Below are positions 1 through 64,000 of a DNA stretch of 64,000 nucleotides, in pieces. The notes under the pieces are model-generated. The model made no database searches, had not been told where the DNA came from, and saw nothing but the letters and a program-made list of their open reading frames with translations. The position numbers and the translations under genes were made by a program. How positions within the stretch are numbered: position 1 is the first letter of the stretch; every line of letters begins with the position of its first letter. Source of the stretch: Minisyncoccia bacterium (GTDB lineage: Bacteria; Patescibacteriota; Minisyncoccia; Phycocordibacterales; UBA918); the NCBI GenBank assembly GCA_046598345.1, contig JBKJIT010000003.1, positions 73,023 to 137,022 on the forward strand, in the 5' to 3' direction.

Positions 1-132
1 GACTTACATCCGGATTTTTTGTTATTTCTTCTTATCCTTCTTTGGTTTCTTTTTTTCTTTTTTATGGGTTACTCGTTCTGCCATATGTTACTTGTGACAC
101 ACTAATATATAAGTACTCTAACATATGAGGGC

Positions 133-1737
133 GTGACACGGGGTTACCTTGCACTGGAAAACTTTGATAGTATGGCCTATATGAATACATCTTTTCGCTC
201 ATGGCTCTATCTCACCGTGTTTGTGACGGGAGCCGCAGTCCTTATTGTTGAAGTTGCTGCAGTACGCGTACTTTCTCCGTACTATGGCTCTTCCCTCTAC
301 GTATTTTCGAGTGTGCTTACGGTGATCTTGGGTGCCTTAAGTGCAGGCTACTACGTAGGAGGAAGGATATCGGATCGACTCCCCCGCCATGAGCCACTCT
401 TCACCATTATCGGAGCAAGCGGCGTTGCGATACTTATCATGGAGTGGCTCGCGAAGTATATTCTTCCAGATGGAGCCAATCTTCTCACTTTTATATGGGG
501 TCCACTTGTCTTCGGTCTAGTACTCTTTTTTATTCCTGCCTTTCTCTTAGGTATTGTCTCGCCGTATGTAATTAAATTGCAGTCTCTTCATACGCCGGAA
601 GACAAAATCGGCGGTGTGGTCGGGGCAACTTTTTTCTGGGGAACATTGGGCAGTCTCACTGGAAGTCTCCTCACCGGTTTTGTGTTAATTCCGTTTCTCG
701 GTATCCATGTGAGTATTTTGGGCACAGGCACCACTCTTCTCTTCTTTGGGCTTGTGGTTAGCATACTACTCAGCCGGAATACAAACGAGACCGAGAAGCT
801 TTCATTCTTTGTAACCATTCATAGACACCGCGCGTATCTATTCCTCTTTGTGATTGCAGCGGTTATGATGTTTCTCTTCCGCACGGGGACGCTTGAGTCC
901 ACAAAGCAGGTGCTCTATGAAGCAGATGGGCTCTATAGCAGAATTCAGGTGTATGAACTTTCGCTTGGCCCAAACAGCGTTCGAGTCATGGAAAATGATA
1001 CAAATAATTCCTCTGCAACATATATGACGTCGTACGACCTCCTATTTGGGTATACGCAGTTTGCAGAATTCTATAAGGAATTGCTCCCTGGGTCAGAGCG
1101 GTTCCTGCTTATTGGTGGAGGCGCATACAGCATGCCGCGCACGCTCGTTCGGCGCGACAAGGATTTACTCGTTGATGTGGTGGAAATTGAACCTCGTCTT
1201 TTTACGCTTGCGCAGGAGTACTTTGATCTTTCCGATCTCTCACGAATTCAAAATTTCGCAATTGATGGACGAGTATTTTTAAATGAAAGCACGACGACAT
1301 ACGACATTATTTTTGCAGATGCCTTCGGGACCGATCTCAGTATTCCCTCTCACCTAGCGACTCGCGAGTTTTTTGAAAATGCGAAAGCCCACCTGAGTGA
1401 CGATGGTCTTTTTATGATGAATTACATTGGTAAAATAGATACGCCGAACCCTTCCCTTACTGGGTCTCTCTATAAAACTCTGACAAGCGTATTCCCGAAC
1501 ACAAAAGTGTTTGCGTTCAATCCCGAAAAGCCCGAGGTGCGGCAAAACATCATGTTCGTCTCAAGGAAGAGTGATATGGCAATCACAATCAATCCAAACA
1601 AAAAGGTTGTTGATATCACCCGCCCGCTCATAATTAAGGATATGGAAATTGAAGAAGACACGTTTCTTCTTGATGAAGAACTTACACTCACCGACGACAA
1701 AGCTCCCGTCGAATATTTGATGCTTAAGCAGTCGTAA
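133..1737 (+). CDS. Polytopic membrane protein fused to spermidine synthase-like (aminopropyltransferase-fold) domain
   Basis: N-terminal ~220 aa of repeated hydrophobic helices; C-terminal region with LLIGGGAYSMPR...VDVVEIEP...IIFADAF motifs typical of the SpeE/SAM-dependent transferase fold. The start is GTG at 133, with a GAGGG ribosome-binding site; ATG at 172 is an alternative. Confidence 0.6.
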   Translation: MTRGYLALENFDSMAYMNTSFRSWLYLTVFVTGAAVLIVEVAAVRVLSPYYGSSLYVFSSVLTVILGALSAGYYVGGRISDRLPRHEPLFTIIGASGVAILIMEWLAKYILPDGANLLTFIWGPLVFGLVLFFIPAFLLGIVSPYVIKLQSLHTPEDKIGGVVGATFFWGTLGSLTGSLLTGFVLIPFLGIHVSILGTGTTLLFFGLVVSILLSRNTNETEKLSFFVTIHRHRAYLFLFVIAAVMMFLFRTGTLESTKQVLYEADGLYSRIQVYELSLGPNSVRVMENDTNNSSATYMTSYDLLFGYTQFAEFYKELLPGSERFLLIGGGAYSMPRTLVRRDKDLLVDVVEIEPRLFTLAQEYFDLSDLSRIQNFAIDGRVFLNESTTTYDIIFADAFGTDLSIPSHLATREFFENAKAHLSDDGLFMMNYIGKIDTPNPSLTGSLYKTLTSVFPNTKVFAFNPEKPEVRQNIMFVSRKSDMAITINPNKKVVDITRPLIIKDMEIEEDTFLLDEELTLTDDKAPVEYLMLKQS

Positions 1738-1745
1738 ACCCTTCA

Positions 1746-1773
1746 TTGACAGACCGTTCCTGAGTGGTAGAGT
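1746..1773 (+). promoter_or_regulatory. sigma70-like promoter TTGACA-16-TAGAGT upstream of hfq
   Basis: TTGACA at 1746-1751, TAGAGT at 1768-1773, followed by an AAGGAG ribosome-binding site and a GTG start. Confidence 0.5.
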
Positions 1774-1825
1774 GCGGTCACTCATAGCGCATGTTGCGCA
1801 GTGAAAAACAACTAAGGAGTTCTTC

Positions 1826-2071
1826 GTGTCACAAAAGCATACAACGTTGCAAGACCCATTCCTCAACCAGCTTCGCAAAGAGCACATGCAAGTGTCGATT
1901 TATCTCGTAAATGGCATCAAGCTGCAGGGCCAAATCGAATCGTTCGACCAGTACGTAATTTTGCTCAAGAACACTGTGACTCAGATGGTCTACAAGCATG
2001 CGATCTCTACAGTGGTTCCCGCGAGGACAATTTCCATTCAGCGAGATGAGGGGAACGAGCCTCCAAGTTGA
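1826..2071 (+). CDS. hfq: RNA chaperone Hfq
   Basis: Sm motif [57 protein letters not shown], near-identical to the canonical Hfq core. GTG start 7 nt after AAGGAG. Confidence 0.9.
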
Positions 2072-2094
2072 TTGTTCTCTTAAGGAGAGTCCAT

Positions 2095-2124
2095 CCGGCG
2101 CAGTTTCACGCGCCGGTTTTTTTA
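2095..2124 (+). terminator. Intrinsic terminator after hfq
   Basis: ccggcgcagtttcacgcgccgg hairpin followed by a T7 run. Confidence 0.7.
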
Positions 2125-2153
2125 TTCTTCTTTATATTTGATACACTATCAAA

Positions 2154-2951
2154 ATGAAAATATTCTCGTGGAATGTGAATGGAATACGTGCTGTGCATAA
2201 AAAGGGGCTTTTTGTTCCGTTTATAGAAAAATATAATCCTGATATCCTTTGCCTCCAGGAGACAAAAGCAATGCAGGAACAATCAGTGATTGATCTCCCC
2301 GAGTACGACGAATACTGGAACTCAGCTCTGAAAAAAGGCTACTCGGGCACCGCTATTTTCACCAAAGTTGCTCCAGAGGAGGTTATTTTAGGAATTCCCG
2401 AGAAAATCTGTGCGAAATACAACCTCACAGACTCCTATGGAGATACCACCAAAGAAGGCCGGGTTATTACAATGGAATTTGAGAACTTCTTTGTAAGTAC
2501 GGTCTATACCCCGAATGCTAAAGATGATCTTTCCCGCATTCCGATGCGTACAGCGTGGGATCCCGCCTACCTCGATTTTATGAATACTCTTCAGAAAAAG
2601 AAACCGGTAATTTTCTGTGGGGACTTAAACGTGGCGCACACAGAAGACGATCTTGCACGGCCGAAAGAAAACGAAGGTATGAAAGGATTTACAAAAGAAG
2701 AACGAAGCGGTATTGATGCACTGTTGAAGGCAGGCTTCGTGGATACCTTCAGAATGTTCACAAAAGGGAATGGCCATTATTCATGGTGGTCAAATTTCAA
2801 TGCGGCAAGAGAGCGGAATGTTGGGTGGAGAATAGACTACATGATGGCCTCTAAATCACTCTCTCCAATTATAAAAAAAGCACTGATTCATGCTGAAGTG
2901 TATGGTAGCGACCACTGCCCTGTTTCAATTGATATTGATCTCGAAATGTAA
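2154..2951 (+). CDS. xth: Exodeoxyribonuclease III
   Basis: MKIFSWNVNGIRA...LCLQETK...GDLNVAH...SDHCPV, the hallmarks of the ExoIII/AP endonuclease family. Confidence 0.9.
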   Translation: MKIFSWNVNGIRAVHKKGLFVPFIEKYNPDILCLQETKAMQEQSVIDLPEYDEYWNSALKKGYSGTAIFTKVAPEEVILGIPEKICAKYNLTDSYGDTTKEGRVITMEFENFFVSTVYTPNAKDDLSRIPMRTAWDPAYLDFMNTLQKKKPVIFCGDLNVAHTEDDLARPKENEGMKGFTKEERSGIDALLKAGFVDTFRMFTKGNGHYSWWSNFNAARERNVGWRIDYMMASKSLSPIIKKALIHAEVYGSDHCPVSIDIDLEM

Positions 2952-2973
2952 AAACTGGCTTAAAATAAACACA

Positions 2974-3012
2974 AAATAGTGCATGTCCTTTTTAAAGGAC
3001 ATGCACTATTTT
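2974..3012 (+). terminator. Perfect 18-bp-stem hairpin terminator after xth
   Basis: aaatagtgcatgtccttt ttaa aggacatgcactatttt. A second, related hairpin (ggtatgtccttta...taaaggacatacc) lies at 3036-3075. Confidence 0.65.
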
Positions 3013-3527
3013 GATATCCACAGTTATGCACAGGTATGTCCTTTACACGTAATTCTAAAGGACATACCATAGTGTCAGGCCCAGAAAGGGCGAGCAGGTT
3101 CTCTCCTCGGAGAGTAACCCCTTAAAGAGATCATTATAAAATTGAGTTAATACCTCCAAAATAAACTCTAAGTACATCACGGTGAAGATCGTTAGAACCA
3201 TGCATAATGGTTCATGCAAGAATCACCAAAAAACAAGAGTCGCAAGAACGGGTACGGAGCACCTATAACTCCACCCTTAGGGACTCCGTCCCAGACGACT
3301 CAAAACCACCCCACAAACAAGGCCTGACGGATCGGCCGATGAGCACACGCTCACCTATCGATCCCTCAGGCCTTTTTTATTATTCAGCCTTCAAAACTGG
3401 CAAATTTCATCCACAAAATTTCAACCTTCCTTCTCACCGTATGTTTAATACGTTTCGCAGGAAGGTTTTATTTTGTCGCGAACTTCACTCGGTTTTGAAG
3501 GCTGAATTCCCTATATTGGACATTCAC

Positions 3528-5000
3528 TTAGCAGCAAGCACCGTGTTTTTTTTGCAATTCCTGTATTGCCATAGTCTCCTCTTCATCTCGCTTCTGTTTC
3601 CCTGCTTCTCCAAGCTGAATAAGGGCTTCAAGCGGTAATGCCATTAGCTCCACTGCCCTTTTTTCCATATATTCCTCTGTGTTTTTTCCTGGATCCTCCA
3701 AAACCTCTTCTAAGAGTGCATGGAGGGTGTGTCCGAGTTTAGGTCCGGGTTTCTCCCCAGATAATTCCATGATACGCGAACCATCAATCTTGAGCATTTT
3801 GACGGAGATAGGGTCGCGGAGAGCCTGCTCTACCATGGCGGTGTACTTCCGGAGACGAAGTGGCTGCTCTTTCGGCCTTCCTGTCCCAATTCGATCACAG
3901 CGCCTGAGTTGAAGGAGTTCCCATATGTGCTCTTCTCCCACATTTGCAATTGTCCGTCGAACTGCTGAGAGTGTGACTTGATCGGGGTCGCTAAAAAACA
4001 TGTGCCACCGGACGAGCTTCACCACTTTTTCAATGGTTTCACGTGGAAACTTGAGGTCCTGAAGTGCTTTTTTCGTGACCCGTGCCCCTACGACCTCATG
4101 TCCATGGAACGTCCAATCCTTCTTTTCATCAGACCATCGCCTTGTCTCGGGTTTTGAGACATCGTGAAACAATCCCGCCAACCGAACGTCGAAATGCCAG
4201 TCTTTGTCAGCGGCATGTTGCATGGTGCGAAGTAAATGCTCGTATACGTCAAACGCATGAGCCTGATTTTGCTCAATTCCAATTCCCCGCAGCAGATCTG
4301 GGGCTATATGCTTGAGTAAACCTAATTTCTCGAGGAAGATGATCCCCTGCATAGGGTGTTTTGAGCTTAGAATACGGCTAAATTCGTCGCGAATGCGCTC
4401 TTTTGATATCCGAGCTAAGTTATCACCCACTGCGGCAATGGCTGTAAGCGTATCCCCTTCTATAACGAAGTCTAATTCGACGGCGAGCCGCACAGCACGC
4501 ATCATACGGAGTGCATCTTCACTGAAGCGCTCTGCTGCATTCCCTACCGCTCTGATCCTTTTATCTTGAATATCGCGTATTCCTTCGAAGAGATCCACTG
4601 TTTTTTCCCCCTCCAACCTAAAAGCAATGGCGTTCACCGTAAAGTCTCGTCGTTTCAGGTCTTCTTCGAGGGACACACCAAATTCTACTGAGTCAGGGCG
4701 TCGGGCATCAGAATATACCGATTCGGTTCGGTATGGGGTCACTTCCACCACTTTCAAGGCTGGATTTTCTGTTTCTGACACTACGCCTACTGTGCCGAAG
4801 TCATTATTGAGGTATGTTTCCGGAAACAAGGAGACAATTTCTGTAGGATGCGCGTTTGTCGTTATATCCCAATCCTTTGGCTCCTTACCAATAAGAAGAT
4901 CTCGCACACACCCTCCAACTAGGTAGGCTTCATATCCCCCTTTCTCTAGGGTATCCGCAATATGTTGCACTTCTTTTGGTATATCACTCCGGACAATCAT
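3528..5000 (-). CDS. cca: CCA-adding tRNA nucleotidyltransferase with HD domain
   Basis: GGCVRDLLIGKEPKDWDITT polymerase-beta head motif, plus a C-terminal HD domain. The likely start is MIVRSD at 5000. The longer ORF, extending to 5150, would overlap tRNA-Arg. Confidence 0.85.
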   Translation of the reverse strand: MIVRSDIPKEVQHIADTLEKGGYEAYLVGGCVRDLLIGKEPKDWDITTNAHPTEIVSLFPETYLNNDFGTVGVVSETENPALKVVEVTPYRTESVYSDARRPDSVEFGVSLEEDLKRRDFTVNAIAFRLEGEKTVDLFEGIRDIQDKRIRAVGNAAERFSEDALRMMRAVRLAVELDFVIEGDTLTAIAAVGDNLARISKERIRDEFSRILSSKHPMQGIIFLEKLGLLKHIAPDLLRGIGIEQNQAHAFDVYEHLLRTMQHAADKDWHFDVRLAGLFHDVSKPETRRWSDEKKDWTFHGHEVVGARVTKKALQDLKFPRETIEKVVKLVRWHMFFSDPDQVTLSAVRRTIANVGEEHIWELLQLRRCDRIGTGRPKEQPLRLRKYTAMVEQALRDPISVKMLKIDGSRIMELSGEKPGPKLGHTLHALLEEVLEDPGKNTEEYMEKRAVELMALPLEALIQLGEAGKQKRDEEETMAIQELQKKHGACC

Positions 5001-5077
5001 GCTACCGATTGTAGCAGACTTTTCATACTTTTTCGTTGCAAATTCTAGCTTTAAAACGTATGATACGTCGACATTTT

Positions 5078-5149
5078 GCACCCATAGTGAAATGGATATC
5101 ATTTTTGACTTCGGATCAAACGTTCCAGGTTCGAGTCCTGGTGGGTGCA
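5078..5149 (+). tRNA. tRNA-Arg(TCG)
   Basis: Hand-folded: acceptor GCACCCA/TGGGTGC, D-stem GTGA/TCAT, anticodon stem TTTGA/TCAAA with loop CTTCGGA (anticodon TCG), T-arm CCAGG-TTCGAGT-CCTGG, discriminator A. CCA is not encoded. Confidence 0.85.
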
Positions 5150-5156
5150 CACGAGC

Positions 5157-5196
5157 AAAACAAAACCAGCATTCTCAGGAATGCTGGTTTTGTTTT
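5157..5196 (+). terminator. Hairpin terminator after tRNA-Arg
   Basis: aaaacaaaaccagcattc tcag gaatgctggttttgtttt, a perfect inverted repeat. Confidence 0.65.
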
Positions 5197-5241
5197 AGAG
5201 ACAGAAAGACTTCTGTCTCGGCTCGTGTGCAAGACGGAGCG

Positions 5242-5325
5242 TTATTTTCTTTCCTCACAGAAAGAAAATCGCGAGTCAGGGCAGGAGGTTCTTAGTGAGC
5301 AAAGCGAACTTAGAAACCTGCGCCA
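5242..5325 (+). repeat. Repeat family 2, copy A: stem GATTTTCTTTC/GAAAGAAAAT, then CGCGAG-TCAGGGCAGGAGG-TTCTTAG...CTTAGAAACCTGCG
   Basis: About 70% identical, with conserved blocks, to 11453-11507 (+) and 14412-14466 (-). The GGTT/AACC stem covaries among copies. Confidence 0.7.
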
Positions 5326-5360
5326 CCAAGTGCAAGGCGTAGTAATGTTTTTTAACTACA

Positions 5361-5389
5361 TTGCCTTCCCCTCTCCCCCATACTATAAT
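5361..5389 (+). promoter_or_regulatory. Promoter TTGCCT-17-TATAAT for tRNA-Gly(GCC)
   Basis: TTGCCT at 5361-5366, TATAAT at 5384-5389, about 18 nt upstream of the tRNA 5' end. Confidence 0.55.
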
Positions 5390-5407
5390 CTCTTCACAAT
5401 TTGAATT

Positions 5408-5478
5408 GCGGCCATGGTTAAATGGTATAACGAGTCCTTGCCAAGGATTAGTTGGGAGTTCGATTCTCCCTGGCCGCA
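5408..5478 (+). tRNA. tRNA-Gly(GCC)
   Basis: Acceptor GCGGCCA/TGGCCGC, D-arm GTTA-AATGGTA-TAAC, anticodon stem AGTCC/GGATT with loop TTGCCAA (anticodon GCC), T-arm GGGAG-TTCGATT-CTCCC. Confidence 0.85.
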
Positions 5479-5564
5479 CTAGGATAAGAAAAACTGGGCC
5501 TCGTGCCCGGTTTTTCGTATCCTTGCTGGAGAATCGAAAAGGTTGTCGATAATTCCGACTACAA

Positions 5565-5606
5565 GGAAGAAAGTATCATACAACCTGAACAGGTCCTGCA
5601 AGGACC
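5565..5606 (+). repeat. Repeat family 1, copy c5: GAAAGTATCATACAACCTGAACAG-GTCC-TGCAA-GGAC
   Basis: It shares the GAAAAGTATC...CAACCTG(A/T)AC(A/T)G-stem-TG(T)AA-stem' architecture with 11361-11432, 11521-11575, 44281-44340 and 46727-46790. The stems differ in a compensatory way. Confidence 0.65.
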
Positions 5607-5835
5607 GGCTCTCCCTGGGCGCCAAAATTAAAAACAACCACATCCAGACACAACTGTTGAAAACTGGGGAGAAGTAAGTTGATATGTGTATAAAGGACAA
5701 TTTGTAAAAGTCGTGTTGTCCTTAATATATGGCGTATAGACTTGATATGATAAGGTTTACTCTAGTTTTTAATGCTTGAATAGGTGTTTCACGTGGAACG
5801 TGTTTCCCATGAAACATATGTAGTAAGGTATATCC

Positions 5836-6231
5836 ATGGCTATACATAATACTATTGGAAGACTCGGGGAAGATTTGGCTGCCGACTGGCTCCGAAGGAA
5901 GGGTTTTACCATTGTTTCATGCAATTACAGACAAAAGTGGGGGGAGATTGATATTATCGCTAAAATGGATGGGCGTACTCACTTTTGTGAAGTGAAGACC
6001 GTTTCATATGAAACCATGTCTTTACTCGAGTATGCTGTTTCACATGGAACTTGGAGACCAGAGGAAAAGGTTGATTCGTATAAGCTTAAAAAATTCGCGA
6101 GAACAGTGGAAACTTGGCTTTCTGAAAATAAATACTTAGGTTCTTGGCAGATTGATGTTATTGCAGTGCGAATGGTTCCACGTGAAAAGCACGCAAGAAT
6201 AACAATAATCGAAAACGTGATTATTGAATGA
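5836..6231 (+). CDS. YraN/UPF0102 family endonuclease
   Basis: GEDLAADWLRRKGFTIVSCNYRQKWGEIDIIAKMDGRTHFCEVKT, the UPF0102 signature. Confidence 0.8.
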   Translation: MAIHNTIGRLGEDLAADWLRRKGFTIVSCNYRQKWGEIDIIAKMDGRTHFCEVKTVSYETMSLLEYAVSHGTWRPEEKVDSYKLKKFARTVETWLSENKYLGSWQIDVIAVRMVPREKHARITIIENVIIE

Positions 6232-6246
6232 TTCCACGTGAAACAT

Positions 6247-6867
6247 CTATTTCTGAAGCAATTTCTGAATATCTTCGATAATTTCAGGGAATGTGGGTGA
6301 ATTGAAGTGTCCTCTGTCCTTAAATAAGATATATTCAGCTTTTGGTAGGGCTATGTGATACTTTTCTCCATGTGAATAGGGAACGCAGTCATCGTCTTTT
6401 GAGTGATAAATAACGATGTTTTCGGTGTTCTTGTAGATATCTACAAGCTTAGAGGGGTCAGGGTTAAAATCCCCACCGTCCTCGCCACCGAAATTATCTG
6501 GCTCAAAGGGTGCTGCAACGAGATACAGTTTCCGAATAGGGAAAGGCGTTTGGTTTTCTGAAAGGTATTTTGCAAGAAAATACGCCCCCTGTGAGTGTCC
6601 TATAAGGATTATTTCCCCATTTATTAGCTCAAAATAACGCTCGAACCAGATTTTCCATTCGATATAGCGCGCGTTTTGTGTGTTGGGCATGGATGGATAA
6701 AAGACATCACACGTTGACCCAAATTCTTCTCTCAGTGTTTCTTTCCATTTTTTTCGCTTCAAAATACCAAAAAAATCATCAATTGGCTCTGTTCTTAGGT
6801 TTTCTAAGAACATTTCATAGTTTCGGTACGCTGTGCCTCCATGGATGTAGACGATTTGAGTTTTCAT
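6247..6867 (-). CDS. Alpha/beta hydrolase fold serine hydrolase
   Basis: GHSQGAYF nucleophile elbow (G-x-S-x-G). The size and layout fit small esterase/RBBP9-like hydrolases. Confidence 0.55.
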   Translation of the reverse strand: MKTQIVYIHGGTAYRNYEMFLENLRTEPIDDFFGILKRKKWKETLREEFGSTCDVFYPSMPNTQNARYIEWKIWFERYFELINGEIILIGHSQGAYFLAKYLSENQTPFPIRKLYLVAAPFEPDNFGGEDGGDFNPDPSKLVDIYKNTENIVIYHSKDDDCVPYSHGEKYHIALPKAEYILFKDRGHFNSPTFPEIIEDIQKLLQK

Positions 6868-6936
6868 CTAACCATAATACGAAACAATCCTGACTTTGTC
6901 AGGATTGTTTCGTATTCTGATTGAGAGTGGACTCTT

Positions 6937-6983
6937 TCATTTTAGTGTCTTCGTCCTGATATGGGTCGGGGAGCAGGGAATCT
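6937..6983 (-). repeat. Partial duplicate of the tRNA-Pro 3' end plus downstream flank (att-like direct repeat)
   Basis: ttcattttagtgtcttcgtcctgatatgggtcggggagcagggaatc versus 7279-7325 ttcattttggtgtctttgtcctaacctgggtcggggagcagggaatc. About 48 bp with about 6 mismatches, 342 bp apart. Confidence 0.7.
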
Positions 6984-7056
6984 TTCCTTACATTAACAGT
7001 CTAGGTTGTATGACCATTTCTTTCAGAAATGTTCGACAACCTTTTCGATTCCCTTG

Positions 7057-7104
7057 CGACAATAACAATAAAGACCGGCATAAGCCGGCCATTATTGTTA
7101 TTGT
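7057..7104. repeat. Long near-perfect hairpin (about 20-bp stem)
   Basis: gacaataacaataa-agaccggc-ataa-gccggcc-attattgttattgtc. Confidence 0.6.
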
Positions 7105-7307
7105 CGGGGAGATCGGGTGAGAAAGTACGGGGTACTTTCGCAAGAGCCTGACCACACCTTTCTTCGAAAGCCACAACAATTTTCTTACAGAAACTGTCTA
7201 CTTACATGATTTTGTTCATACTATTCACAAAATCGTTGTAAGTCTTGCGTTGCAAAGCAACTCACCCAGATTGTTGGTTCATTTTGGTGTCTTTGTCCTA
7301 ACCTGGG

Positions 7308-7378
7308 TCGGGGAGCAGGGAATCGAACCCTGACCACACGGTCCCAAACCGCGTACACTACCACTATGCTACACCCCG
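7308..7378 (-). tRNA. tRNA-Pro(TGG)
   Basis: The reverse complement folds as follows. Acceptor CGGGGTG/CTCCCCG, with one U-U mismatch at 6-67. D-arm GCAT-AGTGGTA-GTGT. Anticodon stem CGCGG/CCGTG with loop TTTGGGA. T-arm CAGGG-TTCGATT-CCCTG. Confidence 0.75.
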
Positions 7379-7423
7379 ACCCAAACTGGGACGAGATCTA
7401 GAACCAAGACACCAAAATGAACC

Positions 7424-7459
7424 CCAAACCGCGTACACTACCACTATGCTACACCCCGA
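7424..7459 (-). repeat. Perfect 36-bp duplicate of the tRNA-Pro 5' half
   Basis: cccaaaccgcgtacactaccactatgctacaccccga is identical to 7344-7379. It lies 80 bp upstream of the gene in the tRNA sense. An 18-bp inverted repeat, ggttcattttggtgtctt/aagacaccaaaatgaacc, also flanks the tRNA at 7276-7294 and 7405-7423. Confidence 0.75.
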
Positions 7460-7487
7460 TGTAGCGAGAGAAGTCGCAAAGTAAAGG

Positions 7488-7549
7488 CATTTTTACCGGA
7501 ATGTCTGAAAATAAAGCTTGTTTAATTTTCAGACATTCCGGTAAAAATG
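7488..7549. promoter_or_regulatory. 25-bp perfect inverted repeat with a 12-nt loop, upstream of the ECF sigma gene
   Basis: catttttaccggaatgtctgaaaat-aaagcttgttta-attttcagacattccggtaaaaatg. ORF 7501-7710 spans it and is probably spurious. Confidence 0.6.
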
Positions 7550-7774
7550 AGCATGTTCAGCATGCGCACTTTGCGATTTCCGAGCGAAGAAGGGTTGTAT
7601 CGCAGATACACCCACACCCCTCTATTGGTCAAAAAGCGATTCTTCTTGACGGCGAAATAATACCATCGACTCACGAAATATGCGAATCGGTGCCAGAGGC
7701 CTTGACATGAGCACTGTCATATTTCACTGAAAGAAGTCGGCTTTTTAACCGTCTTCGATTATAATGGTTTCCAC

Positions 7775-8371
7775 ATGGGCAGAGAACCAGAAAAACCACG
7801 TCGGAAACCGACAGGCGACCAAGAAGGAAGCCAAGAGGAGCGTTTTTTGAAAGCGTTTGATGAGTACGTAGACGCGCTCTATCGCCACTCGTCATTTCGG
7901 TTGGCTGATAAAGAACGATCTATTGAGCTCGTGCATGACACCTTCACCAAAGTGTGGGGATACATTCGTGCCGGGCATACCATTGATTCATACAAGCCCT
8001 TTTTGTATAAGGTGCTCAACAATCTTGTAATTGATGAGTATCGTCGTAAAAAGGATGTCTCTCTCGACTCGCTTCTTGCTGAAGAGGGGAAGAGTGAGAG
8101 TTCATTTGATGAGCTCCACGAGGGTTCGATCGAAGAAGTCGTCTTTGGACTTGATGCGAAGAAAGCGGTCGTACTTATCCATGAATTACCACACACGTAT
8201 CGTGAGGTGATCACACTCCGTTATATTGACGGCTTAGGTCCAAAAGAGATCAGCGTCCTCATCGAGGAGACCGAGAATGTTGTGTCGGTACGAATTCATC
8301 GAGCGCTCCGGTTACTTCGGGAACGGATCGAACTTTTGGAAGAAAAATCCAGACGAAAACGAAATGTATAG
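7775..8371 (+). CDS. ECF-type RNA polymerase sigma factor (sigma-24 family)
   Basis: Region 2 (DTFTKVWGYIRAG...YKPFLYKVLNNLVIDEYRRK) and region 4 (EVITLRYIDGLGPKEISVLIEETENVVSVRIHRALRLLRE). A TATAAT box lies 12 nt upstream. A possible ECF-like motif, TGAAAG-N15-CCGTCT, sits at about 7731-7757. Confidence 0.85.
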   Translation: MGREPEKPRRKPTGDQEGSQEERFLKAFDEYVDALYRHSSFRLADKERSIELVHDTFTKVWGYIRAGHTIDSYKPFLYKVLNNLVIDEYRRKKDVSLDSLLAEEGKSESSFDELHEGSIEEVVFGLDAKKAVVLIHELPHTYREVITLRYIDGLGPKEISVLIEETENVVSVRIHRALRLLRERIELLEEKSRRKRNV

Positions 8372-8374
8372 ACT

Positions 8375-9721
8375 ATGAAATCTTTTGATTCTGATGTAAA
8401 AAAATATTCTGAAAAAATACACTTGAGTGTATCTGAACGCCGCGCACTTCGCGAGCGTGTTGTTTCGTATATGGAGTACCATCCACTTGCAAAAGAGGAG
8501 GGGGCTTCATCGTATGCTTTTACTGAAAAATATGTCCTCCTTTCTTTTAATACATTCTGGACAAGAATTGCATCCGGAGCTGCACTCCTTTTACTTATTG
8601 TAGGTATTCCAGTTGCGGCTGAGCGTGCAGTGCCGGGAGATGTTCTCTATTTTGTAAAAACTGAAGTGAATGAAAGTATTCAGTCACAGTTTGCTGATTC
8701 ACCGTACGAAAAAATTGCTTTTGAAACAAAACTCATTGATCGACGTATTGATGAAGCACGTCTTCTTGCAAGTGAAGGGAAACTCACGAAGGAAGTAGAA
8801 GCTTCGATTGCGGAAGATGTAAAAGATCACGCAGAGGCCGCGCAAGATGGCCTTGCAGAACTTCGAACGAATGATGCTGAGGGAGCTGTTATTGCTGAGG
8901 TTACCCTAGGTTCCGCCCTTGAGGTGCAGTCTGCTGTACTCGACACAAATACGAGCGTATCAGCCACATCGTCAATTGAAAATATCTTGGGTGCAGTAAA
9001 TACTGCACGTGAAGAAATTGAGCAGAATCAGAGCACTACCACTTCTGTTACGGTGCTCACGAGTGAAATTGAAGAAGCAACAACTCGCGCGTACGAATTA
9101 TTTGAAACGGTGAAGGAATCAGCTACCAAAGAGGAGGAACGAGATATCAACCGGCGCCTTTCTGATATTGATCGACAAATAGTTGCGGCTAATAAACTTC
9201 GCAATCGTGACGAAGAGGCCGCGGTGAATGAACTCAAGGAGGTACTCGGACTTCTTCAAAAACTTATTGTATTCATGACTGATATTGATGTGAGTGAGAC
9301 GGTTACGCTTGAGGCACTTGTACCTATCGTACCGACGATTGAAGAGCATGTAGCAAGCACACGGGCTACACTTGCACGTGTGGCTACGACTGCAAGTATT
9401 ATTGAGAAGCGAACCTCCTTTGTTTCTGATGCTTCTGTGCAGGAAAAGGTGTTGCTAGGTCTCGAAGCAGTAGCAGCTCTCTCTGACGATGTACTAGTAC
9501 GGCTTTCGAGTGAAGAACCTGATATGGAAGGTATTCTGAAGCAACTCTTTGAAGCCGAAGCTCTCGTACAAGACCTTGAAAAAATGACTCTCGAAACAAT
9601 CATTTCAGACGAAGAGAGTACGAAGTTTCCAACACCAGTCATTCCCGGAGAAACGAGTACCAGTAGCTCATCCACGACCATAGAAGCTACACTTCCGCTC
9701 CCAATCTTTGTGGCAGAATAA
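8375..9721 (+). CDS. Putative anti-sigma factor: single-pass membrane protein with an extracytoplasmic coiled-coil/Ser-Thr-rich domain
   Basis: It starts 4 nt after the sigma gene. It has a ~65-aa cytoplasmic N-terminus, one TM helix (ALLLLIVGIPVAA), then a long helical low-complexity ectodomain. This is the classic ECF anti-sigma architecture, but the family was not recognised. Confidence 0.5.
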   Translation: MKSFDSDVKKYSEKIHLSVSERRALRERVVSYMEYHPLAKEEGASSYAFTEKYVLLSFNTFWTRIASGAALLLLIVGIPVAAERAVPGDVLYFVKTEVNESIQSQFADSPYEKIAFETKLIDRRIDEARLLASEGKLTKEVEASIAEDVKDHAEAAQDGLAELRTNDAEGAVIAEVTLGSALEVQSAVLDTNTSVSATSSIENILGAVNTAREEIEQNQSTTTSVTVLTSEIEEATTRAYELFETVKESATKEEERDINRRLSDIDRQIVAANKLRNRDEEAAVNELKEVLGLLQKLIVFMTDIDVSETVTLEALVPIVPTIEEHVASTRATLARVATTASIIEKRTSFVSDASVQEKVLLGLEAVAALSDDVLVRLSSEEPDMEGILKQLFEAEALVQDLEKMTLETIISDEESTKFPTPVIPGETSTSSSSTTIEATLPLPIFVAE

Positions 9722-9765
9722 TACATACTAAAAACGCGACCGTACGGTCGCGTTTTTAGTATGTA
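9722..9765. terminator. Bidirectional perfect hairpin terminator
   Basis: atacatactaaaaacgcgaccgtacggtcgcgtttttagtatgtat, between convergent genes. Confidence 0.7.
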
Positions 9766-10941
9766 TTATTCTGTCTTTTCCCCCGCGAGAAGCTCTTCGG
9801 TGAGCAACTTAGCGAGAAATGGAGTAAGTGCACCTTTAAATACATCTCCACGGTAGGCAAGATCGCCCTGCATATTGTCGCGAAGTGAATACCCGGTTTC
9901 TTCAATAATCGTTCTATTTATGTATGAAACAGTAATGGCATGGAGACTGTATTGACCCTCAGTCTCTTCGTTACCCTTTGTCACAATAAGCCCAATTACG
10001 TCGCCACTTTCTCGTGCAATCGGACCACCGGAGGCTCCCTGAGCACCAACGGGGGATTCTGATACTGAAAAAATATCAGCGTAGTTACTGCCGAATGTGT
10101 AAAGCTCACGTAAGGTCGTCGAAGCAATGACAGGAACAAGTCTTGCACGGGCGCCCTCACGGAACAATGCCTCGGCAGGATAGCCAGAGGTCAGGATTGA
10201 AATACCCTTTGTATGAATGGAAAGTAAATCAGTATCCAGTGTAAGGGAGGGGAATGTTTCGGGCAGGGTTCTGTCTTTTAGGGGTTCGGAAACATAGAGG
10301 AGAGCATAGTCACGTTCCCCCGTGCCACGCGGGGTTTCTTCCGCAATGAGGGCGGCATTTTCATAGACCCACATAGGTGAAAGGTACAACAGTTCTGCGT
10401 GGTAGGTCGGTACCGCAGGATTTCCGGTACGAACAATACATTCAGCATCGATTACATCCTCATCGTTTCCTTCAAGAAGTAGAAATTGTGCAACGTGTGC
10501 ATTGGTGAGGATGACTCCTTTTTTGTTGATGAAAAATCCAGTGCCTGTCGTCGTGCGAATATACTCGTCAGTTTTATACTGGCAAAAAATATTTACCAAT
10601 GATTCTTCTATTTGATTTCGCACCGGTGTATCTGAAGGGGTGGGGGTAAATTCTTCTCCGAGTGCTGCCGCGCTCTGTGCCGCCTGTAAGTATGCATCAT
10701 TGGTGCGAATAAGACTCAAGATTTCCGTGGTAAGCGACGTAGTGAGTTGCTTGCTCAGGTTCTTTAGTTCTTCTGAGGCTGTGATACGTGTCGGTTCTTC
10801 GTCAATGCTGACAGATTGTGCGGGTGGAGTCTCTTCAAGTTCTGCAATACGAATCACCTGATCAGCGACGATGTTCGTAAAAGCGAGGTATGCAACGAGA
10901 ACTGACGAAATAAAACTACCGAGGAACTCGAACATAACCAT
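9766..10941 (-). CDS. Membrane-anchored trypsin-like (S1 family, HtrA/DegS-like) serine protease, no PDZ domain
   Basis: N-terminal TM helix. GTGFFINKKGVILTNAHV for the His region, and GASGGPIARESGDVIGLIVT for the catalytic Ser motif GxSGGP. Confidence 0.75.
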   Translation of the reverse strand: MVMFEFLGSFISSVLVAYLAFTNIVADQVIRIAELEETPPAQSVSIDEEPTRITASEELKNLSKQLTTSLTTEILSLIRTNDAYLQAAQSAAALGEEFTPTPSDTPVRNQIEESLVNIFCQYKTDEYIRTTTGTGFFINKKGVILTNAHVAQFLLLEGNDEDVIDAECIVRTGNPAVPTYHAELLYLSPMWVYENAALIAEETPRGTGERDYALLYVSEPLKDRTLPETFPSLTLDTDLLSIHTKGISILTSGYPAEALFREGARARLVPVIASTTLRELYTFGSNYADIFSVSESPVGAQGASGGPIARESGDVIGLIVTKGNEETEGQYSLHAITVSYINRTIIEETGYSLRDNMQGDLAYRGDVFKGALTPFLAKLLTEELLAGEKTE

Positions 10942-11203
10942 ATTGATTTCATAGTAGCATGTGAGTGCTGCTAAAAATGGCTCAGGCTGGGGGTTTAATC
11001 TGGAGGCCTAATATGCTAGAATCATCCGGACTTCTAAAAGAGTTGTGGACGGGTGTATGACAAGCATACAACCGCCCAGTTCGCAGAAATGATGCAAAAG
11101 GAAGCACCGCTTCCGTAAGACTTCCATTATTTCACATGAAAGCAAGCTTTCCTTTGAAATAACGGTAGCCTTACCAGCTACTTTTGCATCATCCTACTCA
11201 CTT

Positions 11204-11274
11204 GCGGGTGTAGTTTAGTGGTAAAACGACTGCCTTCCAAGCAGTAGTTGGGGGTTCGATTCCTCTCGCCCGCA
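11204..11274 (+). tRNA. tRNA-Gly(TCC)
   Basis: Acceptor GCGGGTG/CGCCCGC, D-arm GTTT-AGTGGTA-AAAC, anticodon stem ACTGC/GCAGT with loop CTTCCAA, T-arm GGGGG-TTCGATT-CCTCT. Confidence 0.85.
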
Positions 11275-11318
11275 CACATACGAAAAACCGTCCTATAGGA
11301 CGGTTTTTCGTATGTGTG
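11273..11318 (+). terminator. Perfect hairpin terminator after tRNA-Gly(TCC)
   Basis: cacacatacgaaaaaccgtcc-tata-ggacggtttttcgtatgtgtg. Confidence 0.7.
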
Positions 11319-11360
11319 CGGGCGAAGCAATGTGCAAAATGCACATTGCGTGAGGAATCG

Positions 11361-11432
11361 AAGCTGTTGCGAGATATCTTTTTGAGTGAAACGATGAAAA
11401 GTATCCGCAACGGGTACTGAAACTGTAAGTTT
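11361..11432 (+). repeat. Repeat family 1, copy c3: stem GATATCTTTTT/GAAAAGTATC, then CGCAACGGGTACTGA-AACT-GTAA-GTTT
   Basis: Aligned with c1, c2, c4 and c5. It is immediately followed by a tRNA 3' fragment. Confidence 0.65.
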
Positions 11433-11447
11433 CGATTCCTCTCGCCC
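11431..11447 (+). repeat. Partial duplicate of the tRNA-Gly(TCC) 3' end (ttcgattcctctcgccc)
   Basis: 17/17 identical to 11256-11272, the T-loop and 3' acceptor of the intact tRNA, about 175 bp downstream. Confidence 0.7.
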
Positions 11448-11452
11448 TAAAC

Positions 11453-11507
11453 CGCGAGGTCGGGTAGGGAGTTCTTAGCAAGCGTAGCTAGCTTAGAAAC
11501 TTGACGC
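11453..11507 (+). repeat. Repeat family 2, copy B: CGCGAGGTCGGGTAGGGAG-TTCTTAG-CAAGCGTAGCTAG-CTTAGAAAC-TTGACGCCA
   Basis: It aligns block by block with 5269-5325 and with the minus strand of 14412-14466. Confidence 0.7.
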
Positions 11508-11520
11508 CAAAACTTTTTAT

Positions 11521-11575
11521 GAGCGAAGAGAACCAAAATATCGACAACCTGTACTGATCCTGTAAGGATCGATTC
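11521..11575 (+). repeat. Repeat family 1, copy c1: GAGCGAAGAGAACCAAAATATCGACAACCTGTACTGA-GATCC-TGTAA-GGATC
   Basis: See the family 1 alignment. Confidence 0.65.
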
Positions 11576-11615
11576 ATGTTTTATAAAAAAGCCGCCACTT
11601 TCATGGCGGCCGGGA

Positions 11616-11906
11616 CTACGGGGTTGGAAGATCCTTTATTCGAAGATGTTCAGGCAGTTGTGGACCGACTTCCTTGAATATTTCCATACAAGACTGAGCA
11701 CTGGTCTTGAGTTGGTCAAGGTTTATGGGGGCTGACTGTGCATTGAGGTTTGGCTTCTGAAACCCAAATGGGTCTTCAAGGTACTCCAGTCCGCGCACTG
11801 CTTCCTCACCAATCTTGATGGTGGTGGGAACAGTTGAATTCGCCCCAGGGCCAGGATCAACATAATTCCATCGTATAGCGTCTACTGTTAGGTCGTTTTC
11901 CATCAT
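11616..11906 (-). CDS. Hypothetical small protein
   Basis: A 96-aa ORF with no recognisable motif. Flanked by terminator-like hairpins. Confidence 0.35.
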   Translation of the reverse strand: MMENDLTVDAIRWNYVDPGPGANSTVPTTIKIGEEAVRGLEYLEDPFGFQKPNLNAQSAPINLDQLKTSAQSCMEIFKEVGPQLPEHLRIKDLPTP

Positions 11907-12132
11907 GTACTCCTCTGTATGCCAACCAGCAGTATCTCATATACTTTCATTATTATCACAGCAAAAAGCCCCTTGCGGGGCTTTTTGCTGTGATGGGATT
12001 AGCGGATGTATATCCGTGGTTTCCCACGTTGTATATATAGCGAGAGTTTGGGTACATGACCAAACTCAGTTAATACCTCCGCTACAAAAAAAGTATATCA
12101 TGTTCATGAAGTCGAGCTAGTGTGTATAACAT

Positions 12133-12167
12133 AAAAGAACGGCGAGCCGTAGGCTCGCCGTTCTTTT
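12133..12167 (-). terminator. Hairpin terminator after hup
   Basis: aaaagaacggcgagccgtaggctcgccgttctttt. Confidence 0.7.
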
Positions 12168-12178
12168 AAAAGGAGTGA

Positions 12179-12451
12179 TTACTTAACTGCATCCTTGAGT
12201 GCCTTTGCTGCGCGGAACTTTGGAACGCGCATTGCAGGAATATCAATAGTTTCGCCAGTGCGTGGATTTCGCCCAGTGCGTGCATTACGTGTCTTTGTTG
12301 AGAAAATCCCAAGACCCGCAACAGAAACTTCCTGACCCTTTTTGAGTGAAGCGACGATGCAATCAATCGCAGTCTCCACTGCGCGCTCTGCATCTGCACG
12401 AGTGCCACCGACAACCTCGTGAACCTTGTTGATTATGTCTGCCTTATTCAT
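12179..12451 (-). CDS. hup: DNA-binding protein HU
   Basis: MNKADIINKVHEVVGGTRADAERAVETAIDCIVASLKKGQEVSVAGLGIFSTKTRNARTGRNPRTGETIDIPAMRVPKFRAAKALKDAV, the canonical HU/IHF fold sequence. Confidence 0.92.
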   Translation of the reverse strand: MNKADIINKVHEVVGGTRADAERAVETAIDCIVASLKKGQEVSVAGLGIFSTKTRNARTGRNPRTGETIDIPAMRVPKFRAAKALKDAVK

Positions 12452-12602
12452 ACTGTATAAAATGTGTACTTAGGGCGTGTAAATAATATGTGTGCACTCT
12501 ACATGATGCCAAGATATGGCTACAAACAATTATATAGCAGGGTTTTTGCAGTGCAATACACTATCGCACACATCTAAAATGTGGTGTAGTTTTAATGGTG
12601 CT

Positions 12603-12646
12603 TGAAAACAACGGCCGCTTCTTTTGGAAGCGTCCGTTGTTTTCAA
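12603..12646 (-). terminator. Hairpin terminator after rny
   Basis: gaaaacaacggccgcttc-tttt-ggaagcgtccgttgttttcaag. Confidence 0.65.
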
Positions 12647-12650
12647 GCTT

Positions 12651-14177
12651 TTACTTTGCGTATTCGATTGCGCGGGACTCTCGAATGACATTAACTTTAA
12701 TTTCTCCCGGGTACCGTAGCTTCTCTTCAATGTCTGTCGCGATGCTGCGAGCGAGATTGTGGGCCTCGAGATCGGTCACCTTTTCAGGGTTTACTATGAC
12801 TCGTACCTCTCGTCCAGCCTGAATTGCGAATGCTTTCTCAACCCCTGGCATAGAGAGTGCAATTTCTTCGAGCTCACCCAGACGTTTTATGTAGTTCTCA
12901 ATGGAATCATGGCGTGCACCGGGACGACCTCCTGAAATCGCATCAGCGACCTGCACGATGATCGATTCCGGTGTGTCATACGGGTATTCTTCATGATGGG
13001 CGCGCATTGCGACAATGACTGCCTGATCCACTTCGTACTTTTGTAGGATCCGAATACCAATTTCAACGTGTGTCCCTTGCACCTCCTGGCTCACGGTCTT
13101 TCCAATATCGTGGAGGAGAGCTCCTGCACGTGCGACCGCTACATCCGCGCCCACTTCCTCAGCAATAATTGCCGCGATGTGCGCCATTTCAACAGAGTGC
13201 CAGAGCACGTTCTGTCCATAACTTGTTCTAAAATGCAGCCGTCCGAGGATTTTCACGAGATCAGGGTGAAGGTTAGGTACTCCTGCATCAAAACATGCTT
13301 TTTCACCCATCTTTCGAACAATAGTTCCAACCTCTTTCCGTGCCTTCTCAACGATCTCCTCGATCTTTGCCGGCTGAATACGTCCATCGGCGAGAAGGAG
13401 CTCAAGTGCGACGCGAGCAATTTCGCGACGCACCGGATCAAATGAAGATAGGGTGATGTGTCCTGGAGTATCGTCAATAAGCACGTCAACACCCGTCGCA
13501 CGCTCAAAGGCACGAACGTTCCGACCTTCCTTTCCGATGATTTTCCCCTTTACCTCTTCATTCGGAAGCGCGATCATCGAACTCATGATGTCGACTCGCA
13601 CAGAATTACCAATGCGATGTATCGCTGAGGTGATGATTTCTTTTGCTTTTTCGTCGTACTGTTCCTCGCCGCGCATGCTCATTTTCTGAATGCGCTTCAT
13701 GATGTTCACCTCATATTCCTTTTCAATATTCGCAACGACCCGTTCGTAGGCCTCGTCCTTGGTGAGTCCGGCAACTTCTTCAACTTTCTTTTCTATTTCA
13801 CCCTTTCGTTCATCGAGTTGAACCTTGATTTCTTTAACCTGCTCAATTTTTTGACGCACCGATTCAACCTCGGAATCGAGATCCATTTGGCGTTTATCGA
13901 GAAGTTCGTCCTTACGTATGTGGCGCTCTTCAGCCTTATTTAACTTTTCTTCCTGTTCCTTAAATCGTTCCTTCAGTTCTTTCTCCAGTGATTCGGCCTT
14001 CGTTTCTGCTTTTTCTAATATCTTGAGTGCTTTTGCTTCAGCATCGACAAGTTTTTCCTTAAGGGAAAGTTCAAGCGACTCTTTCTTGCTGAGTGCATAG
14101 ACATATCGGAGATAGTATCCCAAAGCAATACCGACAAGCCCTGCGACAATAAGCGCAAAGATTACGGAAAGTGGCAT
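12651..14177 (-). CDS. rny: Ribonuclease Y
   Basis: N-terminal TM helix, a long coiled coil, a KH domain (KGKIIGKEGRNVRAFERATGVDVLIDD) and an HD domain (ALLHDIGK). Confidence 0.9.
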   Translation of the reverse strand: MPLSVIFALIVAGLVGIALGYYLRYVYALSKKESLELSLKEKLVDAEAKALKILEKAETKAESLEKELKERFKEQEEKLNKAEERHIRKDELLDKRQMDLDSEVESVRQKIEQVKEIKVQLDERKGEIEKKVEEVAGLTKDEAYERVVANIEKEYEVNIMKRIQKMSMRGEEQYDEKAKEIITSAIHRIGNSVRVDIMSSMIALPNEEVKGKIIGKEGRNVRAFERATGVDVLIDDTPGHITLSSFDPVRREIARVALELLLADGRIQPAKIEEIVEKARKEVGTIVRKMGEKACFDAGVPNLHPDLVKILGRLHFRTSYGQNVLWHSVEMAHIAAIIAEEVGADVAVARAGALLHDIGKTVSQEVQGTHVEIGIRILQKYEVDQAVIVAMRAHHEEYPYDTPESIIVQVADAISGGRPGARHDSIENYIKRLGELEEIALSMPGVEKAFAIQAGREVRVIVNPEKVTDLEAHNLARSIATDIEEKLRYPGEIKVNVIRESRAIEYAK

Positions 14178-14348
14178 ACAAATGTGTGTTCAGGCAATGC
14201 ACTCAGGGGTTAGTGTCGAGGGAAGGGTCGTTCAGAATGAGCGCAAAGCCAGACGGTAAAATTTATCAATAATCGACTTTCTCACAGTAACAGAAGTTAT
14301 GAAGACTGTCTAATTCCGTCATGAAGGAGACAGTAATCCATTTTCTCT

Positions 14349-14387
14349 AAAAAACCTGACGGAACCTGGGGGTTCCGTCAGGGTTTT
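14349..14387 (-). terminator. Perfect hairpin terminator downstream of clpP
   Basis: aaaaacctgacggaacc-tggg-ggttccgtcagggttttt. Confidence 0.7.
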
Positions 14388-14411
14388 TAGGTTACTTTAG
14401 TATCTCGTCTA

Positions 14412-14466
14412 CAACGCAGGTTTGTAACTCGCTACGCTCCTAACAACCTCCTGTCCTGCCTCACGG
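14412..14466 (-). repeat. Repeat family 2, copy M (minus strand): CCGTGAGGCAGGACAGGAGG-TTGTTAG-GAGCGTAGCGAG-TTACAAACCTGCG
   Basis: Reverse complement of plus 14412-14466. It lies in the clpP 3' region, enclosed by a 13-bp stem (14399-14413 and 14505-14519). Confidence 0.65.
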
Positions 14467-14528
14467 TTTTTGCCATTGTGAGAGGCAAAACAACGCTCCG
14501 GCTCTTAGTAGACGAGATTTTAAAGTAC

Positions 14529-15149
14529 TTACTTTAAAATTTCGTCAACCAAGCCATATTTCTTAGCTTCGTCGGCGCTCATGAAGAAGTCGCGGTCTGT
14601 ATCCTTTTCAATCTGTGCAAGCGGCTTTCCTGAAGCCTTAGCAAGCATTTTGTTTAGTTGATCACGTGTCTTAAGGATATGACGAGCAGTAATTTCAATA
14701 TCTGATGCCTGCCCTTGAGTTCCTCCCCACGGCTGGTGAATCATGACTTCTGCATTAGGAAGACAGCTTCGCTTTCCTTTTGCACCTTGTGAAAGAATAA
14801 TAGAACCCATTGACGCTGCCATTCCAACACAGACAGTCGCAATGTCGGGCTTCACGTGGTTCATGGTGTCCACGATTCCAAGGCCCGCGCTCACTGATCC
14901 ACCAGGTGAGTTCACATACATAAATATGTCTTTCTTGGGATCTTCTGCTTCAAGGAAGAGAAGCTGTGCTACCACCAAGTTAGCCATATGATCGTCAATC
15001 GCTCCGGTTACAAAGACAATACGCTCTTTAAGGAGGCGGGAGAAGATGTCATACGCACGCTCACCTCCTTGGGTCTTTTCGACCACCATCGGTACGAGGA
15101 AGTTATTAATTTGATTGTTATTTTGAGATTCTTTTGATTGCATATACAT
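14529..15149 (-). CDS. clpP: ATP-dependent Clp protease proteolytic subunit
   Basis: [30 protein letters not shown]...[37 protein letters not shown], a canonical ClpP. Confidence 0.92.
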
Positions 15150-15289
15150 AGTACGAGCATCCTATCAAAAAGAGAGGGCATTGACAAACAATGCACCGTA
15201 ATCCCCGCTCGTTACGCACGAGTTTGGGAAAGTCTAGAAAAAACAGCCGCCCTGCAAGGGCGGCTGTTTTTTAGTGTACCGTAAATAAA

Positions 15290-15778
15290 TTACAACGAGA
15301 TAGACCCTGCGCCGTCAGTACTAAGAGACTCATCTCCTGGCGTTGTGATTTTGCAGGTGTTCTTCGCTGTCTTTTTGAATGTCTCCCATGCTGCCTTTCG
15401 ATCCTTTTTTAATGTCATGTGTGCGTCTTTGGATGATTTTTTCCAATCTTTCCAAGCTTTAATAATTGAAGTTTTCTGTGCTTTTAAATCTGTAAGCCCC
15501 CACGCTGCATTCAAGGCACTTTTACGTACACTGAGGGCTGCGAGCGTGCTTGAGCTAAATGTTGTCCATGCGGATTGAATTGCATCCTCGCGAACACCAA
15601 CTGCGGTTTGCATACATACTGCATCAACTTTGGCTTTTCGCATTTGGGTACTAGTGGCATTGGTATGAGATGATGCTTCAGAAACCTGCGGCATTGCAAA
15701 GAGTGCAACCATAGCGCCGAGACTAATCAAAGCGATAAGTAGAACATTGGGCATCATTAACAACTGTTTTGATCTCAT
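15290..15778 (-). CDS. Hypothetical secreted protein (signal peptide, Lys-rich)
   Basis: N-terminal hydrophobic signal-like segment. No recognised domain. Confidence 0.4.
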   Translation of the reverse strand: MRSKQLLMMPNVLLIALISLGAMVALFAMPQVSEASSHTNATSTQMRKAKVDAVCMQTAVGVREDAIQSAWTTFSSSTLAALSVRKSALNAAWGLTDLKAQKTSIIKAWKDWKKSSKDAHMTLKKDRKAAWETFKKTAKNTCKITTPGDESLSTDGAGSISL

Positions 15779-15922
15779 GATTTTAAATTGTTACGCGTTA
15801 GTAAAGATTCCCTCCAAAGCTATAGTATACATGGTGAAGGTCTGTATTTTTATAATGACGTGCATAAATCCCCTCGGACATTGAGTAGTCGAGGGGATTT
15901 ATTTTGATTGGTACACACTAAA

Positions 15923-17206
15923 CTAATTTATTTCCTCCAGCTTCTTCATCACGGCGTCGTTCATGAGGATGGATTCGACGTATACGCGAACTCGCTTTTC
16001 ATCGGCGTCTTTGTATTGCTCAAGGAGACGAGAAACTTCTTGGTCAACAAGGCTTGGGTCTGGTTTAATGCTTTCTCTTTCTGCGATGGCATTGAGCACA
16101 AGCTGGAGTTTTGCGCGTTTTTCCGCAGAGGGGGTCCACTCTTTTTTCAAGTCTTCCTTTGTCTTCTTAATATGACCGAGGTAATCATCTATCTTGAGTT
16201 GTGCACGAGTGAGGTCGTCTTCCATCTGCGCGAACATTTGGTTCATTTCTCCATCAATCATGATCTGAGGGATTTCTACTGTCGTTTTCTCAATGATGGC
16301 ATCAGTAATTTTTGCTCGGTGAGCAGAATCAACTGACTGGACCTTCTGAACTGCAAGGTGTTCCTTGAGCTTCGTTTTAAAATCAGAAACGGTTTCAAAC
16401 TGACCAGGCTTACCTAGTGTTTTTACGTATTCGTCGGTGAGCTCCGGAAGAATTAGTTCGCCCTTGTCATCTCGAGGAATTTGCCCCAGGGCACCCTCTC
16501 TGACTTCGTCATGGCCCAGGCCAGCTTCTCTATCTTCGATATTCACCTCCTTCACCTTGTCTTCGTCAGCATCATGGTCATCATGCGAGTGATCATGGTG
16601 TACATGATCATGTTCACCATGATCGCCGTGATCATGGTTGTGTCCCTCGTGATTGGCATGATTGTCGTGGTCGTGGGTGTGCGTATCGCCAGTAGTTTGT
16701 GCTTTGGATTGCATACGCTCGTACGCTACTTTTTGCCGTAGAATATCATTTACTTGCTTTTCCACTTCTTCCTCAGTGACTTCTTTAGATTCTTTATTCG
16801 CATTAACTTCCTTTGCAAGCTTTTCGTAGTCGGGAAGGGTGACTGGAGGTACTACCGCAACGGTTGCGGTGAAGCCGAGTGGGTTATCTTTGGCAATTTT
16901 CGTTATCTGAATCTGCGGGTAGCCGATTGCGTCGAGTTTGTGTTCTTTTACGATCTCCGCGTACGCTTCATAGAGCGCACGTTCTGCCATTTCACTTAAC
17001 ACATTCATTTCGCCCACCTTTTGGATGAGGATATTTTCAGGAATGTGGCCTTTTCGAAATCCCGGCATGTCCATGTCTTTTCCGATTGCTTTGAGAGCAG
17101 CTCCCCGATGCTTCTCTACAACTGAAAAGGGGATTTCACCCGTAATTTTTACGGTTGATTTTTCTCCGGGCTCAACGTGTATCTTCTTCAATTCTTCAGA
17201 TGTCAT
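15923..17206 (-). CDS. tig: Trigger factor with the PPIase domain replaced by a His/Asp-rich segment
   Basis: N-domain ribosome-binding motif GFRKGHIP, and a C-terminal TF chaperone domain. The middle region is HTHDHDNHANHEGHNHDHGDHGEHDHVHHDHSHDDHDADED instead of an FKBP domain. Confidence 0.8.
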   Translation of the reverse strand: MTSEELKKIHVEPGEKSTVKITGEIPFSVVEKHRGAALKAIGKDMDMPGFRKGHIPENILIQKVGEMNVLSEMAERALYEAYAEIVKEHKLDAIGYPQIQITKIAKDNPLGFTATVAVVPPVTLPDYEKLAKEVNANKESKEVTEEEVEKQVNDILRQKVAYERMQSKAQTTGDTHTHDHDNHANHEGHNHDHGDHGEHDHVHHDHSHDDHDADEDKVKEVNIEDREAGLGHDEVREGALGQIPRDDKGELILPELTDEYVKTLGKPGQFETVSDFKTKLKEHLAVQKVQSVDSAHRAKITDAIIEKTTVEIPQIMIDGEMNQMFAQMEDDLTRAQLKIDDYLGHIKKTKEDLKKEWTPSAEKRAKLQLVLNAIAERESIKPDPSLVDQEVSRLLEQYKDADEKRVRVYVESILMNDAVMKKLEEIN

Positions 17207-17294
17207 AGGTCGCTATAGTACACAAGAATAAGTGAAAAGCAAAGAAATCACCCCTCGAAGCCTCACGGTTTCGAGGGGTGATTTCATATTGCTA

Positions 17295-17666
17295 CTATTC
17301 AAGGGAAGATTTGAGCTCTGCATCAATCGATGTGAGATCAGAATCAAACGAGTCGAGGTTGGTGCTCATGACGTCTGCTTCAATGGCATTCATCTCATCT
17401 GAAGAGCTCATCGTGCCAAAGATTTGCATGTCGGCTACAGCTCTGGGTGTTTCAGGTTCGTTGTTCTCGATGTTTCGGAAATCATCTACGAGCGGTTCGT
17501 CTTGAACGAGAACTGAACCCCACAGCCACAGCCCCATAGCTACCAAGACGAGGAGAATGAGAAGAATACCAAGAATAGGTCCGAGGTGTGCATGGGTACC
17601 TGTTTGCGTAGCACGAATTGCTTGAGGGGTGATCGGGGATGTTTCTTGTGTTGGTTTTTCATTCAT
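17295..17666 (-). CDS. Hypothetical single-pass membrane protein
   Basis: One strong TM helix (ILGILLILLVLVAMGLWLWG) and an acidic C-terminus. Confidence 0.4.
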   Translation of the reverse strand: MNEKPTQETSPITPQAIRATQTGTHAHLGPILGILLILLVLVAMGLWLWGSVLVQDEPLVDDFRNIENNEPETPRAVADMQIFGTMSSSDEMNAIEADVMSTNLDSFDSDLTSIDAELKSSLE

Positions 17667-17678
17667 AGATATGCAAAG

Positions 17679-18269
17679 TTATTGTGGAGTGGTGACTCCT
17701 GCCCCTGCTCCGTTTTCAGTCGTAGCTTTCATCGGCGCTTTCTTAAGAAGAACGAGGGTGGACTTAAGGTATGTGTGTGCATCTCGAAGTGCTTCGCGTA
17801 CAACGACATATTGTGTGCGTGCACTCACAAATGCTTCCTTTGGGTTTTCTGCGGTAGCTGCCTGAACCGTTGTTGTGTCGAGAGTACTAAGGATAGTATT
17901 TGCTCGCTCTAGCGAATCCTTTGCTGTGGCGAGTGCCGCTTCAGCTTCGGTCGTGTCCACGCCACTATTTTTTAGAATTATGATTCGTGTATCAAAGCGG
18001 GTAGTGATCTGCGTAAGGCGATTGGTCGCTGCTTGCATCTTCCCAATAAGATTACGAGCGAGATTGATGATGCGGTTCTGTGTCTCTCCATTCAAGAGAG
18101 AACGGTTTTCGGAGGCGGGAGAGACGCTAGTTCCTTGCACAGCCTCTTCTGCAAGAACACGATTTGAAATTGCGAGCACCATGCTCACCACAGCGAGGGC
18201 GAGATACACATACTGCATTTTCCGGAGCGTAACTTTAACGCTTCGCCCTTTCACCGATTGTCTACTCAT
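17679..18269 (-). CDS. Hypothetical secreted/coiled-coil protein
   Basis: A signal-like N-terminus follows the internal Met. The 5' extension of the ORF would overlap ppa, so an internal start at about 18269 (or 18284/18218) was chosen. Confidence 0.4.
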   Translation of the reverse strand: MSRQSVKGRSVKVTLRKMQYVYLALAVVSMVLAISNRVLAEEAVQGTSVSPASENRSLLNGETQNRIINLARNLIGKMQAATNRLTQITTRFDTRIIILKNSGVDTTEAEAALATAKDSLERANTILSTLDTTTVQAATAENPKEAFVSARTQYVVVREALRDAHTYLKSTLVLLKKAPMKATTENGAGAGVTTPQ

Positions 18270-18345
18270 AAACTCTGTTAGCATCCTTATAGTATAAAAC
18301 AACTCCGCCAGAAGGCGGAGTTGTTTGTGCACACGTATACAGGGC

Positions 18346-18870
18346 TTACTTCCCTGGATTTTCTTTATAGAGTGAGACACTTCGCTCAAAAGCCTCCTTT
18401 GCCTTAGAAACACCATGCCATTCACCCACCTGTACTTCTTTATTTTGCACCTTCTTGTATGTTTCAAAGAAGTGTGTCATTTCCTTCACAAAGTGTTTGT
18501 TGAGGTCCTCAATATCCTTCACGTCATTAAAACGTGGGTCGTCAACGGGAACGGCGACAATCTTGTCGTCACGATCTCCACCATCAATCATTTCCATAAT
18601 TGCTACTGGGCGTGCTTTTACTAGAATGCCCGGAAGAAGGGGGTAGGTCGTGAGTAGTACGATGTCGAGTGCATCACCGTCATCAAACAGAGTCTGCGGT
18701 ACAAACCCGTAATCAAACGGATAGTCCTGCGAAGTGTGCATGACGCGATCGAGGGCGATAATGCCAGTCGCTTTATCAATCTCGTACTTATTCTTTGAGA
18801 ACTTTGGAATCTCAATGATGACATTCATTTCATCAGCGGTTCCGGGTGCGATATCGTGAAGTAGATTCAT
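18346..18870 (-). CDS. ppa: Inorganic pyrophosphatase (family I)
   Basis: IEIPKFSKNKYEID...DGDALD...DDPRF motifs. The start was taken at MNLLHD, to avoid overlapping nusA. Confidence 0.88.
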   Translation of the reverse strand: MNLLHDIAPGTADEMNVIIEIPKFSKNKYEIDKATGIIALDRVMHTSQDYPFDYGFVPQTLFDDGDALDIVLLTTYPLLPGILVKARPVAIMEMIDGGDRDDKIVAVPVDDPRFNDVKDIEDLNKHFVKEMTHFFETYKKVQNKEVQVGEWHGVSKAKEAFERSVSLYKENPGK

Positions 18871-18895
18871 AGTATTTTTGTTCAATGATAAATTA

Positions 18896-20161
18896 CTATT
18901 CCTTATCCTTAGTATCTTCCTCAACTGTAACCGCCGGAGCTGCCTCTTCGGTTGCTACCGGTGCCTTTTCAACTTCCTCTGATTCCTGCTTTGCAGAGAC
19001 AATATCAATCTTCCATCCAGTGAGCTTTGCGGCGAGGCGTACGTTCTGGCCTCCGCGTCCAATCGCGAGTGACTGTTGATCGGGAGCAACCATGACCGTT
19101 GAGCGACCGCGAGCTTCGTTACTCCCTTCTGTGGTCTCAATTGTTACCTTCATGACCTGGGCTGGGGAAAGCGCATCCTCAATAAATTCTGCCGCATCCT
19201 CAGACCATTCGATGATGTCGATTTTCTCGCCACCGAGTTCGCTCATCACCGTTGAAACGCGCACACCGCGCTGTCCGACGAGTGACCCAACAGGATCGAT
19301 GTGATCATCGGTTGAGAACACCGCAATCTTTGAACGTGAACCTGCTTCACGTGCGATCGCCTTTACGAGCACCGTACTGCTTTGAAGCTCAGGTGTTTCA
19401 ATCGCAAAGAGCTTCTCGAGGAAATTAGGGTGTGCTCGTGAGAGTTTAAGGAAAATTCCTCGTGGTGTCTCGTCTACTGAGACGAGAAGTGCGCGAATAC
19501 GTTCTCCTGGTCGGAATCGTTCGCCGGGGATCTGCTCATCGTACGGCATAACACCGGTTACGCGACCAAGGTCGATGTAGAGATTGCCACGTTCAAATCG
19601 CTGGACATGTCCCACCACAATATCGCCTTCTTTTTGTCCGAATTCAGAGAGTGCCGATTCTTTTTCTGCCTCACGAATTTTTTGGATAATAACTTGCTTT
19701 GCGGTTTGTGCTGCAATACGTCCGAAATCATCCTTTGGTTCAAGTGGAAAGATGAGTTCTTCGCTCAGCGCAACGTCACGCTTAATGAGGCGCGCATTTT
19801 CAATGAGGATGTGCTTCTCAGGATCAAAACGTACACGGGTGTCCCCGTCTTCACGCACCGGCTCTACTTCTTCACGTGTAAATTTGCCACGTCCCTTTGT
19901 TTCGTCCTCCTCAGGAAGCTCTTCAACCGGATCTTCTACACGGGCTGTCGTTTCATCAACGACAATCTTTACCTGGTCAAATGTCGTTACTCCAGAGTTA
20001 ATATCAAAACGCGCTCGGACAATCTGTCCGCGCTTTCCGAATTCTTTTTTATATGCGGTTGCAAGCGCCTGCTCAATCGCATCGATCATTTTTTCACGAC
20101 CGATACCGCGCTCGTCTTCCATTTGGTCTAGGACCGAATTTATTACCTTTAAATCAAACAT
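18896..20161 (-). CDS. nusA: Transcription termination/antitermination protein NusA
   Basis: N-terminal NusA domain (LDQMEDERGIGREKMIDAIEQALATAYKK), an S1 domain and two KH domains. Confidence 0.9.
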   Translation of the reverse strand: MFDLKVINSVLDQMEDERGIGREKMIDAIEQALATAYKKEFGKRGQIVRARFDINSGVTTFDQVKIVVDETTARVEDPVEELPEEDETKGRGKFTREEVEPVREDGDTRVRFDPEKHILIENARLIKRDVALSEELIFPLEPKDDFGRIAAQTAKQVIIQKIREAEKESALSEFGQKEGDIVVGHVQRFERGNLYIDLGRVTGVMPYDEQIPGERFRPGERIRALLVSVDETPRGIFLKLSRAHPNFLEKLFAIETPELQSSTVLVKAIAREAGSRSKIAVFSTDDHIDPVGSLVGQRGVRVSTVMSELGGEKIDIIEWSEDAAEFIEDALSPAQVMKVTIETTEGSNEARGRSTVMVAPDQQSLAIGRGGQNVRLAAKLTGWKIDIVSAKQESEEVEKAPVATEEAAPAVTVEEDTKDKE

Positions 20162-20454
20162 ATCAGTGAGCAGTTTTTGAAAAATTGACGAATTTCTTTG
20201 TCGAAACGGCGATTTTCTCCTTCATCGTACATGTGTACGCCTCAGTCGTAAATCTTGTTTCTTCGCGAACTTCATTCAATTCTTCAAAACTGCGTGTGGG
20301 GTATTCCCCATTAACAATTTTTGTAAATCTCCTTATTTTTAACAAAAAAATGCCGGCCGCATGTGGCCGACGTTCAGTCATTAATGACGAGTATACGTGA
20401 ATTTATGAAGTTGTCAAAACATGTCGTTTCGGGGTCTTTTTTTAGTTTTTACTC

Positions 20455-21456
20455 CTAGCCCTTTAAAAGATGTTGGTGTTCAGCTAAATATTTTTCCATC
20501 GCAGTCATTCCGTGCTCGTTATTATTTTTATGCCAATGTCTAAAGCGTGTGCAGTATGAAATGATAACGCCTGCATGAAGAAGCTGTGCATTGTAGCCTT
20601 CTTCCTTAAAATAGCCTTGAAGTAATTGTTCCCACGCAATAGCAGGATGTCTACCCTCAATAAGCTTTACCATGCATCTCCCGATGTCGATGTATCGAGT
20701 ATTAAATCTTGGGATAGGGTCAAATATCGTAATTGGATTCGTTGCAAAAATATTACCCACTCCGAGATCATCGTGACAATAACTGCTGTGCTCCTCTCCT
20801 TTGGTGAGATTTGTAAGAATCTCAATACTTTTTTCCAAGTCAGTGTGACTAAGTGCATTATGTTCCCGCGCGTATCTTAATTGAGATCCAGTCCGTCCGT
20901 TCAAGAGCCACTCAGATAAGGTTGTATACTCGGCTTTTCCATTCACTACGCTCCCGTACCCTTTTCCATGCGGTTCGTGCATCTTCCGAAGCGTCTCTCC
21001 GACCTCTTTGTGTACTTCTTTTTGAATCAACTCTGGAGGGGTAAAACGATCTCGTAGTCTCGGCGCATCAATGTAGTTCATGAGTATATACGGGTGGCTA
21101 TCAATCACACCAGTTTCCTCTACGTGCGGTACGGAAACTCCGGCTTCCTCCCATACCCGCAAGAATTCTGCCTCACCGTCAGTCCAGTTACGGATGAGAG
21201 GAATTTTAAGTACATGTTTTTCTCCCGCTGCATCGAGAACACTGACGAGAGAGGCCATTCCCGTATCAAAAAACGAGACAGAGACCTTTCCCGCGCCTTG
21301 AAATAAGGGGTGTTTTTTTAGAAATGTTTCCTGGTGGTGCACGAGCGAAATGCGCCGCTCATTTTCCGCATCATCAGCTTTATTAAGAGACAGCTTTGGA
21401 GTATTGAGAAACACTATTTCAGGCTCCTTCTCAAAAGATTTGAATTCAAATGACAT
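20455..21456 (-). CDS. Phosphotransferase (APH/choline-kinase-like protein kinase fold)
   Basis: Catalytic-loop motif HDDLGVGNI and a downstream IFDPIPRF. This fits the aminoglycoside phosphotransferase/kinase-like family. The start was chosen at MSFEFK. Confidence 0.55.
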   Translation of the reverse strand: MSFEFKSFEKEPEIVFLNTPKLSLNKADDAENERRISLVHHQETFLKKHPLFQGAGKVSVSFFDTGMASLVSVLDAAGEKHVLKIPLIRNWTDGEAEFLRVWEEAGVSVPHVEETGVIDSHPYILMNYIDAPRLRDRFTPPELIQKEVHKEVGETLRKMHEPHGKGYGSVVNGKAEYTTLSEWLLNGRTGSQLRYAREHNALSHTDLEKSIEILTNLTKGEEHSSYCHDDLGVGNIFATNPITIFDPIPRFNTRYIDIGRCMVKLIEGRHPAIAWEQLLQGYFKEEGYNAQLLHAGVIISYCTRFRHWHKNNNEHGMTAMEKYLAEHQHLLKG

Positions 21457-21552
21457 GTTTCGAGTATACCAAGAAAAAAGTACTCCTTTATATACATGGA
21501 TCGCGCGAAGTTTAATGGGTGTGAATGATATACTGAGTGTGTAATCTGCTCT

Positions 21553-23322
21553 TTGGAGCTTTTTGGAACTGTGCGAATACAAGATGCACAATTAAAGCGC
21601 TTTGTTCTTGATTCAGGGCTTGTGACCCGGAAGGATATTGAGTCTGCCGAGCGAGTTGCGCTCGAAGAAAAGCGTTCACTCTCCGAAGCACTCGTCTCCT
21701 CTGGTGCAATGACCGAGGACGATCTGAGGCGTGTTGAGTCGTACGTACTCGGTGTGCCATTCGTGGCTCTCAAGAATGTAAAGATTGATTTCGCAATTCT
21801 CTCGCTCATTCCGGAGCCAATCGCGCGCAATCATAATATTGTTGCGTACAAAAAGGGGGAAGGGTCGCTCGAGGTTGCGATGCTCGATACTGCCGATCTT
21901 TCGGCGATCGATTTTGTGAAAAAGAAAGTGGGCCTTAAGATTTTGCCCCGCCTCACAGATACTGAATCCATGAGGAGCGTACTCATGCAGTATCAGAAGA
22001 CACTCAAGGATGAGTTCGGAGACATCATTATGAAAGAGACCTTGGCACTCAAGGTACTTAAGGAAGAGGGGGCAGATGACATGTCGGAGAAGGATCTGAA
22101 GAAAATGGCAGAAGATCTCCCAGTTGTGCGAATTGTCGATACACTCCTCCGTCACGCAATCATTCAAGGAGCGTCAGATATCCATATTGAACCAATGGAG
22201 AATGAGCTTCTCGTGCGGTATCGTATTGACGGTATTCTCCACGACGCGATGTCGCTCCCTAAGCATGCAGCACCAACTATTTCCGCGCGCATTAAGGTGC
22301 TTTCGAATTTGAAGCTTGATGAAAAGCGTTTGCCGCAGGATGGTCGCTTTAAGATGGAGATGGAGAGTCAGAAGGTCTCATTCCGTGTTTCCATTTTGCC
22401 TATCTTCTACGGAGAAAAGATTGTGATGCGTCTCCTCAGGGAGGGTCGCTCGGGCTTTACGCTCGAAGGATTGGGTTTCCATGGACAGGCGCTCGAAGGT
22501 TTGCACTCTGCAACGAAGCAAACGACTGGAATTATTCTTGTTACGGGGCCTACAGGTTCAGGAAAGACGACGACCCTGTACACAGTGCTCGATATTTTAA
22601 ATACGCCGGAGGTTAACATTTCGACGATTGAAGATCCGGTGGAATATCAAATGCCGCGCGTGAACCAAACGCAGGTAAAGCCGGATATTGGGTTTAGTTT
22701 TGCGAATGGACTCCGCTCTCTTATGCGTCAGGATCCAGACATTATCATGGTAGGAGAGATTCGTGACCAAGAGACAGCGTCCCTCGCCATCAATGCGGCT
22801 TTGACCGGACACCTCGTACTTGCGACAGTGCACACCAACTCCGCCTCAGCGACAGTAGCTCGTCTCGTCGATATGGGAGTTGAGACTTTCCTCCTGGTAT
22901 CAACCCTCAAGGTGGCGGTGGGGCAGCGACTCGTGAGAAGACTCACGGATACGAAGGAAGCCTACACGCTTTCCTCAAATGAAAAAGCAGATATTGAGAA
23001 ATACGTAGATTTGGATCGAGTGCTTGAAGCCCTGAAGAAAGAGGGTGTCGTAAAGCCGGGGGCAACCTGGAATAGCATTCCGTTCTATCGCCCTAAAGTA
23101 AATAGTGAGACAGATAATGGGTACAAGAGTCGAATGGGAATTCATGAAGTGCTTCGCATGTCTCCAGCGCTCAAAGATTTGGTCATGGCGTCAGGGACGG
23201 CAGACGCGATCGAAGCACAGGCTCGCAAAGAGGGAATGCTCACTATGATTGAAGATGGGATTTACAAGGCTGCATTGGGACAGACGAGTGTGGAGGAGGT
23301 CCTTCGCGTTATTTCAGAATAA
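21553..23322 (+). CDS. pilB: Type IV pilus assembly ATPase PilB / GspE
   Basis: N-terminal GspII-like domain, Walker A GPTGSGKTTT, plus Asp and His boxes. Confidence 0.9.
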   Translation: MELFGTVRIQDAQLKRFVLDSGLVTRKDIESAERVALEEKRSLSEALVSSGAMTEDDLRRVESYVLGVPFVALKNVKIDFAILSLIPEPIARNHNIVAYKKGEGSLEVAMLDTADLSAIDFVKKKVGLKILPRLTDTESMRSVLMQYQKTLKDEFGDIIMKETLALKVLKEEGADDMSEKDLKKMAEDLPVVRIVDTLLRHAIIQGASDIHIEPMENELLVRYRIDGILHDAMSLPKHAAPTISARIKVLSNLKLDEKRLPQDGRFKMEMESQKVSFRVSILPIFYGEKIVMRLLREGRSGFTLEGLGFHGQALEGLHSATKQTTGIILVTGPTGSGKTTTLYTVLDILNTPEVNISTIEDPVEYQMPRVNQTQVKPDIGFSFANGLRSLMRQDPDIIMVGEIRDQETASLAINAALTGHLVLATVHTNSASATVARLVDMGVETFLLVSTLKVAVGQRLVRRLTDTKEAYTLSSNEKADIEKYVDLDRVLEALKKEGVVKPGATWNSIPFYRPKVNSETDNGYKSRMGIHEVLRMSPALKDLVMASGTADAIEAQARKEGMLTMIEDGIYKAALGQTSVEEVLRVISE

Positions 23323-23324
23323 AT

Positions 23325-24551
23325 ATGGCAGAATTTAAATACAAAGGTGTGGCAGCAAATGGGGAAGCGGTAACAATGACCGTTGAAGCGGCTGATCGGT
23401 ATGCAGTGTACGCAATCGCGCGCACGAACGGTCATGTGGTGAAATCAGTAGATGCGGTAGGCAAGTTTTCTCTTGGGAAACTCCTCAATATGGAGAAGCT
23501 CAACTACTTCCTCTCTCGCATCAAGGCGGATGAACTCGTGATGCTCACCCGCAATCTTGCTTCGATGCTCACGGCAGGGCTTCCATTAACGCGTGCCCTC
23601 TCTGTCATCGAGCGCCAAACCAAGAATCAGCGACTCATCACCGTGATGAAAAGCGTTAGGGAGAGTCTTAATAAAGGAGATCAATTTAATCTCGCCCTTA
23701 GCGTTTTCCCTGAAACATTTTCTCCGCTCTATGTTGCGATGGTGCGCGCGGGTGAAGAAAGTGGAGGACTCGCGCCCGCGCTCAAAACGATTGCGCTCCA
23801 GCTTGAACGATCATCAAGTCTTAAAAAGAAAATTAAGGGTGCGATGATCTATCCCGCAATCGTGGTTTCGGTGATGTGTATCATTGGAGTGCTTATGATG
23901 ATTTATGTGGTGCCAACGCTCACGGAAACATTTACGAAGCTTGGCACCGAACTGCCTGCGACAACGAGAATCTTGATCGGGACGAGCGACGTGCTTTCAA
24001 ACTACGGCATCTTCGTACTTCTTGGGTTCATTGCGCTTGTTTCAGGGTTCGTTTCTGGCGCAAAGACAAAGCCTGGGAAGCAGATTCTCCACTACGTCAT
24101 TATCCGAATTCCTGTGATTGGAAATCTAGTAAAGCAGACGAACTCGGCATATACCGCGCGTACGCTATCGTCCCTCCTCTCCTCGGGCGTAGACGTGCTT
24201 GGCGCAATCAGGATTACTGAGGATGTGCTTCAAAATGTGTACTACAAAGCGATTCTACGGGAGGCGGGAGAGAAGGTGGAAAAGGGAAGCCCACTCTCTG
24301 AAACATTTGTTGCGCATGACGATCTCTACCCACTCCTCGTGGGAGAAATGATTTCTGTGGGAGAAGAGACAGGTCAAATTTCAGGCATGCTCACCGAAGT
24401 CGCAACATTTTATGAAACAGAAGTAGAACAAAAGACAAAGGATCTCTCTACCATCATTGAGCCAATTCTAATGGTCGTGATTGGAGGTGTGGTGGGATTC
24501 TTTGCGCTCGCGATGATCGCACCGATTTACTCTATTTCAGATTCAATATAG
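23325..24551 (+). CDS. pilC: Type IV pilus platform protein PilC / GspF
   Basis: Two T2SS-F repeats and three TM segments. Immediately downstream of pilB. Confidence 0.88.
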   Translation: MAEFKYKGVAANGEAVTMTVEAADRYAVYAIARTNGHVVKSVDAVGKFSLGKLLNMEKLNYFLSRIKADELVMLTRNLASMLTAGLPLTRALSVIERQTKNQRLITVMKSVRESLNKGDQFNLALSVFPETFSPLYVAMVRAGEESGGLAPALKTIALQLERSSSLKKKIKGAMIYPAIVVSVMCIIGVLMMIYVVPTLTETFTKLGTELPATTRILIGTSDVLSNYGIFVLLGFIALVSGFVSGAKTKPGKQILHYVIIRIPVIGNLVKQTNSAYTARTLSSLLSSGVDVLGAIRITEDVLQNVYYKAILREAGEKVEKGSPLSETFVAHDDLYPLLVGEMISVGEETGQISGMLTEVATFYETEVEQKTKDLSTIIEPILMVVIGGVVGFFALAMIAPIYSISDSI

Positions 24552-24555
24552 TTCT

Positions 24556-25017
24556 ATGGAATTGTATTCGAACAGAGAGGCAGGATTCACACTTGCTGAA
24601 ATTGTTGTGGTCGTGGCCATAATCGCAATTATGGCCACGGTAACTATGGTGGGGTTTCAGAACTTTAATCGGAGTGCAGTTTTAAAGACGGCGACCCAAG
24701 AAGTATCGGTCGCACTTACGAGCGCACGAACAAGTACCCTTTCTTCTGAAGCCGACACCGTCTATGGAGTGCATATGAGTACGACATCTGTTACTAAGTT
24801 TGTGGGAAGCACCTACGCTGCCGGCGCTTCCACCAATGAAACGTACACCTTTGAAGGGGGGGTAACCGCCACTAGTTCCTTAATTGCGACTAATACCGAT
24901 GTGGTTTTTGCGCGCCTCACGGGGGAACCGTCAGCTGTAGGGACTATCTATATAGTGAATAGCGCACTGGATTCCACCACAACTGTCACAATTCATGCCT
25001 CAGGGCTGGTAGAGTAG
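24556..25017 (+). CDS. Prepilin-type (class III signal) pilin/pseudopilin
   Basis: The N-terminus has G|FTLAEIVVVVAIIAIMATV, with E at +5. Confidence 0.8.
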   Translation: MELYSNREAGFTLAEIVVVVAIIAIMATVTMVGFQNFNRSAVLKTATQEVSVALTSARTSTLSSEADTVYGVHMSTTSVTKFVGSTYAAGASTNETYTFEGGVTATSSLIATNTDVVFARLTGEPSAVGTIYIVNSALDSTTTVTIHASGLVE

Positions 25018-25024
25018 TAGAAGT

Positions 25025-25513
25025 ATGCACATGAGATTACATAGTAGACGGCGAGGATTCACTGCACTTGAAACTGCAATTGGTGTGAGTCTTGTGGCAC
25101 TTGTGCTTACATTTGTAATGACAACCGTAGCGCAATTTATTAATACAGGAAGGACAACAACACAAAAGACACAAGCGCTCTACCTAGCGGAAGAGACACT
25201 TGAGCTGGTGCGATTTGTTCGAGATGTGTCATGGACCAATATCAGTTCGCTCACAAATGGCACCACCTACTACATTAGAGTAGCGAGCGGTGCAGTGAGT
25301 GTGACGACGACCCCGCAGATCGCTGCAGGCTTCACCCGATCCTTCGTGATCTCAAATGTGTACCGGAACGCAACGACCGATGATATTGTCGCGAGTACGA
25401 CGGGAGGAAGCGTGGCTGACACAAGTACGAAGTATGTAACTGCACGGGTAGTGGGTGGAAATCCTACTTCAACAGTTTCGTTAACCACTATCATCGCTGA
25501 TCTAGATCCATGA
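25025..25513 (+). CDS. Prepilin-type minor pilin
   Basis: RRG|FTALETAIGVSLVALVL, with E at +5. Confidence 0.75.
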   Translation: MHMRLHSRRRGFTALETAIGVSLVALVLTFVMTTVAQFINTGRTTTQKTQALYLAEETLELVRFVRDVSWTNISSLTNGTTYYIRVASGAVSVTTTPQIAAGFTRSFVISNVYRNATTDDIVASTTGGSVADTSTKYVTARVVGGNPTSTVSLTTIIADLDP

Positions 25514-26037
25514 GTTCCTTCTTTAAAAAACAGCAGGTAGGAAGCCGTGGGTTTTCACTCATTGAAATCCTTATTTATCTTGCGATCACTGTCATGGTGT
25601 CCCTTGCAGGGGTTACGACATTTCTCTCTCTCGATACCGTACTTCTTCGAAATCAAACCGAGAGAGTCTTAACAAGAGCAGCGACCGTGAGCTTGGATCG
25701 ACTCCTCCATGATATTCGGGAAGCGGACGCAGTGAATACAGGACTGAGTACACTTGATGTGTCGAATGGTGTACTTGCTCTCACGAACACACCTACGACT
25801 ACTACATTTGCAATTTCGGGAGGTAATCTCGTCGTCAGCGTGAATGGGGTAGAACTCGGGCCACTCACTGGAGATGACGTGGTGGTTCAAGATGTTGTCT
25901 TCTCTCGCTATGTGAGTGGAGGAGCGACGAGCACTGAGCTTGTCCGTGTCGCCCTAACGCTCAGCGCATCCTCAAAAGCAGCATCGTCAACCAAGACATT
26001 TTATACAAGTGCGGTACTTCGCGGTTCATATGAATAA
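25510..26037 (+). CDS. Prepilin-type minor pilin
   Basis: SRG|FSLIEILIYLAITVMV, with E at +5. Confidence 0.75.
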   Translation: MSSFFKKQQVGSRGFSLIEILIYLAITVMVSLAGVTTFLSLDTVLLRNQTERVLTRAATVSLDRLLHDIREADAVNTGLSTLDVSNGVLALTNTPTTTTFAISGGNLVVSVNGVELGPLTGDDVVVQDVVFSRYVSGGATSTELVRVALTLSASSKAASSTKTFYTSAVLRGSYE

Positions 26038-27349
26038 TCGTAACAACAATCAGAGCCGAGGTGCCGCACTCATGCTGTTTGTTATTTTCTTTATTATTGG
26101 AAGCACGGTTTTGGTTCTCGGTATCACGCGAGGGGTGTACGAAGATTTAGTGGGGTATAGGATTCGCGCGGCCTCGGTACAAGGTTTTTATGCCGCAGAG
26201 GCTGGCATTGAAGACGCGATTTATCGGCACCGGGATGGCCGCGCGTATTCAAATACAGAAACATTCGCAATGCAGGGAGCCACCACATCAGTGACGCGGA
26301 CGCTTGTGGTGGATAGCTTCGAAATTGTCTCCGTTGGTACGTACGGCGGTACGACCAAGCGTAGTGAACTTTGGCTCTCAGTGGGGGATGGGGCGGCATT
26401 TAGTTTTGGACTCCAGAGTGGAAACGGCGGCATTCTCATGAGTAATAGCACGAGTGTTATTGGGAATGTATTTTCGAATGGAACTGTTGAGGGGGCAGGG
26501 ACAGCAATCGTACGCGGAGACGTTATTTCTGCAGGACCCTCAGGGCTAGTGGATTCTATTCACGCAACAGGTTCGGTCTGGGCGCACACCATCGAAAATT
26601 CTGTCATTGATACGAATGCGTACTACTTTAGTACTTCAACCTTGATCGGGACGGTAGTGGGAGGGACGCAGTTCCCGGGAAATGAGGATGAGGCAACGGC
26701 GACAATGCCGATTTCCGACAGCATGATCGAAGATTGGAAGCAGGTGATTGAGGATACGGGAACGGTTATTTCAAGCGCATCGCCAGAATGTTTGAGTGGT
26801 ACCTATACGATAAACACAAACACGACACTGAATAACGTAAAGATTGAATGTAATGTCGATTTGAAAAAACAGGGTGCCTCTACGGTGGTTACCTTTGCGG
26901 GTCCTGTATGGATTGAAGGAAATCTGTCGTTTTCATCAGGACCGACAATTGTTGCGTCATCATCCTTGGGAACGAGAAGTGTACAAATTATTGTGGATGA
27001 CGAGGATAGTCACGCGACGGGAAGTAAGATTAGTGTTAACCAGTCGACCGTGTTTAGCTCTGGAAACGCGCAGTCATTTGTCCTCCTTATTTCAATGAAT
27101 ACTGATGCAGAAGACGGTGGCTCTGAGAAAGCGATAGATCTCGCACAGTCCGCGAGTGGGAAAGTGCTCGTCTACGCTTCGCATGGACGTGTTTCCTTGG
27201 GAAATAATATTTCACTGAAAGAGGTAACAGGGTACCAAATCGATATTTCAAATGGAGCAGAAGTGGTATATGAGAGTGGACTCATGAGTCTCCTCTTCAC
27301 GGGAGGTCCAGGTGGAGGGTATGCGATAAGTTCATGGCAGGAAATCTAG
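26030..27349 (+). CDS. PilX-like large minor pilin / putative pilus tip protein
   Basis: A hydrophobic N-terminal helix, followed by a FYAAEAGIEDAIY motif typical of the PilX N-terminal domain. The ATGAATAA start overlaps the upstream stop codon. Confidence 0.6.
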   Translation: MNNRNNNQSRGAALMLFVIFFIIGSTVLVLGITRGVYEDLVGYRIRAASVQGFYAAEAGIEDAIYRHRDGRAYSNTETFAMQGATTSVTRTLVVDSFEIVSVGTYGGTTKRSELWLSVGDGAAFSFGLQSGNGGILMSNSTSVIGNVFSNGTVEGAGTAIVRGDVISAGPSGLVDSIHATGSVWAHTIENSVIDTNAYYFSTSTLIGTVVGGTQFPGNEDEATATMPISDSMIEDWKQVIEDTGTVISSASPECLSGTYTINTNTTLNNVKIECNVDLKKQGASTVVTFAGPVWIEGNLSFSSGPTIVASSSLGTRSVQIIVDDEDSHATGSKISVNQSTVFSSGNAQSFVLLISMNTDAEDGGSEKAIDLAQSASGKVLVYASHGRVSLGNNISLKEVTGYQIDISNGAEVVYESGLMSLLFTGGPGGGYAISSWQEI

Positions 27350-27553
27350 CGTGTGGTCAAAAACCTCACATACTGCGTTAGACTTCGTTCAGAAAGACTC
27401 ATCGTATGTGAAATACGCCTCGCATTTCCTCTCTCGTGCGCCTTGTCTCTAAGGTATTTGACCACACGCTCGTGATTGTTAGTGACACTAAGAAACCCCA
27501 GCCCGAATAGATTAGATGCATGTCCACGTGTCCTCTGTTAGAATGGAATCATT

Positions 27554-28318
27554 ATGAAAAAGGTGGTGCACCCTCTCATTGTCGGAAATTGGAAAATGAA
27601 TCCCCAATCTGTGACTATGGCATCCCGACTTGCAACGGACATTAAGAAAGGACTAGCCCGCCTCCGGGGAGCTGAAGTCGTAATAGCACCACCCTTTGTC
27701 TACCTTGATGCCGTGCGTCGCGTACACGACGGAGGTAAATCATTCACGGTCGGAGCACAAAATGTGCACGAAGAAAATGCAGGCCCACATACCGGAGGCA
27801 TTTCTATTTCTATGATTAAGAGTTTCGAAGTGAGTCATGTGATTGTGGGTCATTCAGAGCGTCGCGCACGAGGAGAGAAGAATACAGATATCAATAAAAA
27901 AATTCATGCGGTCATAAAAGCGGGAATGACCGCGATTGTGTGCGTGGGTGAAGGAAGTCGTGACCCCGAAGGTCACTATCTAGGATTCATTGAGACACAG
28001 GTGCGGGAAGCATGTGCGGGCATCCCGAAATCAAAACTCACACACCTTGTAATTGCGTATGAACCGCTTTGGGCAATAGGGACCGGGAAAAATGCTACAC
28101 CGGAAAATGTGCACGAAGTAAAATTATTTATACAGAAACTGCTTACCGATATGTATGGACGAACTGCGGGCACGCAGGTACGCGTTCTCTATGGTGGATC
28201 GGTGAATCAAAAGAACGCACTCGAGCTCCTCGAAGAGGGACAGGTGGATGGGTTTCTCGTGGGCGGATCAAGTCTCAGTGCTTCTGAGTTTGTAGGAATT
28301 GTGAAGGCTGCACAATAA
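27554..28318 (+). CDS. tpiA: Triosephosphate isomerase
   Basis: VGNWKMN, IVGHSERR, AYEPLWAIGTGK and YGGSV motifs. Confidence 0.92.
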   Translation: MKKVVHPLIVGNWKMNPQSVTMASRLATDIKKGLARLRGAEVVIAPPFVYLDAVRRVHDGGKSFTVGAQNVHEENAGPHTGGISISMIKSFEVSHVIVGHSERRARGEKNTDINKKIHAVIKAGMTAIVCVGEGSRDPEGHYLGFIETQVREACAGIPKSKLTHLVIAYEPLWAIGTGKNATPENVHEVKLFIQKLLTDMYGRTAGTQVRVLYGGSVNQKNALELLEEGQVDGFLVGGSSLSASEFVGIVKAAQ

Positions 28319-28321
28319 TAT

Positions 28322-29458
28322 ATGAGTGGTATTTCTCTCCCGGCAATCACTGATGTAGGAAATCTCCAAGGGAAGCGAGTAATTGTTCGCGCTTCACTCG
28401 ATGTCCCACTTAAGGATGGGATAATTACGAATGGATTCCGCGTACAGCGAGCGCTCCCGACGCTTTCGTTCTTGGTCGGTAAAGGCGCAAGAGTTATTCT
28501 CCTTACCCATATAGGACGAAATCCAGAAACAACGCTCGACCCGCTCATTTCGGTTCTCAGGGACGCACTTCCACTCACGTATGTGCGTGCACTTGAAGGA
28601 GACGTAGTGAACGAGGCCTTGAGGACTCAAGAGAATGGCACCGTTGTGCTTTTAGAAAACCTGAGATCGCAGAAAGGGGAGGAAGAAAATGACAAAGCGT
28701 TTGCAGCTCTCCTCGCGTCCTACGGCGACATGTACGTGAACGATGCGTTTGCGGTGTCACATCGAGCACACGCTTCTATCGTGGGAATTCCAGAGCATAT
28801 TCCAAGCTTCGCAGGGATTACCTTTCTCGAGGAGTATGAAGCACTTGGGCGTGTTGGCGAACCACTTCCACCATCCCTTTTTATTTTAGGTGGCGCAAAG
28901 TTTGAAACGAAGGAGCCACTTATTGAACGATACGCAGAAACGTACTCGACGGTTTTTATTGGAGGTGCACTTGCGAATGATTTCTTAAAAGCAAAAGGGT
29001 TTCAGGTGGGGAAGTCGCTCCTTTCCTCAGTTGATCTAGGTACGCATGCACTCATGCAAAGGGGAAATATCCTCCTTCCAATTGATGTCGTGGTGCAAGG
29101 GGAGTCTGGAATGCGAACGACCGTTCCTGCTGACGTGAAAGAAGACGAACACATTTTCGATATAGGTCCGGAGACCATTAAGTTGCTTGCACCTCATATT
29201 GCTTCAGCAAAAAATATTTTATGGAATGGACCACTCGGATATTACGAAGGTGGTTTTGATGTAGCAACAAAGGCATGCGCGGCACTCGTTGCCGCAAGCG
29301 AAGCGCATTCGGTAATTGGAGGTGGCGACACAGTAGCAACAATTGAGTCACTCAATCTCACGAGTTCATTCGACTTTATTTCTACGGCGGGTGGTGCGAT
29401 GCTTACCTTCCTAGAAAAGGGCACCCTACCTGGAATTGAGGCGCTCATTCGAAAGTAG
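28322..29458 (+). CDS. pgk: Phosphoglycerate kinase
   Basis: Canonical PGK layout and motifs (RASLDVPL, GGGDT...). Confidence 0.9.
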   Translation: MSGISLPAITDVGNLQGKRVIVRASLDVPLKDGIITNGFRVQRALPTLSFLVGKGARVILLTHIGRNPETTLDPLISVLRDALPLTYVRALEGDVVNEALRTQENGTVVLLENLRSQKGEEENDKAFAALLASYGDMYVNDAFAVSHRAHASIVGIPEHIPSFAGITFLEEYEALGRVGEPLPPSLFILGGAKFETKEPLIERYAETYSTVFIGGALANDFLKAKGFQVGKSLLSSVDLGTHALMQRGNILLPIDVVVQGESGMRTTVPADVKEDEHIFDIGPETIKLLAPHIASAKNILWNGPLGYYEGGFDVATKACAALVAASEAHSVIGGGDTVATIESLNLTSSFDFISTAGGAMLTFLEKGTLPGIEALIRK

Positions 29459-29469
29459 AAAGTTCTAGT

Positions 29470-29946
29470 ATGGAAAAAATCAGTACCACGCTCATATTCC
29501 TTATTCGTGAACACGAGCTATGTCTTGCAATGAAGAAGCGTGGTTTTGGTATGGGTAATTGGAATGGGTACGGTGGAAAAGTAGATCCTCCTGAATCACT
29601 CGTGGAGTGTGCTGTGCGGGAAACATTTGAAGAGTCCGGTGTGGTTGTTACACCAGTAGATCTCGAGCAGGTTGCATTCAATGAGTTTTTTCTCGCGAGT
29701 GGTACACATATTGAAGTGACAATTTATTTTGCGCGCAGATGGAAAGGAGAGCCTTTTGAAACTGAAGAAATGTCACCGAAGTGGTTTTCCTTTAATTCGA
29801 TTCCCTACGAAACAATGTGGGCCGATGACCCCTACTGGCTCCCTCGATGTATCTTGGGGGAAAAGATTCGCGGGAGGGCTTCGTTCCTTCCTGATGAAAA
29901 AACGATTACAGAAATGGAATGGCAGCGCGTCAGTTCATGGGATTAA
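29470..29946 (+). CDS. NUDIX hydrolase (MutT/NUDT1-like)
   Basis: Nudix box GGKVDPPESLVECAVRETFEESGV. Confidence 0.8.
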   Translation: MEKISTTLIFLIREHELCLAMKKRGFGMGNWNGYGGKVDPPESLVECAVRETFEESGVVVTPVDLEQVAFNEFFLASGTHIEVTIYFARRWKGEPFETEEMSPKWFSFNSIPYETMWADDPYWLPRCILGEKIRGRASFLPDEKTITEMEWQRVSSWD

Positions 29947-30335
29947 GCCAGGTTTGCTTTAATTTTTTCTGATTCTCGAAGAAGGACAATGTCTTCGGCC
30001 GCCTCTCCCGCATGTCGTTTAAAGTCAGATTCATCCATTATTGGATACAGCTTGATATGAGTATGTGGTACTTCAAACCCTTCAACAACCATGCACGTGC
30101 GTAGCGGTGTGTACGTTGCGTCGAGTGCGTGTACTACACGTTTCGTTACTTGTAACAGGTGTTCGTAGGTATGATCAGGAGTTGTAAACAGATACTCTGT
30201 ATGTTCTTTTGGTATGACGAGCACTTGTCCCTGGACGATTGGAAATTTATCCATCACCACGATACATAGGTCATCTTCGTACACGAATTGTGCTGGTATT
30301 TCCCTTGCGATGATTTTGTCAAAAATGTCTTGCAT
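29943..30335 (-). CDS. HIT family hydrolase
   Basis: Histidine triad EVPHTHIKL. Confidence 0.8.
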   Translation of the reverse strand: MQDIFDKIIAREIPAQFVYEDDLCIVVMDKFPIVQGQVLVIPKEHTEYLFTTPDHTYEHLLQVTKRVVHALDATYTPLRTCMVVEGFEVPHTHIKLYPIMDESDFKRHAGEAAEDIVLLRESEKIKANLA

Positions 30336-30508
30336 ATATAAAGAATGAGTGGATTTGAGTGCAGTTCGAGGTGGTGCGAAGCTTGCGACTAAACAATAGT
30401 AAACCTATTGTGCATGAAGCAAATGAGCAATGCAACGATGAAATGTGCCAAATGCACTCATTCTGGTCATGATGCCATAGCGATGAAGCATGGTAAAATC
30501 ACTCCACT

Positions 30509-32230
30509 ATGGCAGGAAAGCGTACGTACGCACTCTACGAAGCGAGTGCTGAAAAAGAGAGTTTGCTCGCGTACACGCCACTCATGCAGCAACTTCTCCT
30601 AAATCGGGGTATAACGAATGCGGAAGATGCCGAGAAGTTTCTGCATCCCAATTATGACGCACACCTGCATGACCCGTTTCTCTTTACCGATATGGAACGT
30701 GCGGTAGGACGGATACTTTTGGCAGTAAAAAACAATGAGCACATTGTGATTTACACCGATTATGACTGTGATGGAATTCCAGGCGGCGTCGTACTCCACG
30801 ATTTTTTTACCGCTATCGGGTACACAAATTTTGAAAATTACATTCCCCACCGTCACCACGAAGGGTATGGGTTCAACGCTGCATCGGTTTCGCAATTTAA
30901 AGAGCGGGACGCGAAACTCATCATCACCGTTGATTGCGGCATTGTTGATCACGAAGCTGCGACGCGGGCAAAAGAAGAAGGAATTGATGTCATCATTACT
31001 GACCACCACGAACCAAGTGACACGCTCCCTGATGCGTACGCAGTCATTAACCCAAAACGCGACGATGCGTATCCGTTCAAAGGCATATGCGGTACAGGTG
31101 TTGCGTTCAAGCTAGCCCAAGCAGTACTGACTCGAGGAAGAGAACAGGGAACGATCACGCTCAAAGAAGGTCTGGAGAAATGGTGGCTCGACATGGTTGG
31201 TCTTGCGACGATTGCTGATATGGTGCCACTTCGAGACGAAAACCGAGTGCTCGCGCATTACGGGCTCTCTGTCCTTCGAAAATCAAATCGTCCAGGGCTT
31301 CAGCAACTCCTCAAAAAATCTGGGGGTAGCCAGAGACATCTTACGGAAGATGATATTGGATTCACTATTGCTCCAAGGATTAATGCCGCTTCACGCATGG
31401 ATAATCCAGAGGATGCGTTTCACATGCTTCGTACGAGAGACGTGCTCGATGCTGATATACGAGCAACGCATCTTGAGAAACTAAACAACGAGCGAAAGGG
31501 CGTTGTTGCAGCAATGTCGAAGGAAGTTAAAAAACGAATTGAGGCGCAGGAAAGTGTGCCGAGCGTAATTGTGATGGGGAATCCTGAGTGGCGGCCGTCC
31601 CTTGTTGGGCTTGTGGCGAATTCGCTCATGGAAGAATACCGACGCCCTGTGTTTCTTTGGGGGCGGGACGGCCGCGGCATTATCAAAGGATCGTGTCGAA
31701 GTGATGGGTCGCCAAGTACACTCAACCTTATGGAAGCAGTAAAAGACTCCTTTTTATTTTATGGAGGTCACCATGGTGCGGGTGGTTTCGCGGTGAGTGA
31801 TGATGGTATTTTCACACTTGGTGACTCGCTGAATTCCGCATATGAAACGTTCAACACGGAACTAGGAAGTGCGGAAGAAACATACGTCGACGCAGACATC
31901 TCACTTATTGATATCAATGACGGACTCTTGCGCACACTTCGTGATCTCTCGCCGTTTGGAGAAGGAAATCCAAAACCACTCTTTAGACTGAATAATATTG
32001 TTCCCGAAAAAGTACAAAGTTTTGGAAGTACGAAGAATCACACAAAACTTATTTTTAATGCAGGTAGAAAAGATATCGAAGCAATCGCTTTCTTTAAAAC
32101 TCCAGAACAATTTGATCTCATGCCGGTAGCAGACAGGGCACTCACGCTTATCGCACATGTGGAGCAGTCGTATTTTATGGGCAGGATGCAGACGCGTTTA
32201 CGAATCGTTGATATCATAGAAACACAATGA
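30509..32230 (+). CDS. recJ: Single-stranded-DNA-specific exonuclease RecJ
   Basis: DHH motifs (DYDCDGI, ITDHH) and a DHHA1 domain. Confidence 0.88.
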   Translation: MAGKRTYALYEASAEKESLLAYTPLMQQLLLNRGITNAEDAEKFLHPNYDAHLHDPFLFTDMERAVGRILLAVKNNEHIVIYTDYDCDGIPGGVVLHDFFTAIGYTNFENYIPHRHHEGYGFNAASVSQFKERDAKLIITVDCGIVDHEAATRAKEEGIDVIITDHHEPSDTLPDAYAVINPKRDDAYPFKGICGTGVAFKLAQAVLTRGREQGTITLKEGLEKWWLDMVGLATIADMVPLRDENRVLAHYGLSVLRKSNRPGLQQLLKKSGGSQRHLTEDDIGFTIAPRINAASRMDNPEDAFHMLRTRDVLDADIRATHLEKLNNERKGVVAAMSKEVKKRIEAQESVPSVIVMGNPEWRPSLVGLVANSLMEEYRRPVFLWGRDGRGIIKGSCRSDGSPSTLNLMEAVKDSFLFYGGHHGAGGFAVSDDGIFTLGDSLNSAYETFNTELGSAEETYVDADISLIDINDGLLRTLRDLSPFGEGNPKPLFRLNNIVPEKVQSFGSTKNHTKLIFNAGRKDIEAIAFFKTPEQFDLMPVADRALTLIAHVEQSYFMGRMQTRLRIVDIIETQ

Positions 32231-32907
32231 AGCAGGTAACCATTTACTGTGACGGAAGTTCGATTGGGAATCCTGGCCCTGGTGGTTGGGGTGCGGTTGT
32301 GGCAGACCAGGCACGAGTAAAAGAAATGGGTGGATTCCAAATGCACACCACCAACAATAGAATGGAACTTACCGCGGCGATTGAATCACTGAAACTTATT
32401 CGAACGCCCGCACACATTACGATCCATACCGATTCACAGTACGTGATTAACGGGATAACGAAGTGGGTGTTTGGATGGGAACAGAAAGGATGGATCACTG
32501 CCGGAAAAACTGAAGTACAAAATAAAGATCTCTGGCAGGCACTCGTGAAAGCAGTTTCAAAACACGATGTGATGTGGAAGCATGTGAAGGGACATGCAGG
32601 TGTTCCACAAAACGAGCGTGCTGATCAGATTGCAAATGGTTTCGCGCGAAAAGAAAAAGTAGAATTGTTTTACGGTTCACTCGCGAAGTACAAAGCATTT
32701 GTTGCGACGCTCCCTAAACCGCGTGTCGTTTCTTCGTCTGCAAAAAAGAAAGGCAAAGCATTTTCGTACGTGTCACTCGTTGAAGGAAAAGTTATGACGC
32801 ACACGACATGGATAGAGTGTGAGAAACGAGTGAAAGGAAAGAAAGCAAAATTTAAAAAGGTGTTTTCAAAAGAAGAGGAAGAGTCACTTCGGCGAGAGTG
32901 GTCGTAA
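32227..32907 (+). CDS. rnhA: Ribonuclease HI with a Lys-rich C-terminal extension
   Basis: IYCDGSSIGNPGPGGWGAV...TNNRMELTAAIESL...HTDSQYV...VKGHAGVPQNERADQIA, then a ~70-aa basic tail. Confidence 0.88.
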   Translation: MKQVTIYCDGSSIGNPGPGGWGAVVADQARVKEMGGFQMHTTNNRMELTAAIESLKLIRTPAHITIHTDSQYVINGITKWVFGWEQKGWITAGKTEVQNKDLWQALVKAVSKHDVMWKHVKGHAGVPQNERADQIANGFARKEKVELFYGSLAKYKAFVATLPKPRVVSSSAKKKGKAFSYVSLVEGKVMTHTTWIECEKRVKGKKAKFKKVFSKEEEESLRREWS

Positions 32908-32909
32908 TT

Positions 32910-32941
32910 AAAAAAAGCCCCGAGCGAAACGCTCGGGGCTC
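32910..32941 (+). terminator. Hairpin terminator after rnhA
   Basis: aaaaaaagccccgagcgaaacgctcggggct. Confidence 0.65.
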
Positions 32942-33023
32942 CTCTCAGTTATCGTATCCGCCAGCACCCTCTCACTAAAAAGAAAATGGATCAATCGAGT
33001 GTTGCGTGTGTCATAATTTATAG

Positions 33024-34613
33024 ATGAATGGGGTTTTCTTCTACACCATAAGTATCGCGTTTGCGAGCGGAATTTTGTTTCGCTCATTTTTATATATAGA
33101 GTGGGGAACCCTATTCTTTTTTATTCTTGTTGCAGGTGCGGCAACAGTGTTGTGGGTGCGAAGTAGGCGTGAGCCCTCCTCTCCGTTCCTTCTTCTAGCA
33201 GTCACAATCTTCTGTTTCACACTAGGCGCTCTCCGGTTTGATGTAAGTAACACACTACATGAGGAGCTTGAAGCACGTGTTGGAGAAAAAATATATGTGG
33301 AGGGAATCATTGCTCGCGAACCGGAGGTTCGCGAGTCGTCTACACATCTCTACGTACGACTCGAAGAAACTGACGAACTTATTTTGGTGAGTGCGGACCG
33401 ATTTCAGCCGTTTGCGTACGGGGAACGAATTGCAATCGAGGGTGTTCTCAAGAAGCCAGAAGCGTTTGAAACTGAATACGGAAGAACATTTGATTACCCA
33501 GGGTATCTGCGAGCGAAAGGTGTGTCATATATGATTTCCTACGGAAAGGTGGAAGTCACGGAAAGTGGACAAGGGAATTCTTTTCTTGCTGCGCTCTTTA
33601 AAGGAAAACAACGTTTCACAGAAGCAATCGAAGCGGCAATTCCAGAACCCGAGTCGGGACTGGGACTCGGGCTTCTTCTTGGTGCGAAACGTGCACTGGG
33701 AGAAGATTTAGAAAATGCCTTTAGGCGTGTGGGGATTATTCATATTGTCGTACTGTCGGGGTATAACATCATGCTTGTCGCGGAGGCGATCATGCGCCTC
33801 CTTTCGTCTTTCTTTCGTCCGAGGATGCGGATGCTCATTGGCATAATCGCCATCATATGTTTTGCGATTCTCGTCGGACTTTCCGCGACCGTCGTACGCG
33901 CAACGATTATGGCTGCGCTCGTTCTTGTTGCGCGCACGACGGGGCGTCAATATGCGGTCATGCGTGCACTCATGATTACGGGGCTTTGTATGCTCCTCAT
34001 CAATCCATACCTTCTTGCGTTTGATCCAGGATTTCAACTCTCGTTTCTCGCAACGATGGGACTCATTCTCGTGTCTCCAATTATTGAAGCGAGACTTATT
34101 ACAGTTCCGACACGATTTCAAATACGTGAGTTTTTAACAGCAACACTTTCTACACAAATTTTTCTCCTGCCATTTCTCACGTACCTCATCGGTACGTTCT
34201 CAGTGGTTTCCGTCCTCGTGAATGTGCTCGTACTGCCGGTCGTACCGGTCGCCATGTTCCTCGCTTTCATGACCGGGATTATTTCCGTGCTCATTCCAGC
34301 ACTGGGAGTTATTGTGGCACTTCCCGCGTCCGCATTCTTGGGCTACATTATTTTTCTTGCAGAACAATTTTCGCGACTTCCGTTTGCATCATTTTCAGTT
34401 CCGCAATTTTCTTTTTTGATTGTGGTGCTTTCCTATGTTGCGATTGCATTTGGGATTTTCTATCTCACACAAAAAAAGAAAGACGAATCAATGGCCTCTC
34501 AAAATGCTTCCCCCGGATCGTTTGACGATTGGACAATTATTGATGAGAACGAAACCCTGAAAAGCGAACAAGTTCCTTCTGCGAGTGCTTCAGGGTCTTT
34601 CCCATTTCGCTAA
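33024..34613 (+). CDS. comEC: ComEC/Rec2 competence channel protein (membrane domains only)
   Basis: A DUF4131-like N-terminus and a competence domain (GLGLGLLLGAKRALGEDLENAFRRVGIIHIVVLSGYNIML). There is no C-terminal metallo-beta-lactamase domain. Confidence 0.8.
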   Translation: MNGVFFYTISIAFASGILFRSFLYIEWGTLFFFILVAGAATVLWVRSRREPSSPFLLLAVTIFCFTLGALRFDVSNTLHEELEARVGEKIYVEGIIAREPEVRESSTHLYVRLEETDELILVSADRFQPFAYGERIAIEGVLKKPEAFETEYGRTFDYPGYLRAKGVSYMISYGKVEVTESGQGNSFLAALFKGKQRFTEAIEAAIPEPESGLGLGLLLGAKRALGEDLENAFRRVGIIHIVVLSGYNIMLVAEAIMRLLSSFFRPRMRMLIGIIAIICFAILVGLSATVVRATIMAALVLVARTTGRQYAVMRALMITGLCMLLINPYLLAFDPGFQLSFLATMGLILVSPIIEARLITVPTRFQIREFLTATLSTQIFLLPFLTYLIGTFSVVSVLVNVLVLPVVPVAMFLAFMTGIISVLIPALGVIVALPASAFLGYIIFLAEQFSRLPFASFSVPQFSFLIVVLSYVAIAFGIFYLTQKKKDESMASQNASPGSFDDWTIIDENETLKSEQVPSASASGSFPFR

Positions 34614-34688
34614 GGTATTACATTGGCGCAGCGGTGCATGTTTCAAAAAAGGCCTGCGTGAACGCAGGCCTTTTTTGAATGCATACCT

Positions 34689-35285
34689 TTATCCAATCGC
34701 GTCAAATCGTTTTTCTGCAACGCTCCAGTTTGTGTTCTTGAGAAACGCTTCAATGTAATTTTTCTTTTCTGCAGGAACGTAGTCAACCATGAACGCGTGT
34801 TCCCACATATCCATCGCGAGAATAATCGGAAGACTTCCGAGCTGTCCAATTTCGTGATCGCTGACCCACGACACGTGTGGTGTGTTGCCCACAGGATCAT
34901 GGTAGAGAATTGTCCAACCAATGCCGCGACTCATGCCAACTTGCGTGAGGTGTGCGATGAACGCATCTGTCGATCCATATTTTTCGGTCAGCGCCTTTCC
35001 TACGTTTGAATCGGCGTTAAGGACTGATGCACCACCTTCAAATTGTTTGAAGTAGTACTCATGCATGCGCATGCCGTTAAATTCAAACCCGAGACGACGG
35101 CGAGTCTCCATGATTGCGAATGCGAATTTTTCTTTGTCGGCTGCTTCAAGATCTTGAATCTGCTCACGAAGTACGTTTACATGCTTTACGTATCCTTCGT
35201 AGAGTGCAATGTGTACTTTAATTTGTTTTTCAGAAAGTCCATCAAGTGTGGGGAGGTCAAACGTTTGCGGTGAGTAGGTGTGCAT
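34689..35285 (-). CDS. sodA: Fe/Mn superoxide dismutase
   Basis: C-terminal DMWEHAFMVDY metal-ligand motif, and an N-terminal helical domain with the expected His residues. Confidence 0.88.
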   Translation of the reverse strand: MHTYSPQTFDLPTLDGLSEKQIKVHIALYEGYVKHVNVLREQIQDLEAADKEKFAFAIMETRRRLGFEFNGMRMHEYYFKQFEGGASVLNADSNVGKALTEKYGSTDAFIAHLTQVGMSRGIGWTILYHDPVGNTPHVSWVSDHEIGQLGSLPIILAMDMWEHAFMVDYVPAEKKNYIEAFLKNTNWSVAEKRFDAIG

Positions 35286-35379
35286 ACTAAAAGAAAGCTA
35301 AAGAATAATGTTGGAAGCTATTATACCATTTTCCCCTTCATGAGCGATTCCGCGCGCGCTGGGAGCATACAATAGAGTC

Positions 35380-36240
35380 ATGCCTGCTCGCTCTCTTAAA
35401 GTCGCATTCCTTCTCGTACTTACCATTCTCATTATTGGAATTTTTTGGAGTTATGAACGAGCAGATAGCGGTGGCCTCTTAAAAGTTGTCTTTCTCGATG
35501 TGGGGCAAGGTGACGCAATCTTTATTGAATCGCCGAGCGGTAGACAAATCCTCATCGACGGCGGGGGAACTGAAGTGGTGCAGCGGCAACTCAGGAAACA
35601 CCTTGGCTTTTTTGATCGTGATCTCGATATGGTCGTGGCGACACATCCTGACCAGGATCACATTGGTGGACTGGTTTCAGTATTAAAGCGATATCGCGTG
35701 CAGTCGATTCTTCTCACTGAAAATAAAAATGATACACCTGTGGCCGATATGTTTCTCAAGGGAGTTCAGGGAGAGGGAGCAACCATTCATTATGCGCGTG
35801 CTGGGCAAGTGTATGACTTGGGGGTAGGCGAGCGAGGAAGCACGACACTCCGCATTCTTTTTCCAGATTATGATCCGACTGAACTTGAAAGCAATACGTC
35901 ATCTATTATTGCCAAACTTACGTACGGCTCAATCGACTTCATGCTCACGGGAGACTCTCCGATTGCGATAGAAGAATACTTAGTCGAACAAGGTATTCCG
36001 CTTCAAAGTGAGGTGTTGAAGGCTGGACATCATGGGTCTCGCACCTCATCGTCTGCAGAATTTGTAGCTGCTGTCGCGCCACAGTTCGCGGTGATTTCTT
36101 CTGGGAAAGATAATCGGTATGGGCATCCACACAAGGAAGTAACAAAGGTACTTACCGATGCGGGAGTCGCAATAAAAAATACCGCCCTTTTGGGCAGCAT
36201 TTCTTTTGAATCCGACGGAGTTACTTTTTGGGCCCGCTAA
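35380..36240 (+). CDS. Metallo-beta-lactamase fold protein, ComEC C-terminal-domain-like
   Basis: VVFLDVGQGDAIFIESP...HPDQDHIGG...GHHGS, matching the ComEC/Rec2 beta-lactamase domain. N-terminal signal/TM helix. Confidence 0.75.
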   Translation: MPARSLKVAFLLVLTILIIGIFWSYERADSGGLLKVVFLDVGQGDAIFIESPSGRQILIDGGGTEVVQRQLRKHLGFFDRDLDMVVATHPDQDHIGGLVSVLKRYRVQSILLTENKNDTPVADMFLKGVQGEGATIHYARAGQVYDLGVGERGSTTLRILFPDYDPTELESNTSSIIAKLTYGSIDFMLTGDSPIAIEEYLVEQGIPLQSEVLKAGHHGSRTSSSAEFVAAVAPQFAVISSGKDNRYGHPHKEVTKVLTDAGVAIKNTALLGSISFESDGVTFWAR

Positions 36241-36391
36241 CTCGAGATATCATACAAACTAAGCTTCAAAAGAACTTTTCGGAAAGCTTCAGATGCTAGG
36301 CGTCGAGGAGCGAAAAAAGAAGCCGTATTTCCTATACGGTGACTGTTTGAGCGACGAAGATAACAACGCAGATGAGGTTTTGTGAAGAGTT

Positions 36392-36646
36392 CTAGATGAG
36401 GTTTGCTTTCTTCAAGGTCGCATAAGCCCCATTCTTTGCAATAGTTCGAAGTGCTTTTGCTGAAACCTTAACTACTACGGACTTTCCGATTTCAGTTACG
36501 AAGATCCGCTTCTTTTGGAGATTAGCCTGGCGGCGAACCTTTCCGCACGGATTAAACTGCGTCGCACGAGTGCGGTTTGAGTAACGTCCCCCTACCTGGG
36601 AGCCCTTGCCGGTTATTTCACAAATTCGAGCCATAATGCGCGACAT
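36392..36646 (-). CDS. rpmB: 50S ribosomal protein L28
   Basis: MSRIMARICEITGKGSQVGGRYSNRTRAT...VKVSAKALRTIAKNG, the bL28 pattern. Confidence 0.8.
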   Translation of the reverse strand: MSRIMARICEITGKGSQVGGRYSNRTRATQFNPCGKVRRQANLQKKRIFVTEIGKSVVVKVSAKALRTIAKNGAYATLKKANLI

Positions 36647-36736
36647 CGTACCACATCACCTATTTTATGCAAAGGGGAGAGCAAGCGGTTAGCCCTCACT
36701 CGACTTATGGAAAACCATGGATGAGTAAGGTACTAT

Positions 36737-37384
36737 GTGCAAATGGGAATTGAAATAGCCATCATCGTCGTCCTTATCCTCTCCATTGTGCTCCACGAGG
36801 TGTCCCATGGATATGCAGCAAATGCGCTGGGGGACCCGACGGCACGCCTCGCTGGTCGCTTAAGTCCGAACCCTATTCGACATATTGATCCCGTTGGATC
36901 GATACTTGTGCCAGCGCTCCTTTTCTTCTCTGGAACGGGACTTCTTTTTGGATGGGCAAAGCCAGTGCCGTATAATCCGTACAATCTGAGCAATCAACGG
37001 TGGGGGGATGCGATTGTCGCTGCGGCAGGCCCGCTGACGAATCTCCTCCTTGCACTTATTTTTGCACTTATTTTGCGGGGGGCTGGAGCACTCGATCTAT
37101 CTCCCTCATTTCTCGAGCTTGCAAAATATATAGTGTACATAAATATTCTGCTTGCCCTTTTTAATTCAATCCCGATTCCTCCACTCGATGGATCGAAGGT
37201 TCTCGAGTCGATTCTTCCCTATAGTGCAAAACTTAAATACAAGGCGTTTGGGGATTTGATTAGCCGCTTTGGAATCATTGGGAGTTTTGTATTTGTGTAT
37301 ATTTTTATAAAAATCTTCTGGGGGCCGTTCAGTGTTCTGCTCGGATGGATTTTTGAGCTCTTTACGGGAATGCGTGCATTTTGA
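36737..37384 (+). CDS. Site-2 protease family (M50) membrane metalloprotease
   Basis: HEVSHGYAA zinc motif (HExxH) in a TM helix, plus multiple TM segments and a second LDGS-type motif. Confidence 0.7.
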   Translation: MQMGIEIAIIVVLILSIVLHEVSHGYAANALGDPTARLAGRLSPNPIRHIDPVGSILVPALLFFSGTGLLFGWAKPVPYNPYNLSNQRWGDAIVAAAGPLTNLLLALIFALILRGAGALDLSPSFLELAKYIVYINILLALFNSIPIPPLDGSKVLESILPYSAKLKYKAFGDLISRFGIIGSFVFVYIFIKIFWGPFSVLLGWIFELFTGMRAF

Positions 37385-37625
37385 CGTATTTCGAGAAAGA
37401 TCTATGATGGTGGATAGATATGAACACCCGTCTCGAGGGGACTATTCGGGAAAAGGCCCTCAGAGACCATGGGAACCAGACCTTTTTCTGCTAGGGGATA
37501 GTAGAAGATTGATACCCCGACCCAGAAACCCCGGGCGCTACGCGCGCCCGGGGCATTCTATTTCACCCTTGCTTGCATATTCCGGCTAATATAGTAGAGT
37601 ACACGCACTTGAAATATAGAAATAA

Positions 37626-38045
37626 ATGGCAACAATCAATCAATTAGCACGAAAGAAGCGACGAAACCCGGTTACGAAGAGTAAGACGGGTGCTTTGCAT
37701 TCCGGTTTTGATAAGATCAAGAACCGACCAAACTCATACAACTCACCTTTTAAGCGAGGTGTGTGTACGCGCGTGACCACGAAGACTCCTCGTAAGCCAA
37801 ACTCTGCGATTCGAAAGATTGCGCGTGTGCGTCTCACGAACGGGTATGAAATTACTGCGTACGTACCGGGTATTGGCCACACGCTCCAGGAACACTCAGT
37901 TGTTCTAGTTCGTGGAGGACGTGTAAAGGACATTGGAGTTCAATACACCATCGTTCGTGGTAAGTACGACGCAACCGGCGTAAATAATCGTCTTAATGGA
38001 CGATCACGCTATGGAGCGAAGCGACCAAAGGCAGGAAAGAAATAA
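37626..38045 (+). CDS. rpsL: 30S ribosomal protein S12
   Basis: KRGVCTRV...[10 protein letters not shown]...[19 protein letters not shown], with about a 12-aa insertion near the N-terminus. Confidence 0.93.
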
Positions 38046-38130
38046 TTAATTAATAGTCTATATTCGCTAGAGATATCTCAGCGCTCCTACGAAAGTAGGG
38101 AGCAAGCATGCGAAGAATAAAATATACAAT

Positions 38131-38604
38131 ATGCGACGACCAATTAAACGACGACCAGCACTCAAAGGAGACGATAGATTTAATTCAGTAACGGTTTCAC
38201 GCCTCGTAAACTATGTGATGGTTCGTGGACAGAAGGAAACTGCACGAAAGATCGTGTATGCAATGCTTGAGGAAATTAAGAATGCAAAGGAGGGTGGAGG
38301 TGATCCTGTAGAAATTTTGGAAACAGCAATCAGGAATGCCGGTCCCCAGATGGAAGTCCGATCACGACGTGTGGGTGGTGCTAACTATCAGGTGCCACGT
38401 GAAGTTCGCCAAGAGCGACGTCTTGCGCTTGCGTTCCGTTGGATCATTACTGCTGCGAGAGCACAGAAGGCGACTCCAATGTTCAAGGCACTCGCAAATG
38501 AAATTATGGCAGCTGCGCGTGAGGAAGGATCGGCAGTGAAGAAGAAGGAGGATACTCACCGAATGGCAGAAGCCAATCGCGCCTTCGCACACTTCGCTTG
38601 GTAG
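38131..38604 (+). CDS. rpsG: 30S ribosomal protein S7
   Basis: VNYVMVRGQKETARKIVYAMLEEIK...ANYQVPREV..., a canonical uS7. Confidence 0.93.
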   Translation: MRRPIKRRPALKGDDRFNSVTVSRLVNYVMVRGQKETARKIVYAMLEEIKNAKEGGGDPVEILETAIRNAGPQMEVRSRRVGGANYQVPREVRQERRLALAFRWIITAARAQKATPMFKALANEIMAAAREEGSAVKKKEDTHRMAEANRAFAHFAW

Positions 38605-38643
38605 AAACCTAAAAATTCAGCGACTTACTTTGTCGCACTACGA

Positions 38644-38687
38644 AAAAAGACCCTCGCCGTATGTTAAATACGTCTCGGGTCTTTTTT
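38644..38687 (+). terminator. Strong intrinsic terminator immediately after rpsG
   Basis: aaaaagaccctcgccgtatgttaaatacgtctcgggtcttttttc. Confidence 0.7.
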
Positions 38688-38735
38688 CTTGTGCTTCGCG
38701 TAATCCATCTGAATTTCTAGGTTTCTCAATCCAAG

Positions 38736-38764
38736 TTGACCAACTATATAATTAATTGTATAGT
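38736..38764 (+). promoter_or_regulatory. Promoter TTGACC-17-TATAGT for the sigma-r4/alpha-CTD fusion gene
   Basis: The same TTGACCAACT -35 context recurs at 40556. Confidence 0.5.
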
Positions 38765-38839
38765 CCTAAAGTAATTTGATCTTTGTAATCGGCATGTCGC
38801 CAGACCGCTCCTCAGGGAACACTGGGGTTGGAGAGAATA

Positions 38840-39484
38840 GTGAATAAAATATTTGAGGAGTTAGGTCTGTCGACAGAGGAACAAGATGAACTCGGAGAAG
38901 AGTGCCTTTCGCAACTCATGTTCAGGCTTTTAAGTCTCCTTTCTGAGCAGCAGTCGAGAGTCTTGAATGCGTATTTTGGCATGAATAGTCAACATCCTCA
39001 AACCTTGAGGGAGATTGCGAAAGCAATGAATCTTTCAAAGTCACGAGTTGGACAAATCAAACAAAAGGCCATCCGGATACTTCGTCATCCTTCGAGATTT
39101 AAGTTGGCATTGGAGGAAGTAAAGGATTCAAGGTGGAGTAATGAACCTAATCTACTCGTGCGTGAGCTTCGAAGGAGTTTGCTAGAGCTTGAGGCTAAGT
39201 TGGTCGATTCTAATAATCGCTTACAAAAAGCGGAACAAAGAATTGACAGGCTTGAGAGACATCTAAAGCGGCCGGATGTACATCCCTTGTCAGATCAGCC
39301 GTTTGAAGACTTATTCACCGTTCGAACGGCGACTTGCCTGAAGTGTGACGACATCTTGACGATCGGGGATATTTTGAAGCGAAATGAAAGTCAATTGCTC
39401 AGCGTTCCGAATTTAGGGCGTATGGCAGGTGCCGAAATCAAAGCGGTCCTCGCAGAGCGGGGACTTTCTCTCAAAGCAACTTAA
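38840..39484 (+). CDS. Chimeric protein: RpoD-like sigma-70 region 4.2 HTH + coiled-coil linker + RNA polymerase alpha-subunit C-terminal-domain (alphaCTD) homolog
   Basis: N-terminal LSEQQSRVLNAYFGMNSQHPQTLREIAKAMNLSKSRVGQIKQKAIRILRHPSR versus RpoD ...ERIRQIEAKALRKLRHPSR. C-terminal FEDLFTVRTATCLKCDDILTIGDILKRNESQLLSVPNLGRMAGAEIKAVLAERGLSL versus RpoA ...[55 protein letters not shown]. The GTG start at 38840 lies 4 nt after GGAGAG. The longer TTG start at 38828 is possible. Confidence 0.8.
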   Translation: MNKIFEELGLSTEEQDELGEECLSQLMFRLLSLLSEQQSRVLNAYFGMNSQHPQTLREIAKAMNLSKSRVGQIKQKAIRILRHPSRFKLALEEVKDSRWSNEPNLLVRELRRSLLELEAKLVDSNNRLQKAEQRIDRLERHLKRPDVHPLSDQPFEDLFTVRTATCLKCDDILTIGDILKRNESQLLSVPNLGRMAGAEIKAVLAERGLSLKAT

Positions 39485-39510
39485 TAAGTCTCTGAACTCT
39501 TCAGTACTCG

Positions 39511-39550
39511 AACCCGTCGTAAGTGTATGCTTGCGACGGGTTTTCTTTTT
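39511..39550 (+). terminator. Intrinsic terminator after the fusion gene
   Basis: aacccgtcgtaagtgtatgcttgcgacgggttttcttttt. Confidence 0.7.
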
Positions 39551-39577
39551 AATAATGTACCGTGATAGGGTATGTAG

Positions 39578-40222
39578 ATGCAATTTATTCTCCATAACTA
39601 TAGGCGATGTCCGTTTTGTATTCGTACCCGAATTCTTCTCTATCTGAAAAGAATCGAATATGACATTGTCGAGGAGCCGCTTCGGGAGTGGACTCCGTGG
39701 ATGAAAGAGTGGGCGTTTAGAACGGGCGAACGTACGCGTGTGCCCGTGCTTCGTTATGTGCTTGAAGAAGGAGTAGAGAAAGTGATGCCTGAATCAAATG
39801 AGATGAATCTTTTCATTGATAATTCAGATGGTGATCCAAAGTTTACACCGGGAATAGATAGTCCAGGTTATTCTGAAATGCTTGAGTGGTGGAATTGGTG
39901 CGACAAAAAACTGAAACCAATGATTGATCTCTATAAATATGGAGTGAATTTACAATTTGATCCTTTAATTCATCCGCTTCATACTGAAGAATTGCAAAAA
40001 CTCATACAAGTACTTGAAAATCACCTGCAGTCCAGAAAGTTTTTAATTGAAGAGCGACTTACTCTTGCTGATATTGCAATCATTCCGTTTATTCGCCAGA
40101 TCATGCGCACACGCGAAGGTGAGTTTGATTTTACCCCGTACCCTAAAGTGCTTGCATGGGCAAATCAGATTCTTCAAACTGACTGGTTTCAAAACGAAAT
40201 AATGAAAAAGCAACCAAAATAA
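39578..40222 (+). CDS. Glutathione S-transferase / glutaredoxin-2-like thioredoxin-fold protein
   Basis: N-terminal CPFC active-site motif with a downstream VPVL (cis-Pro), then a helical GST_C-like domain. Confidence 0.65.
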   Translation: MQFILHNYRRCPFCIRTRILLYLKRIEYDIVEEPLREWTPWMKEWAFRTGERTRVPVLRYVLEEGVEKVMPESNEMNLFIDNSDGDPKFTPGIDSPGYSEMLEWWNWCDKKLKPMIDLYKYGVNLQFDPLIHPLHTEELQKLIQVLENHLQSRKFLIEERLTLADIAIIPFIRQIMRTREGEFDFTPYPKVLAWANQILQTDWFQNEIMKKQPK

Positions 40223-40223
40223 C

Positions 40224-40544
40224 ATGGGAAAGAAAACGGGTAGAGCGGGAGGAAAATTCGGGGGTGGGCACACTACGGTGATTCCTGCGGCTGGCATTAT
40301 TGCTGATATTGCTCATCAGTGTGCTTCGGTCACAAAGATTTCTCCAGGGTTTATTAAGGGTGGTCTTTCTTCAGTGAAGGGTATTAAACGACTCAAAATA
40401 ACTGATGATGGAGGAAGTATTCTCCTTTCTGTGCGCGACAATATCTCGCATCAAGAATTACGTATCTATACGACTGACATACAAGCGACTCGCAGTTGCA
40501 TCGCAGAGGGTGCCCTCAAGGCCGGGTTTAAGATTTCCAACTAA
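40224..40544 (+). CDS. Hypothetical protein (Gly-rich N-terminus)
   Basis: A 106-aa ORF that starts 1 nt after the GST stop. No recognised motif. Confidence 0.35.
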   Translation: MGKKTGRAGGKFGGGHTTVIPAAGIIADIAHQCASVTKISPGFIKGGLSSVKGIKRLKITDDGGSILLSVRDNISHQELRIYTTDIQATRSCIAEGALKAGFKISN

Positions 40545-40555
40545 GTTTGACCAAC

Positions 40556-40583
40556 TTCTTAAAGGTTGTACAGTACAGGTTGG
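40556..40583 (+). promoter_or_regulatory. Promoter TTGACC-16-TACAGT
   Basis: TTGACCAACT -35 context as at 38736. It precedes the 40638 ORF, which has an AAGGGGATGAG ribosome-binding site. Confidence 0.45.
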
Positions 40584-40637
40584 TGTCTCGAGATTGGATG
40601 TTCGAGATGAGTACAACATGCGAAAGAAGGGGATGAG

Positions 40638-40952
40638 ATGGCTATAAAAGTTGTAGCAGAAAAAGCTGTTGCAGTTTTGGAATTTAAGCCAAACCAGTTT
40701 CAAACGAGGCTCGATCGACTTGCCACTCGTTTTTCTGGAGTTCTGGCAGACCTGCGTGTGCGAATGGTTCAGCAGGTCGGTGAGTGGACCTGGGAGCTCT
40801 TCGGACAGAAGACTAAGCGGGTGGTGGCTCGGATCAGCGTGGCACCAAACCAAGTTGTCGCATATGTGCGAAGGGGACGTTTCCGTCTTCGGAAAGCACT
40901 TCAAGCACTAATTGCCGAGTTTTTTCAGGTGGCAGAATTTAAGCCACTCTAA
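40638..40952 (+). CDS. Hypothetical protein
   Basis: A 104-aa ORF with a good ribosome-binding site, followed by a bidirectional terminator at 40970-40996. Confidence 0.4.
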   Translation: MAIKVVAEKAVAVLEFKPNQFQTRLDRLATRFSGVLADLRVRMVQQVGEWTWELFGQKTKRVVARISVAPNQVVAYVRRGRFRLRKALQALIAEFFQVAEFKPL

Positions 40953-40993
40953 ATCTCAACCTATAGAGGAAAGCCAGCGGCAACGCTGGCTTT

Positions 40994-42001
40994 TTACATG
41001 CTTTTAGGAGTTGGCCGTCTTCCAAGTTTGCGAGCGAATTTGTATACCAGTGCCAGTATGAGAATAAGGAGGCCAAGTTCAAGAAGCGCAGGATGCGCGA
41101 GGATATGTGAGAGGAGCCAAAGAATTACAGTGTATGCGGTGTAGAGGAGTGTCCGCCCTGCTTCTACGACTTGTGTAAAGAAGCTTTTCTCCGAATCCAT
41201 GGACGAGCGCGTGATGGTTGCAGTACCCGTACTCGTATTTCCCTCCGACGTAGATTGTTTGCCAAAGTATTCATCCATTTCATCTTGGCGCGTTTCGCGG
41301 TATGCATCGAGAGAAGTCTTTGACTTGATGATGCGGTCGGTAGCGCGTGAAAACACGGTATGTGTCTTACCTTCACGTAAGTACTGCTCAAGCCCATCTT
41401 CAGTTGCAAGAGTTACAGCAGCCGATTGCCCTGACTCATTACTCTCAGTATTTCTGTCAGTTGCTTTCTCTTCTACTTTTTCTTCAGGTATAGGATTTCC
41501 CACAAGTGGATTTGTACCTCGATTTTTTTCATCCTCGTCAGTGATGGTGTCATTGTCGTCATCGGTATCAGATTCATTTCCAGTGCCGTCTTTGTCAGTG
41601 TCGTAATCAATGCGGAGTGTGTCTTCTGCAATGGTACTTTCTATTTCTCCCGAATTTTCTTCCGCACCGACGACATGGAGCTTTACGTCAGTAAGCGTTG
41701 CGGTAATTTTGTGCTCACCAAAGGTTGGTGTCCAATCCACCCAACCTTCCACAATACGTCCGGGAAGCGCACTCACAACCCTGGTGCCAATCGTCGCGTC
41801 GTTATCGGTAAATCGAATAGTGCCACTTATGTCATGGTCGGTGTTGTTTCGGAGTGCCACATACATACGTGTTGGAACTTCCGCAAAAACAGTTGGGCTC
41901 GAGTACCAGAGTCCCTGCACGAGTCCCGCATTAAGTTCGTTCCCGAGGACAATTCCGGGGAAGAGGAGTATAAACGCACAGATATATAGAATCCGCTGCA
42001 T
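40994..42001 (-). CDS. Surface protein: signal peptide, acidic Ca-binding (thrombospondin-type-3-like D-x-D-x-D-G) repeats, C-terminal TM anchor
   Basis: MQRILYICAFILLFPGIVLG signal peptide. DTDKDGTGNESDTDDDNDTITDEDEKN repeats. C-terminal hydrophobic helices plus a KFARKLGRR stop-transfer. Confidence 0.55.
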   Translation of the reverse strand: MQRILYICAFILLFPGIVLGNELNAGLVQGLWYSSPTVFAEVPTRMYVALRNNTDHDISGTIRFTDNDATIGTRVVSALPGRIVEGWVDWTPTFGEHKITATLTDVKLHVVGAEENSGEIESTIAEDTLRIDYDTDKDGTGNESDTDDDNDTITDEDEKNRGTNPLVGNPIPEEKVEEKATDRNTESNESGQSAAVTLATEDGLEQYLREGKTHTVFSRATDRIIKSKTSLDAYRETRQDEMDEYFGKQSTSEGNTSTGTATITRSSMDSEKSFFTQVVEAGRTLLYTAYTVILWLLSHILAHPALLELGLLILILALVYKFARKLGRRPTPKSM

Positions 42002-42068
42002 ACCCTATAGTATACGTCAGCCTAAAGCTTTTGTTTTTGTCCGAAACTTCCTATACTAGTGCATCACT

Positions 42069-43301
42069 ATGAAATTTCTTCCGTACTGTGAGGAGTGTGG
42101 CGAACTGCGAGTCCCACATCGATTTCTTCGGCTCTCAGATCACCTAGTGACGAATGTGTTTGAAGGCGGTCCTTGGGGACGGGAATTCAAAGCACTTCAT
42201 GGATTTGTAGACACACGCGTGACAAACTTCTTCACTCCAAAGCGAGTCAAAGCACTCGCTCTTTTTACGAGGCGTCTAGGGATCGGTTCCTATTCATTCG
42301 CACCTACAAAAACAGACGACACACGCACACTCGCATTATACGAAGGTGCAGAAAAAACTGGAGTAACACTTCTCACATTCAAGCTTTTTGGCACCACGCT
42401 CTGCTTCGTTGCAGAAAAGGTCTTTCCAGATGGAAAGAAGGAAGAATTAGTTTTCAATCTCATTCCACGACCCAAGAACTTCGAATCGCCATCGCTCGAA
42501 TGGATGGGGGATAAGGCACTTCTTAAGGAAAGGCTCATGCATGCTGGACTGCCGTGTGCAGAAGGCGGAGTAGCAAGTACTGAAGCAGAGGCACTCATGC
42601 TTTTTAGGAAGATTGGTCGGCCAGTAATTACGAAGCCTCATATCGGTAGCCGCGGCCGTCATACGACGCTTGATGTCCGGACTGAAGAAGAGTTGATGCG
42701 AGCGTACCGTATTGCGACTCAAATTACGGATGGAGTTGTGGTTGAGGCCTACCTTAAAGGTACAGTCCACCGAGTGACGCTCGTTGGCGGAAAGCCGGCA
42801 GCTGTGGCGAGGCGTGAATACCCGCATGTGATCGGAGATGGGATGCATTCAGTTGGTGAACTTATCGCAGAGGAGAATGCAAAACCACATCGAAATGGTA
42901 CACATTTCAGACACATTGATACCGAGCACCGCATTCATGCTTCCCTTAAGAAACAAAACCTCACACTCGCCTCAATTCCTGAAGTGGGGGAAATGGTGAT
43001 CCTTAATGATAAAAATAGCCGTCTCCATGGAACCCTTACTGAAGATGTAACTGATACGGTGCACGAAGAAAATCTTGCACTTTTCACGAAGCTCGGAGAC
43101 CTTCTTGGGGATCCTATCGTTGGGGTTGATTTTATGATTACGGACATGAGTCGTTCCTGGAAAGAGCAACCGGACGCCGGGTTTATCGAATGCAACTCAA
43201 TGCCGTTTATTGATGTACACCATCAGGTCGTAAGTGGCCGGCCTATCAACGTGGCGGCACTCCTCTGGAATGAGGTATTTAAAACTCCTGAGTCTATTTG
43301 A
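42069..43301 (+). CDS. ATP-grasp ligase, cyanophycin-synthetase N-terminal-domain-like
   Basis: RPVITKPHIGSRGRHTT...VVVEAYLKGTVHRVTLVGGKPAAVARREYPHVIGDGMHSVGELI...IVGVDFMITDMS. This resembles the CphA ATP-grasp module. There is no Mur-ligase domain. Confidence 0.6.
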   Translation: MKFLPYCEECGELRVPHRFLRLSDHLVTNVFEGGPWGREFKALHGFVDTRVTNFFTPKRVKALALFTRRLGIGSYSFAPTKTDDTRTLALYEGAEKTGVTLLTFKLFGTTLCFVAEKVFPDGKKEELVFNLIPRPKNFESPSLEWMGDKALLKERLMHAGLPCAEGGVASTEAEALMLFRKIGRPVITKPHIGSRGRHTTLDVRTEEELMRAYRIATQITDGVVVEAYLKGTVHRVTLVGGKPAAVARREYPHVIGDGMHSVGELIAEENAKPHRNGTHFRHIDTEHRIHASLKKQNLTLASIPEVGEMVILNDKNSRLHGTLTEDVTDTVHEENLALFTKLGDLLGDPIVGVDFMITDMSRSWKEQPDAGFIECNSMPFIDVHHQVVSGRPINVAALLWNEVFKTPESI

Positions 43302-43360
43302 CGAAGGTAATGAGAAGAGTACACTACGAACAAAGCTCTTCATCAAAATAGGAAACTACC

Positions 43361-44164
43361 ATGGAAAAGTCCAAGTATATTTCAAAGGTTAACGGTCACG
43401 CTCTCGTTCTTGGCGGCTCTGGTGGAATCGGAGCAGAAATTTCGCTCGCATTTGCTGCAAATGGAGTAAAAGCTATTTCATTCACCTATAACCGTAACAA
43501 AAAAGCAGCGGACGCTCTCGCTAAAGAGCTCAAAAAAAATGGGGTGAAAAAGGTCTATTACGACGCTCTAAATCAATCAGACGATGTTGCTGTCGCCCAG
43601 TTCCTCGAGGCTGCGGTTGTGGCAAACGGTTCAGAGATCGAAATTGCCGTAAATGCAGTGGGTGTTTCACCGAATAAGCCACTTGAGAAACAGCGACTCG
43701 AAACCACGGGAGAGGGAACGGACAACATCGGCTGGCGCGAGGTGTTTGAGACTAATGTGTTTGGTTGTTTTGTCTCTACGCGGGCAATCGCCGAGCGCAT
43801 GAAGGCCAAAAAAATTAAGGGGGCAATAACTCTGATCACGTCAACGAACGGTATCAATAGCCATTCCCAAATTTCTGTGCATTACGATGCTTCGAAGGCC
43901 GCACAGTCACACATGATGCGCGTGCTTGCTGAGCACTATGGAAGAAAGTATGAGATTCGTATCAATGGGATTGCTCCAGGGTGGATTGATACTGACATGA
44001 ATAAGTCGCTACCAGTTTCCGAACGCAAAAAGGAAATGAAAAAAATCTGGAGTGGCCGTTTCGCTTTTCCCCATGAGGTCGCAGCCTTTGTGGTATTTAT
44101 CTCCGGAACTGGAGGGAGTTACACATACGGTCAAGACATTATGGTTGATGGAGGATATCGATAG
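43361..44164 (+). CDS. SDR family NAD(P)-dependent oxidoreductase
   Basis: GGSGGIGAEIS (TGxxxGxG) and YDASKAA (YxxxK). Confidence 0.8.
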   Translation: MEKSKYISKVNGHALVLGGSGGIGAEISLAFAANGVKAISFTYNRNKKAADALAKELKKNGVKKVYYDALNQSDDVAVAQFLEAAVVANGSEIEIAVNAVGVSPNKPLEKQRLETTGEGTDNIGWREVFETNVFGCFVSTRAIAERMKAKKIKGAITLITSTNGINSHSQISVHYDASKAAQSHMMRVLAEHYGRKYEIRINGIAPGWIDTDMNKSLPVSERKKEMKKIWSGRFAFPHEVAAFVVFISGTGGSYTYGQDIMVDGGYR

Positions 44165-44200
44165 GCATTAAGAGCGCATAACAGCGCTCTTTCTTTTATA

Positions 44201-44229
44201 TTGCCGAACCTATTTAAATACCGTATAGT
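44201..44229 (+). promoter_or_regulatory. Promoter TTGCCG-17-TATAGT for fusA, followed by a ~190-nt structured leader
   Basis: The leader contains a family 1 repeat copy at 44281-44340. Confidence 0.5.
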
Positions 44230-44280
44230 ATGCGCACTTAGGTGAGAGGTGACCAAATGTCACCTCGCAAGACCTTGTTA

Positions 44281-44340
44281 GATATTTCTTGAGTTTACGA
44301 AAGAAAATATCATCAAGGTGTACTGAACCTGTAAGGTTTG
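44281..44340 (+). repeat. Repeat family 1, copy c2 in the fusA leader: GATATTTC...GAAAATATC stem + CATCAAGGTGTACTGA-ACC-TGTAA-GGT
   Basis: See the family 1 alignment. Confidence 0.65.
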
Positions 44341-44421
44341 GGCCTTTTTATTTTCTTTTGAAGATCGCGGAGGCGCTCCTAAAAAGAGAGGTATTAATTC
44401 ATAATTTAGAACAAAAACATC

Positions 44422-46590
<2,169 letters not shown>

Positions 46591-46591
46591 A

Positions 46592-46625
46592 AGAAAAGAG
46601 CACCGCAAGGTGCTCTTTTCTTTTA
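46592..46625 (+). terminator. Intrinsic terminator after fusA
   Basis: aaaagagcaccgcaaggtgctcttttctttt. Confidence 0.7.
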
Positions 46626-46726
46626 TTACCTCTCATCTGTTACTCCGCGGGCCGAAGGCGAGGGGTGAGGAATGGGATGGGACCCATTCCTCAAGAGGTT
46701 GTCGACAAAATAATCCCACGTCAGCG

Positions 46727-46790
46727 GTTTTATTTTGTCATACAACCTGAACAGCGTCTGTAAGACGGGAAGGATGTTCAGGACGAAGCA
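46727..46790 (+). repeat. Repeat family 1, copy c4: TTATTTTGTCATACAACCTGAACAG-CGTC-TGTAA-GACG, nested in a CCTGAACA/TGTTCAGG stem
   Basis: See the family 1 alignment. Confidence 0.6.
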
Positions 46791-46821
46791 TAAAAAACAC
46801 CCATCGAAGGTGCTTTTTTGT

Positions 46822-47613
46822 TTACTCCCCATTAACCTCAGGAGCTTCCTTCACCGCCTCCAAAACCCTCTCATGACAAAACCCATTTGAGAAGATCATT
46901 CCGTGCGCAATACGATGATCCGGTGAGCCATATACAAGTGGTTTTCCGCCGCAGTCAGTAACTTTGCCGCCGGCTTCTTTCAAAATAATTTCCGGAGCGC
47001 AGACATCCCATTCCCCGAGCGTGCCTCTGGAAAAAAAGAAGTCGCCTTTGTTTTCTGCAATTACTCCCGCTTTTACCCCAATGCTTCCCCGAGGTACTTT
47101 TAGTGCCTGGGTTTTTTCTCTAACCACCTCCATGTACGGGGCAAAGTTGTTTGCACTGCAAAGAAAACGGAGCTGTTCGCCGTGTGCGTCCACCATGAGC
47201 TCGAGCGTGACGCCGTTTCGTACCATGTATGCTCCTCTCCCTTCCTCGGCGTAGTACATAGTGTGAGTGACAGGGACGTAGACCACTCCAAGTATTGGTC
47301 TCCCGTTTTCAATGAGCCCAATCATGACGGAGAAATCTCCGGTTTTCTGTAAAAAATCTTTAGTGCCATCGAGTGGATCGATAATCCAGAGTTGGTCTGG
47401 GTAGGGAAGCGCGATTCCTTCTGCTTCTTCCGAGAGTATTGGAATGCCAGTTGTATTGAGATACTTAAGAATGGTGTCATGGGCAGTTTTGTCCGCAACC
47501 GTAACTGGTGTACCATCCACTTTTGATTCAAAGTCAGTAGTTGCATACAGTGTTAAAACAGCGTCACCGGCTTCCTTGGCGGCTTTTTGGGCCGTTTTGA
47601 GTAGTGGATTCAT
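46822..47613 (-). CDS. Inositol monophosphatase / CysQ-SuhB family phosphatase
   Basis: WIIDPLDGTKDF motif. Confidence 0.8.
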   Translation of the reverse strand: MNPLLKTAQKAAKEAGDAVLTLYATTDFESKVDGTPVTVADKTAHDTILKYLNTTGIPILSEEAEGIALPYPDQLWIIDPLDGTKDFLQKTGDFSVMIGLIENGRPILGVVYVPVTHTMYYAEEGRGAYMVRNGVTLELMVDAHGEQLRFLCSANNFAPYMEVVREKTQALKVPRGSIGVKAGVIAENKGDFFFSRGTLGEWDVCAPEIILKEAGGKVTDCGGKPLVYGSPDHRIAHGMIFSNGFCHERVLEAVKEAPEVNGE

Positions 47614-47710
47614 AGGCTCAGTATATAGACAATTTGCAGTGAATCCAATTATTCGCTTTCGTAATTATTTATTTGTATACTCTCTACAGATTAGTTAAGG
47701 AGAGACAATC

Positions 47711-48226
47711 ATGAATAATGCTGAAACACGCACGTTCAGACTTCTCCAAGCTTTGAAGGAGAAAGGATGGACTGTTGATTTCCTTCAGGCACTCGCTCAT
47801 CAACCATTGTCACCAGGTTTTTCTGATGTACAAGTCGGAAAAGTTCTGTATGTCTCTACCAAAGAAAAAACACTAAATTTCAATCTCCAAGTCAAGGTGA
47901 ATCGGCCACTTAACCGTAAGGCTCGTCGGATCATCCAAAAGCTGGGCATATTTGAACTTCAAAGTGTATGTACTTTTGTTCCGATGCCGGAAGGTTTTAT
48001 TTTGTTTTGGTCTTGTCAGGAGCCACTTCTTTTTCGGGATAGTACGTCGTTGGAAAATTTCGTAACGAAAATTGAAGCCCGCTTTGAATTTGGCCAAGAG
48101 ATGTTGCTACCAAGTCTCCATCTTCTTCGTGAGTGTTATGTGAAAGATCCTCAGTTCAGAGCACTTCACCCTCTAAGCCTGTATGCATTTGCTGTTCACA
48201 TTGACGAAGAAGTAGTTTTACACTAA
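47711..48226 (+). CDS. Hypothetical protein (tandem paralog 1)
   Basis: 171 aa. Weak similarity to the next ORF (LLQALKEKGWTVDFL versus LREVLCDWAQANNWKVDTI). Its own terminator lies at 48226-48252. Confidence 0.45.
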   Translation: MNNAETRTFRLLQALKEKGWTVDFLQALAHQPLSPGFSDVQVGKVLYVSTKEKTLNFNLQVKVNRPLNRKARRIIQKLGIFELQSVCTFVPMPEGFILFWSCQEPLLFRDSTSLENFVTKIEARFEFGQEMLLPSLHLLRECYVKDPQFRALHPLSLYAFAVHIDEEVVLH

Positions 48227-48344
48227 AAAGCCGCGTTCGCGCGGCTTTTTTTAGTAATCCCCTCTCGAGAAAAAATTGCGTCGCAAACTCTATATACTTA
48301 CAGTAGGAATTACCGTAGCGTTCGTTTACATTAAGGAGACGGTC

Positions 48345-48857
48345 ATGCTGCAAACTATCACGGTATTACGAGAAGTGCTGTGTGATTGGGCACAAGCTAA
48401 TAACTGGAAGGTTGACACTATTGGGCTCAGAACATATGCGGATTTAAGAGAGCCGATACTGTCGGACTTACTAGGATATTGTTCTTTTAAATTCTTGCCA
48501 GCAGAGGATCAGCTCAGTGTTCATTTTTCGGTCAAAACACCTGAGTTCTCCATCCCAGAAAGACACTTTCTGGAAAAATACTGCAAAGAGGTTGCTTGCG
48601 CCAGGCAAGTAGAGCTATCCATCGGAGAGAAAAATAACTCACTTGAACTTTGGTGGTGGCCAAATTGGGAAAAGCATTTTGCCACACTTGTTGAGAACGA
48701 TATTCAAAAAGAATTGAATGCGCAAGTGAATTTTGGCAGGTGGATTCTCGTACGCACACTTGCAGATCTTCGATTTTACAATTTACTTAAGGGCGAAGAA
48801 GCGGTAACTCACGCTTCGGCATTAGTCGAGTTTTCAGATTTTTGCCCAGTAAATTGA
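48345..48857 (+). CDS. Hypothetical protein (tandem paralog 2)
   Basis: The start was chosen at MLQTIT, 5 nt after AAGGAGA. Two hairpin terminators follow. Confidence 0.45.
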   Translation: MLQTITVLREVLCDWAQANNWKVDTIGLRTYADLREPILSDLLGYCSFKFLPAEDQLSVHFSVKTPEFSIPERHFLEKYCKEVACARQVELSIGEKNNSLELWWWPNWEKHFATLVENDIQKELNAQVNFGRWILVRTLADLRFYNLLKGEEAVTHASALVEFSDFCPVN

Positions 48858-48956
48858 AAAATCAAAAAAGACCGCGCAGCATTAGCGCGGCTTTTGTTTT
48901 CATAAAAAAAGCGACCCGGATGGGTCGCTGTGCTAGGGAAACATGCTTGCGGGTTA

Positions 48957-49484
48957 CTATACCGCTTGAAAACCGCCTGCAGTTGTAGTCTTCGCCTGAT
49001 GCGCGAGGCCGGCGTTCGTGACTTCGTCCGCCTGTTGCATCTGCGGTTCCTTCGGCTGCATCCACTCAGTGTTCATAAGCGACTGCACACAGCGCCGGAA
49101 CATCTTTGCCTTCCAGTACTGGGCGAGGGCAATCAGAACGTGCACGTGCACTGAGTCGACCGTTGCCGTGACAAGGTCGTTCGTTTCCGTCCGCATTCCG
49201 AACTGCTCGTGCACAAGTTCCGGAAACGCGTACTTGATGATCTCGGGCTTGATGTGTCCGAGTTCGTTGCGCAAAAGGGCTTGCACCTTTTCGGGTGTGA
49301 TGCCCTTGGCGTATGCTTCCTGTCGTGTCATTTCGCGCTTCGGGTTTGCGATCAGGTGGCGACAGCCGGCCTTGAACTCCGCCGGCACATCGGCGAAACA
49401 GGACGTCTTGGAGTCCACCAGGACGATTTGTTCGCCGCTGATCATGCCGATCACGAGCTCGAACTTTGGTGCTGTTTCCATCAA
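48957..49484 (-). CDS. Hypothetical protein encoded in a visibly GC-rich segment
   Basis: A 175-aa ORF. By eye, the local sequence is markedly GC-richer than its surroundings. No recognised motif. Confidence 0.4.
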   Translation of the reverse strand: MMETAPKFELVIGMISGEQIVLVDSKTSCFADVPAEFKAGCRHLIANPKREMTRQEAYAKGITPEKVQALLRNELGHIKPEIIKYAFPELVHEQFGMRTETNDLVTATVDSVHVHVLIALAQYWKAKMFRRCVQSLMNTEWMQPKEPQMQQADEVTNAGLAHQAKTTTAGGFQAV

Positions 49485-49812
49485 TAACTCCTTGGTTTGA
49501 ATGTACTTAGAACCTGCCGCTGTGGCAGGAGGGAAGGCTATAATACCTCATAATTTTGAATTGTCAATGCCATTCTAATTCTGTATTGCAAAATCCCTAG
49601 GCTTCTTGTACTATTGCGGGCACCGCATCGCGCTTTATCTGTGATTTTATACAGATATTCGTGATCGAGAGTTTTTGCTCTTTATATGCAGCGTGTACTA
49701 AGTGGTAAGGCAATGTTCTCGCGCCCTTTCCTCTCAGTGCTCGCAGACTCTTTTTATACAAAAAGGGTCGCAGTGCGGAATTATTATCTAAATTAATTAG
49801 TATTTACGTACT

Positions 49813-51009
<1,197 letters not shown>

Positions 51010-51046
51010 GCTTCGTGGCTTACCAGCATCGCTAAGAAAAAGTACT

Positions 51047-51412
51047 ATGACAACGAAAACAACAGCTGAACCAAAGAAGCGGAAAAAGGAAGCCGCAAGT
51101 GAGGAGATTCAAAAACTTCGCATTCGTGTGCGCGCATACGAACACAAGATCCTCGATGCGTCCGTAAAGCAGATCATTGATACTGCAATGCGATTTGATG
51201 CAAAGGTGATTGGCCCCATTCCACTTCCGACTGAGATTAAAAAATATACGGTGAACCGTGCTGCGTTCGTGCACAAGGATGCGCGAGAGCAATTTGAAAT
51301 GCGAATGCATAAGCGAGTCATCGATATTATGAATCCAGGCGCAAAAGTGATTGAGGCGCTGACGAATCTTTCACTGCCATCTGGCGTCAATATTGACGTA
51401 AAGATGATGTAG
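51047..51412 (+). CDS. rpsJ: 30S ribosomal protein S10
   Basis: QKLRIRVRAYEHKILDASVKQIIDTAMRFDAKVIGPIPLPTEIKKYTVNRAAFVHKDAREQFEMRMHKRVIDI. It has a Lys-rich N-terminal extension. The start was chosen at MTTKT. Confidence 0.9.
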   Translation: MTTKTTAEPKKRKKEAASEEIQKLRIRVRAYEHKILDASVKQIIDTAMRFDAKVIGPIPLPTEIKKYTVNRAAFVHKDAREQFEMRMHKRVIDIMNPGAKVIEALTNLSLPSGVNIDVKMM

Positions 51413-51559
51413 TAATTCGCCGAAATCGCGATCTGCTTTGTCAGGGCTGCGATAATTTGAAACTCGTCGTATGTTGAAATACGCCTTGTCTCAAATTTCT
51501 TGCCTTCCGCGCATATCATCGATTTCGAAAAATTACTTTTAAGTAGTTGTCATATCTCA

Positions 51560-51597
51560 CAAAACCCCGCGGCCGTGAGGCCGCGGGGTTTTGTGTT
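51560..51597 (+). terminator. Intrinsic terminator after rpsJ
   Basis: aaaaccccgcggccgtgaggccgcggggttttgtgttt. Confidence 0.7.
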
Positions 51598-51696
51598 TGA
51601 CTCAGCTTTGTTTGCTACAGTGTTAAACACAGGCAGTGTATTGCTCATAAGATATAAGAGGCGTATATTTCTGCTGTAGTTCTTTCTGGAAACCTT

Positions 51697-52098
51697 GTGA
51701 AGGGGCATCTCAAAATGCATGCGACAGTAGCAATACCGAATTCTGGTGCAACCCCTGAAGAAGCCGTTATCATCGACATGGGGCAGCATCCACAGGTCAT
51801 GTGGAAAATCACCAAGCATGGAATGTACGTGCAGCGGGGCTTCGACGATGACGCCACGTACTTCCTGGTAAAAGAAACAGGCGAAGAAGAGGAGATTAGT
51901 TCGAGCAAATACGAACAAGCCATCGTAGGCTGGGCACCGTACGTCTCGCAGGTACTGGGACCGAACACCATTGAAATCATAAAAAATGGTGTCCAAAAAG
52001 TACTTCGCATTAGTTTTTTCTTCAACGAATGCCGTGCAGGTCCGAAAGGAATTCATGTTCGGACAGGAGATCGTTTCTCACTCATTCTTGTGGAGTAG
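51697..52098 (+). CDS. Hypothetical protein
   Basis: A 133-aa ORF, followed by the gaaaagcgcaggcacgcctgcgcttttt terminator at 52110-52136. Confidence 0.4.
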   Translation: MKGHLKMHATVAIPNSGATPEEAVIIDMGQHPQVMWKITKHGMYVQRGFDDDATYFLVKETGEEEEISSSKYEQAIVGWAPYVSQVLGPNTIEIIKNGVQKVLRISFFFNECRAGPKGIHVRTGDRFSLILVE

Positions 52099-52208
52099 GA
52101 CAGAAGCAGAAAAGCGCAGGCACGCCTGCGCTTTTTACGTTGCGCAAAAATCTGTAATGATATAGCGTACACGTAGAGAAGTTTCCTTTAGAACACCTAA
52201 CGTGAAGG

Positions 52209-52736
52209 ATGCACATGAGCGGAGAAACGGTTATTCGCACGGAAACATTTTGGGAGCAGCTTGCAAAAGCGGCAACTGGCACGATACTTCCAGTGTTTGA
52301 AGGGGAAGCGAAAGCCTTCCGAATCGACCGAAAGGGAAGATTGTACCTCTTCATGGAGACAGGAGAGGTATTTCGTCTCGATGATTACTGCATCCTGCAA
52401 TCGTACGGGATGCATGCAGATTGTGCTGGGTGGTTTGTAGATCATCTGGATAATTTGTGCATCATTCGTAACGGTCAAGTTTTCTGCGTGTGGGAGAATG
52501 GGCATGAAGCATTTCTGCGTAATCTCACCCCGAACATGTGGGTCGCTGATGCAGTGCGGCCGTATACGTCTACAAAAGCTGGCTTCCTATATCAAGAGGA
52601 CGACGTAAAATTTGAAATCCCATGCCCCTCCGTTGATTTGTATCTCGCGTGCGACCTGGGGCTTATGTTTCGGAAAGGGAACACTTTTTCGTTCCTTGTT
52701 GTGAAGCCGGAGGAATTCAAATCAACAAAGTCTTAA
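52209..52736 (+). CDS. Hypothetical protein
   Basis: A 175-aa ORF, followed by an identical copy of the same terminator at 52752-52780. Confidence 0.4.
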   Translation: MHMSGETVIRTETFWEQLAKAATGTILPVFEGEAKAFRIDRKGRLYLFMETGEVFRLDDYCILQSYGMHADCAGWFVDHLDNLCIIRNGQVFCVWENGHEAFLRNLTPNMWVADAVRPYTSTKAGFLYQEDDVKFEIPCPSVDLYLACDLGLMFRKGNTFSFLVVKPEEFKSTKS

Positions 52737-52814
52737 AGGATGATGTACGAGGAAAGCGCAGGCACGCCTGCGCTTTTTTTATGATGAGTATGCATTATTT
52801 GGTATATTGATCGT

Positions 52815-53666
52815 ATGGCGAAACGACAACTCAAAAAGACATTTCACAGCACTCCGACTATTGAAGGTGCGGGGGTATATCTCAAACGCTGTTTTGGACA
52901 TCCCGAACTACCACAGTTTGATCCGTTTCTTATGTTCGATGATTTCTCGAATACGGAAGCTTCTGCATACGACGCGGGTTTCCCCACCCACCCACATCGC
53001 GGGATGGAAACGGTCACGTACATACTTGAGGGAGAGGTTGCGCACCGAGATAGTTTAGGGAATACAGGAAGTATTAAAAGCGGCGAAGTGCAGTGGATGA
53101 CCGCGGGAAGCGGCATTCTCCACGAAGAAATGCCCATAGTGCATGAAGGCGGTGTCCGTGGTTTCCAGCTTTGGGTGAATTTACCGCAGGAGCATAAGAT
53201 GATGCCGCCTCGGTACCAGGAAATTAAAGCCACTGAAATCCCGGTAGTTGAAAGCGGAGAAACGAAAATAAAAATAATCGCAGGGGAATACAACGGAGTG
53301 CACGGTCCTGTACAAGACCTTATGGTATCGCCGACGTACCTTGATGTAACCGTACCCGCACTCACACAATTTACCGCTCCAACACCTGAAGATCAGAATT
53401 TCTTTGTGTATGTTTTTGAAGGGCATCTTGCTTTTAGGGAAGAGCGCACCGAATCCTGGGTGGCTGCGGGCGACATTGGACTCCTTACGAAGGAAAAGGA
53501 ATTTACCGCAATGGCGGGATCAAAAGGTGCCCGCTTTTTGCTCATTGGCGGCAAACCCCTAAACGAGCCTATAGCCTGGCACGGACCAATTGTTATGAAT
53601 ACTGACGAGGAAATTAGAACTGCTTTGGAAGAATTGCAGAACGGAACATTTATAAAACATTCCTAA
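52815..53666 (+). CDS. Pirin family cupin protein
   Basis: HPHRGMETVTYILEG pirin motif. Bicupin length. Confidence 0.85.
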   Translation: MAKRQLKKTFHSTPTIEGAGVYLKRCFGHPELPQFDPFLMFDDFSNTEASAYDAGFPTHPHRGMETVTYILEGEVAHRDSLGNTGSIKSGEVQWMTAGSGILHEEMPIVHEGGVRGFQLWVNLPQEHKMMPPRYQEIKATEIPVVESGETKIKIIAGEYNGVHGPVQDLMVSPTYLDVTVPALTQFTAPTPEDQNFFVYVFEGHLAFREERTESWVAAGDIGLLTKEKEFTAMAGSKGARFLLIGGKPLNEPIAWHGPIVMNTDEEIRTALEELQNGTFIKHS

Positions 53667-54009
53667 GAAATAAAAAAACGGCTCAGTCCGGGAGAAAAAC
53701 TTCTCTCCCAAACTACGCCGTCGGTGCGCCTTACTGCTCGGTTTCCTTCCGTTGCCGCCGGACTAGGACTCGTTCATCAGGGTGAAAATGGTCGCATCGT
53801 ACGAATCGCATGTCACAACCGGTCCCTGCTTTGCACTTCGTTGGTGGAGGATGGGTTAGCTATCCTGATGGTTTAACGAAAAAACGCACGCATCCAGGTC
53901 TTTTGAAAACTGATCTTCCTTGTTTTTTTGTAAAGAATAGGTATACTCATGCGAGCTTTTTAAAGACCTATGTACGTTTCTGTCTTAGGGCGGATGCGGA
54001 CCAATGGGC

Positions 54010-54070
54010 ACAAAACCGTGACTTTTCAGTCTGCGAGCTTGTGCTCGTGACATGAAAAGTCACGGTTTTG
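54010..54070 (+). promoter_or_regulatory. 18-bp perfect inverted repeat (attenuator/terminator-like) 48 nt upstream of rplC
   Basis: caaaaccgtgacttttca...tgaaaagtcacggttttg, followed by ttttgtttt. It sits in a 450-nt non-coding leader (53667-54117). Confidence 0.5.
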
Positions 54071-54117
54071 TTTTGCACGGTCATACGAAAAGCCATTTAT
54101 AAGTTAGTTTCGACACA

Positions 54118-54738
54118 ATGAAGTTCATACTCGGAACAAAAGAGCGTATGACGCAGGTGTTCGGTGAAGACGGAGTGCTTCATCCAGCAACCATTTTGCG
54201 CGTTACTCCTGTCACCATCACGCAAGTGAAGGTACTCGGGAAGGACGGATACGCTGCAGTGCAGGTGGGGCAGGGAGCGCAGAAAGCGCACCGCACCACA
54301 AAGGCAGAGAAGGGTCACCTTGGCGCTTCATACAAAGAGGTTCGAGAGTTTCGACCTCGCGCTACACACAATGAATCAGTCGAAGGACTGGAGAAGGGTG
54401 CGACACTCGAGGCAGACGTATTTGCTCCCGGAGACATCATTACCGTTTCAGCAGTTTCGAAAGGTAAGGGATTCCAGGGTGTGGTAAAACGCTATAACTT
54501 CTTAGGAGGTCCGGCGAGCCATGGTATGAAGAACACACTTCGTACGCCAGGTTCTATTGGAGCAACAGGTCCACAGCGTGTTTTCAAAGGTACTCGTATG
54601 GCAGGACGTATGGGAAGTGATCGCGTCACCGTTAAAAATCTTAAGGTTTTGCAGGTTAACACAAAGGAGAATATGCTCCTCGTGTCCGGCGCAGTTCCTG
54701 GTCGAAAAGGTACCGTAGTAGAAGTTCGAAGCGTATAA
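54118..54738 (+). CDS. rplC: 50S ribosomal protein L3
   Basis: Canonical uL3 sequence. Confidence 0.93.
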   Translation: MKFILGTKERMTQVFGEDGVLHPATILRVTPVTITQVKVLGKDGYAAVQVGQGAQKAHRTTKAEKGHLGASYKEVREFRPRATHNESVEGLEKGATLEADVFAPGDIITVSAVSKGKGFQGVVKRYNFLGGPASHGMKNTLRTPGSIGATGPQRVFKGTRMAGRMGSDRVTVKNLKVLQVNTKENMLLVSGAVPGRKGTVVEVRSV

Positions 54739-54740
54739 GT

Positions 54741-55466
54741 ATGGCTAAAAAATCAACAACTGGAACATTGGAAGCGTCTGTCTACTCACAGGCAGGGAAG
54801 GAGGTTTCAAAAGTCTCTCTTCCTGAAAGCGTATTTGGTGTTGCATGGAATAATGACCTCGTTCACGAAGTCACCGTTTCAATGCAATCAAATGCACGTG
54901 GTGGACTCGCGCACACGAAGTTCCGTGGAGAGGTACGAGGAGGAGGTAAGAAGCCATGGCAGCAAAAGGGTACGGGTCGTGCACGTCACGGTTCGTCACG
55001 TTCTCCTATTTGGTCAGGAGGAGGTGTTGCGCTCGGTCCCCGTAACGTAAAGGATTACGGAAAGAAGATTAACCGAAGCGTTCGCGCGAAAGCGCTTGCA
55101 GCGGTCTTGTCACAAAAGTTTGCTGATGGAGAGATTCTCTTCGTTGATGCACTCTCATTTGGTACGCCAAAGAGCAAAGACGCAAAGAGCATGCTCACTT
55201 CACTTGGTACTATCTCGGGGAAGGAAAGTCTCGCAACTAAGCGATCAAATGCTGCACTCATCGTTCTTTCTGGACGGGATGAGAATACAGAAAAGAGTTT
55301 CCGAAACTTTGGAAACGTCATGGTGTCACAGATTAAGGATGTGAACCCGGTTGAATTACTCACGTATAAGTACGTTGTAGTCGCAAAACCTGAGGAGGCA
55401 ATTGAAACGCTCGTGAAGCGTGTAGCTGTCCGTAAGGCACGTAAGGTTGCAACGATTAAGAAGTAA
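54741..55466 (+). CDS. rplD: 50S ribosomal protein L4
   Basis: GGGKKPWQQKGTGRARHGS, the uL4 signature. Confidence 0.93.
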   Translation: MAKKSTTGTLEASVYSQAGKEVSKVSLPESVFGVAWNNDLVHEVTVSMQSNARGGLAHTKFRGEVRGGGKKPWQQKGTGRARHGSSRSPIWSGGGVALGPRNVKDYGKKINRSVRAKALAAVLSQKFADGEILFVDALSFGTPKSKDAKSMLTSLGTISGKESLATKRSNAALIVLSGRDENTEKSFRNFGNVMVSQIKDVNPVELLTYKYVVVAKPEEAIETLVKRVAVRKARKVATIKK

Positions 55467-55467
55467 C

Positions 55468-55839
55468 ATGGGATTATTTGGAAAAAAAGAGGCGAAAGCT
55501 CCCGTGGAAACGGAAGTGATAGCGCAAAAGAAGCAAACACCACAAAGGGCAACAGCACACTACACTGAAGGTGCAATTGTCCGCCCAAGGGTGACTGAAA
55601 AGTCTGCGCTCCTCATTGATAAGAACGTATACACGTTCGAGATCAAGAAAGGTGCCACAAAGTACGAAGTGCGCGATGCGGTGAAGTCACTTTTCAAGGT
55701 GACTCCAGTGAGTGTGCACATTGTGAATAGACCCGCACGAAAAAGTTTGTCTGCAACACGCGGTCGTCGTGTTACTCAGTCGGGATTACGAAAAGCGTAC
55801 GTCTACCTCAAAGAGGGAGACCGTATTGATTTGGTTTAG
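55468..55839 (+). CDS. rplW: 50S ribosomal protein L23
   Basis: VRPRVTEKSALLIDKNVYTFEIKKGATKYEVRDAVKSLFKV. Confidence 0.88.
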   Translation: MGLFGKKEAKAPVETEVIAQKKQTPQRATAHYTEGAIVRPRVTEKSALLIDKNVYTFEIKKGATKYEVRDAVKSLFKVTPVSVHIVNRPARKSLSATRGRRVTQSGLRKAYVYLKEGDRIDLV

Positions 55840-56006
55840 ATTATTATCAGTAAAGTAATTGAAGAGTGACAGTGAAAGAGAATATTTGGAATTTCTAATT
55901 CCTTACAGGAACTGTCCACTTATTGGATTTTTAAATAAAAAATCTCAATAAGTCTTGCGAAGTTCCAAGTATTCACTTCTCACGCTACGCTCATAAGAAA
56001 TTTGGC

Positions 56007-56855
56007 ATGAAAAAATTTAAACCAACATCAGCAGGGCGACGTGGCATGACAGTAATCTCGTATCGAGATGTACTCACAACTACAAAGAATGCCCCGCTCA
56101 AATCGCTCACGAAAGGGCGACGAAGTACGGGAGGAAGGAACAGTCAGGGTCGCACCACAAACCTCTATCAAGGAGGTGGAAATAAGCGAACCTATCGCGA
56201 CGTCGATTTCACGATGAACAAGAAGAATGTAGTCGCACGCGTTGAATCCATTGAGTACGATCCGTTTCGCACGGGATTCATTGCACTCGTCTGCTATGCA
56301 GATGGTGAGCGACGCTACGTTCTTGCACCAGACGGCATGGTAAAAGGGGATGAGTTTATTGTCTCAGAAGCGGCAAAGCCGAAGATGGGAAACAGACTTA
56401 CACTCGGAAACATTCCAGTTGGTACATTTGTCTCAAACATTGAGCTGAAGCCAGGAGCAGGTGGGCGCCTTGCACGTTCTGCAGGAAGCTATGCGGAAGT
56501 AGTTGCGCATGACGCAGGCTACACCCAGATCAAGATGCCATCGAGTGAAATTCGAAAGATTATTTCAACGGCATGGGCAACGATCGGTAAGGTATCAAAC
56601 GATGAGCACCAGCTCGTTACGCTTGGTAAAGCGGGACGCGCACGTTATCTAGGTCTCCGACCAAAGACACGTGGAAGCGCTAAAAACGCTGTTGATCACC
56701 CACACGGAGGAGGTGAAGGACGCGCACCGCGTGGACACAGACGAGCTCGAACGAAACAAGGTCGGCCAACAGGAAAAGGACAGAAGACACGAAGTCCAAA
56801 GAAATACTCGAACGTATTCATCGTTTCTCGCCGCAAGGTTGGAAAGCGAGGATAG
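56007..56855 (+). CDS. rplB: 50S ribosomal protein L2
   Basis: Canonical uL2 (GRNSQGRTT...HPHGGGEG). Confidence 0.94.
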   Translation: MKKFKPTSAGRRGMTVISYRDVLTTTKNAPLKSLTKGRRSTGGRNSQGRTTNLYQGGGNKRTYRDVDFTMNKKNVVARVESIEYDPFRTGFIALVCYADGERRYVLAPDGMVKGDEFIVSEAAKPKMGNRLTLGNIPVGTFVSNIELKPGAGGRLARSAGSYAEVVAHDAGYTQIKMPSSEIRKIISTAWATIGKVSNDEHQLVTLGKAGRARYLGLRPKTRGSAKNAVDHPHGGGEGRAPRGHRRARTKQGRPTGKGQKTRSPKKYSNVFIVSRRKVGKRG

Positions 56856-56873
56856 TCGGAGTGAAGGGACAGA

Positions 56874-56902
56874 AAAAAGCCCGCGCATGCGCGGGCTTTT
56901 TT
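56874..56902 (+). terminator. Intrinsic terminator after rplB
   Basis: aaaaaagcccgcgcatgcgcgggctttttt. Confidence 0.7.
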
Positions 56903-56911
56903 GTGCAGCAG

Positions 56912-57253
56912 CTAGAAAGAATGAAGCATTCGGCACCACATGTGTTCAGCGAACACAAACTTCTGGGGCTTTCTCATTTCACCCCCACGGTAGATGGAGA
57001 GAGTCATACGAGCAAGTCCACAATGTTCAGATCGCACCCAGAGATACGAATCGTGATCCAACATGTACCCATTGAGAGGAGACATTTGAACCTGTCGAAA
57101 TGTTACGTTCGACATGTAGAAACGCCACCTGTCTCGTGGCTCAAGATTTTCGGGTGATACTGAAGGTGCGTAAGAAACCATAAAACCGCATGGCATTTCC
57201 ACTACCCTCAGCACAAAATTTTGCTCGTCGAGCAATTGTCGGATGTTACTCAA
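56912..57253 (-). CDS. Hypothetical protein (TTG start)
   Basis: A 113-aa ORF with a GAGGAGG ribosome-binding site 5 nt upstream of TTG. It lies in a GC-richer segment. Confidence 0.3.
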   Translation of the reverse strand: MSNIRQLLDEQNFVLRVVEMPCGFMVSYAPSVSPENLEPRDRWRFYMSNVTFRQVQMSPLNGYMLDHDSYLWVRSEHCGLARMTLSIYRGGEMRKPQKFVFAEHMWCRMLHSF

Positions 57254-57371
57254 CGCGCCTCCTCATGTACGTGAACGATCAAACCAAAATATAACGACGA
57301 ATGGCGGATATGTCTAGGGTAGTTACGCACTAAAAAACCCGCGGTGTAGCCGCGGGTTTTGGAAAACTCAA

Positions 57372-57692
57372 TCATCGCCTCATCATGATCGTCGACCAGA
57401 TGTCGCAAGGAAATGTGTAGGCTGACGTGGCATCGCCCTTACTGAAAACATACAGAACGATGAAGTCGTTTTCCGTCACCCAGCTCCATTCGACAAGGGA
57501 AGAAGGATCAATAGCAGTGCCTGTTTCCATGTTTTCCTTCATGGCGCGGAATATCTCGAAAGGAATTCTCATGGAGACGTCGTATTCTCCCGAGATGATA
57601 ATTTGAATGTGCGCCCCCTCTGGTTGTACAAACACTCGGCACCTCGGAGTCTCTTGCCCTTGAATCTGATTTGTCGTCATGACTACCTCCAT
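57372..57692 (-). CDS. Hypothetical protein
   Basis: A 106-aa ORF, followed by a terminator at 57332-57361. Confidence 0.4.
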   Translation of the reverse strand: MEVVMTTNQIQGQETPRCRVFVQPEGAHIQIIISGEYDVSMRIPFEIFRAMKENMETGTAIDPSSLVEWSWVTENDFIVLYVFSKGDATSAYTFPCDIWSTIMMRR

Positions 57693-57819
57693 ACACTGAT
57701 CAACACAGAATATAGCGATTTATGTATGAGTTGTCGAGTAAATCGTATGCCATTGAAGTATTTGAATTATTCCAGTATCCTGCCTCTAGTAGCACCTTTA
57801 GTTTCTACGGGGGGACAAT

Positions 57820-58263
57820 ATGCAAAAGGTAATCGCAGTACGAAATGGCCGGAGCGATATTCAACATCTTACTGGAGACGGTATAGAAGAAATGCGAGCT
57901 CTCGCGGTGAAATTGAAAAATTTGATCCCACCGGGCTCGCCTACGCTTATTGTCACATCCCCACTTTCTCGAGCGCTCGAGTCGGCGAGAATCTTGGGTG
58001 AAGTGCTTCGCCAGGATGTTGTGACTTGCGATGTTCTCCAATTCGCAGCCTACCGGTTTGGAAACCAACTGAAGGTCGCGATTGAGGCTCAGGCCAGGCT
58101 CTACGACATTGTAATTGTGGTAACTCATGGCGAGTCGCCTTCAGGGATTCTGAACGCTTTCAAGCGAGAGCGTGGGGGATCAGCAGTGCTGAGGCAAACG
58201 ATTCCAGAAGGCACGGCACTCATAATGTCTCTGGACACTGGAATTTTTAACCCGATTCCGTAA
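57820..58263 (+). CDS. Histidine phosphatase superfamily protein (SixA/PGAM-like)
   Basis: VRNGRS (RHG-motif variant), LIVTSPLSRALESA and VVTHG. Terminator at 58289-58325. Confidence 0.65.
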   Translation: MQKVIAVRNGRSDIQHLTGDGIEEMRALAVKLKNLIPPGSPTLIVTSPLSRALESARILGEVLRQDVVTCDVLQFAAYRFGNQLKVAIEAQARLYDIVIVVTHGESPSGILNAFKRERGGSAVLRQTIPEGTALIMSLDTGIFNPIP

Positions 58264-58333
58264 CGAAGAACGAGTAGACGCTTGTGTACTCAAAGGCTGA
58301 CCCCCAGGTCAGCCTTTCCTTTTTCCCAATCTG

Positions 58334-58362
58334 TTGACAGATTCTCACGCTTCGCGTACTAT
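58334..58362 (+). promoter_or_regulatory. Promoter TTGACA-17-TACTAT driving rpsS and downstream r-protein genes
   Basis: Consensus -35 with a near-consensus -10. A ~150-nt leader precedes rpsS. Confidence 0.55.
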
Positions 58363-58516
58363 AGCCCCGTTCCACAGACTCCTGCGGTTGCAGGTAATTC
58401 AAGGACATCTACCTCTGAATTAGTGCAACACGCACCTGGTGGGATTCTCTTCTAGCGCTGGCCGTTACCTGCTGCTAGACGAGGTTCTCACCTCGCGCTT
58501 ACTAGCGATTTTCTCT

Positions 58517-58855
58517 ATGTCACGATCACTTTACAAAGGACCCTATATTCATCCTAAGCTTCTTAAGAAAGTGGAAGGAAAAAAGCCTGCGGACACAGGT
58601 GTTATTAAGACGTGGTCCCGTGCTTCAGTTATTTCCCCAGAAATGGTTGGTTTTACTTTTGGTGTACATAACGGCAAGACCCACGTATCTGTGTTTGTGA
58701 GCGAAGAAATGGTAGGACATCGTCTCGGTGAATTCTCTCCAACAAAGAAATTCATTCGTCACGGAGGTAAGATGCAGAAAGAGCTAGAGGTCAAAAAGAA
58801 AGAATCAGAAATTGCTGCAGCTAAGGCAGCAAAGGTTGCTAGCCCTGCGAAATAA
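58517..58855 (+). CDS. rpsS: 30S ribosomal protein S19
   Basis: [19 protein letters not shown]...[13 protein letters not shown], plus a Lys/Ala-rich C-terminal tail. Confidence 0.9.
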
Positions 58856-58871
58856 CTTTTGAATTCCTATC

Positions 58872-59195
58872 ATGAAAGCAATGCTTAAAAACTATCGTCA
58901 GTCACCTCGCAAGGTTCGCCTTATTGCTGATCTCGTGCGTGGCAAGAAGGTAGCGAAGGCACTTGAGACACTCAAGTTCGTAAATAAGCGTGCATCAGAG
59001 CCGTTTTCTAAACTTATCGAATCTGCAGTTGCAAATGCAAAGACCGCAGGTGTTTCTATCGATACACTCATCATCAAGTCAGTTACCGTAAACAAGGGCA
59101 CCGTGATCAAACGATTTATGCCACGAGCACGTGGTACGGCAGCCCGAATCAACAAGCGAAATAGCCATATTCACGTCGAACTCGCGCAGAAATAA
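58872..59195 (+). CDS. rplV: 50S ribosomal protein L22
   Basis: uL22 sequence. Confidence 0.92.
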   Translation: MKAMLKNYRQSPRKVRLIADLVRGKKVAKALETLKFVNKRASEPFSKLIESAVANAKTAGVSIDTLIIKSVTVNKGTVIKRFMPRARGTAARINKRNSHIHVELAQK

Positions 59196-59214
59196 TTTTA
59201 TTTTGTAATACATC

Positions 59215-59937
59215 ATGACACACGTCGTACATCCATATGCGCATCGCCTCGGCATCATCCGTGATTGGAAATCACGCTGGTTTGCGACGACTCCGAAACA
59301 GTATCGTGAGTACATGCGCACCGACATTGCCGTTCGAAAGTATCTTGCAACGAAGCTTCGTGGCATGCACATTGCTAACATTGAAATTGAGCGCAACGAG
59401 AAGATGTATCGTCTCATAATCAGTACATCGAGACCTGGTCTCATCATCGGACGTGGAGGGGACGGTGCGACAAAGCTCAAGAAGGAAGTTGATCTCATCC
59501 TCCGTACGCTGAAGCTCACAGAGAAGCCAGAAGTCAAAATTGATATTGAAGAAGTACGTTCGCCTGAATCAAGTGCAGCTATTATCGGCCAAATGGTCGT
59601 TGAAGGACTTGAGAAGCGTATGCCATTCCGTCGCGTCATGAAGCAAACGGCTGAAAAAGTGATGGCGAATCGAGATGTGAAGGGTATTCGAATCATTGCC
59701 TCCGGACGTCTTGGAGGTGCTGAAATGGCACGTCGTGAGGAGACTAAGCGAGGACGAATCCCGCTGCAGACACTTCGCGCAGACATTGACTTTGCACGTG
59801 AGAAAGCAATCCTCCCGTATGGCTCTATCGGTGTAAAGGTATGGATTTACCGAGGGGATATCTTTGCTGATCGTAAGGTGAATTCTGAAGAGAGTACTGT
59901 TCGTGCAGAGCGTCGTAATCGTGATCGAGCGCAGTAA
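59215..59937 (+). CDS. rpsC: 30S ribosomal protein S3
   Basis: uS3 with a KH domain. Confidence 0.94.
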   Translation: MTHVVHPYAHRLGIIRDWKSRWFATTPKQYREYMRTDIAVRKYLATKLRGMHIANIEIERNEKMYRLIISTSRPGLIIGRGGDGATKLKKEVDLILRTLKLTEKPEVKIDIEEVRSPESSAAIIGQMVVEGLEKRMPFRRVMKQTAEKVMANRDVKGIRIIASGRLGGAEMARREETKRGRIPLQTLRADIDFAREKAILPYGSIGVKVWIYRGDIFADRKVNSEESTVRAERRNRDRAQ

Positions 59938-59951
59938 TTCTGAATTTTCAT

Positions 59952-60386
59952 ATGTTATTTCCTAAGAAAGTAAAACACCGAAAGTGGCAGACAGACAGAC
60001 GACATCCTGATCGTCTTAATGCGCCAGAAACTCGTGGCATCACGGTGTCCTTTGGTGCGTTCGGTCTCAAGGCAACCACACAGTCTCGAGTGAAGAGCAA
60101 TCAGATTGAAGCAGCGCGTCGCGTGATCTCTCGAACACTTGGAAAGACAGGAAAGGTATGGATTCGTATTTTCCCCGATAAGCCAGTCACGAAGAAACCT
60201 GCAGAAGTAGGTATGGGTAAAGGAAAGGGAGATCCAGATCACTTCATCTTCGATGTTCGCCCTGGCCGTGTTCTCTTTGAGATCGATGGAGTAACTGAAG
60301 CGGTTGCACGTGAGGCACTAAGGAAGGCAACGGCGAAACTTCCGCTTAAGGCAAAAGTCGTAACGCGTGAGCAAACTGGAGAATAA
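59952..60386 (+). CDS. rplP: 50S ribosomal protein L16
   Basis: uL16 sequence. Confidence 0.94.
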   Translation: MLFPKKVKHRKWQTDRRHPDRLNAPETRGITVSFGAFGLKATTQSRVKSNQIEAARRVISRTLGKTGKVWIRIFPDKPVTKKPAEVGMGKGKGDPDHFIFDVRPGRVLFEIDGVTEAVAREALRKATAKLPLKAKVVTREQTGE

Positions 60387-60391
60387 AGTAT

Positions 60392-60607
60392 ATGAATATG
60401 GAAGAACTTAAAAAAATGAATGATGCAGACTTGCAGAAGGAGCTCGCCGAAAAGCGAGACGCCCTTCGAAAGCTCACATTTGGTACTGCAGGAAGCGCAA
60501 TGCGCGACGCTCATGCAAAGCGAAACACAAGAAATGCAATCGCGCGCATACTTACCGAGCAGAACCGCCGCGCGGGAGATGTGAAGAAGGAAACCAATAA
60601 CGCATAG
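60392..60607 (+). CDS. rpmC: 50S ribosomal protein L29
   Basis: uL29 sequence. Confidence 0.88.
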   Translation: MNMEELKKMNDADLQKELAEKRDALRKLTFGTAGSAMRDAHAKRNTRNAIARILTEQNRRAGDVKKETNNA

Positions 60608-60614
60608 TTTCAAT

Positions 60615-60884
60615 ATGGCAACAGAAAACCTTACAACAAAGACAGAAGAAACCATCGCAAAGCGACGTGTGCTTCAGGGTGTCGTAGTGTCTACAAAGAT
60701 GCAAGACACGATTACCGTCGCTGTCGAGCGGTATGTGATGCATCCAAAGTACAAGAAGTACCAGCGCCGAACGAAGAAGTTCCTCGTGCACGACGCAGGG
60801 AACACAGCGAAGGAGGGAGAGCGCGTCAGTATTCGTGAGACGCGCCCGATGTCTCGCCGTAAGCATTTTGAGCTCATAAAATAA
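60615..60884 (+). CDS. rpsQ: 30S ribosomal protein S17
   Basis: uS17 sequence. Confidence 0.9.
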   Translation: MATENLTTKTEETIAKRRVLQGVVVSTKMQDTITVAVERYVMHPKYKKYQRRTKKFLVHDAGNTAKEGERVSIRETRPMSRRKHFELIK

Positions 60885-60888
60885 GTAT

Positions 60889-61260
60889 ATGATTCAACCA
60901 CGATCAATTGTGAATATCACAGATAACTCCGGCGGAAAGCTCGGACGTGTTTTCAAGGTACTTGGAGGCTCAAAGAAGCGTTACGCTGAACTTGGCGAAA
61001 TGGTTGTCCTCTCAATTCAGACTGCAGAGCCACGAAAGTCAGTAAAGAAGAAAGACATAGTGTACGGGGTTGTTGTGCGTCAGAAGAAGGCGTACCGACG
61101 AAAGGATGGCTCATACGTGAGCTTTGACGACAACGCGGTTGTGCTTGTCGATAAGGAAAAGAAGGAACCAAAGGCAAACCGTGTGTTTGGACCGATTCCT
61201 CGCGAGCTGGGAGAAACGGGCTTTCAGAAGATTGTTTCTCTCGCACCAGAAGTGGTGTAA
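60889..61260 (+). CDS. rplN: 50S ribosomal protein L14
   Basis: uL14 sequence. Confidence 0.94.
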   Translation: MIQPRSIVNITDNSGGKLGRVFKVLGGSKKRYAELGEMVVLSIQTAEPRKSVKKKDIVYGVVVRQKKAYRRKDGSYVSFDDNAVVLVDKEKKEPKANRVFGPIPRELGETGFQKIVSLAPEVV

Positions 61261-61278
61261 CCCAATAACTATTTGCAT

Positions 61279-61596
61279 ATGAAGATTAAAAAGAAAGACA
61301 CAGTTATCATCACAGCTGGAAAGGACAAAGGAAAGTCCGGCACGGTGATTCGTGCGTTCCCAAAAAAGGACATGGTGCTCATTGAAGGAGTGAATGTGCA
61401 AACACATCACGAAAAATCAAAGCGCCGTGGCCAGCAGGGGCAGATTGTAGTGCGCCCTACTCCAATTCACGTATCGAATGTGGCACTGAAGCACGGAAAG
61501 GAAGGGAAGGGCGTGCGCATTGGATACGTAATGGAGAAAGACGGTGCGAAGATGAAAAAGGTGCGCGTCGCGCGACCGAGTGGAGACAAAGTATAA
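61279..61596 (+). CDS. rplX: 50S ribosomal protein L24
   Basis: MKIKKKDTVIITAGKDKGK, uL24. Confidence 0.9.
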   Translation: MKIKKKDTVIITAGKDKGKSGTVIRAFPKKDMVLIEGVNVQTHHEKSKRRGQQGQIVVRPTPIHVSNVALKHGKEGKGVRIGYVMEKDGAKMKKVRVARPSGDKV

Positions 61597-61622
61597 TTTT
61601 AGTAAGTATTTAAAGAGAACGT

Positions 61623-62183
61623 ATGGCAAAGACATTTACCACAATGAAGGAAAAAATGGAATCGGTGTATCCTTCACTCCGAGAGTCTTTTGCGTACAAG
61701 AACAAGATGCAGGCACCACGCATCATGAAAATGATCGTTTCAACGGGTGTTGGAAAAATTTCAGATAAGCATAAGCGAGAACTCATTCAGAATCGGCTTG
61801 CACAGATTACAGGGCAGAAGACGGTTGAGCGACGTGCAAAGAAATCTATTGCGACATTCAAGCTCCGAGAAGGTGATGTGGTTGGGTATCAAGTAACGCT
61901 CCGTGGTCCACGCATGCGCACATTCCTTGATAAGCTCATTCACCTGGCACTTCCACAGACGCGTGACTTTCGAGGTCTCCCGATTTCAGCTATTGATGAG
62001 ATGGGTAACTACACTCTCGGTATTAAAGAGCACACGATCTTCCCTGAGACGGCTGACGAGGAAATCAAGAATGTATTTGGATTCGGGATCACAATTGTGA
62101 CAACTGCGAAGACTAAGAAGGAAGCAGAGGCGCTCCTCACGCACATTGGACTTCCACTTCGAGACAAGTCGACCAAGAAGTAA
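61623..62183 (+). CDS. rplE: 50S ribosomal protein L5
   Basis: uL5 sequence. Confidence 0.94.
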   Translation: MAKTFTTMKEKMESVYPSLRESFAYKNKMQAPRIMKMIVSTGVGKISDKHKRELIQNRLAQITGQKTVERRAKKSIATFKLREGDVVGYQVTLRGPRMRTFLDKLIHLALPQTRDFRGLPISAIDEMGNYTLGIKEHTIFPETADEEIKNVFGFGITIVTTAKTKKEAEALLTHIGLPLRDKSTKK

Positions 62184-62330
62184 TGAGAAAAGAAAAAACT
62201 CGATCGAAAAGCTCGAGTTTTTTAGACCTAACAGTGTATTGACATTATTTGTTTTAGTTGTATGATCACTCTCAGTAGCACCTCCCGCAGCCACATGGCT
62301 ACGGGAAATGTAGTTCTAAGGAGATGAATC

Positions 62331-63116
62331 ATGCAAGTGCACATTGATGTACCGGAGTCACTTCAAACGGCGTGGCCAGAAAGTTTGGGGCCCCAGGATA
62401 CGGCCATCGCACGGGCCAAGCAGCGTGTCCGTGAGCATTTTGTGAAAGACCAGCCACAAAAGGTCGTTGTTTCACTTGTTGGGAAATACGATGCATGCAC
62501 AAGTGATCCTTGTGCGGTGTGGCCTATCCCGACAAGTGGCGAGGAAAACGAACCTACGTACTCAGTCTCTCTCGAGGGCAAGCTTGGCCTCCAGTGCACG
62601 ATCGTCGTCGATGAACTTACGTCAGTTCGGACGAAGAACATGATCACGAATCAACACGTTCCTCGAAGTCCCATGTCTCCGGTACTCCGCCAACAACGCC
62701 AGCCGGCACAGCCACCACAGCATAACGGGGTTCAGCCTACCCAAATTGGCCAGAATTACAGCCCTAACGGTTCGACGGTGGCACATGTGAACGGCAAAGC
62801 GTTCGATTTCGATGGGGTGCCGCTCCTTTGTACGGAAGTAAGTACCGCCATGAAATCTCGTGGCGGCGACGCGTACCAGAAGGCTGAGGTTCTACGGAAA
62901 CGAGTGGAGGAAGCGCATCAAGACGTTGACAAGAAAATCCAGGCGGCTCTCGACGCCGAAGTCGAACTGACGAAGCTTGAAGCCGAGTTGCGGGTAGCGG
63001 AAGACCATGTCCGCTCCCATATTCCTCCCAGAATAATTACAGAGTTGATGCGAAGGCACCTTGAACGAATCAAACCGCCGACACCAGAAATGCCGGCGGA
63101 AGCTACCCTTCAATAA
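62331..63116 (+). CDS. Hypothetical protein encoded in a GC-richer insert (Gln/Pro-rich middle, coiled-coil C-terminus)
   Basis: A 261-aa ORF, followed by a terminator at 63141-63172. No recognised domain. Confidence 0.4.
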   Translation: MQVHIDVPESLQTAWPESLGPQDTAIARAKQRVREHFVKDQPQKVVVSLVGKYDACTSDPCAVWPIPTSGEENEPTYSVSLEGKLGLQCTIVVDELTSVRTKNMITNQHVPRSPMSPVLRQQRQPAQPPQHNGVQPTQIGQNYSPNGSTVAHVNGKAFDFDGVPLLCTEVSTAMKSRGGDAYQKAEVLRKRVEEAHQDVDKKIQAALDAEVELTKLEAELRVAEDHVRSHIPPRIITELMRRHLERIKPPTPEMPAEATLQ

Positions 63117-63173
63117 GGGCTTGCGCTCGTATATCCACTTGAATCCCGGACAAACACGTCCGGGATTTTTTTA

Positions 63174-63202
63174 TTGACTCAAGTAGGTGTTTCTGGTATA
63201 TT
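63174..63202 (+). promoter_or_regulatory. Promoter TTGACT-17-TATATT with a ~225-nt leader before rpsZ
   Basis: Near-consensus elements. Confidence 0.55.
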
Positions 63203-63430
63203 CACCCCGTAGCGATATTCGCCTACTCTCGGTTTTGCGGGGTACAGGATGGCTCAAGTGAGCCAAAAGTACTTACGCAAATGAGGACGCGCCGATCATC
63301 TGGCTTTGCTAGAGACGGAAAGCGAGTCTTACGTAGTGCGTGAGGAGAGTGTAGTCACTGATTCGCAGTGAAACAGCTCACCGGTTACATATTTATTCAT
63401 GTTTGGGGAACCAAACTAACCATTTGATTA

Positions 63431-63619
63431 ATGGCAAGAAAATCAGTACTACTTCGTGCACTCCGTGCACCAAAGTTCAAGAGCCGCGTCGTACGACGTT
63501 GCTATCGCTGCGGTCGTAAGCGAGCCTATATGCGCGACTTCGATTTGTGTCGCATCTGCTTCCGTGAAGCAGCGAACGAAGGTCTTATTCCCGGAATTAA
63601 GAAATCATCATGGTAAACG
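63431..63619 (+). CDS. rpsZ: 30S ribosomal protein S14 type Z (zinc-binding)
   Basis: A 61-aa protein, [20 protein letters not shown]. Confidence 0.92.
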
Positions 63620-64000
63620 ATCCTGTAGGAGATTTTATCATCCAGCTTAAGAACGCTGGCATGGTGCGAAAGGAAGCAGTTAGCGTGCCTTACTCAAAAC
63701 TGAAAGCTGCAATTGCGGAGAAGCTTCTTGCAGTTGGGTACATCGGGGCTATCGCAAAGCATGGCAAGAAAGTGAAAAAGACGCTCGACGTAACCCTCAA
63801 GTATGACAAGGATGGTATCCATGTAATGCAGGGAGTGAAACGATCGTCAAAGCCAGGACGTCGCATGTACCTGGGTGTTCAAGACATTTTCCCTGTGAAG
63901 TTCGGAAAGGGAGAACGAATTCTCTCAACGCCGCTTGGAATTCTTACCGGCAAGGAGGCTCGTGAGAAGAACGTCGGAGGAGAAGAACTCTTTATCATTT
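63613..64000 (+). CDS. rpsH: 30S ribosomal protein S8 (partial, runs off the window end)
   Basis: [46 protein letters not shown]... The start overlaps the rpsZ stop. Confidence 0.88.

Follow-up and report, generated by a model that had tools for sequence, protein, structure and literature searches.

Copies of the repeat in the window

In the window, that is, the whole 64-kb stretch of DNA analysed here, a covariance model trained on 96 related sequences has exactly three matches, which are the three copies of a repeat reported in a preliminary description, each found where it had been placed. Copies 1 and 2 trail tRNA genes and copy 3 is the exception, located in the 3' UTR of clpP; all three are Saccharibacteria-type variants. 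A degenerate 24-nt pattern from the repeat occurs at least twice in the window, against 0.06 occurrences expected by chance. The element had been described as ~55 nt long, but its actual length is ~95 nt, the 5' half having been overlooked.

The gene trailed by copy 1 is tRNA-Arg(tcg) (5078..5149, + strand; ARAGORN and Rfam). Its 3' end and trailer, TGCACACGAGC (5146-56), pair with GCTCGTGTGCA (5221-31) in a long stem (5146..5231, +), found in the sequence and in the minimum-free-energy fold, which encloses an intrinsic-terminator-like hairpin (5157-96) and a hairpin named H (5197-5219). The minimum-free-energy fold of 5078-5345 has z = -9.7. The complete core of copy 1 is found at 5230-5325 (+; covariance model, 78.8 bits, E = 1e-16). 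According to the consensus structure, arm A (5233-5277, +) is composed of a C-stem (5233-35/5275-77), GA/GA, an NC-stem (5239-41/5270-72) and the P2 hairpin (5244-69), and arm B (5280-5324, +) of GGC/GCC, AGGTT/AACCT and CTTAG/CTTAG, with an apical TGAG..CGAA. The 5' flank of this copy is partnered by the genuine tRNA-Arg 3' end, and the tRNA 3' copy is reduced to GTGCA. The downstream boundary of the tRNA-Arg/copy 1 unit is marked by a promoter-like site (TTGCCT-17-TATAAT, 10/12 matches; 5361..5389, +) belonging to the gene that follows, tRNA-Gly(gcc) (5408-5479, +).

The tRNA-Gly(tcc) gene (11204..11275, +; ARAGORN and Rfam) is trailed by copy 2. The tRNA-Gly 3' end, a terminator and the anti-acceptor strand form a perfect 30/30 palindrome (11266..11325, +; inverted-repeat search, 100% complementary), followed by a unit of a second repeat family, 'family 1' (11327..11447, +; sequence). 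This unit begins with hairpin H (11327-49) and GAGGAATCGAA (11352-62), which exactly reverse-complements tRNA-Gly T54-T64; then come a long hairpin, GTACTGAAACTGTAAGTTTC and finally CGATTCCTCTCGCCC (11433-47), which repeats tRNA-Gly C56-C70. The latter is the tRNA-Gly 3' fragment previously noticed by copy 2 (11433-11447), which is real; it is the only clear tRNA 3' fragment in the window and lies 5' of the conserved part of the copy. The 3' two-thirds of copy 2 are well conserved (11450..11509, +; model match 11401-11509, 59.9 bits), with arm B complete (11463-11508) and arm A represented by its 3' strand (CCGCGAGGTC), and the 5' half is degenerate, the model aligning a degenerate 5' strand at 11401-11412. 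Complete orthologous copies are found after tRNA-Gly(tcc) at loci L084, L080, L104 and L100. We read copy 2 as an old copy linked to tRNA-Gly(tcc) and since overwritten in part.

The modular unit proposed before, with the repeat co-located with tRNA 3' fragments and a second repeat family, was borne out. A stem had also been said to precede two of the copies. The one at 5242-5268 is real, but it is the integral P2 hairpin, also present in copy 3 (14466-14491), whereas the one at 11370-11404, taken as its equivalent, is not homologous to P2 and is part of the 'family 1' unit on the 5' side of copy 2.

Copy 3 has a complete core (14412-14505, -; covariance model, 52.5 bits), with arm A at 14502-14458 and arm B at 14455-14413 (-). 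The clpP ORF occupies 14529-15149 (-; stop at 14529-31, ClpP identity to relatives) and an intrinsic terminator is located downstream of the copy (14355..14382, -). The closing helix P1 is formed by TCTCGTCTAC (14517-08) and GTAGACGAGA (14412-03), and the whole segment (14403..14517, -; sequence) has a fold z = -4.6. As previously described, the copy is stem-enclosed between the clpP stop (14529-31) and the terminator (14355-82), 14508-17 pairing with 14403-12. The suggestion of a structured clpP 3'-UTR element also holds: both the clpP and the tRNA-Gly(tcc) copies occupy orthologous sites in genomes with ClpP 70-88% identical, orthologous copies are found immediately after clpP in L007, L073/L108 and L084, and P1 is preserved with compensatory changes in L084 and L108. 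No tRNA 3' copy was found at copy 3, and its P1 is without recognised tRNA origin.

Structure and covariation of the core

Two arms, A and B, meet in a junction to form the core, and each has an invariant GA/GA motif, in both cases apparently tandem sheared G.A. Arm A consists of a 3-bp stem, one bulged G, the GA/GA motif, another 3-bp stem and a variable hairpin; arm B consists of GGG/CCC, an internal loop, AAGTT/AACTT, CTTAG/CTTAG and an apical YGAR/YGAR motif like that of arm A. Near-invariance across phylum-level divergence is seen in the two GA/GA motifs, AGGARGUUCUUAG and CUUAGAAAC.

Compensatory changes were found at 12/21 consensus pairs, and RNAalifold, run independently of the covariance model, gave the same helices. 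Consensus cells are paired in 96.4% of cases versus 81.4% in shuffles, with 328 double-change cells versus 88, and the covariation score of 0.441 (0.159 in shuffles) was reached by 0/500 shuffles, slid controls giving at most 0.076. The strongest mutual-information pairs coincide with predicted pairs. The covariation noticed between copies in a closing helix (AGGTT/AACCT versus AGTT/AACT) is real: of the 96 sequences, 72 have A-U and 24 have G-C at the variable pair, which is never broken, with a search pattern that permitted all four combinations. Since G.U/U.G greatly exceed A.C/C.A at paired positions (72 versus 12), the structured strand is the one in the orientation of the tRNA.

The GA motifs resemble kink-turns and tandem sheared G.A in having an invariant GA on each strand between covarying Watson-Crick stems and a non-bulged strand of the form stem-G-A-stem. 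Canonical kink-turns, which are binding sites for L7Ae-type proteins, have a 3-nt bulge and then tandem trans sugar-Hoogsteen G.A/A.G. Here the tandem GA never varies, but one nucleotide, a G, is bulged instead of three (alignment columns 7-9 and 72-73), and the apical motif of the core is symmetric and without a bulge, unlike the canonical form. Known self-cleaving ribozymes (hammerhead, twister, pistol, hatchet, HDV-like) gave no Rfam match to the repeat at E <= 10. The catalytic core of the hammerhead comprises CUGANGA, GAAA and UH; in the repeat the junction has GAAAG, but CUGANGA is missing in most members (CUUGACC) and the equivalent of U16.1 is C.

Distribution of the family

Further copies, which had been proposed to be sought in the genome and its relatives, do exist. 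The core of ~90-120 nt is present in 13 CPR genomes (Saccharibacteria, Kaiserbacteria, Paceibacterota), and 13 of the 14 genome matches are CPR MAGs. At least 120 metagenome contigs match the arm-B pattern; although this pattern constrained arm B alone, almost all of these contigs also preserve the 5' half. In ~0.8 Mb of fetched DNA, the covariance model has 163 matches (83 + 77 + 3, E < 0.01). Tandem arrays of units are found in L102, L122 and L132. No core was found in the viral contigs searched.

The structured RNA module is previously uncatalogued, being absent from the databases and literature searched. Rfam has no match to the core, either in the whole window at the gathering threshold or in 5000-15000 at E <= 10, in agreement with an earlier comparison by eye (SRP, 6S and others). 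SRP RNA, 6S RNA, tmRNA and RNase P RNA were not matched by the repeat copies in Rfam or ARAGORN; these RNAs are normally single-copy, whereas the element is multi-copy, with 3 in 64 kb. Clustering of the 917 ORFs within 3 kb of elements, which stopped short of a domain search of every ORF, gave no family in more than 12 loci and no consistently adjacent protein gene.

Association with tRNA and tmRNA genes

A same-strand tRNA or tmRNA is found within 300 nt upstream in 59/101 testable instances, versus 5% at random positions, and these partners include 16 tRNA identities and tmRNA. Where a tRNA adjoins, the 3' flank is often its exact copy from T55/C56 to the end; such copies of at least 12 nt were found in 30/59, of which 20 begin at C56 and 6 at T55. 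In 47/67, the sequence directly 5' of the core includes at least 7 nt that exactly reverse-complement part of T54-N65 of the unit's own partner; the mean length is 8.7 nt versus 4.8 nt in shuffles. In the common form, a helix P1 closes the junction. Its 5' strand is the T54-N65 reverse complement, and its 3' strand repeats the adjacent tRNA, starting at T55/C56 and including the acceptor 3' strand. An extra anti-acceptor segment and a hairpin often complete a cloverleaf-like, tRNA-like handle, as in the L102 unit, which folds as acceptor-like stem, hairpin, P1 and two arms (z = -7.3).

CCA is present at 74-76 in 7/27 tRNA copies versus 0/27 genes, most of which have CAA, and the 7 CCA-bearing copies fall among the 10 whose identity with the gene ends at nucleotide 74. 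A terminator-like hairpin normally separates the core from the tRNA (or from clpP in relatives), so that transcription of the core requires read-through or an unseen promoter. At several loci the flank identity extends into the non-functional trailer, up to 66 nt (L029), which points to a DNA-level process.

Comparison with RtT and other tRNA-associated elements

In E. coli, the tyrT/tyrV region, whose rttR and 178-bp repeats make up the RtT RNA family, contains four RF00391 (RtT) units with 133-138 bits, each ending with 19 nt identical to tRNA-Tyr A58..CCA, and in the Rfam consensus these 19 nt pair with an upstream GGGGAAGGAU to form the closing helix. According to one paper (10.1101/2024.07.17.603846), RtT is involved in processing of the tyrT transcript and likely takes part in modulating the stringent response, its mode of action being unknown. 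The CPR family has the RtT architecture but an unrelated core, with nearly any tRNA as partner. The units of both are located directly downstream of a tRNA gene on the same strand, sometimes in tandem; both have a terminal exact tRNA 3' copy starting in the T-loop (A58 in E. coli, T55/C56 in CPR) that pairs with an upstream near-reverse-complement of the T-arm in a closing helix, and in both this helix encloses a GA-rich multi-branched core of ~90-100 nt. They also share the sub-motif CGAGCGAAGCGAG.

On the other hand, RF00391 has no match in the window at the gathering score (45 bits), nor in 5000-15000 at E <= 10, and the CPR covariance model gave at most 2.7 bits on the E. coli tyrT locus, with no detectable homology between the families. 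The partners of RtT are tRNA-Tyr genes at the E. coli locus examined, while those of the CPR units include at least 16 tRNA identities and tmRNA, besides the clpP 3' UTR. Many CPR copies, unlike RtT, have a terminator hairpin and extra hairpins between tRNA and core. The preliminary description had overlooked the CPR-wide distribution, the link to the T-arm and 3' end of tRNA/tmRNA and the match with the E. coli RtT architecture.

tRNA-like handles for processing or replication are known from mascRNA, viral TLS and the 3' end of the Mauriceville retroplasmid. The likeness, which we take only as a lead, is that of an acceptor-like stem, a discriminator and sometimes an encoded CCA ending a non-tRNA RNA; unlike these, the CPR unit has a two-arm core replacing the T-loop/elbow.

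Origin and role of the family

With moderate confidence, we interpret the repeat as a CPR-wide family of structured RNA modules in tRNA/tmRNA 3' trailers and occasionally in mRNA 3' UTRs (here clpP), that is, an RtT-like tRNA-trailer RNA. However, a purely trans-acting small RNA does not require exact flank identity to the neighbouring tRNA, and this counts against the RNA reading.

It is possible, but rather unlikely, that the repeat is, or is what remains of, a miniature non-autonomous mobile DNA element which inserts in the t(m)RNA T-loop, regenerates the gene and leaves a displaced 3' end, its core serving mobility and not the host; this would be compatible with the RNA reading. Integrase-borne islands regenerate the target tRNA gene in this way, leaving a displaced 3'-end copy, and integrases favour particular sublocations within tRNA/tmRNA genes. 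The attL/attR of such islands likewise carry a direct repeat of the t(m)RNA 3' end from the T-loop, using tRNA and tmRNA genes, and the direct repeats in CPR are fixed on the left (C56/T55) and vary on the right (18-66 nt). Mobility would also agree with the tandem arrays, with the occupied site varying among syntenic relatives (in the window the element separates tRNA-Arg from tRNA-Gly, but in L008 and L086 it follows tRNA-Gly), with the same flank design in the unrelated 'family 1' core, chimeras of both existing, and with the perfect palindromes through the apex, which show DNA-level template switching in this genome. However, the CPR 'island' has ~130-190 bp and no ORF, uses many different tRNAs and repeats the tRNA segment in inverted form across the core. 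The ORF clustering within 3 kb revealed no enrichment of integrases, transposases or any other gene family, the viral contigs searched are without any match, and a single sequence-specific recombinase would not explain flanks specific to each of at least 17 t(m)RNAs. In addition, orthologous copies are kept at ~70% ClpP identity, with a core that persists and an acceptor part of the tRNA copy that erodes (L080, L100), and the wobble statistics indicate strand-specific structure.

A cis-acting 3'-end element lacking trans function, acting in exonuclease protection, as a read-through trap or in insulation after highly expressed genes (tRNAs, tmRNA, clpP), seems improbable to us. The units are always downstream of the upstream gene and co-oriented with it, usually with terminator-like hairpins on both sides, the clpP 3'-UTR copy precedes a strong terminator, and tRNA-Gly(gcc) after copy 1 has its own promoter-like site. 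Yet a generic roadblock needs no near-invariant sequence such as the GA/GA motifs, AGGARGUUCUUAG and CUUAGAAAC, and for it a tRNA-derived closing helix and an encoded CCA would be superfluous. The idea of AGGAGG as a single-stranded anti-Shine-Dalgarno bait or ribosome-binding decoy, raised by the AGGAGGU of Saccharibacteria-type copies, is hardly credible, since AGGAAG stands in its place in 72/96 members, the G/A position shows perfect covariation with the C/U opposite, most of the motif is in a helix, and neither a start codon nor an ORF is conserved downstream, where the loops after AGGAGG vary in length and sequence.

Under the interpretation as an RtT-like trailer RNA, transcription reading through the tRNA terminator would give a core-containing transcript, whose tRNA-like handle (acceptor-like stem, discriminator and sometimes encoded CCA) may recruit RNase P, 3' trimming and the CCA-adding enzyme. 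These tRNA-maturation enzymes would excise and stabilise a discrete small RNA, and its conserved GA-motif core could bind a conserved protein or RNA partner. New copies would arise from DNA-level duplication or template switching on the tRNA T-arm.

Some linked possibilities are more speculative, and we hold them doubtful: that RtT, the CPR core and the 'family 1' core are one class built onto the t(m)RNA T-arm, and that this class is a tRNA-templated selfish or retro-copied element, or an effector of tRNA 3'-end metabolism or of the starvation response. If so, every member of the class would have a GA-motif core closed by inverted and direct copies of the T-arm and 3' end. A selfish or retro-copied element would spread via a CCA-tailed tRNA-like RNA or template switching, and the encoded CCA absent from the parent genes would be the footprint of an RNA intermediate; an effector, in turn, would have a conserved role in these minimal-genome bacteria.

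Copies of the element in the window

The preliminary description reported three copies of family 2 aligning block for block, and both the copies and their alignment are confirmed here. Its limits had to be changed, because the similarity of copies 1 and 3 extends some 40 nt further upstream than the start originally assigned (GAGCCGGAGCGTTGT, a hairpin and CCGYGAG). A unit is accordingly about 95 nt long and includes the stem at 5242-5268, which had been described as preceding it. The copies span 5230-5325 (+), 11401-11509 (+) and 14412-14505 (-). A degenerate pattern derived from the repeat has 0.06 chance occurrences expected in 64 kb, and a covariance-model search of the window retrieved exactly three matches. 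The suggested comparison with Rfam 15 gave no family over any of the three copies: only the tRNAs and chance microRNA-like palindrome matches were found at the gathering threshold in the whole window and at E <= 10 in 5000-15000. ARAGORN predicted four tRNA genes in the window, tRNA-Arg(tcg) at 5078-5150 (+), tRNA-Gly(gcc) at 5408-5479 (+), tRNA-Pro(tgg) at 7304-7379 (-) and tRNA-Gly(tcc) at 11204-11275 (+), and no tmRNA.

Copy 1 trails tRNA-Arg(tcg). The genuine 3' end and trailer of this tRNA (5146-56) form a helix with GCTCGTGTGCA (5221-31), the 5' flank of the copy, enclosing a terminator hairpin and another hairpin; 3' of the core the tRNA-Arg end recurs as GTGCA only. A minimum-free-energy pairing of the tRNA-Arg acceptor strand with the 3' flank of copy 1 was discarded, being only 5 bp long and unsupported by the locus L124. 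The next gene, tRNA-Gly(gcc), has a promoter-like site at 5361-89. A CCA-adding enzyme gene lies beside tRNA-Arg, within an ORF listed at 3528-5150 (-) (about 3528-4990).

Copy 2 trails tRNA-Gly(tcc) and is the window copy with a degenerate 5' half, replaced by a family 1 unit that ends in a copy of tRNA-Gly C56-C70 (11433-47). Complete orthologues occupy the same syntenic site in the loci L084, L080, L104 and L100. In L080 and L100, the acceptor portion of the tRNA copy has decayed but the core and the closing helix P1 persist, so selection acts on these two together.

Copy 3 is located downstream of the clpP stop and ahead of a strong terminator, and no tRNA origin was recognised for the 10-bp helix that closes it. 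Copies are found at the same place after clpP in L007, L073/L108 and L084 (ClpP 70-88% identical), and their P1 shows compensatory changes among relatives. Similarity and gene content assign the window to a Saccharibacteria genome: between it and the MAG locus L007, ClpP is 88%, RNase Y 85% and HU 92% identical, with the same gene order; a protein look-up of the window ClpP returned no exact match on record. Since the orthologous sites of copies 2 and 3 keep the element, it has been retained over the long term.

Family size and distribution

A first scan of genomes, one per species, with a 26-nt degenerate pattern gave 14 matches, 13 of them in CPR MAGs (10 Saccharibacteria, 2 Kaiserbacteria and 1 Paceibacterota). 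The remaining one, in Aidingimonas, is a chance match that the covariance model does not recognise. A second pattern, constraining arm B only (AGGARGTTCTTAG-N10-40-CTTAGAAACYTG), was found in at least 120 metagenome contigs and in no viral contig; the 5' half, which this pattern leaves unconstrained, is conserved in nearly all the metagenome matches listed. We aligned 96 distinct cores, from referenced sequences only, with MAFFT (alignment A4) and built the covariance model from them. Besides the three window copies, the model recovered 160 further matches across the roughly 0.75 Mb of loci retrieved, frequently with more than one in a locus and in some cases arranged in tandem. Judging from these matches, the element forms a large, CPR-restricted family.

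RNA structure

The helices that RNAalifold predicts on A4 are the same as those derived by eye. The core is a junction of two arms. Arm A has an outer 3-bp stem (columns 4-6/74-76) followed by one bulged G, and an inner 3-bp stem (columns 10-12/69-71) followed by a bulged A and the variable-length hairpin P2; between the two stems an invariant GA faces an invariant GA, which we read as tandem sheared pairs. Arm B starts with a GGG/CCC base stem (columns 79-81/151-153) and an internal loop, AGG/GA(C), and continues through AAGTT/AACTT, a bulged A and CTTAG/CTTAG with a U.U mismatch, up to the apex, where a YGAR/YGAR motif, again of the GA/GA type, is followed by a variable tip.

Compensatory changes were observed in 12 of the 21 consensus pairs. 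Paired cells reach 96.4% (81.4% in shuffles) and double-change cells number 328 (88 in shuffles), while the covariation score of 0.441 compares with 0.159 for shuffled alignments, was reached by none of 500 shuffles and falls to at most 0.076 with slid partners. The top mutual-information pairs are exactly the predicted ones. Since G.U/U.G combinations exceed A.C/C.A ones (72 vs 12), the structured strand is that in the orientation of the tRNA, as for an RNA. The invariance of columns 82-94 and 137-147 partly reflects ascertainment, as the search pattern fixed them; the R/Y pair that the pattern left open is A-U in 72 cases, G-C in 24 and broken in none. This covariation contradicts the earlier idea that the AGGAGG core is an anti-Shine-Dalgarno bait.

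The arm linker (column 77) is A instead of C in 9 of the 96 cores, including window copy 1. In members with the linker A, the 3' strand of the arm B internal loop lacks its A (columns 149-150; CTG-CGCC vs TTGACCCC), which may represent a swapped tertiary contact.

Several known identities were considered and rejected. The GTG found 6 nt past AGGAGG in copy 1 does not define a small ORF, being unconserved because the loop is variable in both length and sequence. The motifs do not fit a hammerhead or other ribozyme core, and the bulge is too short for a canonical K-turn. By eye, the element resembles SRP RNA, RNase P RNA and tmRNA only superficially, and it is present in several copies. Group I introns of Patescibacteria tRNA genes were ruled out because they are inserted in the anticodon loop at position 35/36 (PMC13011429) and Rfam would catch them. 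The 36-nt units of TIGR-Tas arrays (PMC12045711) bear no likeness to the element.

Association with adjacent tRNA or tmRNA genes

In 59 of the 101 instances whose contig extends at least 380 nt upstream, a tRNA or tmRNA gene on the same strand ends no more than 300 nt before the element, against 5% for random positions in the same loci. The partners comprise sixteen tRNA identities and tmRNA. In 30 of these 59, an exact copy (at least 12 nt) of that very tRNA lies directly 3' of the core, after ...TTGACCC. Its first nucleotide is C56 in 20 cases and T55 in 6, and it spans the 3' strand of the T-stem, the acceptor 3' strand, the discriminator and, in some cases, 2-48 nt of the trailer. In 47 of 67, the stretch adjoining the core on its 5' side is exactly the reverse complement of 7 nt or more of T54-N65 of the own tRNA and ends in ...TCGAA (mean match 8.7 nt vs 4.8 nt in shuffles), and 27 of 67 also carry a complement of at least 6 nt to the acceptor 3' strand. 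The two flanks pair with each other, forming P1.

The full unit of the Paceibacterota type consists of the tRNA, a terminator-like hairpin, the anti-acceptor, a hairpin H, the anti-T-arm, GAAAG, the core and the tRNA 3'-end copy. In the locus L102 it is 187 nt long, occurs in two tandem copies and has a cloverleaf-like fold (z = -7.3) with an acceptor-like stem, hairpin H, P1 and the two arms. Priming by a mature tRNA on a PBS-like 5' flank was ruled out from this locus, since its anti-acceptor pairs with the genomic trailer (AAAA) and not with CCA.

Positions 74-76 of the element-adjacent tRNA genes (loci L004-L132 and the window) are CAA in 17 of 27 and CCA in none, implying post-transcriptional completion of CCA. 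The tRNA copies have CCA in 7 of 27, corresponding to 7 of the 10 copies that match the gene only up to nucleotide 74. This would reflect either selection for an encoded CCA, which yields a tRNA-like 3' end, or passage of some copies through a CCA-tailed RNA.

Comparison with the RtT RNA of E. coli

The tyrT/tyrV loci of E. coli K-12 contain four units of RtT (RF00391), scored by Rfam at 133-138 bits. The last 19 nt of each unit exactly match the stretch of tRNA-Tyr between A58 and CCA, and the Rfam consensus pairs this segment, as closure, with an upstream GGGGAAGGAU, identical in 13 of 15 positions to the reverse complement of tRNA-Tyr T54-C68; the interior is a GA-rich, multi-branched core. 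Since both have a tRNA 3'-end copy, an anti-T-arm closure and a GA-rich core, the CPR element has the architecture of RtT. The 13-mer CGAGCGAAGCGAG, a small hairpin with apparent tandem G.A, is shared by E. coli RtT and the P2 hairpins of several CPR members (L118, L041, L109), and could be a convergence or a trace of common ancestry. Homology is not detectable by the models, as RF00391 gave no match in the window region 5000-15000 and the CPR model scored at most 2.7 bits on the E. coli tyrT locus (L135). Neither Rfam 15 nor the searchable literature, queried by topic and by conserved sequence strings, yielded a description of the element, and we rate it as a structured RNA family new to Rfam 15 and akin to the RtT-type tRNA-trailer RNAs. 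In a recent paper, rtT RNA is said to take part in the processing of the tyrT transcript and likely to modulate the stringent response, with a mode of action called unknown (10.1101/2024.07.17.603846).

Family 1 and partial duplications of tRNA genes

Family 1, the other repeat of the preliminary description, is a second CPR-wide module of the same design, with the consensus …AGGTTGYCGA-hairpin-CAACCTGWACWG-N-CTGTAAG-N'. On the 5' side it is flanked by the reverse complement of the T-arm of the adjacent tRNA (e.g. GGAGAATCGAAAAG for tRNA-Gly(gcc), GGGAATCGAAAAG for tRNA-Pro), and its 3' end continues into a tRNA copy from the T-loop onward. In the window it was found at 5521-5625, 11352-11447, 11536-11575, 44320-44335 and 46743-46764 (+) and at 6985-7065 (-), and elsewhere in L008, L033, L040, L057, L064, L086, L099 and L106, with family 1/family 2 chimeras in L035 and L071.

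The 3' end and trailer of tRNA-Pro(tgg) are duplicated about 340 nt downstream (6936-6982 vs 7278-7324; 47 nt, 89%), and the first 37 nt of this gene are duplicated 80 nt upstream with 100% identity (7343-7379 vs 7423-7459). In this region, tRNA genes are hot spots of partial duplication. In a few loci, LAGLIDADG-like ORFs (…LGFIYADGNI…) lie near the elements (L035:1693-2364 (-); L132:765-1481 (+)); they probably represent genes of introns or homing endonucleases that have nothing to do with the element. In the window, the trigger factor (15923-17206, -) has a histidine/aspartate-rich insert (…HTHDHDNHANHEGHNHDHGDHGEHDHVHHDHSHDDHD…).

Possible function and origin

The RNA structure of family 2 is strand-specific and covarying; it is common across CPR, tied to the T-arm and 3' end of the neighbouring tRNA or tmRNA, and kept at orthologous sites. 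We suggest that the tRNA-like handle recruits tRNA-maturation enzymes, which would excise a small RNA out of read-through transcripts and stabilise it, with the GA-motif core binding a conserved partner. New copies may arise by duplication or by template switching on the T-arm. Two perfect 30/30-nt palindromes (60 nt, loopless) are found at terminators in the window, one between convergent protein genes (9714-9773) and one including the 3' end of tRNA-Gly (11266-11325). Being perfect through the apex, they imply recent DNA-level template switching and not selection on an RNA hairpin, so DNA-level events of that sort do occur in this genome.

The main alternative is a miniature mobile element, which is favoured by the att-like repeats, the tandem arrays, the differences in occupied sites between syntenic relatives, and the second core family sharing the flank design and forming chimeras with family 2. 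However, neighbouring-gene enrichment within 3 kb of the elements revealed no recombinase or partner, viral contigs have no copies, the flanks are specific to each tRNA, and orthologous sites were retained for a long time. A purely cis-acting 3'-end element is a weaker alternative.

Significance

The CPR/Patescibacteria hold a large share of bacterial diversity in minimal genomes, and to our knowledge almost no non-coding RNAs have been described in them. The family adds one with more than 160 examples, strong covariation, a consensus and a model, and with a genomic rule, a tRNA or tmRNA trailer closed by the T-arm of that very tRNA. The RtT-like design is therefore not an enterobacterial oddity, since it recurs in very distant bacteria. 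These modules also generate tRNA 3' fragments and long palindromes, which can confuse tRNA annotation, the prediction of att sites and islands, and assembly in CPR MAGs. As Saccharibacteria can now be cultivated and transformed, the function of the family is testable.

Follow-up and report, generated by a model that had tools for sequence, protein, structure and literature searches.

An intact tRNA-Pro gene lies between the halves of a second tRNA-Pro copy in Patescibacteria

The gene considered here is a tRNA-Pro(UGG) on the minus strand of a 64,000-nucleotide stretch of contig JBKJIT010000003.1 from a Minisyncoccia bacterium (assembly GCA_046598345.1), an ultra-small member of the Patescibacteria (CPR); this stretch is referred to below as the window. 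ARAGORN places the gene at 7304–7379, and the Rfam tRNA model RF00005 covers positions 7308–7378 with a score of 61.3 bits compared to a threshold of 29, which places it in the tRNA class. Its sequence agrees with orthologues in 39 genomes. The encoded 3′ end consists of A73 followed by CCCA (ACCCA), with no proper CCA in the gene; a gene for a CCA-adding enzyme is located 2 kb from tRNA-Pro. An earlier reading of this DNA from its letters alone (the sequence-only reading) had pointed out a U6–U67 mismatch in the acceptor stem. The mismatch is present, and it is a lineage trait and no defect because most of the 39 related tRNA-Pro genes carry it. The same reading had asked which copy of the tRNA is functional; the tRNA caller reports the copy at 7304–7379 on the minus strand, and, to judge from its sequence, this inner copy is the functional gene. 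An Rfam search of positions 4500–12000 (cmscan, E ≤ 1) returned four tRNAs and chance matches to miRNA-like hairpins and nothing else, and the small open reading frames across the region (47–74 aa) belong to no Pfam family.

Three repeats surround the gene, none of which is expected by chance. The first is a perfect direct repeat of 37 nt (7343–7379 and 7423–7459; 0 expected from shuffles), which corresponds to tRNA positions −1 to G37. The second (6936–6982 versus 7278–7324) extends over 47 nt with 89% identity and 5 mismatches, and corresponds to the tRNA from G57 to its 3′ end together with 26 nt of the trailer. The third is an inverted repeat with 25-nt arms (7276–7300 and 7399–7423) that are 92% complementary; read as RNA, its pairing extends through 7380–7386 with 7301–7308 into the acceptor stem. 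All three had been noticed in the sequence-only reading and differ only in their dimensions, which were given there as 36 nt for the perfect copy of the 5′ half upstream of the tRNA, about 48 nt with about 6 mismatches for the copy of the 3′ end downstream, and 18 nt for the inverted repeat around the gene. A hairpin that it placed at 7057–7104 is likewise real; it spans 7057–7106, has arms of 23 nt, and receives a terminator score for the minus strand.

The three repeats are parts of one conserved layout and no random scars (Table 1). The intact tRNA-Pro(UGG) gene sits between the halves of a second tRNA-Pro copy, which is split after G37 and resumes at G41.

Table 1. Features of the nested tRNA-Pro locus, in the order of transcription, with the adjoining shadow module
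Feature	Coordinates	Strand	Description
Promoter-like site of the whole unit	7657–7686	minus	TTCGCA, 18-nt spacer, TG-extended TATTAT; promoter scan
Structured leader module	7470–7580	minus	13-bp stem (7568–7580 with 7470–7482) enclosing two hairpins
5′ half copy	7423–7459	minus	tRNA-Pro −1 to G37; 37/37 identical to inner gene
Leader X	7380–7422	minus	5′ strand of helix; holds 12-nt clade-specific bulge
Inner intact tRNA-Pro(UGG)	7304–7379	minus	tRNA positions 1–73 = 7378–7308; ARAGORN, Rfam, plain-locus orthologues
Trailer X′	7276–7307	minus	3′ strand of helix; ends in invariant ACC (= tRNA positions 38–40)
Hairpin h	7175–7275	minus	8-bp stem, 7268–7275 with 7175–7182
GTGG linker and hairpin hp2	7158–7174	minus	hp2: CUUUC GAA GAAAG
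3′ half copy	7104–7157	minus	starts at G41; acceptor 3′ strand CUCCCCGA at its end
Intrinsic terminator of the unit	7057–7106	minus	23-bp stem; overlaps end of 3′ half copy
Shadow module	6936–7053	minus	expanded T-arm-like GGGAAUCGAA..AGGUUGU..ACAACCU..GAUUCCC

The motif CTCGCnTTTTT..TGGTAtTAT is kept upstream of tRNA-Pro in nested relatives and in plain ones (those with a single, uninterrupted gene) alike. This conserved promoter lies upstream of the 5′ half, at a distance of only about 20 nt in three nested loci (L042, L044 and L051). In the window the intervening leader module includes a hairpin of 28 bp (7488–7549), and its architecture is also found, with a different sequence, in L046, L050, L052, L054 and L055. 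At the other end of the unit, the 3′ half of the window has UCUUGCGA-hairpin-UCUCACC in place of the T-arm, and the outer fold is therefore not a canonical tRNA. Within the unit, a terminator scan finds a site only after the 3′ half; a weaker second match falls within the leader that precedes the 5′ half.

Comparisons with the closest relatives by protein identity show what has been inserted into what. Five of these relatives have a plain tRNA-Pro locus (L028, L050, L052, L054 and L055), while two are nested (L046 and L051). In the plain loci a structured leader ending in CTTCTCTCGCTACA abuts the intact tRNA, and a homologous CAAA and terminator hairpin follow directly after it. In the window the same type of leader precedes the 5′ half, and the CTTCTCTCGCTACA upstream of that half matches the leader of plain locus L052 without a difference. 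From this homology of leader and terminator it follows that the 5′ and 3′ half copies represent the ends of the resident gene, and that the stretch 7158–7422 is an insertion between tRNA positions 37 and 41. The comparison of empty with occupied sites that the sequence-only reading had proposed thus finds both alleles. YraN, tRNA-Pro, the hydrolase, the sigma factor and DUF5667 adjoin in nested and plain loci alike.

The same arrangement is widespread in the phylum. A scan for exact matches to the anticodon arm yielded 39 tRNA-Pro loci, which all belong to metagenome-assembled genomes of Patescibacteria (labelled Kaiserbacteria, Paceibacteria or Parcubacteria). The nested order is present in six genome loci (L026, L031, L033, L034, L037 and L051, the last of which was located separately through homologues of the hydrolase) and in four metagenome contigs (L042, L044, L045 and L046), which were obtained by a search for the junction of the 5′ half with X. 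The exact-match scans miss lineages such as L051, which has a variant anticodon stem; the number of nested lineages is at least 11. All have in common the order promoter, 5′ half, X, tRNA, X′, h, GYGG linker, hp2, 3′ half, and CAAA with terminator, and in nearly all loci the syntenic neighbours are YraN/UPF0102, a Ser-hydrolase, an ECF sigma factor, DUF5667 and the CCA-adding enzyme. Across the nested loci X measures 32–43 nt, the stem of h 8 bp and that of hp2 4–5 bp. The 37|41 boundaries recur in 11 divergent lineages (the window and ten independent assemblies), with the 5′ half ending at G37 in 10 of the 11 and decayed in L033. The stretch from the tRNA to the 3′ half is 65–69 nt long in 9 of 10 loci compared to 148 nt in the window, where a lineage-specific insertion of 86 nt (7182–7267) in the loop of h accounts for the excess. 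L026 and L037 possess a minihelix and a native-type leader between X and the tRNA; relative to these, the compact form of the window corresponds to a deletion between two TCGGGGTGTA repeats.

With this many independent occurrences, a chimeric join at a repeated tRNA, introduced by assembly or binning, is a negligible possibility. The window assembly does cross the perfect 37-nt repeat, a branching point for short-read graphs, and Logan contigs break there. However, two independent Logan contigs of SRR31159418 terminate with an overlap of k−1 = 30 nt at each end of the 37-mer, branching at both ends is what is expected of a true repeat in a k = 31 graph, and ten other assemblies from NCBI, JGI and ENA contain the same layout together with compensating changes. 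Such loci will trip up annotation pipelines and short-read assemblers, which mis-call or break them; the Logan contigs provide an example.

The compensating changes are concentrated in the sequences that flank the inner gene. In every nested locus X pairs with X′ near end to end, from G37:C to U−1:A73, over 33–36 positions and with −33 to −48 kcal/mol (−42.8 kcal/mol in the window). This exceeds the flank helix of at least 20 bp, with compensatory change, by which we define a leader-trailer stem. With flanks of 45 nt, the leader-trailer duplex amounts to −38 to −50 kcal/mol in the compact nested loci compared to −5 to −23 kcal/mol in 40 non-nested loci. The sequences of X and X′ differ widely between clades. 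In a gap-free alignment, registered by us at the G37 and ACC anchors and not pair by pair, and padded with N, 95.6% of the cells are paired, compared to 81.5% in shuffles and 50% or less when the partner is slid. Changes on both sides affect 31 pairs, a number reached by 0 of 500 shuffles, and the non-Watson–Crick cells on the tRNA strand comprise 23 G–U and 5 A–C, although the shuffle counts and the 23:5 ratio overstate independence because the sequences are phylogenetically related. Covariation is found at 15 of 20 pairs of the outer X:X′ helix, 5 of 8 of the acceptor extension, 6 of 8 of h and 4 of 5 of hp2. The excess of G–U over A–C on the tRNA strand indicates that the helices are selected as sense RNA; an inverted repeat acting at the DNA level, such as transposon terminal repeats or a cruciform, is disfavoured by the same ratio.

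Predicted folds agree with this pairing. The window segment 7100–7462 folds with −141 kcal/mol (z = −6.2), and in the minimum free energy folds of L045 and L034 the inner cloverleaf sits at the tip of a long helix, which leaves the anticodon region of an outer tRNA-like fold made of the two half copies. One further locus, L056, has kept homologues of X and X′, while the half copies, h and hp2 are absent, and its duplex reaches only −12.8 kcal/mol. We considered L056 as a "stem-only" form of the unit and dropped this idea on account of the weak duplex; it is probably a remnant. Its weak pairing suggests that the helix may be of importance only in loci that have the half copies.

The half copies themselves evolve in concert with the gene that they enclose. 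The inner tRNA varies among lineages at nine positions, which include an A/G difference in the D-loop, the UAUGG anticodon stem of L051, A41, the variable loop and the T-stem, and intact half copies carry the base of their own inner tRNA at all nine. This match to lineage-specific bases indicates gene conversion. In eight loci the 5′ half differs from its own tRNA at 0–2 positions, while L026 has a truncated copy, L037 a copy with 8 differences, and L033 has lost it. The single substitutions in 5′ halves that are otherwise intact (L034, L031 and L046) all lie in the acceptor 5′ strand and are uncompensated. The 3′ half is a perfect copy of positions 41–73 in L031, L034, L037 and L045, and in the window, L026, L033 and L046 it has the T-arm replaced by homologous versions of UCUUGCGA-hairpin-UCUCACC. 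This old T-arm variant recurs across clades, and sister lineages have perfect copies. Together with the identity at unpaired positions, its distribution across clades points to recurrent gene conversion and not to selection on an outer tRNA.

Such observations could also be read as signs of a structure without function. In that case the nesting would have arisen once, by local duplication or insertion, and its loss would need two deletions with harmful intermediates; the helix would be selected only for correct folding of the inner tRNA beside the competing halves. The decay of the outer halves in three lineages, the replaced T-arms, the uncompensated acceptor-strand substitutions, the identity at unpaired positions, which favours gene conversion over structural selection, and the relaxed pairing of X with X′ in L056, which lacks the halves, all fit this explanation. 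On the other hand, h and hp2 covary and hold their length, the segment behind the tRNA measuring 65–69 nt in 9 of 10 loci, which suggests something beyond passive persistence, the helix keeps a length of about 33–36 bp, and perfect 37-nt direct repeats only 43 nt apart should delete readily. Weighing both, we regard passive persistence as possible but rather doubtful.

The sequence-only reading had interpreted the repeats as scars of integration or an unusual att configuration. On such a view the half copies would be attL/attR remnants of tRNA-targeting integrative elements whose crossovers fell in the anticodon loop and the T-loop and whose interiors have since been deleted. Parts of this interpretation stand. 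There is indeed an insertion inside tRNA-Pro relative to the plain L050, L052, L054 and L055, the plain gene in close relatives would be the empty site, the boundaries of the copies (37|41 and G57) coincide with classical integrase sublocations in the anticodon loop and T-loop, and shadows of 3′ ends also occur downstream of other tRNAs. The assignment to an integrase fares worse. Neither a motif search by regular expressions nor Pfam assignments of all 43 open reading frames of at least 180 aa revealed any integrase, transposase or phage gene in the 64 kb. The large open reading frames of the window are all housekeeping genes, among them those for ribosomal proteins, EF-G, EF-Tu, NusA, RNase Y, ClpP, pilus components and ComEC. 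An integrase or element carrying a matching tRNA fragment, for which the sequence-only reading had proposed a search, appears neither in the 64 kb nor in viral contigs: three scans of IMG/VR for a matching attP, with the intact tRNA core, the 3′ end and the 5′ half as queries (the pattern leaving aside the window-type junction of 5′ half and X), gave only chance matches in coding sequence and an unrelated tRNA array of a jumbo phage.

The spacing of the copies points in the same direction. Partial tRNA copies accompany 34 of about 110 tRNA genes in the fetched loci, all within 600 nt, so that none is separated from its tRNA by a kilobase-scale element; in the window the intervals between repeat copies are 43 nt and 295 nt, with no element body of kilobase size. 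Partial copies of 5′ parts occur only upstream of tRNA-Pro, while those of 3′ parts follow the genes for tRNA-Pro, Gly(GCC), Gly(UCC) and Arg(UCG). Moreover, the insert comprises a full tRNA and covarying helices with an RNA-type G–U bias, its boundaries and module order are identical across 11 divergent lineages, and a scar would leave unexplained why the upstream 5′ half is paired through X to the trailer. Integration scars are accordingly a very unlikely explanation of the half copies. The alternative that the sequence-only reading had itself named as fatal to its proposal, copies that lie within a structured unit unrelated to integration, is largely what the conserved nested layout amounts to.

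A different kind of mobility is conceivable, in which a selfish, intron-like and non-autonomous cassette S (X–tRNA–X′–h–hp2) enters tRNA-Pro at position 37/38, is tolerated by virtue of the replacement tRNA, and spreads horizontally among Patescibacteria. We consider this unlikely, more so than passive persistence. The nested loci are scattered among plain ones in the tree, the nearest relatives L028, L050 and L052 being plain; both sides of the insert always occur, or are missing, together; the X of the window, L042 and L051 are 70–80% alike (by eye) while the proteins of these hosts are 40–66% identical; and the insertion point is the canonical intron site. But the tree, based on a small number of genes, is crude, the inner tRNA of L051 does not differ from the plain tRNA of L050, the host's nearest relative, the window holds a single copy of X, the cassette comes without any identified mobilising enzyme, and the 38–76 exon is not left intact, as h and hp2 intervene between ACC and G41.

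These results lead us to propose that the locus is a nested tRNA-Pro transcription unit, in which the stem directs both the folding and the release of the inner tRNA. We hold this reading with moderate confidence. A single precursor of about 330–600 nt would extend from the outer promoter (7657–7686) to the outer terminator (7057–7106), and the long helix would make the halves of the inner tRNA pair with each other against the competing outer halves. The helix could also give access to an endonuclease that cuts double strands, most likely RNase III, and this cut would free a short pre-tRNA for subsequent action of RNase P, 3′ trimming and the CCA-adding enzyme. RNase III (rnc) is retained in CPR bacteria (PMC12641178); an rnc signature is absent from the 64-kb window. 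Leader-trailer pairing that reaches −1:73 should impede RNase P as long as the helix stays closed. The outer halves would be the remains of the resident gene, kept identical to the inner gene by gene conversion. The nested unit could have originated from a tRNA-bearing cassette put into the anticodon loop, from a nested duplication, or from a mobile element.

The locus shows reversible gain and loss, combined with concerted evolution, at one essential gene. The concatenated-protein neighbour-joining tree, built from few genes, is too crude to distinguish many losses from several gains. Because the half copies are direct repeats, two deletions could lead back to a plain gene, and this would account for the patchy occurrence of the nested form. 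This two-deletion route predicts a one-sided intermediate, and no locus with a half copy on a single side was found among about 55 loci, which counts against the nested unit; an intermediate of this kind would leave a half copy without its partner, which may explain why none is seen.

Known systems offer partial parallels. In bacterial rRNA operons, leader-trailer stems close the mature domain (PMC10250234). Like these RNase III stems, the flanks of the inner tRNA pair over more than 20 bp and preserve covariation rather than sequence. Unlike them, the helix encloses a single 71-nt tRNA, runs without a gap into the acceptor stem and has its base directly at the anticodon loop where the second tRNA copy is split, and its cleavage is inferred. 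The break immediately after position 37 is the canonical site of group I introns in tRNA genes, in contrast to which the locus contains no match to a group I core or ribozyme (cmscan of 4500–12000, E ≤ 1). The direct continuation of the 5′ half into the complement of sequence on the side of the 3′ half resembles the split tRNAs of Nanoarchaeum. Unlike the introns of disrupted tRNA genes in Archaea and red algae, the insert contains the same tRNA as a whole and functional gene. The junction, inspected by eye, is an unbroken helix (G37:C, G:C, U:A) without 3-nt bulges, and no BHB motif is evident. In contrast to spliced, split and permuted tRNAs, the 3′ exon is discontiguous (ACC, then h and hp2, then G41), and joining of the exons would give no intact tRNA.

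The outer gene is probably not spliced into a tRNA, since it is decaying in several lineages. We rejected the outer halves as a spliceable tRNA on two counts: ACC (38–40) lies 36 nt from G41, separated by h, GYGG and hp2, and the outer copies are mutated or truncated in several lineages. The repeat blurs the boundaries, so that the 80 nt at 7343–7422 could formally be an intron in a tRNA that begins at 7459; this alternative was set aside as uninformative, since such an intron would hold the same 5′ half. The duplications at attL and attR share with this locus the direct repetition of tRNA segments from the anticodon loop or T-loop and the existence of empty sites in relatives, and differ from it in that here no integrase or element body is present, a 5′ duplication stands beside the 3′ one, tRNA and covarying RNA helices lie between the repeats, and the layout is stably inherited. 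Removal of the internal segment would leave a tRNA-like RNA in two pieces, as in the two-piece tmRNA of permuted ssrA genes, but this is a resemblance only. In the engineered "tRNA scaffold" RNAs of Ponchon and Dardel, a structured RNA is reportedly inserted through a helix into the anticodon arm; here again the relationship is one of resemblance, as the present layout is natural, its cargo is a tRNA, and a stable outer product is hypothetical.

The nested unit belongs among disrupted tRNA genes and processing-stem layouts. It might conceivably be a tRNA interruption at 37/38 that is processed by proteins instead of self-splicing and has a complete tRNA as its cargo, a reading to which we give little credence. 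In one version, a mobile "self-compensating" cassette may invade tRNA-Pro and supply its own replacement; in another, the precursor may yield the mature tRNA together with a stable tRNA-like RNA in two pieces, formed by the outer halves. Either version, if true, would give Bacteria their first equivalent of the disrupted tRNA genes known from Archaea. According to a review, bacterial tRNA genes "lack structural diversity", group I and group II introns at 37/38 being the sole exception (PMC4033280), and the literature that we searched contains no description of nested tRNAs or of tRNA introns in Patescibacteria. A conserved tRNA within a tRNA, closed by a covarying stem of about 35 bp, would constitute a new organisation of bacterial tRNA genes, unexpected for genes that are regarded as structurally uniform, and would offer a concrete and testable substrate of tRNA maturation for organisms whose set of ribonucleases is reduced.

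The second repeat of the sequence-only reading forms the last 47 nt of a separate module downstream of the unit, which we refer to as a shadow. In the shadow of the window, the acceptor 3′ strand comes after the T-arm-like structure, together with an older X′, which resembles the X′ of L026. Shadow-type modules are also found after tRNA-Gly(GCC) and tRNA-Gly(UCC) in the window and after many tRNAs of its relatives. In this class of modules GGGAAUCGAA pairs with a copied strand of the T-loop and T-stem around inner hairpins, and the acceptor 3′ strand and a terminator of the module's own follow. The Pro and Gly(GCC) shadows of the window have AATCGAAAAGGTTGTCGA...TCATACAACCT in common.

Copies of tRNA ends are not confined to the tRNA-Pro locus. 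Structured downstream modules holding a copy of the tRNA 3' part, here called shadows, lie 130–340 nt downstream of several different tRNAs and carry in each case that tRNA's own sequence from the T-loop to the 3' end. Besides the window (Table), they are present at the related tRNA-Pro loci L006, L013, L015, L018, L020, L028, L032, L036, L037, L039 and L040. In every shadow the copy pairs with an inverted GGGAAUCGAA-type arm, and each has its own terminator on the 3' side. The hairpins inside the shadows vary in sequence while their pairing is kept. Shadows of different tRNAs and from different genomes share the motifs AAGGTTGTCGA..TCATACAACCT and GGGTACTGAAACTGTAAGTTTCGATTCC. An Rfam search of window positions 4500–12000 (E ≤ 1) yielded no match to the shadow modules.

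The terminator palindromes that follow the tRNAs are long (23–26 bp). They start within the acceptor 3' strand, so that the tRNA end is repeated in inverted orientation as their descending arm (GUCGGGG / GUGCGGGC), which could pair alternatively with the downstream shadow. A second repeated module, GGAG(G/T)TTCTTAG..CTTAGAAAC(C/T)TG.CGCCA, resembles an expanded T-arm together with an acceptor-like 3' end; the copy following tRNA-Arg ends in CCACCA.

Coordinates of tRNA-associated features (window positions unless a related locus, L0xx, is named)
Feature	Position	Remarks
Shadow	5524–5625	after tRNA-Gly(GCC)
Shadow	11348–11447	after tRNA-Gly(UCC)
Second repeated module	5151–5350 and 11455–11510	after tRNA-Arg and tRNA-Gly(UCC)
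Terminator palindromes	11268–11323 and 7057–7106	also in most relatives
Minihelix hairpins, tRNA-Pro leader	~7590–7625	also L003, L006, L013, L026, L027, L028, L029, L037, L046, L054
Leader module	7470–7580	13-bp stem around two hairpins
tRNA-Pro flanked by X and X' homologues (L031-like)	L056 ~2070–2260	

One to three "minihelix" hairpins (UCGGGGUGUAAGC..GCUUUCACCCC, then CUCUUCGCUCGGA) occur per tRNA-Pro leader, in nested loci (those with half copies of the tRNA on both sides) and plain loci alike. The 5' strand of these hairpins duplicates the tRNA's initial ~10 nt, lineage variants included (A5 in L029). One of the hairpins enclosed in the leader module of the window is 28 bp long with a U-rich tail. 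The same architecture is found with unrelated sequence in L046, L050, L052, L054 and L055, which suggests a conserved structured leader. On the trailer side, a lineage-specific insertion of 86 nt (7182–7267), with hairpins predicted within it, occupies the loop of hairpin h in the window.

The tRNA-Pro locus is rearrangement-prone. When L050, L051 and L052 were compared with the window, L054, L055 and L056, the entire tRNA-Pro unit was inverted relative to the neighbouring hydrolase gene in some close relatives, and several of those compared have a CorA gene between tRNA-Pro and the sigma factor. The tRNA-Pro of L056 lacks half copies and the small hairpins h and hp2, and is flanked by homologues of the leader and trailer strands X and X'; it is possible that this arrangement is a remnant or a precursor of the nested form. 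The X:X' pairing in L056 is decayed (−12.8 kcal/mol).

Follow-up and report, generated by a model that had tools for sequence, protein, structure and literature searches.

A Probably Ancestral Segmentation of the str-S10-spc Cluster in a Kaiserbacteria-like Bacterium, with Spacers Proposed to Be Permissive for Gene Turnover

The break-up of operon clusters has been described to include a stage of invasion (Brandis 2021, PMC8046335). In the present study, we analyze a stretch of 64,000 nucleotides, called the window, from a Candidatus Kaiserbacteria-like bacterium with a tiny genome (class Paceibacteria, Patescibacteria/CPR). It holds the str-S10-spc ribosomal-protein/elongation-factor cluster, which is usually continuous but is interrupted here by cargo genes at five junctions. 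We will argue that the cluster is probably ancestrally segmented, and that its terminator-to-promoter spacers are probably permissive sites of gene turnover. The data do not point to an intact superoperon that was invaded recently or by targeting.

The six units and their predicted signals

The gene order rpsL-rpsG / fusA / tuf-rpsJ / rplC-D-W-B / rpsS...rplE / rpsZ-rpsH is unbroken, as an earlier note on this DNA had stated and as Pfam and tblastn synteny with relatives confirm. All six units lie on the plus strand. The first consists of rpsL (37626-38045) and rpsG (38131-38604), with Pfam matches to Ribosom_S12_S23 and Ribosomal_S7 and 81-84% identity to relatives, and the second of fusA alone (44422-46590; Pfam), which is 85-92% identical to many Kaiserbacteria-like EF-G proteins. 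The third contains tuf (49813-51009) and rpsJ (51047-51412, with the start corrected to 51047), both with Pfam matches and with 89-94% and 88-93% identity to relatives, respectively. In the fourth (54118-56855), rplC and rplB were assigned by Pfam, and rplD and rplW by tblastn synteny to relatives' genes that carry Pfam Ribosomal_L4 and Ribosomal_L23. The fifth (58517-62183) comprises rpsS, rplV, rpsC, rplP, rpmC, rpsQ, rplN, rplX and rplE, identified by tblastn synteny and the Pfam annotations of the relatives' orthologs; a start of rpsS at GTG 58439 was rejected in favor of ATG 58517. The sixth, assigned by translation and homology, begins with rpsZ (63431-63616), continues with rpsH from 63610, and is cut off by the window edge (64000).

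Strong hairpin terminators after the upstream ribosomal genes, also claimed previously, were borne out by folding, with energies from -12 to -37 kcal/mol. The pattern scan confirms the ones on its list; the hairpins at 38646-38690 and 46592-46622 come from folding and are absent from that list. The terminator after rpsG (38646-38690, plus strand) has -22.5 kcal/mol and is followed by a U-run. Those after fusA (46592-46622, -25.0 kcal/mol), rpsJ (51562-51592, -36.8 kcal/mol) and rplB (56873-56901, -24.2 kcal/mol) are bidirectional, and the one after rplE (62195-62224, plus strand) has -12.0 kcal/mol. Plus-strand terminators also precede the promoters of fusA (44170-44191) and rpsS (58292-58317), and further ones are predicted 3' of almost every cargo gene.

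We now turn to the promoters and leaders, all on the plus strand. Promoters had been reported at 44201, 58334 and 63174. The scan finds these sites; to them we add those of tuf, rplC and the cargo gene of the last junction (TTGACA-16-TATGAT, 62239-62266). The fusA promoter (TTGCCG-17-TATAGT, 44201-44229) is followed by a leader to 44421 with a small hairpin and a U-run. Conservation across 8 genomes is seen for both the promoter and the hairpin of the leader. For tuf (TTGCAA-17-TACTAT, 49586-49614), the leader of ca 200 nt extends to 49812, and a 7-genome alignment contains long invariant stretches. The rplC promoter and leader span 53920-54117 (promoter 53920-53947, with the -10 box TATACT at 53942-53947). 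The leader contains the motif GACCAATGGGC at 53999 and then a long hairpin with a U-run (54008-54075), a candidate attenuator; the hairpin is conserved in 11 distinct relatives, whose stems differ in sequence (-36 to -52 kcal/mol), has z=-8.4 against shuffles, and gives no match in Rfam. An 81-aa ORF at 53810-54055 was rejected as a cargo gene, being this conserved leader. The rpsS promoter (TTGACA-17-TACTAT, 58334-58362) has nearly invariant boxes and a conserved structured leader in 6 genomes, and its hairpin (58436-58495) has z=-4.1 and shows 13 pairs with compensatory changes. Finally, the rpsZ promoter (TTGACT-17-TATATT with a TG extension, 63174-63202) and its leader to 63430 are conserved in the alignment with the relatives L081, L165, L166 and L167.

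It should be pointed out that the promoter scan shows no overall enrichment (23 sites found vs 21.9 expected from shuffles); a single site gains weight only by being conserved. The -35 and -10 boxes ahead of fusA, tuf, rplC, rpsS and rpsZ are nearly invariant across family-level relatives, and the conserved promoters and leaders extend to the closed genome CP064968.1 (1,054,716 bp). The downstream blocks have thus not "acquired" these elements in the window genome, as had been thought; since promoters and leaders are shared at the family level, the segmentation is ancestral.

Cargo of the five junctions

The numbers of inserted genes given previously (7, 4, 3, 2-3 and 1) agree with ours, with three at the fourth junction. 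Five of the 18 cargo genes lie on the strand opposite to the ribosomal genes.

J1 (rpsG/fusA, 38605-44421; seven genes) starts with a plus-strand gene for a 218-aa fusion of sigma-70 region 4 with an RNAP alpha-CTD (38828-39484; Pfam, NCBIfam), which gave no tblastn match in close relatives and is unique to the window genome among those sampled. The following GST (39578-40222) and DUF2103 (40224-40544) genes, on the same strand and assigned by Pfam, are conserved residents, with 69-77% and 46-73% identity to rpsG/fusA genes in L168, L169, L162 and L163. For the next ORF (104 aa, 40638-40952, plus strand), which has a bidirectional terminator downstream (40968-40995), searches with Pfam, NCBIfam and tblastn in relatives found no homologs. 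A 335-aa secreted or membrane protein on the minus strand (40994-42001) is another conserved resident, with 44-47% identity at equal position and strand in L161, L162, L163, L168 and L169. The last two plus-strand genes, encoding an ATP-grasp ligase of the cyanophycin-synthetase N-terminal type (42069-43301) and an SDR (43361-44164; both NCBIfam and Pfam), are 58% and 61% identical to collinear genes in L168.

J2 (fusA/tuf, 46591-49812; four genes) has as its conserved resident an inositol monophosphatase family gene (IMPase; 46822-47613, minus strand; Pfam), 50-60% identical to its counterparts at fusA/tuf in L162 and L163. The copy in L163, which is split, resembles a pseudogene. The 171-aa and 193-aa ORFs (47711-48857, plus strand) are each followed by a terminator, and a search for homologs found none. 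A 175-aa ORF on the minus strand (48957-49484) has weak orthologs (25-28% identity) directly after fusA in L081, L162 and L163.

J3 (rpsJ/rplC, 51413-54117; three genes, all plus strand) contains a 133-aa ORF (51697-52098), a 175-aa ORF (52209-52736) and a pirin gene (52815-53666; Pfam) with 60% identity at the equal junction in L081. For the two ORFs no homologs were found, save a weak repeat-motif resemblance to ORFs of L081 and L167. J4 (rplB/rpsS, 56856-58516) has two minus-strand ORFs of 113 aa (56912-57253) and 106 aa (57372-57692), and a promoter-like site is predicted for each of them. Its third gene, on the plus strand (57820-58263), is histidine-phosphatase-like and encodes 147 aa. 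None of the three is shared with the sampled relatives. The single gene of J5 (rplE/rpsZ, 62184-63430) is a 261-aa ORFan (62331-63116, plus strand), followed by a terminator at 63141-63168 (plus strand, -18.7 kcal/mol). Among 1.84 billion representative proteins it matched only itself.

The composition of these genes bears on a recent horizontal acquisition, in which foreign islands would have entered an intact superoperon in the window genome. Four inserts had been described as GC-rich. This holds for 48957-49484 (0.57, z=+4.3) and 62331-63116 (0.54, z=+3.2). At 52.1-52.8 kb and 57.0-57.4 kb, the ORFs have 0.48 and 0.47, respectively, and are not GC-rich. These two outliers, the GST gene (z=-2.6) and the 10 of 18 cargo genes that have no counterpart in the sampled relatives could be taken as signs of such an entry. 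However, GST (69-77%) and, weakly, the J2 175-aa gene (25-28%) have orthologs at equal junctions, and the ORFan has no donor homolog in the protein set mentioned above. In tetranucleotide and dinucleotide signatures, the five junctions as whole regions are indistinguishable from the window background, and composition is native overall. Mobility genes were not found in the window inserts, and the junctions, promoters and leaders are older than the window genome. As an account of the architecture, this alternative is largely refuted, and we regard it as very improbable.

Distribution of breaks and turnover in relatives

The breaks were surveyed in loci whose RplC is at least 50% identical to that of the window, a gap being at least 400 bp. 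Such gaps occur in 80 of 146 cases at the five junction types vs 3 of 452 for all 13 remaining junctions together (Fisher p ~2e-54, the loci not being phylogenetically independent). The individual numbers are 11/21 for rpsG/fusA, 22/25 for fusA/tuf, 9/41 for rpsJ/rplC, 28/36 for rplB/rpsS and 10/23 for rplE/rpsZ. On an RplC+D+B tree, the rplB/rpsS break extends through the whole Paceibacteria-like clade and is nearly absent elsewhere (L041 being one small exception), while the rpsJ/rplC break is concentrated in the subclade of the window. Matches of a covariance model (CM) of the rpsS leader lie exclusively upstream of rpsS and reach family-level relatives only; the class-wide homology of the rplB/rpsS break therefore rests on its distribution and not on a shared element.

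The segmented architecture recurs in several independent assemblies. This speaks against an artefact of assembly or binning, in which ribosomal fragments would have been joined to unrelated DNA. The source is probably a metagenome-assembled genome, and exact copies of RpsC and GST exist on a 341.7 kb contig, but the architecture is found together with shared cargo and leaders in at least six independent assemblies, including the closed 1,054,716-bp genome. The chance of such an artefact is practically negligible.

Cargo genes with an ortholog at the equal junction in at least one relative number 5/7 at J1, 2/4 at J2, 1-2/3 at J3, 0/3 at J4 and 0/1 at J5. An equally interspersed arrangement with orthologous inserts in relatives, named in the earlier note as speaking against its reading, is thus found in part: the arrangement is equal, and orthologs exist for 8-9 of the 18 genes. 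At J3, even close relatives differ, with MazEF, a U32 peptidase plus ferredoxin, DAHP synthase, or small ORFs. The relatives' junction cargo is diverse and ordinary, 145 ORFs falling into 64 Pfam families of at most four members each. Turnover at J3-J5 is much faster than at adjoining non-ribosomal gene boundaries, and the SOD-lactamase_B-L28-M50-S12 stretch is almost collinear in the very relatives whose J3-J5 vary, a difference that pure neutrality does not obviously predict.

Another option considered was a functional co-location, in which the cargo would benefit from, or contribute to, the expression or regulation of the ribosomal units, for example by read-through from strong promoters or by roles in translation of DUF2103, the sigma4/alpha-CTD protein and the phosphatases. 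It is consistent with the positions of GST, DUF2103, the 335-aa protein, IMPase and the 175-aa protein, which are kept across relatives with ca 90% identical EF-G, and with the RNAP-interaction domains encoded by one J1 gene. On the other hand, a separate terminator is predicted for each cargo gene, several of the genes have a promoter-like site, and five are on the opposite strand. Close relatives have unrelated cargo at J3-J5, and that of the wider set ranges from toxin-antitoxin pairs to pyrimidine biosynthesis genes. Furthermore, J4 (359 bp) and J5 (305 bp) are without a gene in CP064968.1, with promoter and leader kept. Taken together, this makes co-location quite improbable.

Repeated hairpins and possible routes of turnover

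The earlier note had suggested a targeted or strongly selected integration, possibly connected with the terminator hairpins. The junctions are indeed non-random sites of recurrent gain and loss, but no integrase, transposase or reverse transcriptase (RT) is present in the inserts, their composition is not foreign overall, and no tRNA and no att-type repeats flanking the window inserts were found at the junctions. The link to hairpins stands to the extent that hairpins are duplicated, in relatives as well. The 175-aa gene of J3 is bracketed by 29-nt terminator hairpins (52108-52136 and 52750-52778) that are 28/29 identical and not found elsewhere. The rpsG terminator is related to a hairpin 3' of rpsJ (ca 51452-51498, -11.6 kcal/mol), and the inner hairpin that they share, CGTATGTTAAATACG, has no copy in the 2.37 Mb searched besides those at 38658 and 51468. 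The J2 terminators after the 171-aa and 193-aa ORFs (48230-48252 and 48876-48898) are 83% alike. That near-identical hairpins surround single cargo genes, in relatives as in the window, hints at a more specific mechanism.

Such a mechanism could be a hairpin-directed insertion, in which single-gene units of promoter, ORF and terminator are moved into the junctions by recognition or recombination at terminator hairpins. Excised circles could integrate in Campbell fashion at a shared terminator, or the agents could be terminator-seeking group II introns or IS200/IS605-type elements; the unit boundaries would then form a cassette platform. In addition to the pairs described above, L168 carries a further 193-aa gene, which the window does not have, between hairpins with 39/42 identity, and L162 and L166 have similar pairs. 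The relatives' junctions contain three RVT_1 and two IS200-like Y1_Tnp ORFs. However, the window inserts contain no recombinase, RT or transposase, the terminators of most cargo genes are unrelated, half of the cargo is old and has collinear counterparts in relatives, and the composition is native. The repeated elements in L162 flank tandem paralogs (31% and 23% identity), which means that duplication of a gene with its terminator explains at least some hairpin pairs. We consider hairpin-directed insertion unlikely, although the pairs speak for it.

Selection is the most economical reason for the recurrent sites, since DNA that lies behind a terminator and ahead of the next promoter would exert no polar effect. 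In the segmentation that we favor, the cluster would not run as a few long operons but would be passed down as six collinear autonomous transcription units, [rpsL-rpsG], [fusA], [tuf-rpsJ], [rplC-D-W-B], [rpsS...rplE] and [rpsZ-rpsH...], whose separate transcription is suggested by the predicted signals. An intrinsic terminator would close each unit, and each of units 2-6 would open with a sigma-70-type promoter of its own and with a structured 5' leader, which is conserved and probably autoregulatory. The spacers from a unit's terminator to the next promoter would be the sole sites of the cluster that tolerate gain or loss of DNA without polarity on essential genes, and would therefore behave as permissive sites of turnover; permissiveness rather than targeting would then underlie the recurrence of the breaks. 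They would hold long-resident genes in J1 and J2 (GST, DUF2103, 335-aa protein, ATP-grasp, SDR, IMPase, 175-aa protein) and, in J3, pirin, and also fast-changing genes, often orphans, in part of J3 and all of J4 and J5, each of the latter genes with its own predicted terminator and several with a promoter-like site. Turnover may proceed by ordinary routes: genes may be duplicated in tandem and then diverge rapidly, repeated terminator hairpins may recombine, and mobile elements may contribute occasionally. Read in this way, the segmented cluster fits the invasion stage of operon-cluster break-up in Brandis 2021 (PMC8046335).

Segmentation of the ribosomal-protein cluster

The gene set and order of the str-S10-spc cluster in the window, rpsL-rpsG-fusA-tuf-rpsJ-rplC-rplD-rplW-rplB-rpsS-rplV-rpsC-rplP-rpmC-rpsQ-rplN-rplX-rplE-rpsN/Z-rpsH, are canonical on the basis of Pfam assignments and of tblastn synteny with more than 160 loci. 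The contiguity within the three operons, with gaps of tens of bases, is absent, and five gaps of about 1.25-5.8 kb hold 18 non-ribosomal genes. The gene map of the earlier note, in which the superoperon was interrupted at five junctions, is borne out by the ORF listing and the Pfam scans.

The first unit, rpsL (37626-38045) and rpsG (38131-38604), is followed by seven non-ribosomal genes. They encode a fusion of sigma-70 region 4 with an RNA polymerase alpha C-terminal domain (alpha-CTD), a GST, a DUF2103 protein, a 104-aa ORF, a 335-aa protein (minus strand), an ATP-grasp ligase that resembles the N-terminal half of cyanophycin synthetase (NCBIfam), and an SDR. Behind fusA (44422-46590) lie four genes, namely an inositol monophosphatase (IMPase, minus strand) and ORFs of 171, 193 and 175 aa, the last one on the minus strand. 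The unit of tuf and rpsJ (49813-51412) is followed by ORFs of 133 and 175 aa and a pirin gene, and rplC-rplD-rplW-rplB (54118-56855) by a pair of small ORFs on the minus strand and a gene that resembles histidine phosphatases. A single 261-aa gene separates the stretch from rpsS to rplE (58517-62183) from rpsZ (63431-63616) and from rpsH, which starts at 63610 and is truncated at the window end. Two coding assignments were rejected, an 81-aa ORF at 53810-54055, which is non-coding, and an N-terminal extension of the rpsS ORF at 58439-58516; both correspond to conserved leader RNA.

The first cargo protein (38828-39484, plus strand, 218 aa) carries sigma-70 region 4 at residues 35-87 and the alpha-CTD at residues 160-210, with a coiled-coil-like linker between them, and has no counterpart in the junctions of the relatives. 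The presence of these promoter- and activator-contact domains in one protein is an unusual pairing.

Relatives identified by RplC in GTDB genomes and JGI metagenomes belong to the Patescibacteria, class Paceibacteria (labels Kaiserbacteria, Nomurabacteria and Paceibacteria), with a best identity of 70-71%, and an EF-G search yielded many closer ones at 85-92% identity, some of which are named Candidatus Kaiserbacteria. All 18 intergenic distances were measured in 160 loci, and the gap statistics refer to loci with an RplC at least 50% identical to that of the window, a gap being defined as at least 400 bp. Such gaps occur at rpsG/fusA in 11 of 21 loci, at fusA/tuf in 22 of 25, at rpsJ/rplC in 9 of 41, at rplB/rpsS in 28 of 36 and at rplE/rpsZ in 10 of 23, while the 13 remaining junctions combined show 3 in 452 (Fisher p ~2e-54 for five junctions against 13, with loci that are not phylogenetically independent). 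Loci of Bacteroidota, Streptococcus and other non-CPR bacteria have no such gaps, the exception being a 2 kb rpsJ/rplC insert in Hymenobacter.

In a neighbour-joining tree of RplC, RplD and RplB, the rplB/rpsS gap is a trait of the entire Paceibacteria-like clade, with few compact exceptions, and the rpsJ/rplC gap is concentrated in the subclade of the window. The order of the units is retained in all relatives examined, and dispersed units were found in none of them. The evidence fits a cluster that is ancestrally segmented into six autonomous units with their order kept. A limited literature search found no earlier description of this segmentation in CPR, which does not prove novelty.

Terminators, promoters and leaders of the units

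Strong intrinsic terminators are predicted after the ribosomal units at 38646-38690, 46592-46622, 51562-51592, 56873-56901 (after rplB) and 62195-62224 (after rplE), with folding energies of -22.5, -25.0, -36.8, -24.2 and -12.0 kcal/mol, respectively. Nearly every cargo gene also has a predicted terminator at its 3′ side, and most of the terminators were found in a pattern scan as well. Promoter-like sites lie upstream of fusA (44201), tuf (49586), rplC (53920), rpsS (58334) and rpsZ (63174), and also upstream of the 261-aa gene (62239) and of both minus-strand ORFs at rplB/rpsS. Taken as a whole, the promoter scan gave no enrichment over shuffled sequences, and the individual sites carry weight because they are conserved in relatives.

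To assess this conservation, the regions upstream of rpsS, rplC, rpsZ, fusA and tuf were aligned with those of family-level relatives (loci L001, L081/L168, L161/L167, L162/L166, L163/L165, L164 and L169; L163/L165 represent CP064968.1, a closed genome of 1,054,716 bp). In these alignments the promoter boxes are invariant or nearly so, and the leaders are long and conserved. The boxes are TTGACA-17-TACTAT for rpsS, TTGACT-17-TATATT for rpsZ, TTGCCG-17-TATAGT for fusA and TTGCAA-17-TACTAT for tuf, and the rplC -10 box is TATACT. On the 5′ side of each -35 box the sequence is unrelated between genomes. In CP064968.1 the rplB/rpsS and rplE/rpsZ junctions (359 and 305 bp) contain zero genes, and promoter and leader are still present. 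The earlier note had the promoters and leaders acquired in this genome, which is wrong, as they are conserved across family-level relatives; judged from these alignments, the units are most probably ancestral and not newly acquired. The predicted terminators and the conserved promoter boxes would also argue against co-transcription as long polycistronic operons.

Structured, conserved leaders lie on the plus strand ahead of rpsS (58363-58516), rpsZ (63203-63430), tuf (49615-49812) and fusA (44230-44421), the last of which contains an extra hairpin insert of ~100 nt that is common to the window and L161 only. The rpsS leader forms a hairpin with compensatory changes (z=-4.1), and the hits of its covariance model lie immediately ahead of rpsS and nowhere else (window, L001, L003, L081, L163/L165, L166 and L167). 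The model does not reach beyond the family level, and a single class-wide origin of the rplB/rpsS break is therefore not provable from it; a class-wide homology of this break would rest on its distribution.

The rplC leader (53999-54075, plus strand) consists of the motif GACCAATGGGC, then a hairpin with a folding energy between -36 and -52 kcal/mol, and a U-run. It was folded sequence by sequence, as MAFFT/RNAalifold missed the long stem, the lengths of which are variable. The apex of the hairpin is conserved (GAGCTTGTGCTC), the stem sequences differ between relatives, and the z-score is -8.4. Besides the window, 11 distinct relatives have this leader ahead of rplC (loci including L001-L004, L081, L082, L086 and L165-L167), and together they constitute exactly the subclade with the rpsJ/rplC break. 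An alternative pairing between the conserved 5′ motif GGGCACAA and the apical UUGUGCUC is possible, which suggests an antiterminator.

The rplC leader has thereby the predicted anatomy of an attenuator and is a candidate for an undescribed ribosomal leader. Since the unit behind it encodes L4, an L4-type feedback on this unit would be a reasonable inference. Both the rplC and the rpsS leader are conserved and structured, with a terminator-like hairpin before the unit, which is one trait of autoregulatory ribosomal-protein leaders of the L4/S10 type. Rfam gave no homology of the leaders to a described leader family, with no family in the region at the gathering threshold or at E<=5 apart from terminator-like noise such as Leu_leader.

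Turnover and origin of the spacer genes

The cargo was compared with contexts reached via homologs of EF-G, RpsC and GST and via tblastn. The rpsG/fusA junction is mostly collinear with that of L168, the closest relative (GST 69%, DUF2103 64%, the 335-aa protein 45%, ATP-grasp 58% and SDR 61%), and its core is also common to L169, L162, L163 and L161. Among the compared relatives, the sigma-70/alpha-CTD gene and the 104-aa ORF of this junction occur in the window only, and the relatives have extras of their own there, such as GH15, glutamate dehydrogenase, GFA and others. Two genes at fusA/tuf are shared, the IMPase at 50-60% identity (in CP064968.1 as a split gene) and, beside fusA, the 175-aa gene at 25-28%, and the 171-aa and 193-aa ORFs are confined to the window in this comparison. 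The pirin at rpsJ/rplC is shared with L081 alone (60%); other close relatives have MazE/PemK, a U32 peptidase with a ferredoxin, DAHP synthase, or two small ORFs at this position. The cargo at rplB/rpsS and rplE/rpsZ has nothing in common with the compared relatives, and the protein at rplE/rpsZ gave a self-match only among 1.84 billion representative proteins.

In contrast, gene order in the non-ribosomal stretch upstream (RNase H, ComEC, SOD, lactamase_B, L28 and M50 protease) is almost unchanged in these relatives. Orthologous inserts exist in relatives for about half of the cargo, the result that the earlier note had named as refuting its reading. A total non-homology of the cargo, as it appeared from a first-pass BLAST clustering of the relatives' gap ORFs (mostly singletons), was overturned by the closer relatives found via EF-G and GST. 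In CP064968.1, the IMPase ortholog at fusA/tuf (L163, 13945-14504) lies in two frames and is an apparent pseudogene, which illustrates the decay of resident spacer genes.

In the wider clade, 145 junction ORFs match 64 Pfam families with at most four members each, including pyrimidine biosynthesis genes, response regulators, peptidoglycan-binding giant proteins and PemK/MazE, as well as three reverse transcriptases (RVT_1) and two IS200-like transposases (Y1_Tnp). For the ten cargo ORFs of the window without assignment, PHROGs gave nothing convincing (one marginal match, E=0.0076), and NCBIfam gave no match for the seven of them that were scanned against it. All-against-all BLAST revealed no paralogy among the cargo proteins of the window.

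At the region level, composition gives no signal of foreign DNA, the tetranucleotide and dinucleotide signatures of all five junctions being inside the range of same-size background windows. The GC outliers are three of the 18 cargo genes (48957-49484, 62331-63116 and the GST), and two of these have same-junction orthologs in relatives, namely the GST and, weakly (25-28%), the 175-aa gene at fusA/tuf. Pfam, NCBIfam and PHROG searches found no integrase, recombinase, transposase, reverse transcriptase or phage family in the cargo, and there is no tRNA in 37-64 kb. We found neither flanking att direct repeats nor insertion at a tRNA or tmRNA, the sole bracketing repeats being terminator hairpins around single genes. 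The inserts do not fit a genomic island or integrative element, with no integrase or recombinase, att repeats, tRNA site or region-level deviant composition.

Elsewhere in the window, part of tRNA-Pro(tgg) is present as a perfect 37-nt direct repeat (7343-7379 and 7423-7459, within 7304-7459), and there is a 47-nt repeat of 89% identity (6936-6982 and 7278-7324); the partial duplication resembles a putative att-like remnant of an integrative element. Type IV pilus or type II secretion-like genes with prepilin-type N-termini (e.g. 24556-26037), annotated by eye, occupy 21553-27349. A ComEC gene, inferred from synteny with Pfam-annotated relatives, lies near them (33024-34613). The pilus set and ComEC would be consistent with DNA uptake, which is relevant to the acquisition of spacer genes.

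The 3′ hairpins of the cargo have perfect GC stems and U-runs, typical of terminators, and two pairs of them are related. Two 29-nt terminators, 52108-52136 and 52750-52778, are identical at 28 positions and bracket the 175-aa gene at rpsJ/rplC. Neither the remainder of the window nor any other locus has a further copy, so that a dispersed repeat is excluded for the DNA sampled. The terminators behind the 171-aa and 193-aa genes at fusA/tuf are 83% alike. An inner stem-loop, CGTATGTT(G)AAATACG, is common to the hairpins after rpsG (38658) and rpsJ (51468); in 2.37 Mb (window and loci) it occurs at those two sites only and is absent from relatives. In L168, a 193-aa gene that is absent from the window is bracketed by hairpins identical at 39 of 42 positions, and similar pairs exist in L162 and L166.

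These duplications keep alive the idea that cargo is integrated into the junctions in a targeted manner via hairpins. The window has no ORF for a reverse transcriptase or Y1 transposase beside a terminator hairpin, as terminator-targeting retroelements or IS200/IS605 elements would have; such genes are present in some relatives' junctions. The repeats in L162 lie on either side of tandem paralogs with identities as low as 31% and 23%; these small minus-strand genes (8811-9779 and 13801-14729, 23-31% identical) have short intergenic elements between them that are 88-97% identical. In such arrays the proteins diverge fast and the flanking signals stay conserved, and the hairpin pattern is at least partly due to tandem duplication of a gene together with its terminator and to rapid change of the encoded protein. 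We assign a low probability to hairpin-based integration. Of the "targeted or strongly selected" mechanism proposed in the earlier note, strong selection is supported and targeted integration is not.

For an ancestrally segmented cluster, the spacers from terminator to promoter would tolerate insertions and deletions, and would therefore accumulate and exchange genes. A more far-reaching scenario, which we regard as rather improbable, is that the unit boundaries form an integrase-free cassette platform, where promoter-ORF-terminator units would be excised and re-inserted via duplicated terminator hairpins with the help of natural competence, and the new lineage-specific leaders would have rewired the ribosomal-protein feedback after operon fission. 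If it were true, the most protected neighbourhood of the genome would serve orphan and accessory genes as a nursery.

The str-S10-spc cluster is a textbook case of conserved gene order and the basis of the "16 syntenic ribosomal proteins" used for binning and placing CPR genomes. With heritable breaks that hold variable genes across a whole CPR class, contiguity of the block can not be assumed there, and the five junctions may be places where contig ends, chimeras and absent markers accumulate. The segmented cluster also constitutes a natural experiment on ribosomal-protein stoichiometry without operon coupling, and the conserved promoter-leader pairs of rplC, rpsS, rpsZ, tuf and fusA offer candidates for undescribed ribosomal leaders that can be put to the test. 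Spacers that change this fast, with one ORFan and, in relatives, tandem arrays of rapidly diverging small proteins, make it tractable to study how genes arise and disappear in a very small genome.

Comparison with known systems

Compared to the str-S10-spc operons of E. coli and B. subtilis, the genes from rpsL to rpsH are the same and stand in the same order, and a leader-based control element, in the window a candidate one, precedes the L4-encoding unit in both cases. The cluster of the window is however divided into six units, and the breaks fall inside the canonical operons, at rpsG/fusA and fusA/tuf in str, rpsJ/rplC and rplB/rpsS in S10, and rplE/rpsN in spc. Each break consists of terminator, spacer genes, promoter and lineage-specific leader, whereas the canonical S10-spc boundary, rpsQ/rplN, is unbroken. 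Like the E. coli S10 leader (L4 attenuation), the rplC leader has a stable hairpin and a U-run in the 5′ leader of the rplD-encoding unit; unlike it, the unit begins at rplC and not rpsJ, and there is no sequence or Rfam similarity.

In archaea and in cyanobacteria and plastids, S10 belongs with the EF-Tu (str) cluster, and the L3-L4-L23-L2 cluster stands apart from it. The rpsJ/rplC break with its tuf-rpsJ unit is similar to this arrangement, but it is found in a bacterial CPR lineage, correlates with its own rplC leader (GACCAATGGGC and candidate attenuator hairpin) and is accompanied by further breaks at rplB/rpsS and rplE/rpsZ.

In pangenome hotspots, gene gain and loss are concentrated in a few intervals between core genes, with content that varies among close relatives. 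The junctions likewise concentrate gain and loss between conserved genes and differ in content in close relatives; they differ in that the core flanks are ribosomal-protein units, the inserts are mostly single genes with their own predicted terminators, and no integrase, tRNA or prophage signature is present. Integron cassette arrays share with the spacers the serial single-gene units that end in hairpin-forming repeats, two units being bracketed by near-identical hairpins. Unlike integrons, in which promoterless cassettes are served by a common promoter Pc, there is no IntI or attI, several cargo genes have promoter-like sites of their own, and both strands are used.

A further parallel is the invasion-separation model of operon-cluster break-up in Gammaproteobacteria and Bacilli (Brandis 2021, Genome Biol Evol, PMC8046335), where insertions in the invasion stage occur between classical operons, not within them, and full separation follows. 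As in that stage, a few unrelated genes lie between translation-gene units with collinearity retained, and the inserts are for the most part native genes, not products of long-distance HGT (PMC8046335). The differences are that each of the five junctions interrupts a classical operon (str, S10 or spc), and that the sites are common to a whole CPR class or family, with no separation and with repeated turnover of the spacer content. The Paceibacteria cluster is thus at the invasion stage (PMC8046335), yet inside classical operons and fixed at family-to-class depth, and it is distinct from the published invasion in that no separation has followed and in its lineage-specific leaders.
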